From Eledone cirrhosa (Eukaryota), in contig OZ024747.1 in assembly GCA_964016885.1 (NCBI GenBank), positions 38,688,001 to 38,752,000 of the forward strand: a stretch of 64,000 bases of DNA. The letters run 5' to 3'. The stretch's first letter is position 1, and every line of letters begins with the position of its first letter. Positions 1-64,000 of this stretch are shown here, piece after piece. Made by a program: the position numbers and the translations under genes. The notes beneath the pieces are model-generated. The model was given only the letters and a program-made list of their open reading frames with translations. It had not been told where the DNA came from and made no database searches.

Positions 1-135
1 ACTATCTGGTTGTGGAACCAACCAACCAACCAGAAATTTATAAATTTATAAATTTATTATAATAAATTGAAGTGAAAGCAACTGGTGCGTGTGTTTCTTA
101 TTGGCAACATGACCCTCCCAAAGTATAACAATATA

Positions 136-173
<38 letters not shown>

Positions 174-190
174 TTGGATTATTCAATGAT

Positions 191-1790
191 TTGGATTATT
201 CAATGAAAAATATACCCACTCCTTCCAACACAACTTACACCAAAATCCTCATAGATAAAATCGAACAAGTCGTTAAAAGAATGAGATGGAAGGCAATGGT
301 TCACGATGGACTATTCAGTGCTGATACTAAAGATTGTTTTGACATTAAATCCCGCAAATATCCACCTAGAATTAAAGACATGGCCAACTTCGAATTAGAC
401 CTCGTTAATATAATTAGTGATATCAAATTTTGTAAGTACAATAATAACTTTCAAACTAAACTTTCTAACGATATTTCTAATTTTAGAAATTCTACAAACA
501 CTTTCGTTCTTTCTGATAAAACTAAAAACCTCTTTGAAGTTAATAGTATTTTGTATAACCAACTTTTATCTAATAGTATTACCAATAAATATCAATTAAC
601 TACTAATAAACCTACAATACTATCAATAAAGAAGCTAAAGAACTAGCTAGTTCTTTACAAATAGATAACCGGATTGAAAGCTTAGCTAAGCGTAAAGCAT
701 ATATTACCTTAAAGACCATAAATTGAACTTTACTAATCGACCTAGTTGTAGACTGATTAACCCGGCTAAATCCGAGGTTGGCCTTGCAAGTAAGAAAATC
801 TTAAGAAAATAATTCTCCAAATTAGAACTAACACTGTCCTATCACAGTGGCTAAATACTTCCTCTGTTATTTCTTGGTTCAATAATATACACGGTAAAAA
901 TAAGTGTAGATTTACCCAATTTGATATTGTCGATTTTTACCCTTCTATTACTGTTTCCTTATTAACTAATGCCTTAGATTTTGCAAGACCCATCATTAAT
1001 ACCTCTAAATTAGAAGAGGACATTATCTTTCATGCTAGAAAAAATTTACTTTTTACTAATGATAATATTTGGGTTAAAAAGTCAAACCCTGAAAACTCTT
1101 TTGACGTTGCAATGGGTTCATATGACAGTGCGGATGTGTGTGACTTAGTAGGATTATTCCTTCTCCACACACTCAAAGAGAAATTTCCGTCCCATAATAT
1201 CGGTTTATACCGTGATGACGGATTAGCAGTTTCTCATACCACCAACGGCCATAATCTTGATAAATTCCGTAAAGATTTAATCAATACTTTTGCTAATCTT
1301 AACCTTAAAATTACGATAGATACGAACCTTACTAATGCTATCTTTCTTGATATTAATCTTGATCTACTTACTGCCTCTTTTAAACCCTATCATAAACCTA
1401 ATGAAAATCTTAGGTATATACACAAAGAGTCTTGCCATCCCCCTATAGTTTTTAATAATCTTATTCCTAACATTAGCCGTAGGATTTCTACCTTATCTTC
1501 GTCTATAGACTTTTTTAATAAAGCCGCCCCTTATTATAATAAAGCCCTTAAGAACAGCGGTTGTTTTACAGAAAAAATTTCTTATTTACCTACTCCTCCC
1601 CCCTAAAACTAACCATAATAACAGGAAAAGGAAGATTATTTGGTTCACACCCCCCTTCTCTCTAACTGTCAAAACTAATGGAGGAAGGAAATTCCTTGAA
1701 CTATTAGACAAACATTTTCCTCCTAATCATAGATATTATAAGATTTTTAATAGGAATATAGTTAAGATCAGCTACTCTTGTTGCCCATCT
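191..1790 (+). pseudogene. PLE reverse transcriptase, broken by frameshifts (around 620, 710, 810 and 1605)
   Basis: ORFs 191-646 and 1112-1606 plus the intervening frames; catalytic YRDDG at about 1207-1221; thumb motif KPYHKPN..YIHKESCHPP. Confidence 0.9.
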
Positions 1791-2309
1791 ATGAAGTCCA
1801 AAATCACCAGTTCAAACCGTACGAGAATAAATCCAGGATGCAGTTGCAGGAAGCCGGATGAATGCCCATTGCAGGGTAAATGTAACACAAAATCTGTCGT
1901 TTATGAGGCAAAGATAACGCCAGTAATCAACAACCAGCCAGCCAGGTGTGAGCGATATGTCGGTATGACCCAGGACAGGTTTAAAACCAGATTTTACTCA
2001 CATGTCGCTTCTTTTAAGCACTCCGATAAACGAACATCAACGGCCCTCGTAAGTAAGGTATGGGACCTCAAGGATAGTAACATCCCGTACTCTATTGATT
2101 GGTCTATATTAGACCATTCGAGGGAGTACCAAAGGGGCACAAAGAATTGTTCTTTGTGTACCACAGAAAAGTATAGAATTTTGCTAAACTTGAGAGCCAC
2201 TTCCGCTTGCCTTAACTCAAAGACTGAGATCTTCAGATGCTGTCCTCATCTGAAATCGCATCTGATCTGTAACTGGATTGCCACTCCTATGATAAATCAA
2301 CCGCCTTGA
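1791..2309 (+). CDS. GIY-YIG endonuclease domain of the PLE (C-terminal part of the disrupted ORF)
   Basis: CSCRKPDECPLQGKC..SVVYEA..RYVGMT..FKTRFYSH..F, WSIL, CSLCTTEK, LNSKTEIFRCCPH: VVY/YVG with conserved R, E, N and a Cys/His arrangement like Naiad PLEs. Confidence 0.88.
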   Translation: MKSKITSSNRTRINPGCSCRKPDECPLQGKCNTKSVVYEAKITPVINNQPARCERYVGMTQDRFKTRFYSHVASFKHSDKRTSTALVSKVWDLKDSNIPYSIDWSILDHSREYQRGTKNCSLCTTEKYRILLNLRATSACLNSKTEIFRCCPHLKSHLICNWIATPMINQPP

Positions 2310-2469
2310 ACTACTTCTCTGCTCTTTACTTCTGCTACGGTTTTTATTTTGCTGATTCTACGTTCTCTACTCTTGTATATTTAAAAAAAAAATGTTCTCC
2401 CTTACCTCCCCTTATATTTTACCTCCTATTATGCACCCCCCCATATATTCTTTTTGTTTTGCCCTTCAC

Positions 2470-3550
<1,081 letters not shown>

Positions 3551-3656
3551 TAGTTTTATTTTATTTTTCCTTTCCTTCTCCCTTCTCCAGCCTCACTTTC
3601 ATATAGATTGCATTTTTGTTTTTTAAAATCCAAATTCAATAAACAAACCAGGATTT

Positions 3657-3716
3657 TTTCATTCTGAGGATTGAAAGCAAAACCTTTTGCTTTTAAGAAA
3701 CCACTGGTAAATGGAA
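3657..3716 (+). ncRNA. Type I hammerhead ribozyme (PLE-type, minimal palindromic stem III)
   Basis: Stem I tttcatt/aatggaa; core CTGAGGA (3664-3670); stem II ttgaaagcaaaa-cc-ttttgcttttaa; GAAA (3697-3700); stem III a-cca-c-tgg-t; cleavage triplet GUA ending at 3709. Confidence 0.8.
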
Positions 3717-3818
3717 TAATTGCCTTATGTTGTTTATTACATAATAATAATAATTAATCTCTGTTGCCTACATAGAGCACTCTTTTTTCCTGGACTTTTC
3801 CGATGGACTTACTTCATT

Positions 3819-3850
<32 letters not shown>

Positions 3851-5964
3851 ATAAGGTTAACGGACCCACCATATTTATCAATGCCAGCACCGGTTGTATC
3901 TCAGCGCACTCAATGAGCAATGTAAGATACATTACCAGAGTATACACATAATTATTTGCCTCATGACAACACACATAAACGGGTGCCTATATATATATAT
4001 ATGTGTGTGTGTGTATATAGTAATAATAATAAATTTGATGACTAAAATCCAAAGAGGCCTCGATAAGGATAAATATATATCAAATATATAAGAACCCTAG
4101 AGAAAATATTTATTAAAATAACAGATTAAACTTTAATCGGCTATTTTAATAAATATATTTATATATATATATAGGAACGAGTAGGACCCCGATAGCTGAG
4201 CTCAAGCCGTTTCGACGGCTAATTCTGGACTAAGTATTGAGTACTTTGGTGCGTTATGGTCCACCTGGTTCCTTACCACATTTCCTTCGTTATATATATA
4301 TATATATATACATACATATACGAGTGTGGGCCATGCACATTAAAACACAAACAGAACAAAAAAATAATTGCACATTCACATGCATGCTGAGAATCCTCCG
4401 GGTATCTGAGGGAAAATACATGCAGCAACTACATCACACTACGGTTCAAACATGAGACATCACAATGAACATGCTGGCAAACTCCTTCTCTAAAAAATAG
4501 TTCAGGACATGTGTATATATGTATATCTCTTTCGTTGTATGTATCGATTGTAAAATTAAAATATATGGAGTATATTGTCTTCTACAGTTCTATATGTCAA
4601 ATATATCATATCTCATAACAGTGAAATGTTGTCTATAAATTTCTTTACGAGATAAATCAAATTTGATTCGCATTCTCTTAGCGCCAATGTCACTGACATT
4701 TATCTTAAATGCAATCAGATACTTAGAAATGTTCAACGTTAATGAAATACGCAAAATATGTTTGAAAGGAGACACCATTTTAAATCAATATGTTGAAAGC
4801 TAGAATATAAAACATTATTAAACAACCTATAGAATCGGTTCGTTTAAGACACGAAGTCGAATATTACAGAACTACCACATTCATAAAAAATACACTTCAT
4901 GTGAGAAGAAAATTCAAAGCTATATGAAAGTATCGTTGATACAACAGACATGTACAAAAGAAGGCAAGAGAAAAGAAAATACTGAATAACACCGTTGAGA
5001 AAACTAGATTAATATAGCCAAGTTTTCGAATATAGAAATAAGATGCCTACACTCATGATGAAACACAATACTGCTCCACTAATAATATAACTTATGGTGA
5101 TACAGAAATATAAATGTTTCTCCGGTTCACGTGTGGTATATTACAGACTTTGCAGAGAAGCATATTGACTTGGAGATTTGAATTCCGAATTTTGACGGAT
5201 TAAATAAGGTTAAAGCATGTATGTTCAAGATTTTTGCCAATCCAATTTAAATGAAATGAAGATTAGGAGCTTAATGGCATTAATTGCCATCGCAAAATGT
5301 TGCATTACATGACTTCCTTACTGCTTCACTGGCATAATGTTAAATTCAGATGTGCAGGGTTCCCCCCACGTTATTACTGTGCTTTAAGAAAATCACTTTT
5401 TCAAGATATTTCCTTTACACGTGCTGCATCAATGTATATATGCCTGATAAAGACAACTAGAAGCTCCATACCACGACAAAGGTTTTGACAAAGAACGGAT
5501 GCATAAGGATGGATAAATTAATGTTGAGGAGAATAATTAGCACAATATGATATCAACTCAAATTGTATGGTGCAATACGGCGCATCAAAGCTGAGTATAA
5601 GAAGAGGGCAGCTGCACACACAATGATAACAGGGAAAACTTTATAAACTCTCATTTAATTAAAGGAAACGCAAATCAAATAGTAAAACCATCGAATATTT
5701 GAAAGTACGGCACAGGCAAACAATTGGGTAAAACGGAGTTACCACGATTAGAGAATGTGATTAACTGTAAACATGTCTATGTAACATGAGAACTGAGTGT
5801 GTAATTCATGTAGTTTGCTTTGAAATTCAACGTAGGTGCATGTTGCATGTTGCATGTACTTGTGGTTCCTCTTCACAATAGCTACAGAATAATTATCATC
5901 ATAGAATTATCACCATAGAAACATATTTCAAGATAATTAAGAAGGTATTATAATCAAATAATAT

Positions 5965-5965
5965 A

Positions 5966-6011
<46 letters not shown>
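5965..6011 (+). repeat. (AAT)n tract, left edge of the retrotransposon array
   Basis: Direct. Further (AAT)n spacers lie at 9787-9837, 15718-15747, 17734-17785, 20511-20540, 20726-20743, 24525-24552 (degenerate) and 30347-30366. Confidence 0.95.
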
Positions 6012-9000
6012 GAAAATAAGAATGAAGAGAGAAGCAAGCGGACGGACAGAGAAGAGGGGGGAAAAAGTAAAACTTAAAAAACAAAAACTAAGTCAGACAT
6101 TCGAATACTACATTACAATGAAACTTATGCTTATTCATTTTTGGGGCCCTTTCTGCCCGTGTGTTTGTTTGTTTATGTGTGTTCGTATACAGCGTGGTGA
6201 TAATGCCACACAAGGGCCAAGTGGGATGGCGGATCCACAGATGGCTATGTAAACATACATTCGCCAATCCTCGATAAGAGTGTTTAAACATCGAACATAA
6301 ACAGTTCGAATAACGGTGAAATGGAGACTAGAACGTCATGTGACAGACTCTCACCCAACAGGTGCCCCCTGGCTCAGCAGCAGGAACCTGACTGTCAACC
6401 AAATACTGCTCATGTTGGAGGAAGAAGAAGAAGGAAAGGGGCCAGAACCAACTGGACGAAAGAATTGAATAGAACTGTTATGCAATGCTACCTGAAAAGT
6501 AACCCCAAGGAGAGGGGCTACAGGAGACGGATGCATAACATCTGGAACGAGATTGGTTTATTTAAATTAGATGAACAAAAATTGGCCGGGCAGGCTCGGG
6601 TAATAAGAACTAATGGGTAGATAAGCGAGCTGGAACTGGAGGAACTGAGCAGAGAGAATGGCTTGGAGATGGCGGGTGTAGTATGCCAGACAAGCGAGCC
6701 GGCGGGAAATGAAGGTGAGGAGGTCCTGAGAACGGAGGAACCACCCGAAGCAGACAATGATCTGAATACTGAGATAAATAATACCTGGAACAGAGATACG
6801 GCCACTGAGGAGATGAATGCTGACGGGCTAGGACAAGATTCGGTTGACATCCTAAATTTAGTGGTAGATGAGTTGAACAATGATAGTGGGAGACCTATGA
6901 ACCTAAGATTTGTAGACAGGAAAAAGTTAAAAGAAACAACAGCTAAGGTAAACAAAGTCATCCCATACCTTGAGGCGAGGAGTCTTCACCAGTGCAACAA
7001 TAGCCTCAAAGCAACAGCAAATACGGTGAGGAAACTACTAGGTATAAAAGCGAGAGGAAACAACAGACAAGAAAGAGCAGAGCCGTGGTGGAAGAAGCGA
7101 CTGAGTGGGCAAATCGGGGAAATGAGAAATGACATAGGAAAGCTTGAGTCACTACTGAATGGGACACTAAAAAACATAGGCACTAAAAATAGACTGGAAA
7201 TAAAATACAAAACTAGGAGTAAAATGCTAAATATTATCATAGAGGAATTGAAGCAACGCATTGTAGCAAAGAGTGCCAAAATTAGGCGATACGAGAACAG
7301 AGTCAGTCAGTATAAACAGAACCGCATGTTCGACAACAACCAGAAGATGCTGTTTGGACAGCTTGAGGGGAAAGAAAGAGGCAACGACTTGATCCCTGGG
7401 GCGGAACAAGCTAAAACATTCTGGAGAGGAATATGGGAGCAGGATGTTAGACACAATGCCCAGGCAGGGTGGATTGAGACAGTACAGAGGGAGATCGGTG
7501 AGCAGGCACAACAACAGACTGATTTGAGTATCACAGTTGAAACTCTTAAGGGGCAAGCCAAAAAACTAACCAACTGGAAATCACCAGGCCCAGATGGTGT
7601 GCAGGGGTATTGGATTAAACATTTAACATCCCTCCACCCGAAGCTGACGGCCATGTTCAATGACTGCTTGGTGTCGGGTGAGGTGCCAGAGTGGTTGACA
7701 AAAGGTACCACAGTTCTGATAATGAAAGACCGAATCAAGGGTAATGATGTTACCAACTATAGACCTATCACATGTCTGCCAGTAATGTGGAAACTGTTGA
7801 CGAGCATTGTGTCTGAGGAAATCTACCATCACCTCCACACAAACAACTTGTTACCGGACGAACAGAAAGGATGCCGAAAGAAGTCACGTGGTACAAAGGA
7901 CCAGTTGCTTATTGATAAGATGGTAATGGGGAATTGCAGGAGGAGACACACTGATCTTGCCATGGGATGGATAGACTACAGAAAGGCATTTGACATGGTG
8001 CCTCATTCCTGGATCACCAAAAGCCTGGAGATCTTCAGGGTGGCAGATAACATCAGACAGTTGCTGGACAGGAGTATGGGGTCCTGGGAGACAGAGTTGA
8101 CATCAACTGGAGTATCCTTGGGAAGCGTGAAGATCAAGAGAGGTATCTTCCAGGGAGATAGCCTGTCCCCTCTGTTGTTTGTCCTTGCCCTGATGCCCTT
8201 GACCATTATGCTGCGAAAAGTGAGAGCAGGATACAAGTTGGGAAGGGGAGAGCTTACCATCAATCACCTCCTCTTCATGGACGATCTTAAGCTCTTCGGG
8301 AAAAGTGAGAAGGAGTTGGATGTGCTTGTTGACACTGTCCGTATTTTCAGCAGTGATATATGTATGCAGTTTGGTATTGGTAAATGTGGAGTCATTGTGA
8401 TGAAGAGGGGTAGGTTGAGCAGAAGTAACGGGATCCAGATACCAACAGGTGAGATGATAAAGGAAATTGACTCTGAGGAAGGTTACAAGTATTTGGGCGT
8501 TCTGGAGGCTGATGGCATAAAGAACAAAAAATGAAGGAATTGTTAAGAACTGAATACATTCGGAGAGTAAGGAGCGTATTGAAGTCACATCTGAACAGCA
8601 GAAATGCCATAAGCGCAGTAAATTCCCGAGCTGTGTCTATTATTAGGTACAGTGCGGGAATTCTGAGATGGAATGTTGCTGAACAAAAAGAAATGGATAG
8701 GAAGACTAGGAAGATATTGACTATCTACAACATGTTCCACAAGAGGAGTGATGTCGATAGACTCTACCTAAGGAGATCTGAGGGTGGAAGAGGTCTTATC
8801 AGCATAGAGGACTGTGTTCAGATGGAGAAAAACAACCTATACAAATACGTGACCTATAGTAAGGAGCCAATGCTCAGAGCTGCACTGAAGGAGGGGACAG
8901 TAGGCCAGGGGATATCCAAGGAGGAAATAACATCAAGGAGGAAGAGCAGCCTTAAGGGAAAATCCCTTCATAGTACCTTCTTTGAGAAAACTGAATTTAG

Positions 9001-9786
9001 AGATCCACAGACATGGAACTGGTTGAGAAGAGGAGACCTCAAAAAGGCTACAGAAGGAATGCTAATGGCTGCGCAGGAGCAGGCCCTCAAAACGAAGTGG
9101 TTGAAGCACCATATCTACAAGGAGGAGGCTAGCCCACTGTGCAGGATCTGTGGAGAGAGAGAGGAGACTGTGGCTCACATTGTGTCCGAGTGTAAACACC
9201 TAGCCCAGACCCACTATAAGGGCTGGAGACACGATGTGATGGGCAGGGTGATCCACTGGCACCTGTGCAAAGTAAACAATCTACCACATTCTGAGAAATG
9301 GTATGAGCATAGGCCAGAGGCGGTGATGGAGAACAGTCAGGTGAAGGTGCTGTGGGGTTTTAGGATACAGACGGACAAAAAACTGGAACACAATAGACCT
9401 GACCTGGTGGTTGTGGACAAAGAAAAAAGATCGTGCCTGATTGTGGATGTGGCCTGCCCGTTCGACACGAGAGTGCAAGAGAAGGAGAGGGAGAAAATTA
9501 ACCGATACCAGGACCTAAAGTGGGAGGTGAAAAGGATTTGGAACTGCCATGAAGTCAAAGTGATCCCGATTGTCATAGGCGCACTGGGGACTATCTCCAA
9601 AGGTTTCCAGGGATGGTTAAAGAAAATCGGCCCCTTCACGCTTTTTGGAACGCTTCAAAAAGCATGCTTGCTTGGAACAGCAAGAACCCTCCGATACGTC
9701 CTGAATATCTGAGGCTGCAGGTAGTTGCTTGATATTCAATCCAACGGACTTTCCAGTTAACCAACATCAATGACTGAGATTCAAGG
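6012..9786 (+). mobile_element. R4/Dong-type non-LTR retrotransposon (RT + CCHC + restriction-like endonuclease), probably full length, copy 1
   Basis: Single ORF 6321-9712 with an internal TAG (6618-6620) and a frameshift in an A-run (about 8526-8531). Motifs WKSPGPDG, NYRPITCL, DYRKAFD, QGDSLSP, FMDDLK, CRIC..ETVAHIVSEC, RHD, RPDLVV, DVACP and EK..RYQDL. Flanked by (AAT)n, the known Dong target. Confidence 0.92.
6321..9712 (+). pseudogene. Dong-like RT-RLE polyprotein (one stop, one frameshift)
   Basis: Joins ORF track pieces 6321-6620, 6663-8534 and 8531-9712. Copy 2 is in frame across the 8530 site. Confidence 0.9.
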
Positions 9787-10086
9787 AATAACAATAACAA
9801 TAATAATGATAATAATAATAATAATAATAATAATAATGTTTTCTTTATTAACCACAAGGGTTTACATAAAGTAGACATTAAGGACAGTACAGGACAATAC
9901 AGGACGGTACAAATGGGCATTTCTGCGTGTAAAAAAATCAGAGGATGTAATAAAATAACAAAGAAAGATTCCCCAATAGGGGGGGGGGGAGACTTCAGAG
10001 GGACATTTGTGGAGAAAGCCCATTAAAATCCCACAGTGACCCTCACCACCAGAGCAAATGCCCTCTCCCAGTTTTCCACCTTTAAT

Positions 10087-13000
10087 TTACAGACACATAC
10101 TCAGAGTATTCATTCGGGCCATACTTGCTTCTCTCACCCATCTTTCAACAAAATGCTGGGAAGAGAGCACTTCCCTCTCTACCCTGATTTTCCTTTTCAA
10201 ATGAAATTTGAAAAAGTTAATCAGGGCATCACCGAAGAGGTAAGTGCTCGTCTTCAGCCCTTTCAAACGTGTCCACCATACTATCTCTTTCGCCATGGCC
10301 ACCAGACAGATAAAAGCTGCCTGCCCTTCCCGGCTAAAGGAAGAGGGCGGGGCAATCCTCACGATGGACTCAGCTGATAGCTGGATCCGTCCTACACGTG
10401 ACAGCAGGTGCTCGACATAAACCCACAAGTCAACAATGCTCGGACACTGGACGAGTGCGTGCAGGACGGTTTCGTCGCCCTGCGCGCATCTCGGTCATGC
10501 CCGACTGACGGCACCTCCATGCCTGTAGAGTTTATCCCGAACTGGCAAAGCTCCCCGGTAGCACTGTCAGGCAAGGGATTTCTGGAAGTTGTCCATAGGC
10601 CCCGGCTCGAAAGTCCTTCCGAAGACATTGGCTAGTTAATTTTCGTCGACGCCTAGAGTTTCTCCAAGTACGTCGTCGCTCTTCCCCTCCACTAATCCTC
10701 TATAGAACACCGATCACATTGCCTGATTAGTCGAGGGCTGTGAGCGCCTGAACACATTTCAGTCTCCAAGCGCTCCCTCTCGGGGTCGCTTGACCCAAGG
10801 AGACGAGCTCCGTCAAGGAGACGAGCTGGGGAAAGACCTGTCTAGCAAACGGCGACCACACCTGATCACCGTCGAGGAAAAGGTGGAGATGTCGTAGCCT
10901 GAGCGCGTGTCTGCGTATCATCAGCCACGGCATATCCAGCCCTCCACGTAGAGGGTGTTGACAGCAAATGGACCGCCTGACCATCGGAGCGCGTCCCTTC
11001 CACAAAAAGCGAAAGAGCAACCGCTCCAGCGCAGTCAGGCGGGGCTTAGGACAAGGTACGATGGTCAGGCGGTAGTAGATGACGGACGCGATGTACGCGT
11101 TAGCCACCTCCGCTCGACCTTTCAGGGAGAGCTTCCTCTCGGCCCATTTGTGGGTGAGAGAACCACCCTGCTAGTCACCTCGTCCCAGTTTTTGTCCGTC
11201 TGGAGGTCCGGACCGAACCGGACCCCTAGCAATTTAACCGGTCCGTCCGTCCAGCGCCCGACGACGCTGTTGGACGGCATGGACCTGCCTCTCCAGGTGC
11301 CGAGCTGCAGGCCCACTGACTTTTCCTGCTTGATCATTGCTCCTGTCACTGCTTCGTATTTTCTTAGTGTAGTGCCGATAGCCTCGATGTGTTTGGCGTT
11401 CGACACCACTACGGTGACATCGTCCGCATATGCTGACACGGATCTTCCGCATCGTAGTTCGCGCGGGACCCCCCTCACCGTCTCCAGTTTGTGTAGTAAT
11501 GGCTCGAGAGTCAATACGTACAAGAGGGACGAGAGGGGACATCCTTGGCGGACCGAGCGCATAATGTTGAACGGTTCCGAAAGGTGACCGTTCACTCTCA
11601 CCACAGAGCAGATGTCGCTGTGCATGGCAGCGATCCAGCCTCTGAAGATGGGCCCAAAGAAGCCGCCCTCAGGACTGCCGCTAGGTAACGATGGTCGACC
11701 CTATCGAAGGCTTTCGACTGATCTAAATTGATCAAAGACCCACCCGTGCCAGGTTCCCTAGCTACACTCTCTACGATGTATCGCATGAGGTGGAGGTTGT
11801 CGTGGATGGATCTGTCGGGAATGGCGCATGTCTGAGTTTCTGCAACCAGACCACCAACGACAAGCGCCAACCTCTTTGCTAGCACCTTGGTCAAAATCTT
11901 GAACTCTGTGTTTAGCAGAGTTATGGGCCTAAAATTATCTATGTTATCCCCCCCGTTCGTTCCTTTCTCAGCAGCGTCACGGCTTCTCGGCTCACAGAGC
12001 TTGGAATTCTCCCGTTCTGTTGCCAGTTGCAGTAGACGTCCGCCAAGAGGCATCCGAACAAGTATGGCATCTGCACGTAAAGTTCATAGGGCAGACCATC
12101 CAAACAAGGCGATTTACCCCTTGTGCAGCCAGTCATTGCCTCCCATATTTCAGCTGCTGTTATCGGCTTTTCGCAACACTCCGCCTCAGTGGCCGAGAGC
12201 CGCGGCAGTGGGTCTAGGTAGACACTAAAGTCCATCCTTCGATCCGGCCCGCCGCTGCCCCCGAACAGTTGAACGAAGTGTTGCTGAAAAGCTTCACACA
12301 TTTGCCCGGGATCGAGTAGCATGCGCCCGTCGTGGTCCACCAAAGACCGGATCGTGGCTTTGTTGCCACGACGCGCCTCCGCCACTCGGGCCCATTGAAC
12401 GGCTTTCGTGCCCTCGTGTCTGAGAGCACGCACCCTAGCTCTGACAACGCAGCCTTCGTGCTTTGCATTGAAGAATTGGTCAAGGGCCAATTTCGCCGCA
12501 AGTACGTCGGTCGCAATGCCTTTGCCAAGCGCCTCGTCTAATTTTCTAACTAATTCTCCCTCTGCTCTATTTTTCTCTATTGCTAAAGCCTTACTAAACC
12601 TAATGGACTCTATTCTAATTGCTCTTTTCAGAGCAAACCACCACTTGTTGTTGACGATGGCCCCCGTCAACGCCCGCTTAACTAGTTCACTAATCCGGTC
12701 TCTGTAGGCCTTGCGCTCTGGTAAGGACGCGTTTAGCTTCCAGTAGCCGAGTCCTCGTCTATGAAGCCTATCTAAGTCAAGCACACAGCTCACGAATTTG
12801 TGGTCCGTGTAGCTGACTATCTTGAATTGTGGACAGCCTATGCTAGACCTATCTATTTCCCTACAAAATACTCTATCTAGATATGATCTGGATGACCATA
12901 TGCGATTTGTCCAAGTCCACATTGGCACATTCTTGAAATCCAATCGGTACCTGTCAGACAGTTCAAAACGCCTGATCAGGTTGGTGAGGCTCTTGCACAC

Positions 13001-13480
13001 TCCTCCTCTATCCACTAATCCCACACAATCCCAGCATGCATCTAAGATCCCGTTCCAGTCGCCCACTAACACTAAAGAGCGGGACGTTCCAAGAAAGGTC
13101 TCCAGACGCCGGAAGAAATCAGGCCGCCCTGCTTCTGTCGGGGCATAGACGGCCACTAACCTGAAAGCTTGCCCGTCACCGCTGGTCACGTCCAGCACCA
13201 CCAACTTACCTTCTGGGTCCAGGAAAATGGCCCGTATGGCAAGATCCAAACCTCTCTGAAAAAGCACAGCAACTCCTCCTCCCGATCCCGGACGACTGGG
13301 AGATGCGTACACATCGTAGCCGCCGAAGATTGGTGCGAAGGACCGTGCTTCGGCGATTCTGGTCTCGGTGATGGCCACTACATCTATGTTTAGTGACATG
13401 AGGTCGTTGATCAGGTGGACCTGCTTCCATGACGACCCCAAGCCACGCGCATTTATGCTGCCTATTCTGAGTGAGGTCAT
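10087..13480 (-). pseudogene. Tx1-like ORF2 (APE endonuclease + RT), frameshifted
   Basis: ORF pieces 11939-13480, 11598-12053, 11122-11625, 10727-11107 and 10087-10428. Confidence 0.9.
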
Positions 13481-13518
13481 GTTGAAAAGGAGTGGAAAAG
13501 ATGGGAAAGACCACTTAC

Positions 13519-15504
13519 CTTACTTCTCGTAGAGAAAGGACGGTTTTTCCATCCTTTTTATTGCTTGTGGCCTACTCAGGAAGGGTGTCCTTATAAATCC
13601 TCCTGGAGAGTGCTTGTCGGAAGTCTCCGATGTCTTTGGAGAATTTTTGTTTTAGTGTCATGTACGTTTTCTGTGTGATGCGAGTGATTTGTATGTGTGG
13701 AGGTGGTGTGAATGTTTGGGTTGTTTGTAGTCTTTTTCTGTGATGCTGGTGTTGTGTTGGATGTAGTGTAATAATTGTTTATTGTTCAAATTTAACGCTG
13801 TGTAGTGTGTATCGTTTTGGTTGTTTTGTTTTGTTTGCGTTTGTTGTGGGTTTGTTTCTGTTTCGCATTTTGGTGACTTTTGTGGTGTAGGTGATGATGG
13901 TGTTGGGGTTAATGATGGTGATGACGTTGGTGTTTGGGATGATGGGGTTGGTGATGCTGGTGTGGATGGTGGCATATCTGTCCTAACTTTTTTGTTTGTT
14001 AATTTATTTGTTTCCCTCTGTATTTTGTATTTTGATGGGGAAGGAAGAGTATTTTTTCTTTTTTGGTTTCTTTTTTCTTTTTTTCTGATACCGTTTCCCA
14101 CTCCTCGTCGTCACAATCTGTCTCTAGTTGTGATAGGCCGGGGAGTGGAACATCCTCCACAGGCGTTAGTTTTGGTTGTGGCGTGGTGGATGGTGTAGGC
14201 GCTGGTGCTAGTTCTGAAGCGTTGGGCGGTGGTGGTGTTGGTTTTGCTGGTAGTGGTGGTGTTGGTTTTGCTACTGTTGCTGGGGTTGTTGCTGTTATAG
14301 TTGCTTCTGTTGTTGCTGCTACAGTTGTTACTGTCATCTCTGCTGCTGGTGGTGTTGATGGTTGAGTCACTGGGGTGGGTAGGAGAGGTGGCCTCAACCT
14401 TTTAGCCTGAGGGCAGAAAGCCCTTAGGTGGGTTCCTTCACCACAAACGACACACCTAGGCCTTCTGCCCTCGACAATTACGATGAGGTGGCTGCCGTCA
14501 CTGAGCTATTACCTCTGGGAACTCCTCAATGCTTTTTTGGTCCGCTTGGATCAGGAGCTCCATCCCAGATCCGGACCAGTTCTGTTTTTATTTTGCTATT
14601 GCTATTGTCTTGGTGTTGGCTTCGATGCCGGCGAAGACGGCTACTATTAGCCAGGGAATTTCGATGGCCGGTGAAATGTGGGTCACCCTGATCTTTACGA
14701 GTCTCTTGCCGCAATAGCTTGGGACGAGTGTGAAGTCGTCACTTCTTAATGGGGACATGGAGTGTTCTCTAGCCTCCTCTGGTGTTTCAAAGAACACGTC
14801 CACGGTTCCATATTTTTGCCCACGTCTGATGAGGGGTTTTTTGCCCACACATGTCCCAAAGCATTTTGGATTTGGGACTCGGATGCCCATTCCACTCGGC
14901 GCGATTTTATATTAATTGCTCGATAAGACACGGTGCATAGGCGTCGATGGTCCATTGTATTAAGTGTGTGTGTGGGGGGTGGGGGTGGAGGGGGAGGGGG
15001 GCTGACCCTGTACCCATCTTTGTTTACCATTGTTTTGGCTTCTTCTAATTCCTCCTGAGTTACCTGAAATGCTTCGCACTGTTTTGATACTCTGGCAAAA
15101 CTGAAGGTGTTTTTTTTTAATGTCATTGTTGCTGTTGGTGTTAACGTTATTTTTGTTATTTTTAATTTTAGTTTCAGTTTTGGTGGTGGTGGCGTCAGTG
15201 GTGTTCGGTGTGGAAGATTTCATTTTGGTTGAATTCATATCGATATCACGAGTTGATTTATTTTTTCTTTTGTTTCTGTTGTCGCGGTGGTGGTCGGGGT
15301 GGTGGTTGCCGCGGTGTTGGTGGTGGTGGCGGCTTTAACACCTGCAGTCATTGGTAATGGCGGGAAATGAATGTCTGCCTGAGACAAATTTAAAATATTG
15401 CTGCTGCTTATATTTTTAGTGTTGGCAAACGTAGTAATATTTACAATGGTGGTGTCGGTGAGAGGTGTTAGTTTGTGAGAGAGGATTGACTCTGAGTCAG
15501 CCAT
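13519..15504 (-). pseudogene. Tx1-like ORF1 (gag-like, zinc knuckle, T/P/N-rich low complexity), frameshifted
   Basis: ORF pieces 15235-15504, 14960-15238, 14746-15126, 14588-14890 and 13999-14397; CX2CX4HX4C motif. The end is approximate. Confidence 0.75.
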
Positions 15505-15717
15505 GATTCTTCAAAGAAAAATTTTTGTTTGATAATTATAAAAGTTTAGATTTTGGGCTAAAGGCCCCAATCTTTTGGGTGTCCTTTTCAGATAACAATG
15601 TATGTGCACTTATATACAGTTAACAATAAAAAATGTCCATGGATGGCAGTTTTAAACAACTGAAAATAACAAACCTTTGCGGAGCTCACGATGATACGAT
15701 TTACTACGTAGGTCGCC

Positions 15718-15747
<30 letters not shown>

Positions 15748-15748
<1 letters not shown>

Positions 15749-17733
15749 CTTTCTTTATTAACCACAAGGGTTTACATAACATATACATTAAGGACAGTAC
15801 AGTACGATACAGGACGATGCAAATGGGCATTTCTGCGTGTAAAAAATAAGAAACAGAGAATGTAATATTAGAACAATGAAAACAATTCCCCAATAGGGGG
15901 GAGACTTCCGAGGGACATTCGTGGAGAAAGCCCATTAAAAAGCCACAGTGACCCTGACCACTAGGGCAAGTCCCCTCTCCCAGTTTTCCACCTTTAATTT
16001 ACAGACACATACTCAGAGTAGGCCCATTCACTGGGGCCATTCTTGTTTCTCTCACCCATCTTTCAACAAAATGCTGGGAAGAGAGCACTTCCCTCTCTAC
16101 CCTGATTTTCCTTTTTAAATGAAATTTGAAAAAGTTAATCAGGGCATCACCGAAGAGGTAAGTGCTCGTCTTCAGCCCTTTCAAACGTGTCCACCATACT
16201 ATCTCTTTCGCCATGACCAGCAGACAGATAAAAACTGCCTGCCCTTCCCGGCTAAAGGAAGAGGGCGGGGCAATCCTCACGATGGACACAGCTGATAGCT
16301 GTATCCGTCCTACACGCGACAGCAGGTGTTCGACAGAAACCCACAAGTCAGCAATGCTCGGACACTGGACGAGTGCGTTCAGGACGGTTTCATCGCCCTG
16401 CGCGCATCTTGGACATGCCCGGCTCACGGCATGCCTGTAGAGTTTATCCCGAACTCGCAAAGCTCCTCGGTAGCACTGCCAGGCCAGGAATTTCTGGAAG
16501 TTGTCCATAGGCCCCAGCCCAAAAGTTCTTCCGAAGAGATTGGCTAGTTGATTTTCCTCGACGCCTAGAGTTTCCCCAAGTACATCGTCGCTCTTCCCTC
16601 CACTAATCCTCTATAGAACGCCGAGGTGGAGTTTCCACCGATCACATTGCCCGATTGGTCGAGGGCTGTGAGCGTCTGCAGACATTCCAATCTCCAAGCC
16701 CTCCTTCTCGGTCATCGCTTGACCCAGGACTGCAGCTCTGTCAAGGAGACGAGCTGGGGAAAGACGCGTCTAATAAACGGAGACCACACCTGATCACCGT
16801 CGAGGAAGAGGTGGAGATGTCGTAGCCTAAGCGCGTGTCTGCGCATCATCAGCCACGGCATTCCCAGCCGTCCTTGTAGCAGGTGTTGACAGCAGTTGGG
16901 CCGCCTGACCATCGGGGCGCATCCCTTCCACAAAAAGCGAAAGAGCAAACGCTTAGGACAAGGTACGTGCTCCATTTTATTAGGTGTGTATGTGTGTGTG
17001 TGTGGGGGGGGGGGGTAAGGCTGACCCTGTACCCATCTCTCTTTACCATTCTCTTGGCTTCATCTAATTCCTTCTGAGTTACATGGATTGCTTCGCACTT
17101 TTTTGCTACTCTGGCAAAAGACAGGGTGGTTTTCTTAATGTAATTGTTGCTGTTGTTGTTATCGTTATTTTTGTTATTATTAATTTTAGTTTCAGTTGTG
17201 GTGGTGGTGGCGTCAGTGGTGTTCGGTTTGGAAGAATTCATTTTAGTTGAATTCATTTCGATATCACGAGTTAATTTATTTGTTCTTTTGTTTCTGTTAT
17301 CGCGGTGGTGTCGGGGGTTGTGGTTGTCGCGGTGGTAGTGGTTGTGGCGGCTTTAACACCTGCAGTCATTGGTAATGGCGGAAAATGAATGTCTGCCTGA
17401 GACAAATTTAAAATATTGCTACTGCTTTTATTTTTAGTGTTGGCAAACGTAGTAATATTTACAATGGTGGTGTCGGTGTGAGGTGTTAGTTTGTGAGAAA
17501 GGAGTGACTCTGAGTCAGCCATGGTTTTTCAAAAAAAAAATGTTGTTTGATAATTATAAAAGTTTAAATTTTTGGCACAAGGCCCCAATCTTTTTGGGTG
17601 TCCTTTTCAGATAACAGTGTATGTGCACTTATATACAGTTAATAAAAACTTTCCATGAATGGCAATTTTAAACAACTGAAAATAACAAACCTTTGCGGAG
17701 CTCACGATGATACCATTTACTACGTAGGTCGCC
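15748..17733 (-). mobile_element. Tx1 family A, internally deleted derivative (5'UTR + ORF1 N-terminus joined to ORF2 C-terminus + 3'UTR)
   Basis: 15748-16967 aligns to 9838-11060 and 16970-17733 aligns to 14950-15717; both termini are intact; flanked by (AAT)n. Confidence 0.92.
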
Positions 17734-17785
<52 letters not shown>

Positions 17786-17787
<2 letters not shown>

Positions 17788-20510
17788 CAGACAAGAAAGA
17801 GCAGAGCCGTGGTGGAAGAAGCGACTGAGTGGGCAAATCGGGGAAATGAGAAATGACATAGGAAAGCTTGAGTCACTACTGAATGGGACACTAAAAAACA
17901 TAGGCACTAAAAATAGACTGGAAATAAAATACAAATCTAGGAGGAAAAAGCTAAATATTATCTTAGAGGAACTGAAGCAACGCATTGTAGCAAAGAGTGC
18001 AAAAATCAGGCGATACGAGAACAGAGTCAGTCAGTATAAACAGAACCGCATGTTCGACAACAACCAGAAGATGCTGTTTGGACAGCTTGAGGGGAAAGAA
18101 AGAGGCAACGACTTGATCCCTGGGGCGGAGCAAACTAAAACATTCTGGAGAGGAATATGGGAGCAGGATGTTAGACATAATGTCCAGGCAGGGTGGATTG
18201 AGACAGTACAGAGGGAGATCGGTGAGCAGGCACAACAACAAACTGATTTGAGTATCACAGTTGAAACTCTTAAGGGGCAGGCCAAAAAACTAACCAACTG
18301 GAAATCACCAGGCCCAGATGGTGTGCAGGGGTATTGGATTAAACATTTAACATCCCTCAACCCGAAGCTGACGGCCATGTTCAATGACTGCTTGGTGTCG
18401 GGTGAGGTGCCAGAGTGGTTGACAAAAGGTACCACAGTTCTGATAATGAAAGACCGAATCAAGGGTAATGATGTTACCAACTATAGACCTATCACATGTC
18501 TGTCCGTAATGTGGAAACTGTTGACGAGCATTGTGTCTGAGGAAATCTACCATCACCTCCACACAAACAACTTGTTACCGGACGAACAGAAAGGATGCCG
18601 AAAGAAGTCACGTGGTACAAAGGACCAGTTACTTATTGATAAGATGGTAATGGGGAATTGCAGGAGGAGACACACTGATCTTGCCATGGGATGGATAGAC
18701 TACAGAAAGGCATTTGACATGGTGCCTCATTCTTGGATCACCAAAAGCCTGGAGATCTTCAGGGTGGCAGATAACATCAGACAGTTGCTAGGCAGGAGTA
18801 TGGGGTCCTGTGAGACAGAGTTGACATCAACTGGAGTATCCTTGGGAAGCGTGAAGATCAAGAGAGGTATCTTCCAGGGAGATAGCCTGTCCTCTCTGTT
18901 GTTTGTCCTTGCCCTGATGCCCTTGACCATTATGCTGCGAAAAGTGAGAGCAGGATACAAGTTGGGAAGGGGAGAGCTTACCATCAATCACCTCCTCTTC
19001 ATGGACGATCTTAAGCTCTTCGGGAAAAGTGAGAAGGAGTTGGATGTGCTTGTTGACACTGTCCGTATTTTCAGCAGTGATATATGTATGCAGTTTGGTA
19101 TTGGTAAATGTGGAGTCATTGTGATGAGGAGGGGTAGGTTGAGCAGAAGTAACGGGATCCAGATACCAACAGGTGAGATGATAAAGGAAATTGACTCTGC
19201 GGAAGGATACAAGTATTTGGGCGTTCTGGAGGCTGATGGCATAAAGAACAAAAAAATGAAGGAATTGTTAAGAACTGAATACATTCGGAGAGTAAGGAGC
19301 GTATTGAAGTCACATCTGAACAGCAGAAATGCCATAAGCGCAGTAAATTCCCGAGCTGTGTCTATTATTAGGTACAGTGCGGGAATTCTGAGATGGAATG
19401 TTGCTGAACAAAAAGAAATGGATAGGAAGACTAGGAAGCTATTGACTATCTACAACATGTTCCACAAGAGGAGTGATATCGATAGACTCTACCTAAGGAG
19501 ATCTGATGGAGGAAGAGGTCCTATCAGCATAGAGGACTGTGTTCAGATGGAGAAAAACAACCTATACAAATACGTGACCTATAGTAAGGAGCCAATGCTC
19601 AGAACTGTACTGAAGGAGGGGACAGTAGGCCAGGGGATGTCCAAGGAGGAAATAACATCAAGGAGGAAGAGCAGCCTTAAGGGAAAATCCCTTCATAGTA
19701 CCTTCTTTGAGAAAACTGAATTTAGAGATCCACAGACATGGAACTGGTTGAGAAGAGGAGACCTCAAAAAGGCTACAGAAGGAATGCTAATGGCTGCGCA
19801 GGAGCAGGCCCTCAAAACGAAGTGGTTGAAGCACCATAATTACAAGGAGGAGGCTAGCCCACTGTGCAGGATCTGTGGAGAGAGAGAGGAGACTGTGGCT
19901 CACATTGTGTACGAGTAAAACACCTAGCCCAGACCCACTATAAGGGCTGGAGACACGATGTGATGGGCAGGGTGATCCACTGGCACCTGTGCAAAGTAAA
20001 CAATTTACCACATTCTGAGAAATGGTATGAGCATAGGCCAGAGGCGGTGATGGAGAACAATCAGGTGAAGGTGCTGTGGGATTTTAGGATACAGACGGAC
20101 AAAAAACTGGAACACAATAGACCTGACCTGGTGGTTGTGGACAAAGAATAAAGATCGTGTCTGATTGTGGATGTGGCCTGCCCGTTCGACACGAGAGTGC
20201 AAGAGAAGGAGAGGGAGAAAATTAACCGATACCAGGACCTAAAGTGGGAGGTGAAAAGGATTTGGAACTGCCATGAAGTCAAAGTGATCCCGATTGTCAT
20301 AGGCGCACTGGGGACTATCTCCAAAAGTTTCCAGGGATGGTTAAAGAGAATCGGCCCCTTCACGCTTTTTGGAACGCTTCGAAAGGCATGCTTGCTTGGA
20401 ACAGCAAGAACCCTCCGATACGTCCTGAATATCTGAGGCTGCAGGTAGTGGCTTGATATTCAATCCAACGGACTTTCCAGTTAACCAACATCAATGACTG
20501 AGATTCAAGG
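17786..20510 (+). mobile_element. R4/Dong-type LINE copy 2, 5'-truncated, nearly identical to copy 1
   Basis: Aligns to 7062-9786. ORF 17846-19918 (690 aa), then a frameshift at about 19915 and a TAA at about 20149; ends at 20436; same 3'UTR; (AAT)n on both sides. Confidence 0.93.
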
Positions 20511-20540
20511 AATAACAACAATAATAATAATAATAATAAT

Positions 20541-20725
20541 TGTTTCTAATTTAGGCACAAGGCCAGCAAATACCCAGTGCATTACTGGTACTTTATTTTA
20601 TCGACCCCGTAAGGATGAAAGGCAAAGTCAACCTCGGCGGGATTTGAACTCAGATCGTAAAGGGACGTAACTATGCTGGAAAGCATTGCGTCCGACCCTC
20701 TACCGATACTGCCAATCCACCACCC
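20541..20725 (-). mobile_element. tRNA-derived SINE, about 185 bp, inside (AAT)n
   Basis: Element strand: A-box-like tggcagtatcgg, B-box gagttcaaatcc, central ttgcctttcatccttacggggtcgataaaataaagtaccag, tail ggccttgtgcctaaattagaaaca(att)n. Nine copies in the window. Confidence 0.9.
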
Positions 20726-20743
20726 AATAATAATAATAATAAT

Positions 20744-23700
20744 GATTTCTTTATTGGCCACAAGTGCTGACATCAATTAAAAAATTACAGACGGCAGAGG
20801 ACGGTACAGGACGGTACGATGAGGGTTTTTGCGTGTAAATATGTTTTTTATTTATATAAGAAAAGAAAAAAAAGGACATAGAAACATATATATATAAACA
20901 ATAAAAATGAAAATTGAACAATGAAAAATTCCCCAATAGTGGGGACACCTCCGAGGGTTACTCGCAAGCGCCCTCTCTCAATTTTTCCATCTCTCAAACT
21001 ACAGACCTTTATTCACTCGGACCATTCTCGCTACATTCACCCACCTTTCAACAAACTTGCTAGAAGGCAGCACTTGCCTCTCCACCCTGATTTTCCTCTT
21101 CAAGTGAAACTTGAAAAAGTTAACTAGGGATTCACCGAAGTGGAAAGTGTTTGTCTTTAACCCTTTTAACCTTGTCCACCACACAATCACTTTGGCCATG
21201 GCCACCAGGAAGATGAAAACCGCCTGCCCTTCCTCCTCGAAGGAAGACGGCGAGACCATCTGCACAATGGACTCAGTCGACAACCGGATCAGTCCTATAC
21301 GCGACAGCAACTGTTCGACATAGCTCTACAAGTCAGCAATGCTCGGGCACTGAACGAGTGCGTGCACGACGGTTTGGACGCTCCACGCGCATCTCGGACA
21401 GGCTCGGCTGACGGCACTTCCGTGCCTGTAGAGCTTATCTCGAACCGGCAGCGCACCCCGGTAGCACTGCCAGGCCAGAGATTTTGGGAAGTTATCCATA
21501 GGCCCTGGGTTGAAAGTTCTCCGGAAGAGAGCAAACAGCTGATCTTCTTCAACGCTCAGGATCTCTCTGAGAATGTCGTCGCTCTTCCCCTCCACTAGTC
21601 CTCTATAGAACGCCGAGGTGGATGTTCCACCGATACTGTTACCCAGCTGGCAGATGGCAGTGAGCGCCTGGAGACATTCCAGTTTCCAAGCGCTATCCCT
21701 TGGTCTTTTTCTGACCCAGGACTGCAGCTCCGTCAAGGACACGAGCTGTGGGAAAACGTGCCTGGCCAACGGTGACCACACCCGTTCACCATCAAGGAAG
21801 CATCAGAGATGTCGCAGCCTCAGCGCATATTTGCGCATCATCAGCCATGGCATGCCCAGTCCTCCACGCAACGGGTGTTGACAGCAGATGGATCGTCTGA
21901 CCATGGGAGCGCGTCTCTTCCACAAAAAGCGCAAGAGGAGGCGCTCCATTTTGGTGAGAGTTGAGCTGGAGCAAGGGACGACGGTGAGGCGGTAGCAGAT
22001 GACGGATGCAATGTACGCATTCGCCACCCCCGCCCGGCCTTTCAGGGACAGCATCCTCTCGGCACATTTCTGGGTGAGAGAGGCCACCCTGCTCGTCACC
22101 TCGTTCCAGTTTTTCTCCATCTGGAGGTCCGTTCCGAACCAGACCCCGAACAATTTAACCGGTCTGTCCATACAAAGCCCCACGACACTGTCGGACGGCA
22201 TGGACTTGCCTCTCAGGTGCTGAGCTGCAAGCCCACCGACTTTTCTTGGTTTATCTTTGGTCCTGTCACCGCTTCGTATTCCTTGAGAGCGGTGCCGAGC
22301 ATCTGGACGTGTCTGGTGCTCGACACCACCACGGTGACGTCGTCAGCGTAAGCCGACTCGGATTTCTCGCATCCTAGTTCGCGTGGGACGCTCGTCATTG
22401 CCCCCATTTTGTGCAGTAACGGCTCGAGAGCCAATACGTACAAGAGGGACGAGAGGGGACAACCCTGGCGGACTGAGCGCATGATGCAGAACAGCTGCGA
22501 CAGGTGACCGTTCACCCTCACAACTGAGCAGATGTCGCGGTACATTTCTGCGATCCAACCTCTGAAAACGGGCCCGAAACCAGCTTCCTCGAGGACCGCC
22601 GCCAGGTACCGATGGTCGACCCTATGGAATGCTTTGGATTGATTCAAGTTGATCAGGGCCCCACCCGTGCCAGGTTCCTTAAACACCCTCTCTATGATGT
22701 ATCGCATGAGGTGGAGGATGTGGTGTATGGATCTGTCCGGAATGGTGCATGTCTGTGCATCTCCCACCAGACGCTTGACGACAAGCGCCAACCTCGTTGC
22801 TATCACCTTGACCAAAATCTTGAACTCTGCGTTTAGCAGGGTTATGGGCCTGAAATTATCGACAACATCCCCCTTGTTTGGGTCTTTTCTCAGCAGCTCC
22901 CCGGCTCACAAAACTGGGAATGCACCCATTCTGCTGCCAGTTGCAGTAGACGTCTGCCAAGAGGTCACCGAGCAAGTCTTGCATAAATTCATAAAGCTCT
23001 TAGGGCAGACCATCTAAACCTGGCGATTTACCTCTTGTGCAGTTAGCGATCGCTTCCCCTATTTCACCGGCTGTTACTGGACTTTCGCAACACTGTGGTG
23101 CGGTCGTCGAGAGCCGAGGCAGTCCGTAGAGGTATGCACTGAAGTCCATGCCCCGATCCGGGCCGCCGCCGGTCCCGAACAGTTCAGCAAGGTGCTGCTG
23201 AAAAGCTTCACACATCCGCTCGGGTTCGAACATCACGCACCCGTTTTGGTCAGTTTGTATAAGCATTTGCATGCCTATACCTGACCAGTTCTCTCCCCCT
23301 ATTTTTTCTACTTGCAGCATGGTCGTCCTGTTCTCGATTCCAGCAAGACAGACGCGGCCAGCCAAGGTATGGGCACGTCGGGTGGGATTTGGGTCACTTT
23401 GAACCTCACAATTTTCTGCCCGCAGTAGGAGGGCACCAAGACTATCTCATTACCCTTTAGGGTTTCCAAAGGGTGAGATTTTGCTTCCTGGGGGGTGAAG
23501 AAAAGTACGTCTACTGTGGCGTACTTTCTGCCTCGGGTGATGTGGGTTTTTCGTGCCCAGACGCACCTCAAGGTCTTTTGGATTGGAGCCTCCGTGGCTC
23601 TCTCCACCCGATGTGAGATTTTGCTTACGGTGCGGTAAGTCACCGTCCGTAGCTGCTGGTCCTTGAAAGAATCGGGTGAAGGTTTCAGGGAGACTCTATT

Positions 23701-24524
23701 GGCGCTTCTTTTCACCAGGGCCCTTGCGACTGCCATCTCCTCCACTGTAACTAACACTGTCTCGATATTTCGGGCGACACCTGCAAAAGAAATGGTCCCT
23801 TTTTCAGTCTTACTTTTGGTGCTGAGATCGCTGTTACAGGTATCGATGTCATTGTTAATGTTTTTGTTGGTACAGTTGTTGGTGTTGTTGTTGTTGTTTT
23901 CGTTGATACTGTTGCTGTTGTTACTGTTATTGTGGCTGTTGTTATTATTGTTGTTTTTGTTGATACTGTTCCTACTATTATTGTTGTTGTGGCTGTTGTT
24001 ATTGTCATTGTCGTTCACGACCTTACCGCTGTTATTTTTGTTATCGTCGTTCTCGATTTTACCGCTGTTATTTTTGTTATTGTTGTTGTTATTGATGGTG
24101 TTGTTGTTGGTGTTGTTGTTGGTGTTATTGTTGGTGTTGTTTGTGTTAGAAATATTTGTTAATTTTAAATCTGTAACAATCTTCTTTTCCTTTGTAATAT
24201 TTTCGTTTATATTTACCTCCGGCGAAACGCTGTCTTGTTGACATGCTGATAAAGTCTCCCTCTCTCTGTGTTGTCTGACAGCGCTCTCTCTGTTTCTTGT
24301 GTTATCCTTGTTGAAATTTTTTTCAAAAAAATACTTTTACACAAATACGAATACGAAACCCCGTAAAGGGTTGCCGTATTATTTACGAGGGAACCCTTGT
24401 ATTAGGTGGGGTACTTCTTCTAAACTTTTATCAAAACTAAAACTTGAATAAAAGGTTTAGAACGGTTGAAAACGAGGTAAAACGTTGAAAAAAAACTGGA
24501 GGCGATAAGAAGTGTGGCTTCACC
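20744..24524 (-). mobile_element. Tx1 family B, internally deleted (lacks the zinc knuckle and APE), disrupted
   Basis: ORF1 N-terminal half (about 24244 to 23253; Asn-rich, SFAGVA, GRKYATVDV, LVPSYCG) joined to ORF2 from the linker onward (MCEAFQQH, GKSPGLDGLP, QGCPLS, AYADD, CPRC). 3' AATAAA + (ATT)n. Confidence 0.88.
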
Positions 24525-24552
24525 AACAATAATTATTTACAATAATAATAAT

Positions 24553-27500
24553 TTTCATTTATTGGCCACAAGGGGACAATACAAAAGACTGGGAGAGTGG
24601 GGCTTTACAGAAAAATCGAGTAAACAATATGAATAACAATAACAAAGTAACAACAACAGAGTAACAATAAAGAAACAAGAAAATTACAACAAGAAAAAAT
24701 TCCCCAATAGGGGGGGGGGGGATAACCACCTAGGATTCGCTCAGGTACCCCACCAGTCTTGAACGACCCGACGCTTCGAGAGCACTCTGGAAGCGCACCC
24801 CTCTCCTCGTCAAATTTACCTACCTACAGGCACATGAGCAGAGTAGGCCCACTCACACGGGCCATTCTCGCCATATTCACCCACCTTTCAGCAAATGTAC
24901 TGGGGGGCAGCACTTATCTCTCCACCCTCACCTCCCTTTCCAAGTGAAACTTGAAAAAGTTGATGAGGGATTGACCGAAGAGAAAAGTGTCTGTCTTCAG
25001 TCCTTCAACCTCGTCCACCATACAACCACTTTCGCTATTGCCACCAGGCAGAGGAAAATTGCCTGCCCTACCTGGCCAAAAGAAGGCGGCGGGTCGATCT
25101 TCACTATGGACTCGTCCGATAGCCGGATCCGTTCTACACGCGACAACATCTGTTCAACATAACTCCACAAGTTAGTTATGCACGGACACTGGACGAGTGC
25201 GTGCAGAACGGTTTCGTCACTCTGCGCGCATCTCGGGCAGGTCCATCTGACAGCACTTCCGTGCCTGTAGAGTTTATCTCGAACCGGCAGTGTCCCCCGG
25301 TAGCACTGCCAAGCGAAGGATTTTTGGAAATTATCCATCGTCCCCGGCTCGAAAGTCCTCCGGTACATACTGGTTAGTTAGACTTAGTTGACTCCCAGAG
25401 CCTCTCGGAGTGCGTCGTCGCACCTTCTCACCACTAATCCTCTATAGAACTCGAGAGTGGAAGTTCCACTGACCGCATTTCCCGCCTGGTAGAGGGCAGT
25501 GAGTGCATGGCAACATTCCAGATGCCAGTCACCCAGTCTCGGTCTCTTCTTGACTCAGGACTGCAACTCAGTCAAAGAAATGAGCTGAGGAACGCCCGTC
25601 TGTCAAACGGCGACCACACCTGTTTACCGTTTAGGAGATGCCGCAGCCTCAGCTCGTGCCTGCGCATCATAAGCCATGGCATGCCCAGCCCTCTACGTAG
25701 AGGGTGCTGGCAGCAGATGGACCGCCTCACCAGCGGAACCTGACCCCTCCACAAGAATTTGAAGAGGAGCCGCTCCAAGATGGCGATGCGCGAACAGGGG
25801 CAAGGGACGACAGTCAGACGGTAGTAGATGACGGACGCGATGTACGCGTTCGCCACCTCCACCCGACCTTTCAGTGATAGCTTCATCCCAGCCCATTTCT
25901 GGGTGAGACTGACTACCCTTCCCGTCACCTCGTCCCAATTTTTATCCACCTGGAAGTATGGCACGAACCAAACGCCTAGCAACTTTACCACTCCGTCTGT
26001 CCAGCGCCTAACGCCGCTGTTGGACGGCATGGACTTGCCTCTCCAGGTGCCGAGTTGCAAGCCCACTGACTTTTCCGGGTTAAGTTTTGCTCCCCTCAAC
26101 CTTTCAAATCCCTCCAATAAGTTGCAGACCACCTCGATTTCTGAGGTGTCCAGCACCAACACGGCGATGTCGTCCGCATAAGCCGACACAGCCTTTCCGC
26201 GGCCCGGTTCGAGCGGGATGCCCTGCAACAGCTCCAGCTTCCGCAGTAAAGGCTCGAGAGTCAATACGTATAGAAGGGAGGAGGGAGAGAGGGCACCCCT
26301 GACGGACCGATGGGGAGATCTGAAACGGTTCCGAGAGGTGGCCATTACATTTGACCATCGAGCAGGTGCCGCTGTGCATTGCAGCGATGCAGCTTCTAAA
26401 GACGGGGTCGAAGCCAGCCGCCTTGAGGACAGCCTCCAGGTACCGATGGTCGACCCTATCGAATGCTTTCGATTGATCTAACTTGATCATAGCCCCACCG
26501 AAGCCAGGTTTACACCCTACCCTCTCTATGATGTATCGCATTAGGTGGAGGTTGTCGTGTATAGACCTGGTTGGGATTGCGCAAGTTTGCGCCTCCCCAA
26601 CCAAATTCCCGACGACAAGCGCCAACCTCTTCGTTAACACCCTGGCCAACATCTTAAACTCTGTGTTGAGCAGTGTTATATGCCTGAAATTGTCTAATGT
26701 GTACCTCTTGTTCTCGTCTTTCCTTATCAGCGTCACTACGCCTAGGCTCACAGAACTGGGAATACTCCCGTTTTGCTGTCAGTTGAAGTAGAGGGCTTCG
26801 AGGAGATTGGAGAACAAGTCTGGCATATTTACGTAAAGCTCGTAAGGCAGACCATCCAAACCGGGTGACTTGCGCCACATGCAACCGACAAAAGCATCCT
26901 GAATCTCGGCTGAAGTAATTGGCCTTTCGCAGCGCACAGCGTTAGCCGTCGAGAGTTGCGGCAAGCCATCGAGGTAGGGACTGAAGTCCGCAGCCATCTC
27001 CTACCCGCCTCTTCCCCCGAACAACCGAGCAAATTGTTGGCGAAAGGCCTCACACATCCCCTTGGAATCGCTCAGCTGGTGCCCGTCTCGGTCCGTCAAA
27101 GACCTAATCGTGGTTTTATTTCCACCCTGCGCCTCTGCCACGCGGGCCCATCGAACAGCTTTGGTTCCCTCGTTTCTCAGAGCACGCGCCTTAGCTCTGT
27201 CAATGCAACCTTCGTGTTTCGCATTGAAGAAATGGTCTAATGCCATTCTCGCCGCTAGCACATCAGTTGCAATGCCACTACCAATAGCCTCGTCTAACTT
27301 ATCTACCAACTCCCCCTCCTTTCTATTTTTCTCTAATGCTACTTCTTTGCTAAACTCTATCGACATTACTCTAATCTCTCTTTTGAGAGCCTCCCACCAT
27401 CTATTGTTGACGACTCCCCCTGTCAACTTTTTCTTAACTAAATTGTTGACCTGTTCCCTGTAAGCCTTACGTGCCGGAAATGACATGTTTAGCTTCCAGT

Positions 27501-30346
27501 AACCAGGTCCTAACCTACGCGTCTTATCTAGGTCGACCATACAGATCACAAACTTGTGATCTGAATAGGCGACCGTTTCAAAACGTGGACAGCTTACACT
27601 ATTTCTGTCTATTTTCATAATGAATATCCTGTCTATATACGATCTAGATAACCCTATGCGGTTAGCCCAGGTCCACACTGGCGCATTATGGAAATCTAGT
27701 CGGTACCTGTCAGACAGTAGGAACTAGCTGATCAGGGTCTTGAGGCTTTTGCACCCCCCGCTCCTATCGGATACTCCCACACAGTCCTAACGTGCGTCTA
27801 AAGAAGTCCGGCCGCCCTGCCCCGGTAGGAGCATAGACGGCCACCAGTCTAAAGGCACCACCTTCATTATTGTTCACGTCCAGGACCACCAACTTCCCGT
27901 CCGGGTCCCGGAAGATCGACCTTACTTCGAGATCCAGGCCTTTCCTAAACAGCACTGCCACCCCGCCTCCCATTCCCGGCCGGCTAACAGATGCAAAGAT
28001 CTAATAGTCGTCGAAAATGAGGTCTAGTGCGTGCGTGTCGGAAATTCTGGTCTCGCTGACAGCAATTACATCCATTTCTGTTGACTTAAGGTCGTTGAGC
28101 AGGTGACCCTGCTTCCAGGACGATCCCAGGGCTCAAACATTTTAACATCCTACTCTTAATACAGCCATGTTGGCAGGTTAAACAGAGAGAGAGGAAAGTT
28201 TACTTATCTTCCGAGCTCTTGTGAAGGTCGGGTTGTTCGACCTCCATATTTAGTGAGATTTCTTTTGGGAACCCCTTTAAAAGTCTTGAAGTAGGTTCTA
28301 CGTTCGGGTTTCCCACGTCCCGAGGAAAGCTGTCTAGTATTTCTTTGAATATGTCGAGCGACATTCGCACCAGAACCAAATTATCCGGCACGCGAAATGT
28401 GCCCGATTTAAAAATTTCCCCCTCCTTTTGTATATTTTCACTTTGTGCTACGAGGGCCATCAGTTCCTTGTTGGCCCTCCTGACGAGCACGAAGTTTTGT
28501 ATGTTTTGTTGGTGTGATTTTAGTTGTTTGCGTGGCTGTGGTGGTGATGGTTTAGGTGGTGTTGCTTCGGTTGTATCTGTGTTTGTTGTGAGTGCGGTGT
28601 CTGTGGATTCAGATGTTTGTGTTTATATTTGTTCTTGCGTCTGTTTCGGTTGTTTGCGTTTGGGGGATTCTGGTGATGGTGATGCTGGTGTTGGTGTTAT
28701 TGGAGAGATGTTTGCGTGGGTGGTGTCTGCGTTTTTTATTGTGGGTGCTTTTGCGCTTTGTTGAATTTTTTTTTTCTTTTTGTGTTTCCTTTTTTGGATT
28801 TTTGTGGATTTTGGATTTCCCTCATTTTCACTACTGGTAGATGAGGGGTCTGTGTCTGTAAGTGTATCTGCATGTATGTTTATGGTTTTATTTGGGGGGA
28901 GGGGGAATTTGACCGCTTTCCTCGTTTCCCCCCTGGGTGGTCAAAGTTGGTGGTGGTCTTTCTATTGGTGTTGTTGTTGGTGATTTGCCGGTGCTGGCGT
29001 TGGTTGTGGTCCTCGCCCCGGCGTCGGCAGCAGTGGAGCCTTTCGACCCCTTGCCTCTTTCAGCAGTTGAAGGCAGAAGGCTCCCGAATGGGTTTTTTCC
29101 CCACAAATAAAACACTGCGGCCTTTTGCCTTCGGTCATAATGTGAATGACCGTCCCATTCTGAAGGCGGATGTGGTCCGGGATTGTCTTTACATTCTCGG
29201 GCCTGATCTGGAGGAGTATCTCCAGGTCAACCCCGGACCAGTCCTCTCTGGACGTTCTGGTCACTTCTATAGGGACTGTATCCGTCCCCTCCACAATCAC
29301 ACATCCCAGAAGCCAACACACGTCAGGTCTTGGTGGGATTCTGGGAATGAGGCACGGGCCGTTCTTTTTCCCATGTGGGAGGGGTACATTATGCCCTTGC
29401 TGGTTTTGCAAGGAGTCATAGCGTGTTTCATAGCGAGAGCTTCTGACTTGGACAACACCGAAATGGTGCCGTACTGTCTGCCCTTCTCTATACTGGGTGT
29501 CTTCTCTGATGCACCTCACCTCTTCTTGTGGGATTAAAGCTGCCCTTTTGGTTTGTGCTGAGATGCATCTATAATGCACTGTTTTGCGCTCCACTGCCTC
29601 AATAGCCTCTACCGGGACAGTTAAGTTGGCCTAACTTTGCTCTTGCTTGATGAGCTTCCATGTCTGGGCCAACTTTTTATCTTTGTTTGAGAGATCCTTG
29701 TTGAAGCATGGCCTCTTTTATGCTGCTGCCGCAGCGAAAGTGTTCTTGTTTTCGTTGGGGGTTTTGTTGTCGTTGTTCTTGTTGGTGTTGTTGTTAGCAC
29801 TGTCGCTGTTATCATTGTTGTCTTTGTTGCCACCGTTGTTCTCGGTGCAGTTGGTATTATTGCTGTTGGTGTTGTCGCTATTTTTTTCATGTTAGTGGTG
29901 TTGATATTGTTGTTGTGTTTGTTATTTTTTTTTTTTCGTTATCTGTATTTTCGTTGTGGCTGTTACTGTAATTTTTCTCAAAATTAGAGTTCTTATTGGT
30001 ATCATTGGTGTCTTTGTTTACATTGTTTATGGTTGTGTTTGTGTTATCAATGTGTGTTAATTTCGCTGTAGCGCTCCTCTCAACTTCTACGTCGTTGTCG
30101 CACGGCGGCAGACATATCGCTGGGGGAGTGGCTCAACCACGTTTTATTTTTCTTCGTAAATTTTTTAACATGTAAAAAAAAGTTCAAATATTTGGACCAA
30201 AAGGCCCAAATATTATACTTTCCCCTTCACGGGGCAAAGTCTAAGGGCTTATATCCCTTACACAACAAGAAATATTTAACAACAAATAATTTCAACAGGC
30301 AAATATAGCGACTTACTGGGAGCGAGCAAAATACGTCCTCTTAGAC
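24553..30346 (-). mobile_element. Tx1 family C, full length, disrupted
   Basis: ORF1 from about 30115 to 28200 with CFICGEKTHSGAFC (29073-29114). ORF2 from 28168 to 24824 with APE (VYAP, SYIDR, SDH), RT (DQSKAFD, AYADD) and CPRC; many stops and frameshifts. Confidence 0.9.
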
Positions 30347-30602
30347 AAATAATAATAATAATAATGATGATGAAGCAGCAATATCAGTTTCCTGAAAATA
30401 GTGAGTGATGGTGACGAGAAATGTTCAATTATATGCACAACCGCGACGATAAGATATCTCATGGTGCAAAAACATCTGCTTGCCAATGGATTGCTGTTCC
30501 TATGGAAACCAACGGAAAATTGTTGTATTTTTCCTGTGTTCTATCAAAAGCATTATCACATCTTTCACCATGAATGAACTTAGTTTCCCATGAAGAACCG
30601 AA

Positions 30603-30690
<88 letters not shown>

Positions 30691-30739
30691 TTGTATGTGT
30701 TAGTGTGTGTGCGTGTGAGTGTGTGTGTGAGTGTGTATG

Positions 30740-30790
<51 letters not shown>

Positions 30791-30794
<4 letters not shown>

Positions 30795-31401
30795 GGAAAA
30801 AATGAAAAGAAATTTCATTTGCCACTCTTAGTACGGCTGTTACTTAAATATAAGTATGTACACGTACATACATATATGTATACAGACGTACAGTAGTATG
30901 TATATATATATACATACATGCACATATATATATATTTGTACGTATGGATTCACCGAACATTTATTATAATGCTCGGTGTGTTATTAAACAAACATCCCGT
31001 ATTAAGCCGTAGTGTCTAGCAGCCATCGTTGCTCATTTGTTCAACACTGACAAAGGAACGCTGTACTAGTTTCAAGCTTATTAGCTATTGTCAGCAACGT
31101 ATACCTTCCTGCCAGATTGTTGAACGTATATACATACCTTATGCATATTAACGGCTGAGTAGCCCAATTTGCATATTGAGTGGGTTAATCGGCCGGGTGC
31201 ACCGAAAACGATAAAATGAAAAAAATGAAACGAAATTTCATTTCCCACTCTTAGTACGGCCGTTACTTAAATATAAGTATGTACACGTACATACATATAT
31301 GTATACATACGTACAGTAGTATGTATATATATATACATACATGCACACATATATATATGTACGTTTGGATTCACCGAACATTTATTATAATGCTCGGTGT
31401 G
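30791..31401 (-). mobile_element. Small HHR-bearing repeat, about 423-bp unit in partial tandem (1.4 units); retrozyme or PLE pLTR-like
   Basis: 30791-30980 is repeated at about 31207-31401; a third copy lies at 53321-53650; HHR at 31059-31099; embedded in (TA)n. Confidence 0.75.
31059..31099 (-). ncRNA. Minimal type I hammerhead (core has a G-to-A change)
   Basis: Minus strand: cgttg CTGACAA t agct-aata-agct t GAAA ctag TA cagcg. Palindromic stem III actagt. Stem I extends (ctggca/tgtcag, gttcaaca/tgttgaac). Confidence 0.72.
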
Positions 31402-31451
31402 TATATATACGATATATTAACAAATGGAAACTATATTTATAAAACCATATT

Positions 31452-31516
31452 TATTTCATTATACATATTTCAAGGACACCAAGTCAAATTATGATGTGCT
31501 TTCATCAGACGAAATA
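31452..31516 (-). ncRNA. Type I hammerhead with an intact core
   Basis: Minus strand: tatttcgt CTGATGA aag-c-acatca-(10 nt)-tggtgt-c-ctt GAAA tatgta TA atgaaata. 8-bp stem I; quasi-palindromic stem III. Confidence 0.72.
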
Positions 31517-32347
31517 TAATATAGATCAGTTTTATAAATAAATATTGACATAAATAATATATATATGTATGTATGTGTGTGAGTATGTGTGTGCGTTTTT
31601 GTGTGCGTATACAAATGTATGCATGATACACATGCACACACACACATATTCACACAAATGTATAACTAGTAGAACCTTGAATCGCAAACGTGATTTGGTT
31701 ATACCACAGTGCTTTCGCTCTGAGGTTTACATACACAGATTCTCTCGTCTCTTTCTCCATTAATCTAGCGGAACATACAGGATGCGACAGCTGGATGAAG
31801 ACAGGGCAGCACTAACACTGGGCTGCTAATTGATCGACCACCTATCAAATCTGTATATAACTATATAACTATATGTGTGTGTTTGTGTGTGTGTGGGGGA
31901 GTTGCGCGTGTGTGTGTGGGGGAGTTGCGCGTGTGTGTGGGGGGCGTGTGTATATATATATACAGAAAGAAAGAGAGAGAAATAGATAAATAGAAAGATA
32001 TAGATATAGATATAGATATTTGAGTGTTTGTGTAAATGTGCGTATGTCTGTGTCAGCGTGTGTTTGTACATATATTGGCAGAGTTCTGGTATATATTTCG
32101 GATTTATGAGCTCTAAATTTAAATTCCACCCATGGACACTTTCCTGGTGATAATTTCGGGGACCGTAAATGCATTTTCTGTTTAAGGCGGAATTGTTAAG
32201 GTGTTGAACTGAAAGCCTTTGATTATATGTTCTGGTTCCATGCATTCTGATTTCATATCCTTCCTTCGGTCAAAAGAAAAATAAGCATTGTATCCTTATG
32301 AATAAAAACAAATCAAAAGTGGAGACCGGATAAAGCGACAAATAATT

Positions 32348-32630
32348 GAGCTATAATACAATCAAGAACACATACATATGTTTATATGTATATATATATA
32401 TATATACATGTGTGTGTGAGCTATAATACAATCAAGAACACATACATATGTTTATATGTATATATATATATATATACATGTGTGTGTGAGCTATAATACA
32501 ATCAAGAACACATACATATGTTTATATGTATATATATATATATATACATGTGTGTGTGAGCTATAATACAATCAAGAACACATACATATGTTTATATGTA
32601 TATATATATATATATACATGTGTGTGTGAG
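32348..32630. repeat. Perfect 70-bp tandem repeat x4
   Basis: Unit gagctataatacaatcaagaacacatacatatgttta...catgtgtgtgt starts at 32348, 32418, 32488 and 32558. Confidence 0.95.
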
Positions 32631-34087
32631 TTTGTAATACCTACAGTATGATTGAAAACATTTACCATTTTCCTTGTGTTTTACATTATATATTCACACT
32701 CTACACCCCCACCTTGGATACAGTGAAGCTCTTTCTTCCCCTCGTATCTCTCACCCTCTCTCTCTCACTCTCTCTATCTCTCTCTCTCACACACACGCAC
32801 TTGTTATAGTCATAGACTGGTGATTTGACTGTTCTTTACCATATTCTCTTGCCTATTATTTTCGAGTAGTCACTAGTTCATTTTCATTCGTTTCCACAGT
32901 GATATAATTTCTGTTCTTTTGATAGCAATACCATTGCTCAATTGTTGATGGTAATAAACCTTCTCTACTCTAGATGATAATAAAATTGGACTACTCTAGA
33001 TTGTGATAACATTTCTTTACTTCAGTTGGCGAATGTACTGCTCAACATTAGATAGTGTTGTATACAGTATAATTTTATACGTTCATGGTTTCTAATGAGC
33101 AAAGTGGGTCGGTAAATTAACCAGCCCCCGATGGATGAGGAGCAAATACATATGATGGGGGCCGTTAATACCAGTGTATGATGTATGTTGTAAGAGAAGA
33201 AATTAGGTTTTTGGTAGAGATTTAGAACGAAAATATTCCTTTAGTAGGAATGTTATACATTATGTTTATCAATTGCAGTATAGTTTATAATTGTGGCCGT
33301 TGTAGTTGTTATTGTTTATCGCAAAAGGAGTACCATTCAAACAGGTTTTTGATCAGAATCATTCAGGCTCTGATCATTTCACATGTTTTCTTTTTTGGGC
33401 ATAATGTACGCAAGTTTATGTTATCAACATCGTTTCCCTTTTAAGAATATGGTTTGAGTGAGATTCCGCTTATACTTTATTATCTCACAAATTTTACAAA
33501 TGTCTTCATTGTATTATATTGATGTGTTGCTTAATGTAAACCGAAACAAATTGTCCAGTATGATCCTCCTTATTAACAACGGTGTGAATTAACTTCAAGG
33601 ATATTTGGCACCAACTTCAGCAGAGTAATAAACAAGGATTCGTTTCGTCTATGTTGTGTAAACGTTTGATTGTGATGTATTTCTTTACTTCGTCCTAAGA
33701 AATGTGTAATATTACTTCTTTGTGACATTTTTCGCAGATCATGACCCTCTCTTCCTGAGATTCGATAACAACTACCAGTGTTATGGAAACTGATATATAT
33801 AAGAAGGCTAAAACAATGCAAAATGGACGGTAAGCTGAAGGCAACGGATACGTTAGTTACCTGGTAATCTTTGTTGTTTTGTTGTTTTTGTTTTTGTCCT
33901 AATATTTAAAGAATAAAAATCACCTTGGTATAGGGAAGGTTCAGAGAAAAACCGTTACAGTCTATTAGCAGAAAAACCACCCTTCGGGTGGTTTTCTGCT
34001 AGCATGTGTAGTGTGTATATTGATATTATACGCAGCTATATATACATGTAGATACATCAAATAAAATCGTAATTGACAATATATAAT

Positions 34088-34263
34088 TGTTTCTACTGTT
34101 GGCACAACGCCAGCAATTAACCAGTGCATTACTGGTACTTTATTTTATCGACCCCGTAAGGATGAAAGGCAAAGTTAACCCCAGCGGGATTTGAACTCAG
34201 AGGGCCGTAACTCTATGCGTCAAAGCATTGCGTCCGACCCTTTACCGATACTGCTAATCCACC
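34088..34263 (-). mobile_element. tRNA-SINE copy with a 15-bp target site duplication (TSD)
   Basis: Homologous to 20541-20725; TSD ttgacaatatataat at 34073-34087 and 34264-34278. Confidence 0.9.
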
Positions 34264-36479
34264 TTGACAATATATAATACATAGAAATTGAACGAAGACT
34301 ACGTTACACTGACTTATGTAATCAGTAACGTAATCCTTAATACATTAAAAAAAGACGATATTATATATAAACTGCATTAGGAGAAAATTAGTCACAGAAA
34401 ATTAGTATGTTTATTTAAGCGATGGCCAACCGGAAGTGTTGACATTTTAGAAATTTTAAAGAAGTGAATCTTTAAATAAACAAAATATATTTAATCAACC
34501 TCCTCGAAATTTAGTAGATAAATTATGTAATATTCATTCATTATTTATTCAAAGTAAACCAACTTATTTTACTTATTGGATAAACAATTATAAACCATAC
34601 GCAGTCCCGCGCTACTTATTTTATTATAGTTTAGATTCGCTTTGAAATTAGATTTAAATTTAAAATACATATACCGCTTGCAAGCGTTGTTTAGCGTTTG
34701 AGAGGCGGGAGGATGACGTCAATTGCTGTATGTATTATGTCATGGAATCAAATTTCTTTTGTACATTTTTATGTTTAGGTTGCGTGTGTGTGGGTGGATC
34801 CTTTTGTGTCAAGTATTGTGTGCTGAGATTTATTCTGTTATTAATTTGTAGGTTGAGTCTACATGTGCTTTCGAATGAGGATTCGTGTGTGTTGAGATGT
34901 TTTTAATGCGGTTGTTGAGTAGTCCAGTCGTATTACCATATAGAACTCCTTACATTTGTTGCAATATGTTATACCAGTATTATGTTATTATCAGTACATA
35001 CATATATCTACAAACCATTTCTATAAACCTGTTAGTTCGTTCATCTATATTTTCATTCAATCTGTCTGGAGGGCTGTTTCGGAATGTATTAAAAGGCTTA
35101 CCTTCTTTCGTACAATTAGGTTGATAAAATATCTACAGCGGTATTGACTTTGTAGTGCTTTAGAATGTATTATTAAATGTTATAGCCAATACAGATATTC
35201 ACCTATCAACATATTTACAGGCATCAGTTGTGTGTACCTTATTTTCAACGCACACCCAACCTTAATGATATTAACATAAGCATATGATGTGTGAAACGAC
35301 ATTTTCTTTCCAGTTTAACTGCGTCTGCTAAAGGCAGCTTGTGACAAGACCACATATCTATTCATTGAACATGAAGCACGGCTTATTCATCAAGATATCT
35401 AAAGATTAAGCATATCACACAGTGATGGGGAAGGAAGTGTTTTTCAATTATTCTTGCTCAGACATTGATATTTTGTATTTGATATTAGACACTTCAAACA
35501 AGCGATTCTGAAACTTTTCGTTAGTTTCTTATTAAAGTATTTTTCTACTTGTCAAGTATTCACACATAAACTAAAGATATCAAGACTTTCCTTTCCTACA
35601 AGAAATGATTTTAGATATTTTGAGGTGCTGATGTTTCTATTTGTAATACAATTACGTTTTCCGTACTTTCTCTAAAGGCTATGCATACATTTTTTTCTAT
35701 AGATTTTTATTGTCACAATATCTTCAAGTATATAGCTTAATATGCCTTGATAATTACCTTATCCTTTAAATATTATATCTCAAGACTATTCCATGTAAAT
35801 TTATGTTATGTTACTTGTTATTGATCGATAACTGTATATATTGTTTTGGGAATTCACCTGTTGATTTCTTCTGACAATCAGTTAAGAAGATTTGCATATA
35901 TGAAGTTAATTTATATGGAACTCGAGGAATGAGTACTTATGCTGCTTTCCATAACATCGATGATTGTTTCTATCCAAAAGATATTAAATATACATTTATA
36001 AACCCTAACCTCTTTACATATTGTAAATAAAGCAATATGGCGCAACTATTGCGTTTTTCTTGTTGACAGCGTCAAATCTAACATGCTGAAAAGTTATAGT
36101 TAGTTCTGTAAAAAAAGGTTTTGCCAACGTGCCGTATTTTATAATAAAGTATTTCATGATAAATAGAGTCTTTAAATTGTGCTGTAATAACATACTTTCT
36201 CTGCCTAAAATATGAATCAAAATGCAATGCATTTAATAGCTTCATAGTTTCGCTGTCTCACATATCTTAACAATCTCTAGTTAGTTAAATATAAGGCCAT
36301 ACGTTCATAGGAGCATGAGTTCATACACACATGAACAGGCGCACCACCACTATATACATACATTCATACATGGTGGCTGCAGATTCTGCTAAGAGTATTG
36401 GAATCGCTTGTCAGCTTACAGAAAATGGTGTAACATTAGGCTACCGCTTGCCACACGCACATGTAACATATCCTGAACA

Positions 36480-38960
36480 AGCAATGCCTGTGCTTTGAAG
36501 GTATTTTTAAGTGGTGAAAAGCATTGTACTCGACCAATCCCACTCTCTGAGCAGCGAAAACACTACCCTAAAAGGAGAACTGGTCAACATCCTACATACA
36601 TACATACATTATTGGTCCCCAAGAACAAAGACACCCACTTGGCAAAAGACTACCCAGCCATTGCATGCCAGAACATGATGTATAAGATCTTTACAGCCTG
36701 CCTGAACCTATTCCTCCAAGATCACTGATAAAATAATAACATCATCACAGATGAACAAGCAGCTGAAAAGAAAGGGGTTTGGCGATGTGCTGAACAACTC
36801 CTGATCAACAAAACTGCGATGTGGGAGGTGTGCCAACTTAGGAGAATTATGGCTACAGTCTGACTGGACTACAGGTAAGTTTTCAATTCTGTTCCCCACT
36901 CTTGGATGATAGAGACCCTCCGAATTGCTAAAGTCCCAGATATTATTGTCAGAGCCATAGAGAAGCTGTCTTCTTCTTGGGCTACTATCCTAAAGTTAAA
37001 GACAGGAGCACTCACATTTCACTGATAAAATAACGTATCGCAGGGGTATATTTGAGGGAGACAGTTTCTCTGTGATATTATTTATCCTGTCATTAAACCC
37101 ATTGTCCTTTCTGCTCAAGAAATGTGAATGATACATCATTGGCTCACAGGGGGACGGAAATACGAACCTAACCCATAATTTATTTGTGGATAATCTGAAA
37201 CTCTATGCCAAGAACATGGATGGGATGAAGAAAACTTTTGACTTGGCTACAACATTCTCAAAGGATATAGGAATGGAGTTTGGCCAAGATGAGTGCTCAT
37301 ATATGACTGTAAAGCGGGGAAAAACAACCCAATCTAGCAACATTGTCATCAATGGCCTAACTTTTTCACCGATATCTGATGAGGACTGCTACATATAACT
37401 TGGGATAGATTAAAATATATACTATAATGGTATCTGTAAGCAGGGAATACTACACCCGATTAAGAAAGATATGGTCATCGGAACTCTCTGCGCAAAACAA
37501 AACAGTGGCTCACAATGTGTTTGATGTGCTTGTCCTAACACCAACGTTTGGAATATTCAATTGGATAATAGACGAAATTCGAGCATTTGATGTGAGAACT
37601 CGAAAAAATTAAACAACAACGGAAATTCCACAACAACAGTGACATAGACTGCCTTTACTTGAAACGTAAGCAGGGAGGCAGAGGCCTAACATCAGTCCAG
37701 ACAGCATTTGAATGTCGCATCATATCCCTCCGACAACATCTACGAACCTAGAAGCGTATGAGCCCGTCTCTCAAGCAAGTCTATCTGCATAAAACAGATA
37801 AGATCATGAGAGTTGGGAAGGAACTGCTCGAGAGATATTCCGTGTGTGATAATCAAAACCTCACACCCAGGGTTGTTGCTAAGCAGTATCGCAGTGAATC
37901 CATGGATGAAAAACTGCATGCCTATCAGCAAAAAATCATGCATGGATATGTTGCCAGGAAGCTCCAGAGGGAGAGTAATATCTATAAAGAAAGTAGTCAA
38001 TCTTGGACCAACAACCGCTATATTGGCTCCCACTTTGAACGATATACATTTGCAATCCAAGAACAGGAAATCAACACAAAATATCTGATTTACAAAAGCG
38101 ATAGGGGTACAGTCAAAGCACCTAGATGTGATAACAAGTGCATACTCTGCAGAATTAGCGTCGAAGATGAGCAGCTGTCCAAAGATGTCATCACGATACT
38201 ATCTACCTATGAGGCATGATGTTGTGGCCAAAACACTGTACAATCCAATCCGTAGAACATATAGCCCCGATAATAAACACATTAAAAGCTACAGCAATGT
38301 GGAAGACATACATATACATAATATAAAAGAGTACTGGTGGAATGTTCCAGTAAAAACCCCAATAAAATGCAGGTATATCAGACCAAATATGATATGGGAC
38401 AGGGAAAAGAAGGCATACACAGTAGTGGGAGTTAGCTGCCCAGCAGATGCCAATATAATATCAAAGATTAGCGAAAAGGAGAATATTAATGCAGAACTAA
38501 TGAGACATCTGCAGATACTCCACCCTGATTATACCTCCAGATTTATGCCTGTGGTTATTGGGGCATTGGGATATGTTAGTAACTGCCTGAATACAAATCT
38601 TGAGAAGCTGGGCTTAACAGGAACAGAAAGAACACCACTAATTAGGAAATTACAAGTACAATCAATTAATGGAACAGTAAAATTATGTAAAACATTGCAA
38701 ACATTTTGCATCTAATAACTGCATATACACATGAACAGATACAAAGCATATATACACACGCACACATACAACTGAGATCATACACATCCAAACATACAAC
38801 TCAGATCATACACATCCAAACATACAATAACATCCATACCTACACATGCATGCATGCATACATAGATATCTACCTGGCTGATGTTGTGTAAATTCAAATA
38901 AGAGATACTTGTAACTATGTTAGAAACCGACTCTCCCTCTATTGGCAACAACAATTTATG
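36480..38960 (+). mobile_element. Old, 5'-truncated RLE-type LINE (R4/Dong-related, different family), heavily decayed
   Basis: Fragments: KDYPAIACQNMMYKIFT, LDYR*VFNSVPH, EGDSFS, FVDNLKLY, GMEFGQDEC, GGRGL, CILC, RHDVV, RPNMIWDREKK..VSCP, PVVIGALG. Boundaries approximate. Confidence 0.85.
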
Positions 38961-40456
38961 AAATTATGAAACCAGAAGAACATATATACATTGCCCGATA
39001 TAGGTCTGTTATTTTTCTTAATTTTTCTTAATTTAATATTTATAGTTAAGGATAACAAACTATATTACTGTAGTTAGTATTTTTTCACCCTAGAAAATTT
39101 GGTCCTTACGATTCAAACACATGTATGTTTATATTAGTGTTCATCTCTCGTTTATTCAATAATATTACATACATATATATGTATATATTAAGGCATTGTG
39201 TATGATTGCGTACATCTGTCTCAATATGTGACTAATAACGAATGCGTTATTAATTAAGATAATATTATTATTTGGATGAATAATCAGGATACCTTCTGAT
39301 ACGGTCAAAATGTTTAATCCGCATTTATATAATATGTCTTATTATAAATTCTATTTTGCTTTCATGAGCGACCTATTACATTGTAGATTGCTGATTTCGT
39401 AAGCTCCTCTATGTCTCTCAATGGAGTTGCTCTCAAGAAACCGCTTTATACAAATGTTTAAGAATTATCTAGGAGCAATATTCGATGTATTATTTACGTC
39501 AACCCTACATCACTAGCTTTGAGAGTAAAGATAAATACCTTTATTCCTATGTTGAAACCGAGATGGAGATTCGATGTGATATATTTTAAAATATACCATA
39601 CCTTAGATAAGTCTTACGAAATGTATGTGTTACTTCTTTCTTCTATTTCATTGACATGTACGAGAGTTCTAACAAGAAATATTTTGAGAGAAACTGCTGC
39701 AGATGTACGATATCTTTCGTTTTTGAGTCAGTAACATTTTGCAAATTCCAATCTTTTTCAATATAGTCGATAAAAGCACTAACTGCATTATATTCAAAAT
39801 GAAGCATAAAGTTCGGAAGCATAAAGTCTTGAACACATTTCTTTCAAAGTAGGATTGAGATATATCTTATATTTTTTAGTTTATTACTATTTTATTTTAA
39901 TGGTTTCCTTCACACTACGGCTATGCTGTAGCACTGCATTGAAATATTTAGGTGGAAAACATCAACTACACTACCTTGTCTGGTAATCCATTGTATATAC
40001 TTCAGAGGAAAGAAGTGGGTGTCATCTGCAAGTAAAGTGAAAATGCTCACGTAACAATTAATTTATGTTCATATTAATACGTAGAATTTTTATTCAGATT
40101 ATAATTTCTGAAGTACCTTCTGCTATCCCGGTATTACATTTGGTCGTAAGAACTAGGGTGCGATGCTAACATAAATTCTACAGTGCTGATAATTACGTAC
40201 GGAAACTGAAATATAGGAATAGGGATAATTTCAATATGAAATAGTATTGATTATACGAGATCTTATATAAAATATTCCAAGTGTGTATTAATGTGTGAAA
40301 TGTTAAATATTAACTAAATAACGTAATTCAATTTAGGATTTTTAAAAGCTTTGACATGTTTAATGACTGCACAAATAGATCAAAGTCCTATTTAATGATG
40401 AAGTAGAAAGTAGACGCAGAATACTGCATATCTTAAAAGAATCAAGATAAAATAAT

Positions 40457-40645
40457 TGTTTCTACTTTTGGCACAAAGCCAGCAATTATCCTAGTATATT
40501 ACTGGTACTTTATCTTATCGACCCCGTAAGGATGAAAGGCAAAGTTAATCTCGACGGGATTTGAACTCAAACCATAAAGGGGCGTAACTCTATGCTGAAA
40601 ATCATGTCGCACGACCTTCTACAGATACTGCCAATCCACCGCCCT
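40457..40645 (-). mobile_element. tRNA-SINE copy with TSD
   Basis: TSD tcaagataaaataat (40442-40456) / tcaaggtaaaataat (40648-40662). Confidence 0.88.
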
Positions 40646-40662
40646 ATTCAAGGTAAAATAAT

Positions 40663-40730
40663 TGTTTCTACTTTTAGCACAAGGCCAGCAATTACCCAGT
40701 TCATTACTGGTACTCTATTTTATCGACCGC
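40663..40730 (-). mobile_element. tRNA-SINE 3' fragment in tandem with the previous copy
   Basis: tgtttctacttttagcacaaggccagcaattacccagttcattactggtac...tatcgacc. Confidence 0.8.
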
Positions 40731-42336
40731 CGAAGATACATTATATACGCAGTTTGCGAATTAGGTCCGTGTTATAAAAATGAAGATAAATTGTAAGACC
40801 ATTTGTACGCAACTCAATGAATATTTCCCCCTCATCAGAAAACTGCAGAGCAATCTTTATAGGAATCGTTAATTCTGTCAAGCAACATTTAGAACTTAAC
40901 TGAAATGATCAGACTATATTTCATAACGTTAATACATTTCGAAATATAACTGGTCAAAGAATAATCAAGAGCATAGCATATATTAGAAGGCTTAAGTTAT
41001 ATTTAATGTCGATATTACTACATACTTTCAGTGAGATGCGGTGTTGTGAAAAGGTATCGGGAATATTTGACGTTAATTGAATTAAGCACCTCCAAACGCT
41101 GTTGCATTATGATGTTACTGACGCTTTACACCGTGGCTTATGCATTTCATTCTCAAACAACTTACAGCATGAAATGAATAACATCAGTTTCATATGAATA
41201 AGAACACAATATTTCCAATAAACGTAAACTTATTTTGAATAACCTAACCTTTTCTATACATTAACAACGAACATCTTTACTAAAACATAGTAGTATTGAA
41301 CATCTTTTCTAAAACATAGTAGTATTTATTTGCATCTTATAAGTTTACAATCTACAGTATTTCTTACGTGTCAATATTTGAAATGTAAAGAAATGTTTTT
41401 ATCATTATATCGGCCGGTTAAAAAAAAACGATGTTTTACATATTACAATTGATGAATGCTAGATGTTTCTTCGGTTGTTATTAGATACAGTATGAATTTT
41501 GTTTATGATATAACACATGATAACGTTTGTATACTTTTACACTAAGTTTGATTATTTATTTAATGAGGTATTTTTGCATACAGATAGTCGCTTGAAATTA
41601 TAAATCAATCTTGCTTGAAATTTATTGATAAGCTCGTTTTTATACAGATTTAGTTGTAAGGCAATCATGTAGGTTGTTTCCACGAGTGAATCTATTATAT
41701 TGTTTAAGAGATTAATCAATAAAGTAAGTCGAAAAAGAATCGTTCTGATTGTAATAGTAAATAAAGAATCCGGATATCATAAAGTTAATTAATACGTTGC
41801 CAGAACAAGATTTATCAATGTCCCTATCAGAATGTAAACACATTGGTTATTAGCTGGTATAGTTTTAGCAACAATGATTATATCGTAAGATATGAATATA
41901 TTTACATTCTTTCGTTTGAGCACTAATAGCGTCTGATGAAAATACGACTGCGAGTGAAACTCCAAAAGATTTATTACATCGGTAGCTATCTCAAAACATT
42001 TACTATTGTTCTCTCGTAGTGCAGCGCTAATCTATATATTTTGACTGATAGGTATACGGATGCCACGTTGAAACTATATCTATTCCGCTAGTGAACAGAT
42101 ATATATTATTTCCTATTATATTATATTACATTTGGAACCTTGATGATGCAACTTATCTCATTTGTCTGATATATCAAAATATGATTGCTTTTCGGGTGAT
42201 AGCATTATAATCAGATTTCCATCGTCGACGTGGTTATGTATGTGGTAGACGTAGAGCTTTTAATAATTCGCCATTGTTGACGGGCTCTGAAAATTTCGAT
42301 TCCCAGTTTGAGCACCCCCCCCTCTCTCTCTCTCTC

Positions 42337-42395
<59 letters not shown>

Positions 42396-43064
42396 TCATT
42401 ATAATCTATATTTCTCTGTCGATATCTTATTCGTAAATCCAACTGACTTTAGTTTAGTATTATCTTCCGGGTGCCCACATCCAGATATTTCATATCGATC
42501 TCATCAACTTCCAACTAGGTAAGTAATCAATTTTGTGGTAGTTTGGCGCATGTGGAACAATGCTTTCAGTTTCCAATGTTTCCGCGCTCTATTCAGATCG
42601 ACTGTTTACATCACAAATAACCGATCTCTGTAGCCGACAGGTTAAACTGGTGAGAATCTTAAATTATCTATAACTTCAAAATTCATAATTACCATATGAT
42701 AACACAATCTAGATGAATCATTGCAATTAAAACATGTTCATAATAGTACATTACAGAAACTAATCCATATTTAACACAGGGTTCGATCAATTTGTGCATG
42801 TTTATAAAGATGTTTCACTGAAACTATTTTGACTAAAACAATTCTAGCATACGTTTGAGATTCCATTCCACTCCGAGATTATATTCCACTCTCTATGATG
42901 CAGGACTTTGCAAACAACCACTCTAGGTATATAACTATCACCGGCGTTCTATCGAGATAATGCGAGCTGAATATCAAATGGGGATTACCAAAACAAACCT
43001 AAGTCACTCGTATTTAGAATTTTTACTGTGAGTACGAACATGTTCTGAGGAAAAGAAAGAGATA

Positions 43065-43600
43065 TGTTCTACTCAGAATAAGCAGTGTCAATGCATGTCG
43101 ACTATGGTCTATCTGGCAGCAAGATCACCAGCTCAACGATAGCAGGTCGGTAGATACGGATATGAAGGTCATCAACCAATTCGGAATTTCTCAGACAAAA
43201 GCCTTCGCGCTCAACATCGGTGGTTACGAAGTGTACACATCTGTGTGTCTTCTTGGATTGGGGGTCGCAGACATTGAGTTGTTTAGGAAAGCTCAGTTCA
43301 CGCGATGCAGAACATGTTTCTAGATCCTGTAGATATGTTGATGTTACTGGGCCTGAGTAGCAGTAAAGTCAATAACTTAAAGGTAGCAGCCGTCTATGCC
43401 CCGAGAGAGGTATGACGACCAAACCTATCCAGGCCTCTAGAGCACTTCCTAAGCCCATCATGCCTTTTAATATCAATGGGAGATTGAAACTGTATCTTGA
43501 ATACACGCTGGGAATGAGGGCGGCTAGCATGGCAGCTGCGTTGTCAAAGCTAATGATAGCCGTTGTTGGACCGGTGTGGCAGAGGTACAGAATGACATTA
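43065..43600 (+). pseudogene. Highly decayed Tx1-like APE endonuclease fragment
   Basis: Remnant translations match the ORF2 N-terminus at 13480: SVNACRLWSIWQQDHQLND vs SINARGLGSSWKQVHLIND; FLDP; AAVYAP; SMGD*NCIL vs LVGDWNGIL. Confidence 0.65.
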
Positions 43601-44700
43601 AAACCGTAATTCGGTCTTTGGTGAAACACCTATGAGGAGGGTGATACGAGATAAATCATATGTGTATGGCTTTTTATTAGCACTTTGTCCAGTTGTTCGG
43701 GATAAGTAGCGGGCTGGATCACAGAAAACGTTACAGAGCTTAAATCGACGGTCAACCGCAATTCTCTTTACTTCAAATGTCGATAGCCTTTCTCTAGGTA
43801 CAAAGTGGAAACGTAAATGTGAAAAGCCAAAAATAGAAATATTCTCTTCTCTCATTGGTTTTGATGGAAAAAATTATAAGAATATTGAACGAAACACTAT
43901 GCATTTCCAAAAGTCACCTTAAAGATATTTCTAAATAATATCGATTTAATTTTTAACTATATACATGTATAATTTCTACGCAATTATATAACACCATCCA
44001 CAAAGCCAACATATCACATATTCGACAAAATCACCACCAGACACATAACTTGGATCATCAGAAATAATGTACACTCAACACAATCACTTCCAAAATCAAT
44101 GAATAAAAGAAATTACAATATACACACATGTACGTATTATAGATTCCTCTGCAGACATGGATGGACAATGGTATTAATAAAGGTTTGGAAATATCTATTG
44201 TACTAGATGATAAATGCATTACTATAGATAACAAGGAAGTTTATAACCAGGCTGATACTGATGGTGATTCTGCTACTGCAGCTGCTGATCACAATAATAA
44301 TCATAATCGTCAACATCATCATCGATGTGGTCTTCATGATGACCACTATCATCATAGTGATGAAAATATTGATTATAAAAGACCAAAAATAGAAATTCCG
44401 TCTTCATTAACATACAGAGGTAAATTACGATCATCAAACTGAATCTAAAATATTACTGCTTGAAAGATTTAGAAAGAGGCAAATGTAAGTTGTTTGCATT
44501 GTCTCCTGCCTCTTGTTACCCTGCAGTAAGATGAATCTAAATGTAATTTCTATTTCACTAATTCTATTTTTAAAACCAATTTGTTAATAAACTAACTATT
44601 GCTGGAGTATATTTTATATACAAACTTCTATCTCTACTTTTCCAAAATACTTATTATTTTAAAACCGCAATGAAAATATTTGGGTGTCATTAATTCAATA

Positions 44701-44885
44701 GGGCGGTGAATTGGCAGTATCGGTAGAGGGTCGGACATGCTTTCTAGCATAGTTACGTCCCCTTACGATCTGAGTTCAAATCCTGCCGAGGTTAACTTTG
44801 CGTTTCATCCTTACGGGGTCGATAAAATAAAGTACCAGTAACGTACTGGGTAATTGCTGGCCTTGTGCCAAAAGTAGGAACAATT
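44701..44885 (+). mobile_element. tRNA-SINE copy with a 12-13 bp TSD
   Basis: Full-length sense copy; TSD attaattcaata at 44689-44700 and 44883-44894. Confidence 0.92.
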
Positions 44886-47064
44886 AATTCAATAGATACG
44901 TAATGTAGCCTAACCTGCTTAACCTTTCATAATTAAAGCAACATATTCTTATTTCCAATATTACTAGTAATCAATGGTCGTAGATGCGATCAACACGATC
45001 TATTGGAATACAATATTGTTTACAGTAATATATACCACCCTCCTAGTTTTGAATTCTGTTTAGTTGCATTCACATTTTGTTGAAATTGAGAGGGGTAGTA
45101 AATATTAAATTGTAGCATATATAGTATTATTAATTTATTTTATATTCATGCGAATATATTACAGATTTGACCTTTAAAGTCAAGCTTCTACTGAATAGAA
45201 CAAATCGATGTTTAAGATAATCAAATTTCTTGGCTCAAATCAGTAGCACGTTAACGTTAATTGTACTATTAGGTTAAAGCTCATCTTTACTTTCCGCGTG
45301 GATTAACATACTTTCATTGAAAAGAAGCTTATGCCTGCATCAGCAAAACTATCAATACAAAGTATATGAAAGTGACACCATGTAAATTCTTTTAATGAGT
45401 CTATGCCTCACGGATAAAAGGAAAAACACTAACCATGCACTGCTCCACCTATTAACAATTAGAAATAGTATGTTACATTAAATGAAGGTACTTATTTCAG
45501 AATAAATATGGACTGATATAATAAGAAGTAAGTTTCGTGGCATTGGAGAACGTGCCGTTGCAGTGAAAATATGTATATCATTGTTTTTTCAGTTTACAGG
45601 CAGTTAAATGAGTCAATGTGTCAATATTATTTACTTCTCTGTCACCAGTCATAATAAGTGGTTCTACCTGACTAATATTAGACAATATACAATATGATGT
45701 TACATCACGATAAAAAATGGAAATATTCGATCCAACGTGGGATGCCTCTACACTTTGATACGAAATTATAGAATTAATAGCGAAAGTCTCCAAAAAATTA
45801 CAACATATTTTCATAAAAAATATATCACTTTGATGAATAGTAGTATTAAAGTATAGATAATGGAGTTAAGATTCAGAAATATGTACGGGGTTTAGTATTT
45901 GCAAAAATACATTTGGCCACCAAATATCCAATACAACAGATTTATGGATTTCTCTATGCCTCAGCTCGAGTTTAAACAATACAATATTGATATTGCATAA
46001 TTGAATTTGATATGGAAATAGGAATTAAAATGTAGTATACTGATGAGGTCGTACGATACTTACACACAGTACTAAATATAACCATATATGGCAAACATCG
46101 GACTTACTGATGACTGCATTATTTGTTGCGGGTACTTCCCAGTGTGTTCATTTAAATAAATTGTCATTAACCTTAATTACGTTACATCACAGGCTTAGTT
46201 TCCAGCAGTCTACATTTTATAGCCCAATACAGTGGTAGCACAAATATATTGTCAAATTGATGTTATCCTTTGACATTTATGTAGTATTTCGTAAAATGTG
46301 TGCATAGTACTTGTTAGTAGTTCCCATCTTCAATTGACAACACATATGTGATCTGGTAATTCTCTCTAGTATAGAGTAATCGAACTACATATTCCAATAT
46401 GTATTTTTCGAGGTGTGATTTGTGTGAAATGTGTGAAATACTCTTTAGAGTGTGTCTCGCTCCCATCAGAGATAATCTCGTTCAAATCATTTGGTAATGT
46501 AAGTATATCAAAACGCGTAATTGATGGTTTCTTCATGTATATAAGAGAGAGGGGGGGGGGGGAGATAAACACAGAAATATTCTTCTTCTTCTTCAGCTGA
46601 TAACTGGATTTTGGCCTGAGCGCGAGATCGCTCTCTGCTTGCTGCGTCATGAACAATACGAAAACAGCGATCAAGGAATAAATCAAGCATGACTAGATGG
46701 CAAGAGACGCTGAATGTTAGTATACTTATACATACCTTTTAATGAGACAGTGTAATTTCTTAAGATAATATAGAATAGCAACAATCTGTTTCATTTGATA
46801 GATGGTTAAAACAGAACGATATTAGCTTGAGCACGAAAGTGAAGGTGTTGAGGAAAGAAGGCATGAGTCCTATAATCATTGTCCTTGAAAGCATAGAATG
46901 TGATAGAGAGAATGTGGTAAAGCGATATGAGCTGAAAGGAGAGGTAAATGGGCTGATAGAGAATGAGAGTGAAGATAAAGATTAGTGAAGAAAGGGAGTA
47001 GTAGAGCGAAAAAGAAATAGAGAAAGAGAATGTCGTTCGAGGGTCATTTTCAAACGACTACCAT

Positions 47065-47152
47065 TATTCTACCTTATGGAGTCGATAAAATAAAGTACCA
47101 GTAATACACTGGAATAATTGCTGGCATTATGCCAAAAGTAGAAACAATTATT
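47065..47152 (+). mobile_element. tRNA-SINE 3' fragment
   Basis: ccttatggagtcgataaaataaagtaccagtaatacactgg...gccaaaagtagaaacaatta. Confidence 0.8.
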
Positions 47153-49344
47153 TATTTTCTCCATAGACTTACTTTTCTGCATAATATTATATTTCAATAA
47201 CTAAATAATTGCCATTATCTCAGATGACACGCTTTTATATTTTACTTTATTCTATTTTTGTTGTATTTTAAATGACATCTATTTAGCATCTCCAATAGAA
47301 TGTAAACACAAACATTGCGCTGTTGTTAATACATATTGTATTTTACAAAGATATTATATAGTGAAAATCGGTATTAATATTTCTATACAAACATAGTTTT
47401 TTGCTATTACATTCCATGGATAACCAATTCACCCAGTAAACTACTATGTGCTAAAAATCTAAGACGCTTAATTATGTTTCATTCACTAGTACTTTCATAA
47501 CATTGTTTAACAAAAGAAATAAACTGTGTATATAAAACCAAAATCAATGTAATTTATTCAAAGATATACATTATACGTAGGTAAGGTAAATTAAGAATCA
47601 ATATTAAAAAAACTTATCTATATCGAGACATGATTATGCATATAATTTATTTTAGTCAGTATAATATTGAATCATATTCACAAGACATAAATATTTAATT
47701 GCAATCTTCCCACTAAAATATTTCAGGGGAGATATTTGGAACCACCAAATGAGGTTTATATTTCAACATTGTCCTTGGAAATAAAGAATGCAGTTATTAA
47801 TAAGAAGATTTGAAATTAAAGCATGCAAACTTTCACAGCTCTAGCATCGCAGCTTCATATTCAGCCTATGAACGTTTCAGCCCACCCTCGTATGTACATT
47901 AGTTCTCACAATATAACAATAATTAAAACGGCAGCGATAAATAATGAATAAGTACATAATAATAACACAGTAAGCCGAACCATACACAGGAACTCTTTTT
48001 TTTAAGATTTTAAAAGCAATAGAAATTATTTTCTTCTCAAACACAAGGAAACGTTCCAAACGTTTTACTTATGAGTAAGGATTCAGAAACATAATGACAA
48101 TTCAATGCCGTCTAATTAACCGTAATGATAATATGGATAGAAAGATGTCATGTTATACCATATATTTACTCTCCAAAAGTATGAGATATAATTTTGAGAG
48201 ATAAGGATAGCAATAAATTTGATTTTGCAGCATGGTTGTCTGAAAATTCTGAGCATTCTGCCCCAGTGTGTATGCTTCAATAATCTCCGATATGTCAGTA
48301 ACATCTTTGAGGTGTGAAAAGATTCATGTATTCATCAATTCATGTATTCATCAATTCATGTTCCCTGAATACCTGTTACCTAGAGACCTTCAACTTGTTC
48401 AAAATATATAATCGATACATCGTATTTAAATCAACAGAAAGAGCTGAAGAATATCGAGTATGAATTACATAAGAACTTTAGTTCTTTACAATATTCAGAT
48501 ATCACAGCTTTTAGCTATGACAAAATCAAGCTGAATAACCCCATAGGATTTCTTACAGTTTTGGAGAATTTTATTTCGTCGCTTTATTGAACTGCATAAT
48601 AGTGATAAATTAGTTTCTTTGTCCATGCAGATATACTCAAAGTTTAAATTCTTGTTTTCGAATATATATACGGATGATCAAATATTCTATTATTTATAGT
48701 AACAAATGTGAAACAAATGTTAGCAACAATTTCTTGGTGAGCAAAAGGTCTTGCAGTATTTGTTCCGACTTTTAATGTGTTCCGTTCAAGTATCGTCAAG
48801 GTAAAATTGAACAGCAGTAAGATATTAATTAACGACGAGATTATGTAACTCAGACGCATGCATTTCGACATATAAAACACACACAGGCACGCACACACAC
48901 ACGCACTGACACACACGCACACACACACACATATCCACACACATAAATATATATATATGTATATATATCGTTTACCTCACAACTCAAATGACCAGAAGTG
49001 TCTATCCCTATCAATAGGTGTTATGAAAACGAGTTAAGTACTCTTGGAGACGGAAATATATCAACGTTTATACAAGTTGTATACTGTACATTGTACAGTA
49101 CACTGTACACGTAGATATAAGTTAGAGCTAAATTATTTCAATCGTAAAAATTACATTCATGCGTTTTCATGCCAACAAGAATATTATATGTTATAATATA
49201 TATCATGAGTTTAAATTGTGAATATCAGAGTATTATGGATGGTTGTGGATGTCTGAATTGCATTTTTTTTTCGTTAATAATTTTATCCTGTATTTGATAT
49301 GATGTCGTGGGTGTTTTATAATGCATTAATTTACATTTTATAAC

Positions 49345-49440
49345 AGATATTTTCATAAAGATATTTTCATAAAGATATTTTCATAAAGATATTTTCATAA
49401 AGTAATTTTCATAAAGATATTCTCGTACAGATATTTTCAC
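49345..49440. repeat. 14-bp minisatellite (agatattttcataa) about x7
   Basis: Directly visible; the last units are degenerate. Confidence 0.9.
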
Positions 49441-49701
49441 GAAACATTAAAAGTAAACATCTCATAAGCAGTTTTTTATGAAAAAAGATAATGACATATT
49501 TCCAAGGAATATCAAGCCCACTAAATCTCTGTTGAGGCTGCCATCCGTAAATATATTTAAATTAGCTTTCATTTTATCACGAATGGTTAAATATTTGAAT
49601 AACAAGTAAAAATATATTTCGATTAATAATGAGATATGTTGATAAGTAGTGGGGCAGTTCTTGTTACACAGATCCACACACTCATATATGTGTGTCTACA
49701 G

Positions 49702-49741
<40 letters not shown>

Positions 49742-49783
49742 ATGTGTGTGTGTGAGTGTGTGGGAGAGAGAGTGTGTGAGTGT

Positions 49784-49856
<73 letters not shown>

Positions 49857-51209
49857 TGTATGTGTGTGTGTGTACGTGTGTGTGAATATGAGGATACAGA
49901 AACAATATGGAGTTAAAGGGAGGTAAAATTAAGTATAGTATAGATGCTGGTGATAAAACCCCTAAACAAAATGAAATAAATGCAATCAAATTATTCATTT
50001 CTTAATCATCGAATACATCGATCGATCGAGTTTCCGAAATCACCATATTGCTTCTTATAATTAAGTTTGCTTTTTTGTAATTTCATTTGAATACAGACAC
50101 TAAAACGATTTGATAAGCCGTCATCGTTCATTATGTTAGAATAATTTCGATGTATTAAACGTAAAACAAAGATATATACTGAAAATGAGATAACTTCCTT
50201 TGTTAACCAAAAAATATTCAGAATATTCTTTCTTTGAATGAAGAATGAAGAAAGTACAATATTTCTCTGAGTTAGTTTCAGCTTACGTAAATGGATAGGG
50301 CTTACACTAGGTCTCATCTTTAACTTCTCCCTCTCTCCCATTGGTTACTGCAACTTACATGTACTACTGTCTCGTGTTTTCCCCTCACTAACGGTATGTT
50401 TTTCTGCTGTTTTTTCCTTCTGTTTATTTTTTCTTCCGTAATAACTATTTCTCGTAGTTATTAACGTACTGTGGTGTGATGTACTGTCTTTAATACGTGG
50501 AAACATCAGCGACCCACAGCAGACAGCCAGCCGAAGAGCAGGAATTGTCCTTAAGATTGTGTTTCTCTTACATTTTCTAAACAATATATATATATATATA
50601 TATATATGAAATTATTATTATTAATATTAATTATTGATACAGATTAGTAGTTAAAGCTAACAATTTCTGCTTTCACCATAAGAGGGATCAACTGAATATG
50701 AAATATATCAATCTGTAATGATAAATGTGTGGTTGTATATATATATACAACCATTATCAAGTCCTATCTAGATTTTGGATTTTATACATATACATTGAAG
50801 AGTAAGACTATAAAATTTGTATTTAAATATACATATCATTTGCTATATATATATGTGTGTGGTGTGTGTGTGTGTATATATATATATGTAAGTGTGTTTA
50901 TGTGTGTGTATATTTGAAAAAGTGAAGAATAACATGGTCAACAGTACAAAAAAGGGGATTTATTTACAGTCTAACAATTGTTTCTCTGATTAAGTTGTCT
51001 AAAAATTGTTGAACACTAGAAGCAGTGCCATGCTATTCATCACCTTTTCAATTTTATTACTCCAAGATAAACTTACATAGGAACACAAGTGAAATTATAA
51101 TCTCGTCATCTACGTAAACCTCTTGAGTCAAACAACGCCGTACGCTAAAACTATCACAAGAAGTATTCACAACCTCAATCTGGATTACATTTAACGATAT
51201 TTTGTTATC

Positions 51210-51258
<49 letters not shown>

Positions 51259-51324
51259 AAAAATAATATAATAGTTTGTTTCTCAGTTGATATCCTCGAA
51301 TATCGTTTACAAATATTATTGAAT

Positions 51325-51445
51325 TTGCAGTATCCGTAGAGGTTTGGGCGCCATTTTTTCTAGCATAGTTACGTCCCTTTACAGTCTGAGTTCAAATCCC
51401 GCCGAAGTTAACTTTGCCTTTCATCCTTACGGGAGCGATAAAGTA
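51325..51445 (+). mobile_element. tRNA-SINE 5' fragment (3'-truncated)
   Basis: tagcatagttacgtcccttt...gagttcaaatcccgccgaagttaactttgcctttcatccttacggg. Confidence 0.8.
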
Positions 51446-51544
51446 AATCTGCACTCCTCTACCCCTAAATTAAATTTCTACTACTACTATTCTACTACTA
51501 CTATTCTATCATCTTGACCTCTAACTAGTTTTCTATTGGTCATC

Positions 51545-51931
51545 TATTGGTCAATTCAAAACCTGTTCCCAAACAGACCTTTTATATTAAATCTTTGTTT
51601 GTTTTTTTCAATAAACAAATTTCATCATTTCCGAAGACAGCATATATATGTGAAGGCATGTACATTTCCTCTGATAGTTTGTTACATAGATCTATATGAT
51701 ATACATACCAACACACATATACATCCTAGAAACGATCGTAAAATTATGAATTTTTTAATATAAGGAACTTGTTCTTTGTTTTTATTTCATTGATTTTATT
51801 AATTTATCTTGACTCTGTTTTTCCTATGATTTTCATCGAAAATTTTTGAATGCATCTTCTCTTTTCATGATATGTGGATTACATTGAGTTCTTCATACGG
51901 ATTGGACACTACCGTATATTTTGGTAGATTT
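51545..51931 (+). mobile_element. Solo 3'-end (pLTR/tail) copy related to the PLE at 55485-63613, containing a degenerate long-stem-II hammerhead (51621-51750)
   Basis: Aligns with 63197-63613 (ttggtcaatt..ctgttcccaaac; gaaacgatcgt; cttcatacggattggacactaccgta..ttggtagattt); followed by (CA)n(TA)n. Confidence 0.85.
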
Positions 51932-51937
51932 CTCTCT

Positions 51938-52367
<430 letters not shown>

Positions 52368-53011
52368 TACACTCTGCTCGAGTATCGAGTGTTCAAATAA
52401 CATTGAGTGCTCAAACGGCCTACCGCATACGGACGCTTTAAGCATCAAAGAAAAGACCACGAGGATATTGCTTTTTACTGAACTCCTTTTGTAGAGTTTT
52501 CTTTCGGAATGTTTTTGACTGTTGTTTCATGTGAACAAACATTTGTCTCATTCTGCCGTCACCAGCGTTGTTTTCCACATGTGCGTTTATTTTAATAACC
52601 ACGCATGATGTTAAACTAGCCTGCTTCTAAATTCCCTTTTTGGCATATTACCAGTGAGTGAGACCTTGGTTACCATGTTGAGCTCTGCTGATGAACGGAA
52701 TCCACCCTTGACCATCCCCACTGAAAGTCTTCGTGAAATAGTCTTTTCAAGACTATACAAAGCATTTGAAGTTGTCCCAAATTGAAGGTTGAGTACTTTA
52801 GCCTTGTTTTATCATGAGTTAAGGCTCTATTGATTTTTCCCTGGATTGCTCTAAATTCTGTTGGATAAATCTATATCCTGATGCCTTTTGAATTGAGTCT
52901 GAATTATTTTTCCCATATCTTATGTTAACTATTTTCCCATTTTGACGCTATAGTCACATATATGTTATGGAATACTGTTAGCTTCTCGCTACAACAATGT
53001 CTATACTTTTC

Positions 53012-53134
<123 letters not shown>

Positions 53135-53140
53135 CATATA

Positions 53141-53305
53141 TAGGATGATGTTCAACCGCGAGGGCAGAGCTCAGGCTGTTTCGATGTCCAGAAATAGCCG
53201 TCGAAACGGCTTGAATTCTGCAGTCCGGGTTAAACATCTTCCTACTAAGTATGAGTCATCTAGTGTGTGATGGTCCACCTGGTTCCTTACCACACTCCCA
53301 TCGTT
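53141..53305. repeat. Short dispersed element between (TA)n tracts with a 104-nt hairpin; related copy at 4172-4291
   Basis: Hairpin 53141-53244. Both copies share tggtccacctggttccttaccaca and (inverted) tcaagccgtttcgacggcta.ttctggac. Confidence 0.75.
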
Positions 53306-53320
53306 ATATATATATATATA

Positions 53321-53445
53321 AGCGGAAAAAATGAAACGAACTTTTATTTCTCACTCTTAGTACGGCTGTTACTTAAATATAAGTATGTATACGTACACAC
53401 ATATATGTATACATACGTACAGTAGTATGTATATATATATACATG

Positions 53446-53512
<67 letters not shown>

Positions 53513-53689
53513 GTATGTATTCACCGAACATTTATTATAATGCTCGGTGTGTTTGTAAACAAACATCCCGAATTAAGTCGTACAGTGTCTAGCAACCATC
53601 GTTGCTCATTTGTTCAACACTGACAAAGGAACGCTGTACTAGTTTCAAGCTAGACACTGCTAGACACTGTACGGCTTAATTCGGGATGT
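53321..53689 (-). mobile_element. Truncated copy of the 423-bp HHR repeat with a short inverted segment
   Basis: Aligns with 30791-31077 and breaks inside HHR stem II; 53659-53689 is the reverse complement of 53563-53593. Confidence 0.82.
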
Positions 53690-53892
53690 ATTATTTTTTC
53701 AAAAAACAACATTGTTCTGTGAAACACAACTACTGCTATCTTCTCTTACCACAAAATTTTGAGCAAGAAGAATGGAAGAAAATTTACTCCAAACATTTCA
53801 TTTTAATTTTAAATCCTTTGTTTTTAACTCCTATTAATTGTTTTTAATTTTTATTTCAATACTCAAAATTTGATAAGAGGAATTTTAATAAT

Positions 53893-54078
53893 CGTTTCTA
53901 CTTTAGGCACAAGGCCAGCAATTACGCAGTGCATTACTGGTACTTTATTTTATCGACCCCGTAAGGATGAAAGGCAAAGTCAACCTCGGCGGGATTTGAA
54001 CTCAGATCGTAAAGGGACGTAACTATGCTGGAAAGCATGGCGTCCGACCCTCCACTGATACTGCCAATTCACCGCCCT
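53893..54078 (-). mobile_element. tRNA-SINE full copy
   Basis: Very similar to 20541-20725; flanked by taataat on both sides. Confidence 0.92.
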
Positions 54079-54554
54079 TAGAGTAATAATAATGAGTTGT
54101 AAACTAGGAGAAACAGAAATAGAAGTAAAGTCACCAGGGATTAATGCAGTAGAAAATATAAAGAGAGAAAACGGATACAGTTTGATAATAGCTTAATGAC
54201 TGATAGATTTTAAGGTTTCCTAGCTAAAGTCTTTTATAAACATCGACCTTTCCTTGATATGAAATAAGACATTTTGCGCCTGGTATAGTTGCCGAGATGG
54301 CATACACTTGCAGCGTAGTAGAGTATGAGCTATTAATACCCATAAACAATCACGTGGAACATAAGAATGTAGTGGCAGAGGTAAGTTAGATAAAATTCAG
54401 GTCGGGTTAATACTAGGTAGTAGTACTACTGATGTTTTATTTCTTGTGAGACAACTTCAGAAGTACTTAGCTAAGTGTAGGCCAGTGTACCTAGCTTTCG
54501 CCGTTCTGGAGTAGGTTTTTGGGAGAGTAATACGAATTTATACATGTATATAAT

Positions 54555-54732
54555 TGTTTCTACTTTTTGGAACCAGGCCAGCAATTACCCAGTGCATTAC
54601 TGGTATTTTATTTTATCGATCCTATAAGGATGAAAGGCAAAGTTAATCTCGGCGGGATTTGAATTCAGAATGGCAAGGGCCGTAACTCTATGCGTCAAAG
54701 CATGGCGTCCGACCCTCTACCGATACTGTCAA
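54555..54732 (-). mobile_element. tRNA-SINE copy
   Basis: Same body and tail; 3' end abuts taat. Confidence 0.88.
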
Positions 54733-55027
54733 ATAATGATGGTTTTCATAGCAAAAATATGTTTTTTTCATAGCAAGAAATTGTTCTTCTCGCTTCATAT
54801 AATGAGATAATTCTCCTCGGATATTTTACGTCCATCGCCAGAGAATATCTTGACGAACCAACGTTATGTCTTCTTGTTTTCATTTTGCTGTAATGTTTTT
54901 TGAAACTATTTACTTCTCCGTCTACAGATTGGTTTTTCTCAGTTTCAGAAGATCCCGTAATAAGGGTGAAAGCAGAAATTCTTTGCTTAAAGTTTCATCT
55001 GTACTAATAATAAATATTTGCTCTACG

Positions 55028-55073
<46 letters not shown>

Positions 55074-55112
55074 TTTTAATATGGATGAGATTCTACCCGG
55101 AATAACTTACCT

Positions 55113-55202
<90 letters not shown>

Positions 55203-55329
55203 CACAAAACGCCAGCATCAACAGTTTTCCAAGAGATGTCAACATGAATGGACCTCTTATTTTTATTTAAAGACATTTTTTCCAATTCCAGCCCGCCCAT
55301 CCCTTCAATCTAACTTATTTCCCATTTTT

Positions 55330-55449
55330 TCTTCTGACAAAGGACCAACGTCCGAAACATTAAGACCCTCTTCTTGCCATTTCAAGCGTTAACCTAATAT
55401 ATTCCTTCCATATACTGTACCGATTGCGTTGTTATTTCTGTTTACCTTT

Positions 55450-55452
<3 letters not shown>
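55330..55452 (+). mobile_element. Small repeat carrying a decayed minimal hammerhead; inverted relative at 63883-64000
   Basis: tctt CTGACAA a ggac-caac-gtcc GAAA cat t aaga (55330-55364). 55362-55452 matches the reverse complement of 63883-63972 with several mismatches. Confidence 0.6.
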
Positions 55453-55493
<41 letters not shown>

Positions 55494-55547
55494 TAAAAAA
55501 ATAATGAATAAAACAATGAAACAGTTCCATATATTAAACAAAAAAAG

Positions 55548-55702
55548 TTCATTATTTAACGATCGTTTCTAGGATATATATGTGTTAGAATTGGCATGCA
55601 TATTCAACAGATCTATGTACAAAATTATACAAAATTATACAAACTATCAAAATTAAATATACATACCAAACACATATATATGCCGTCTTCAGAAATAATG
55701 AA
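55548..55702 (-). ncRNA. Type I hammerhead with about 116-nt stem II (left arm)
   Basis: Reverse complement of 63268-63422. Confidence 0.78.
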
Positions 55703-56735
55703 ATATATTTATTGATAATAACAACAATTCAAAATTTCAGGTCCGTTTGGGAACAGAGTTCAAATTGACCAATGAAAATACAAAAAATGTTATGCAGTTA
55801 GGTGTGTGTATATACATATAATTAACTTCGTACACATATTTACATAAAGATATATGTTCACATGCATACGCATGCCAAAAAGATGTATGTAAATACAAAA
55901 ATTCAAGGCTAATGTCTCTGTAAGTTTATAATCCACAGATAAAATGCGTATAGACACATAAATATGAAATAAATGTATACACACATTCATATACTCACAC
56001 ATATTCGTACACTTACCGTCACACGCGCGTATATGCATAAACATACACATAACTACGAACATACATACACACACACACCCCCACACACATATATATGTGC
56101 ATATAGTATTATCATAAGCATATGGATATTAATGCACGCACATAAACACTGCCACACATATTTAGATCAGGATACAGAAATTAGGTGGGAGGGGGGGAGA
56201 GGTCAGTATTCAACGGTTTCGGCAGACTGCCTATTTATAGATGTATCTATAAACTTAGAAATAAAAAGAAAAGAAAAAGAAAAAAGAAAGAAGAAATATA
56301 TCAAGAAAATATATATATATATATATATATATACATCCACACATACACACACACACACATATATACATATACATATATATATACACATATATACACACAT
56401 ACATATACATATACACATATATATACACATATATACACACACATATATACACACACATATATATATACACATATACATACACACACATATATATATACAC
56501 AAACAAGTAAAATATAAAGTATACATCGATATACATACATATAGACATATAAATAAATACACACGCATACACACACATACATATACATACATATACATAC
56601 ACATATATATAAACACATACATACACATACATATACATACACATACCATATAAATACACATACACATACACACACGCATACATATAGAGACACATACATA
56701 TACACATATAAATACATAGACACATACACACATAA

Positions 56736-56781
<46 letters not shown>

Positions 56782-56844
56782 TCACAACACTCGTATATAT
56801 ATACACACTCATACATATACACACACATACATATATATACACAC

Positions 56845-56938
<94 letters not shown>

Positions 56939-57084
56939 ATATATATATATAGTCACATCTACATACATATATATATATATAAAAATACACTCATATATAT
57001 ACACACATACACATACATACCCACATATAAATATATATATATACATAAATATATATATATATACACACATACACACGTACACAT

Positions 57085-57183
<99 letters not shown>

Positions 57184-57266
57184 CCTACGCATACATACAC
57201 ATATACACACGTACATATATACTCACACACAGACACCTACACATACATACACATACACATATATAA

Positions 57267-57299
<33 letters not shown>

Positions 57300-57308
57300 T
57301 ATAATAAA

Positions 57309-57342
<34 letters not shown>

Positions 57343-57647
57343 CATACATATATACATACATATATACATATACATACATATATATATACACATATACATA
57401 CACACATACACACATACATACATACACACACACATACATACACACACATACCTACTCATACATAGACATAGATATATACTCACACACACATACGCACTTA
57501 CATATACGCATATATACAAATACATAGACATCCATATATGCGTATATACATACAAACACCACTACACGCACACACAACTCAGACATACAAAGAAAAAGGT
57601 ATATACATACACATATATACACATATAAATAGAGATACATATACACA

Positions 57648-57679
<32 letters not shown>

Positions 57680-57760
57680 CACACACACACGTACACACAT
57701 AAACACACGTACAAACACATACATACACCCATACATACATATATATACACACGCACAAAG

Positions 57761-57811
<51 letters not shown>

Positions 57812-58106
57812 TATACATACATACATATACACACACACATATATACACATGCACACACATACATACATACATACATACATACACATACACATACATATAT
57901 ATAAAAAAATAAATAAATAAGATAAATAAAAAATAAATAAATTAATACACACAGTCAGACAAATATGCACTCACATACATATACATATATGTATATATAT
58001 ATATACACACACACACATACACACACACACATACAGATATATACACACATACATACACACACACATATATATACATACATATACACACATCAACTACAAA
58101 TATACA

Positions 58107-58139
<33 letters not shown>

Positions 58140-58193
58140 TATACATATTTTCACATATATATATATATATACATACATTATATTATAATAATA

Positions 58194-58234
<41 letters not shown>

Positions 58235-58449
58235 TACATATATATACACACACACTCACATATATATGCGCACATACGTACACATATACACATACACACA
58301 TATACACATAGACATATACATGTGCATACATGTACATACACACATATACCCACATAGATACAAAGATACACATATATATAGAGAGACATACATATACACA
58401 CACATACATACACACACATACATACACACTTATATATAAATACATACAC

Positions 58450-58516
<67 letters not shown>

Positions 58517-59717
58517 ATCATACACCCTTATTTGCATGCGCATATATGTATTTTATACTTACATATAAACACCCAAACATATATACACCTACCTACATAT
58601 ATATACATACATACACGCTTACAAATACAAATAATAATAGTAGGGGGGGAGGGGGGGGAAGGGGGGAGGGGGCTTATAGTAAATATATGTTTCAAGAAAC
58701 ATAGAATATTAATCTGTATTTGGATCACAATATGTGTTTACATAGTTTCAGTATTAGAAAATGCAAGAAAGAAGGCAAAATTATGCATTTCAATATAAGT
58801 ATACTATTAATTATAGGTTAACTAAACTAAAGATAGTTAATATATTGATTTCTAAGGTGTAAATTACTTAGGTTTATAATATTTGAAGCAGAATTTTGAA
58901 GTTAAATAGTAGTAGAGTATTAATTATAGTATAACTAAATTAAAATTATTAACGTTATGGTATCAATATTAGGAAATGAATTTAGTAATAGGGAAAAAAC
59001 AAATAAAGTATTACATCGGTAGTAGAATATAAATTATAGGTTAACTAAATTAAAAATTATATATTAATTTCTATAGTATATGTTAATTAGGTATATAATA
59101 AATAAAACAGATATTGTATTTTATCAATAGTAGAATATAATTATATGTAAACAGAAATTAAAATTAATACATACACATATACATACACATACATATATAT
59201 ATACACATATATATACATACATACACATACATATATATATACATACATATACATATTTTTTCAAAAATTGCAAAGAATATATTAACTAGGTATATATCCA
59301 AAACCCATCCCATTCTATGATTACATGACACTCTGCAATCCGTCTGTATTAGGATACTAATTTTAAGCCAATTAAATTAAATTTTTAGGTTGTCCAAATT
59401 TAAAACCAAATTATAAATATATTTCTAAAATGTATATTAATTAGGTCTATAATACTAAAAATTATTTCTCTGTCATTGAATACACGATATTTTGTTATAT
59501 TTTATCTGTAAAGGAATTTTAATAAAGGGTAAAATAAATTAAAATTAATCTATAAATTAAATTACTAAGTATATATTAGTAATATTTAAAGGTTTTTCAC
59601 AATTTATGATTACACAATATTTTATATTCTCATCTGTAGTAGAATTTTAATTAAATTAAATTTATAGGTTAACTAACATTTAAATTAAATTATATATTAA
59701 TTTCTAAAATAATGTTA

Positions 59718-59966
59718 TTAATTAGGTTTATAATATTTAAATGTTTTTTTTAGTTTATGATTACACGATATAATTAATTCCTGTCGTTTATTTAATAGGA
59801 TATCCTTAGATTTCATTATTTCAAATAGTTCTTGGGAACATAATCTACATTCATTTCTATTATTTTGATAAGGGGTGGCTCTTTTGAGCACACTCCAGGT
59901 CAAATCATATTCTATATTCTTATTTTTATAACTATTGATTTTTTCTGCAAGAGATGTTCTATTAGC
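59718..59966 (-). pseudogene. C-terminal fragment of a Naiad-like PLE GIY-YIG endonuclease
   Basis: RTSLAEK/INSYKNKNIEYDLTWSVLKRATPYQNNRNECRLCSQELFEI..LLNKRQELIISCNH aligns with RTSTALVSKVWDLKDSNIPYSIDWSILDHSREYQRGTKNCSLCTTEKYRI..LNSKTEIFRCCPH of ORF 1791-2309. Confidence 0.88.
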
Positions 59967-61268
59967 CAGTGCGGATATCTAAGGATATCCTATTAAATAA
60001 ACGACAGGAATTAATTATATCGTGTAATCATAAACTAAAAAAAACATTTAAATATTATAAACCTAATTAATAACATTATTTTAGAAATTAATATATAATT
60101 TAATTTAAATGTTAGTTAACCTATAAATTTAATTTAATTAAAATTCTACTACAGATGAGAATATAAAATATTGTGTAATCATAAATTGTGAAAAACCTTT
60201 AAATATTACTAATATATACTTAGTAATTTAATTTATAGATTAATTTTAATTTATTTTACCCTTTATTAAAATTCCTTTACAGATAAAATATAACAAAATA
60301 TCGTGTATTCAATGACAGAGAAATAATTTTTAGTATTATAGACCTAATTAATATACATTTTAGAAATATATTTATAATTTGGTTTTAAATTTGGACAACC
60401 TAAAAATTTAATTTAATTGGCTTAAAATTAGTATCCTAATACAGACGGATTGCAGAGTGTCATGTAATCATAGAATGGGATGGGTTTTGGATATATACCT
60501 AGTTAATATATTCTTTGCAATTTTTGAAAAAATATGTATATGTATGTATATATATGTATGTGTATGTATGTATATATATGTGTATATATATATGTATGTG
60601 TATGTATATGTGTATGTATTAATTTTAATTTCTGTTTACATATAATTATATTCTACTATTGATAAAATACAATATCTGTTTTATTTATTATATACCTAAT
60701 TAACATATACTATAGAAATTAATATATAATTTTTAATTTAGTTAACCTATAATTTATATTCTACTACCGATGTAATACTTTATTTGTTTTTTCCCTATTA
60801 CTAAATTCATTTCCTAATATTGATACCATAACGTTAATAATTTTAATTTAGTTATACTATAATTAATACTCTACTACTATTTAACTTCAAAATTCTGCTT
60901 CAAATATTATAAACCTAAGTAATTTACACCTTAGAAATCAATATATTAACTATCTTTAGTTTAGTTAACCTATAATTAATAGTATACTTATATTGAAATG
61001 CATAATTTTGCCTTCTTTCTTGCATTTCCTAATACTGAAACTATGTAAACACATATTGTGATCCAAATACAGATTAATATTCTATGTTTCTTGAAACATA
61101 TATTTACAATAATCCCCTTCTCCCCCCCCCTTTCCCTCCCCTACTATTATTATTTGTATTTGTAAGCGTGTATGTATGTATATATATGTAGGTAGGTGTA
61201 TATATGTTTGGGTGTTTATATGTAAGTATAAAAATACATATATGCGCATGCAAATAAGGGTGTATGAT

Positions 61269-61307
<39 letters not shown>

Positions 61308-61520
61308 GTGTATGTATATATATATGTGTGTATGTATGTGTGTGTATGTATGTGTGTGTATATGTATGTCTCTCTATATATATGTGTATCTTTGTATCTA
61401 TGTGGGTATATGTGTGTATGTACATGTATGCACATGTATATGACTATGTGTATATGTGTGTATGTGTATATGTGTACGTATTTGCGCATATATATGTGAG
61501 TGTGTGTGTATATATATGTA

Positions 61521-61565
<45 letters not shown>

Positions 61566-61619
61566 TATTATTATAATATAATGTATGTATATATATATAT
61601 ATATATGTGAAAATATGTA

Positions 61620-61652
<33 letters not shown>

Positions 61653-61771
61653 TTATTATATGTGTGTGTGTGTGTGTGTATATATATCTTTATATATGTG
61701 TATGTGTATGTATGTGTAGGTGTCTGTGTGTGAGTATATATGTACGTGTGTATATGTGTATGTATGCGTAG

Positions 61772-61851
<80 letters not shown>

Positions 61852-61979
61852 ATGTGTATGTGTGTATGTGTGTATATATATATATTTATGTATATATATA
61901 TATTTATATGTGGGTATGTATGTGTATGTGTGTATATATATGAGTGTATTTTTATATATATATATATGTATGTAGATGT

Positions 61980-62047
<68 letters not shown>

Positions 62048-62110
62048 GTGTGTATATATATGTATGTGTGTGTATATGTATGAGTGTGTATATATATACG
62101 AGTGTTGTGA

Positions 62111-62163
<53 letters not shown>

Positions 62164-62185
62164 CGTGTATGTGTATATGTGTGTA

Positions 62186-62228
<43 letters not shown>

Positions 62229-62628
62229 TTATGTGTGTATGTGTCTATGTATTTATATGTGTATATGTATGTGTCTCTATATGTATGCGTGTGTGTATGT
62301 GTATGTGTATTTATATGGTATGTGTATGTATATGTATGTGTATGTATGTATTTATATATATGTGTATGTATATGTATGTATATGTATGTGTGTGTATGCG
62401 TGTGTATTTATTTATATGTCTATATGTATGTATATCGATGTATACTTTATATTTTACTTGTTTGTGTATATATATATATGTGTGTGTATGTATATGTGTA
62501 TATATATATATGTGTGTATATATGTGTGTGTATATATGTGTATATATATGTGTATATGTATATGTATGTGTGTATATATGTGTATATATATATGTATATG
62601 TATATATGTGTGTGTGTGTGTATGTGTG

Positions 62629-62664
<36 letters not shown>

Positions 62665-63267
62665 CTTGATATATTTCTTCTTTCTTTTTTCTTTTTCTTT
62701 TCTTTTTATTTCTAAGTTTATAGATACATCTATAAATAGGCAGTCTGCCGAAACCGTTGAATACTGACCTCTCCCCCCCTCCCACCTAATTTCTGTATCC
62801 TGATCTAAATATGTGTGGCAGTGTTTATGTGCGTGCATTAATATCCATATGCTTATGATAATACTATATGCACATATATATGTGTGTGGGGGTGTGTGTG
62901 TGTATGTATGTTCGAAGTTATGTGTATGTTTATGCATATACGCGCGTGTGACGGTAAGTGTACGAATATGTGTGAGTATATGAATGTGTGTATACATTTA
63001 TTTCATATTTATGTGTCTATACGCATTTTATCTGTGGATTATAAACTTACAGAGACATTAGCCTTGAATTTTTGTATTTACATACATCTTTTTGGCATGC
63101 GTATGCATGTGAACATATATCTTTATGTAAATATGTGTACGAAGTTAATTATATGTATATACACACACCTAACTGCATAAATTTTTTTGTATTTTCATTG
63201 GTCAATTTGAACTCTGTTCCCAAACGGACCTGAAATTTTGAATTGTTGTTATTATCAATAAATATAT

Positions 63268-63422
63268 TTCATTATTTCTGAAGACGGCATATATATGTGT
63301 TTGGTATGTATATTTAATTTTGATAGTTTGTATAATTTTGTATAATTTTGTACATAGATCTGTTGAATATGCATGCCAATTCTAACACATATATATCCTA
63401 GAAACGATCGTTAAATAATGAA
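63268..63422 (+). ncRNA. Type I hammerhead with about 116-nt stem II (right arm)
   Basis: Perfect 10-bp stem I ttcattattt/aaataatgaa; CTGAAGA (63278-63284); stem II atatatatgtgtt/aacacatatatat plus tggtatgtatatttaa/ttgaatatgcatgcca; GAAA (63401-63404); palindromic stem III acgatcgt; triplet GUU. Confidence 0.8.
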
Positions 63423-63616
63423 CTTTTTTTGTTTAATATAAGGAACTGTTTCATTGTTTTATTCATTATTTTTTTAATATTTTATCTTGACTCTGTATTC
63501 CGTTTATCTTTCACCGAAAGTGATTTTTCATTGCATCTCTTCTTTCCATGATATCCGGATTACATTGAATTCTTCATACGGATTGGACACTACCGTAAAC
63601 TCTTGGTAGATTTATT

Positions 63617-63732
<116 letters not shown>

Positions 63733-63738
63733 TATATC

Positions 63739-63784
63739 AATTACGATAATCAAAATCCGAAGAACGCTCGAGAAGGATTGTGTA

Positions 63785-63822
<38 letters not shown>

Positions 63823-63868
63823 TACACAATCCTTCTCGAGCGCTCTTCGAATTTTGATTATCGTAATT
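63739..63868. repeat. 130-bp near-perfect palindrome with central (TA)n (MITE-like or foldback)
   Basis: aattacgataatcaaaatccgaagaacgctcgagaaggattgtgtatgca / tgcatacacaatccttctcgagcgctcttcgaattttgattatcgtaatt; two mismatches. Confidence 0.92.
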
Positions 63869-64000
63869 AATATATATATATATGTAAAAGATAAACAGAA
63901 ATAACAACGCAATCGGTACAGAATATGGAAGGTATATATTAGGTTAACGCTTGAAATTGCAGGAAGAGGGTCATAAATTTTCGGTCGTAGAAGAAGAAAG

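What the first reader, a model, noticed from the sequence alone, without database searches (positions are those of the whole stretch)
5965..30366. Seven retroelements of three classes stacked end to end in one (AAT)n microsatellite with fixed orientation
Seen: the order is Dong(+), Tx1-A(-), Tx1-A deleted(-), Dong(+), SINE(-), Tx1-B deleted(-), Tx1-C(-). Every junction is an (AAT)n spacer and no element interrupts another's body. All RLE elements point one way and all APE elements and the SINE point the other. Known: Dong targets (TAA)n. Inference: two unrelated endonucleases cut opposite strands of the same repeat, and each insertion regenerates the target, making a self-expanding landing site.
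Basis: partly seen in the sequence, partly recalled or inferred. Interest (0 to 1): 0.7.

Follow-up and report, generated by a model that had tools for sequence, protein, structure and literature searches.

The report
Jumping genes stacking in AAT repeats
Seven jumping-gene copies of two unrelated long kinds and one short kind sit end to end on short AAT repeats, each kind facing its own fixed way, and the same stacking recurs across this probably octopus-type genome, likely because the two kinds cut opposite strands of the repeat and each insertion leaves the target usable again.

Summary
In detail: seven elements, eight AAT spacers, stated order and polarity, no element inside another. It is one example of a genome-wide habit. 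Other copies of the three Tx1-like families have (ATT)n at their 5' ends (30/30, 29/30, 22/30 strict) and Dong-like copies have (AAT)n (24/28 strict); 340 of 345 element ends beside AAT runs follow the polarity rule; 5 of 5 other clusters fetched are the same kind of stack. Corrections: both Dong copies are 5'-truncated, and the SINE is not microsatellite-specific. It inserts at a 5-bp ATTAT core with a 14-22 bp duplication, mostly in unique DNA, and re-inserts at its own duplications. That core exists on only one strand of the repeat, which explains polarity, and the SINE shares its 3' end with the Tx1-like families. No empty allele was found, and the clade names Tx1 and Dong/R4 rest on architecture, not on named references. 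Closest precedent: TRAS/SART in silkworm telomeric repeats; Dong on TAA is known. An ATT-targeting L1-group family sharing Dong's target was not found in my literature searches. This scan has already noted the same thing at many other places in this genome. New variant of a known kind.

The parts
5957..6010 (+). Spacer 1: (AAT)15 with degenerate start; left edge, between unique flank and the truncated 5' end of RLE copy 1
   Evidence: left flank single-copy
6011..9786 (+). Dong/R4-like RLE LINE copy 1, 5'-truncated by 756 bp; RT, CCHC knuckle, PD-D endonuclease motifs; one frameshift near 8513-8534; youngest element (99.5% to best fetched copy)
9787..9837 (+). Spacer 2: AAT/AAC run, tail-to-tail junction
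9838..15717 (-). Tx1-like (L1-group) APE LINE family A, full length, ORFs broken; ORF1 with CCHC knuckle, ORF2 APE-RT-zf
15718..15747 (+). Spacer 3: (AAT)10, A 5' end to A' 3' end
15748..17733 (-). Family A copy A' with both ends intact and a private internal deletion of about 3.9 kb; 89-90% identical to A
17734..17786 (+). Spacer 4: (AAT)17, head-to-head junction (two 5' ends), not explicable as a 3' tail
17787..20510 (+). Dong/R4-like RLE LINE copy 2, 5'-truncated by about 1.8 kb; 98.2% identical to copy 1
20511..20540 (+). Spacer 5: AAC/AAT run, tail-to-tail
20541..20725 (-). 185-bp SINE with A-box and B-box-like motifs; 3' end resembles the Tx1-like 3' ends; inserts at ATTAT with 14-22 bp duplication elsewhere
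20726..20743 (+). Spacer 6: (AAT)6
20744..24523 (-). Tx1-like family B, both ends intact, private internal deletion of about 2.2 kb (endonuclease region)
24524..24552 (+). Spacer 7: degenerate AAT run, 4 perfect units
24553..30347 (-). Tx1-like family C, near full length, degraded; 73-74% identical to A and B over ORF2
30348..30371 (+). Spacer 8: (AAT)6(GAT)2; right edge, C 5' end to unique flank; bridged by one short-read contig

Best explanation
The array is a stack of seven retroelements of different ages joined by AAT spacers, likely built by independent target-primed insertions into one AAT tract, with the Tx1-like enzyme predicted to nick the AAT-reading strand and the Dong-like enzyme the ATT-reading strand. 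Shown: Tx1-like elements and the SINE always read ATT at both ends, Dong-like elements read AAT; the SINE inserts at top-strand Y|ATTAT with a 14-22 bp duplication; the SINE 3' end resembles the Tx1-like 3' ends. Inferred: the Tx1-like machinery moves the SINE and uses the same core (bottom-strand nick 5'-ATAAT^R-3'), which in the repeat occurs every 3 bp on one strand only, so polarity is forced; the RLE enzyme primes from the other strand; each insertion splits the tract, duplicates some of it and adds a tail, so both halves remain targets. The four Tx1-like copies arrived first (93-95% to best fetched relatives), then the SINE (97.8%) and the two Dong-like copies (98.8%, 99.5%). Internal deletions are private to each copy.
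For: 5' flanks of other copies: A 30/30, C 29/30, B 22/30 with >=4 perfect ATT, none AAT; Dong-like 24/28 with >=4 AAT, none ATT. Exact phase TATTATT at the 5' end in 30/30 A and 29/30 C. 340 of 345 element ends at 232 runs obey polarity. Of the first 100 (AAT)>=7 run starts on C1, 36 of 99 neighbour gaps are <=10 kb (4.5 expected) and 34 of those 36 are on one strand. 5 of 5 clusters fetched are polarised stacks. 24 different left-right pair types among 132 two-sided junctions. SINE heads after (ATT)3: 2,596 matches, after (AAT)3: 73. SINE duplications: 16 of 17 start ATTA, pyrimidine before it in 16 of 16, background 58%; 6 of 54 copies sit at the duplication of an earlier SINE. SINE versus Tx1-like 3' ends: shuffle p 0.004-0.012; versus Dong-like and CR1-like ends p 0.67-0.99. 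Spacers total about 96 triplets, mean 12, not shorter than unflanked runs (median 7, n=19). Precedent for endonuclease-set polarity: TRAS/SART domain swap (PMC7265360 passages).
Against: No empty allele and no long read across the array. No duplication can be measured for a LINE inside a repeat. With the six tail insertions included the pyrimidine rule drops to 18 of 22 (four have A). 19 of 54 SINE copies gave no clear duplication. Of 14 apparently 5'-truncated Tx1-like copies only 7 have (ATT)3 at the 5' edge; 7 do not by the strict rule. One of 30 B copies (L105) has no repeat flank. The flank samples are the best-scoring 30 of 506-1,557 candidates, so biased to intact, similar copies. The SINE-LINE 3' match is only 14-15 of 19-20 bases and no shared stem-loop was supported.
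Confidence: 0.8

Rival explanations
1. Same independent insertions, but polarity and much of the specificity come from base pairing rather than from the endonucleases: each transcript carries repeat units from its donor site at the 3' end (and perhaps the 5' end), so only a nick on the complementary strand can prime, even if the enzymes are lax.
For: Fixed 5' phase is not expected from a variable-length duplication alone; a GTT variant before the B 5' end is shared by 26 of 30 copies and AAC variants follow many Dong-like 3' ends; four SINEs inserted after A in another SINE's tail, where pairing is longer.
Against: In unique DNA the base before ATTAT is a pyrimidine in 16 of 16 although the SINE's own base there is A; sister families with a near-identical 3' terminus use (ATCT)n and differ in the endonuclease; TRAS/SART specificity moves with the endonuclease (PMC7265360 passages).
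Confidence: 0.3
2. The spacers are only 3' tails, and elements pile up passively because AT-rich tails attract insertions or because insertions there escape selection.
For: All these families have AAT or ATT tails, and a CR1-like family also supplies ATT tails that were later used; the SINE really is only loosely tied to the repeat.
Against: Head-to-head and outer 5' junctions carry the repeat; 11-13 of 30 loci per family for B, C and Dong-like have the repeat with no recognised neighbour; exact phase and 340/345 polarity; very young Dong-like copies are already in the repeat.
Confidence: 0.07
3. The array arose by tandem duplication, unequal exchange or co-transduction of blocks, or is an assembly artefact.
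For: It contains two pairs of related copies, and no read spans the whole array.
Against: The pairs differ by 1.8% and 10-11%, with different truncations; deletion junctions occur only here (1 of 47 and 1 of 31 loci with hits); neighbours vary freely; flanks are single-copy; one contig bridges the right junction without differences, probably from the assembled sample itself.
Confidence: 0.04

Closest known systems
TRAS and SART in Bombyx mori (TTAGG)n telomeric repeats (PMC7265360, passages read)
   Same: Two non-LTR families share one simple repeat and insert in opposite orientation by using opposite strands.
   Different: Both are APE-type (R1 clade, recalled) and telomeric; here one is RLE and one APE, the repeat is interstitial, a SINE joins in, and stacks occur all along chromosomes.
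Dong (R4 clade) of B. mori, Anopheles gambiae, Biomphalaria glabrata (PMC3812793 and PMC3774820, passages read)
   Same: RLE architecture, TAA repeat on the sense strand at both ends; Dong-R4 is abundant and recently active in Octopus vulgaris (PMC13282606, parts 1-2 of 3 read).
   Different: Sharing of the target with an APE family and mixed stacks were not in the passages read; identity with named Dong proteins was not tested.
Kibi (TC)n, Koshi (TTC)n and crocodilian (TTCC)n/(TTTC)n Tx1 families (PMC4494074, passages read)
   Same: L1-group APE elements aimed at microsatellites.
   Different: Target here is (ATT)n, with a sister branch on (ATCT)n; relationship to Kibi/Koshi not tested.
SINEU and Tx1-Mar of crocodilians (PMC4494074, passages read)
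   Same: A SINE assigned to a Tx1 partner by shared target preference, weaker in the SINE.
   Different: Here the SINE has a tRNA-like head, also shares a 3' end with the LINE, and its target is a 5-bp core.
L1/Alu insertion into poly(A) tails of earlier copies (recalled; not read here beyond a search listing)
   Same: An insertion leaves a usable target behind.
   Different: One endonuclease, short elements, no second clade in opposite polarity.

Membership tests
L1 group (APE-type non-LTR) | ORF2 with N-terminal APE endonuclease, RT and C-terminal zinc knuckle, closest to L1 ORF2p | tested here: met
   Intact family-A ORF2 in L190 (1139 aa): Exo_endo_phos, RVT_1, zf-RVT; human L1 ORF2p E 2e-52 over residues 5-850 against R2 E 1e-20
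Tx1 clade | RT groups with named Tx1 elements (Tx1L, Kibi, Koshi, Keno) | tested here: inconclusive
   No named Tx1 protein among hits; tree places A, B, C in a 100/100 clade with an Argonauta hians protein, next to unnamed and fish/turtle proteins
Tx1 clade | Two ORFs, ORF1 with a CCHC knuckle (feature recalled) | tested here: met
   C-x2-C-x4-H-x4-C visible in the L190 ORF1 translation; Pfam gave no ORF1 family
Tx1 clade | Sequence-specific insertion | tested here: met
RLE-type non-LTR (R2 group) | Single ORF: RT, CCHC knuckle, PD-D restriction-like endonuclease at the C terminus, no APE | tested here: met
   RVT_1; C-x2-C-x8-H-x4-C, RHD, PD..D conserved in alignment; weak match to R2 endonuclease region, E 0.007
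R4 clade / Dong | RT groups with named R4/Dong rather than HERO, NeSL or R2 | tested here: inconclusive
   Homologs at 44-66% identity carry no clade names; no named Dong sequence was available
R4 clade / Dong | TAA repeats on the sense strand at both ends | tested here: met
   24 of 28 strict, other 4 AAT followed by AAG; 149 of 150 ends
R4 clade / Dong | HDV-like ribozyme at the 5' end (shown for B. mori Dong, PMC3774820) | tested here: inconclusive
   No Rfam match; my strict descriptor, written from recall, found nothing
tRNA-derived SINE | Short, non-coding, A and B boxes, target-site duplication, high copy number | tested here: met
   185 bp; box-like motifs at positions 4 and 77 (recalled motifs); duplications; 46,118 head matches including minisatellite copies; no Rfam tRNA match
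SINE mobilised by the Tx1-like LINEs | Shared 3' end and shared insertion signature; mobilisation in trans | tested here: inconclusive
   3' similarity p 0.004-0.012, same polarity; mobilisation itself cannot be tested here
TRAS/SART-type system | R1-clade elements in telomeric repeats | tested here: not met
   Elements are L1-group and RLE-type, target is interstitial (AAT)n at C7:38.7 Mb; it works like TRAS/SART but is not a member

The most novel reading that the evidence does not exclude
This genome runs an undescribed interstitial counterpart of the TRAS/SART system: an octopod-specific L1-group lineage with an ATTAT-cutting endonuclease and an unrelated RLE lineage share (AAT)n in opposite polarity, a very abundant SINE borrows the former, CR1-like and SINE tails seed new pads, and most long AAT runs in the genome are junctions of about a thousand self-extending stacks; sister lineages that switched to (ATCT)n give a natural series for mapping how an APE endonuclease changes target.
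Probability: 0.45. Interest if true: 0.68.

Novelty: new variant of a known kind. Interest (0 to 1): 0.5.

Why it matters
It gives a second, non-telomeric case of two retrotransposon lineages sharing one repeat in opposite polarity, this time across the RLE/APE divide. It would explain part of the uneven repeat landscape and the AAT microsatellite load of octopod genomes, and name a partner LINE for an abundant SINE. The SINE's duplications reveal the cut core (Y|ATTAT) that the repeat itself hides, and the ATT versus ATCT sister families make the old question of what sets LINE target choice (endonuclease or RNA tail) testable with close natural pairs. Each ingredient has a precedent, so the surprise is moderate.

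Tried and rejected
Empty allele by paralogy: both flanks single-copy. Empty allele by reads: contigs of three runs of one sample stop at 5954 and the RAD run laid 0 reads; at the right edge one contig bridges the filled junction and nothing shows an empty one; neither call is a test of polymorphism. A' and B as non-autonomous families: rejected, junctions private. SINE as strict microsatellite targeter: rejected. Shared 3' stem-loop: only family A folds better than shuffles (z -2.6; other three z -0.2 to -0.9). 5' ribozyme: nothing found, inconclusive. Clade naming through protein databases: no informative names. Metagenome scan returned 73 loci, best-segment identities 21-54% and mostly near 25-30%; their flanks were not analysed and they were left out of all counts. 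One search (plain repeat pattern) gave overlapping hits in only a few runs and was replaced. The original Dong paper was not held and the supplement of PMC4494074, which may list Tx1 targets, could not be read.
Full report
Observation. Eight spacers of 18-54 bp join them. Of 9 (AAT)>=4 runs in the 64 kb window, 8 are these junctions; the ninth is at 3743, and there is one (ATT)4 at 50611. No element interrupts another. Three spacers cannot be 3' tails: the two outer ones and the head-to-head junction at 17734-17786. Both RLE copies are 5'-truncated, by 756 bp and about 1.8 kb. A' and B keep both ends but have internal deletions of about 3.9 and 2.2 kb.

What the elements are. An intact family-A ORF2 from locus L190 (1139 aa) has APE, RT and zinc-knuckle domains and matches human L1 ORF2p at E 2e-52 over residues 5-850, R2 proteins at 1e-20 or weaker. 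Its best named relative is an Argonauta hians protein at 73% over the RT region, so the host is probably an octopod; I did not pursue its identity. A, B and C are 73-78% identical over ORF2. The label Tx1 is likely but untested against named members. The plus-strand element has RT followed by a CCHC knuckle and RHD and PD..D motifs with a weak match to the R2 endonuclease region (E 0.007); R4/Dong is likely from architecture and target, also untested against named members. The SINE is 185 bp with box-like motifs.

Target specificity. I searched G000 (3.0 Gb) with the 5' ends and read the best 30 loci of 506 (A), 1,472 (C), 607 (B) and 1,557 (RLE) candidates; each set includes the window's own copy. 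At least four perfect ATT units precede the 5' end in 30 of 30 A, 29 of 30 C and 22 of 30 B; by eye 7 of the other 8 B flanks are interrupted ATT runs and one (L105) is not a repeat. At least four AAT units precede 24 of 28 RLE copies that reach the 5' region; the other four have AAT followed by AAG. None has the opposite repeat. The seven bases before the 5' end are TATTATT in 30 of 30 A and 29 of 30 C. The upstream neighbour is another member in 24 of 30 A, 18 of 30 C, 19 of 30 B and 15 of 28 RLE loci.

Genome-wide stacking. The pattern for a run start of seven or more AAT units has 33,393 matches. Among the first 100 on C1, 36 of 99 neighbour gaps are at most 10 kb (4.5 expected, maximum 14 in 10,000 uniform draws) and 34 of those 36 pairs are on one strand, against 27 of 63 distant pairs. 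The five clusters I fetched, picked as the densest, are all polarised stacks; one holds about 11 elements in 25 kb. Of the first 30 runs in order, 12 have a library element on both sides, 7 on one side, 11 on neither. Nine clusters of three or more runs in 21.6 Mb extrapolate to roughly a thousand stacks; this is a rough figure from one chromosome end. A census of 232 distinct runs in all own-genome loci (an enriched, not random, sample; metagenome loci left out) found 345 abutting element ends: RLE 149 plus and 1 minus, Tx1-like 144 minus and 1 plus, SINE 47 minus and 3 plus. Two exceptions are the two sides of one short AAT stretch inside an ATT context; three are insertions at an ATTA core at the edge of an AAT run, two of them from loci chosen for that.

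The SINE shows the cut core. Its head pattern has 46,118 matches, inflated by 45-bp tandem arrays; a slightly shorter head pattern follows (ATT)3 in 2,596 matches and (AAT)3 in 73, with some double counting. So only a small share sits in the repeat, but with strong polarity. The 8 other SINE pieces in the window are outside AAT repeats and on both strands. Of 54 full-length copies, 10 have (ATT)4 upstream, 17 have a clear duplication, 19 none, 6 sit in another SINE's tail and 2 have tandem heads. With the start left free, 15 of 17 duplications begin exactly at the first base after the element; the upstream copy reads ATTAT in 15, ATTAA in 1 and ATTGT in 1; aligned lengths are 14-22 bp. The base before ATTA is C or T in 16 of 16 (58% in the same loci; p 1.7e-4). 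The six tail insertions also show duplications that begin at the earlier copy's ATTAT; four have A before it, so the full tally is 18 of 22. They are direct cases of a site re-used after insertion. The last 30 bases of the SINE match those of A, B and C better than shuffles (p 0.004-0.012) and do not match Dong-like or CR1-like ends (p 0.67-0.99).

Mechanism. By established target-primed reverse transcription the strand complementary to the RNA is nicked first. Elements that read ATT are therefore primed from the AAT strand and elements that read AAT from the ATT strand (inference from polarity). A top-strand Y|ATTAT core occurs every three bases on one strand of the repeat and never on the other, which would force Tx1-like and SINE polarity. 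A duplication of 14-22 bp plus tail would add about five to seven triplets per insertion. The window's spacers total about 96 triplets, mean 12; perfect runs with elements on both sides have median 9 units (n=132) against 7 for unflanked runs (n=19), so spacers do not shrink as stacks grow. Replication slippage could also lengthen them. Best identities to fetched relatives are 99.5% and 98.8% for the RLE copies, 97.8% for the SINE and 93-95% for the four Tx1-like copies, which points to accumulation over a long time. Whether the endonuclease or RNA-tail pairing fixes polarity is open; the fixed 5' phase and inherited repeat variants favour some role for pairing.

Against and untested. No empty allele and no spanning read; one contig bridges the right junction and probably comes from the assembled sample. 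Of 29 Tx1-like 3' segments with a 5' edge inside a locus, 15 continue in element sequence (internal deletions), 7 have (ATT)3 and 7 do not, so truncated copies may be less strict than full-length ones.

Sister families. The shared Tx1-like 3' motif has 21,129 matches. Among the first 30, six end in ATCT-, AT- or other tails instead of ATT. In 20 loci picked for that variant most have ATCT-like tails, four show ATCT-like 5' flanks by eye and one sits on another copy's tail. In an RT tree they group with family C (97/91) inside the octopod clade (100/100), and their endonuclease differs at visible positions.

Literature. Nine searches returned no description of an ATT-targeting Tx1 family or of mixed Dong/Tx1 stacks. 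Passages read: PMC4494074 (Kibi, Koshi, crocodilian Tx1, SINEU), PMC3812793 (Dong on TAA), PMC8967140, PMC3747384, PMC7265360 (TRAS/SART), PMC4640811, PMC9115989, PMC3774820 (Dong in R4 lineage, ribozyme), PMC4758252, PMC3124438; parts 1-2 of 3 of PMC13282606 (Dong-R4 and L1-Tx1 recently active in O. vulgaris, hotspots without a target explanation). Repbase reports and the 2004 Kojima and Fujiwara paper were not available, and the supplement of PMC4494074 was unreadable; I recall, unverified, that Repbase may list a mollusc Tx1 family with an ATT target, which would lower novelty. The scan's own notes report the same pattern at eight other places in this genome; I read them after reaching these results and they are not independent support.

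Verdict. Real, genome-wide, mechanistically explicable, with precedents for each part; the cross-clade sharing, the ATTAT core read from the SINE and the ATT/ATCT sister pair are the new elements. New variant of a known kind, interest 0.5.

Noticed in passing
L344-L363 (G000:C1, 1.8-24.3 Mb); L319, L325, L335: Sister Tx1-like families with a nearly identical 3' terminus carry (ATCT)n or (AT)n tails and, in four loci, ATCT-like 5' flanks; one stacks on another copy's tail. Their endonuclease differs from the ATT families near residues 60-66.
   Followed up: partly
L153, L174, L180, L040, L060: An element that looks CR1-like by recalled C-terminal features ends in (ATT)n; in two loci family C has inserted into that tail, so it may seed new landing sites. 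Clade not tested.
   Followed up: partly
L185, L186, L190, L191, L194, L199: A second RLE family, about 40% identical in the C-terminal part of the protein, uses the same AAT polarity and is common in the stacks.
   Followed up: partly
L067, L068, L078, L081; also L009, L028, L093, L120: (AAG)n runs between (AAT)n and the RLE 5' end, which itself starts with GAAGAAG; possibly slippage at the end of reverse transcription.
   Followed up: no
own-genome loci: Internal deletions of different sizes in 15 of 29 Tx1-like copies examined, each private, while both ends are kept.
   Followed up: partly
G000:C1:1767390-1768446 and similar (L219-L232): The first 45 bp of the SINE form tandem minisatellite arrays of many units.
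   Followed up: no
window 55485-63485: A large inverted repeat, about 88-89% identical between arms over 2.3-2.7 kb alignments, rich in AT microsatellites, centred near 59.9 kb.
   Followed up: no
window 173-2309 (+): Three open frames of 157-270 aa; one has a sub-threshold RT match (E 0.05), probably a decayed retroelement.
   Followed up: partly
G000:C1:46019492 (+) and 46024880 (-): Two family-A 5' ends 5.4 kb apart facing each other; a possible inversion or polarity exception, not examined.
   Followed up: no
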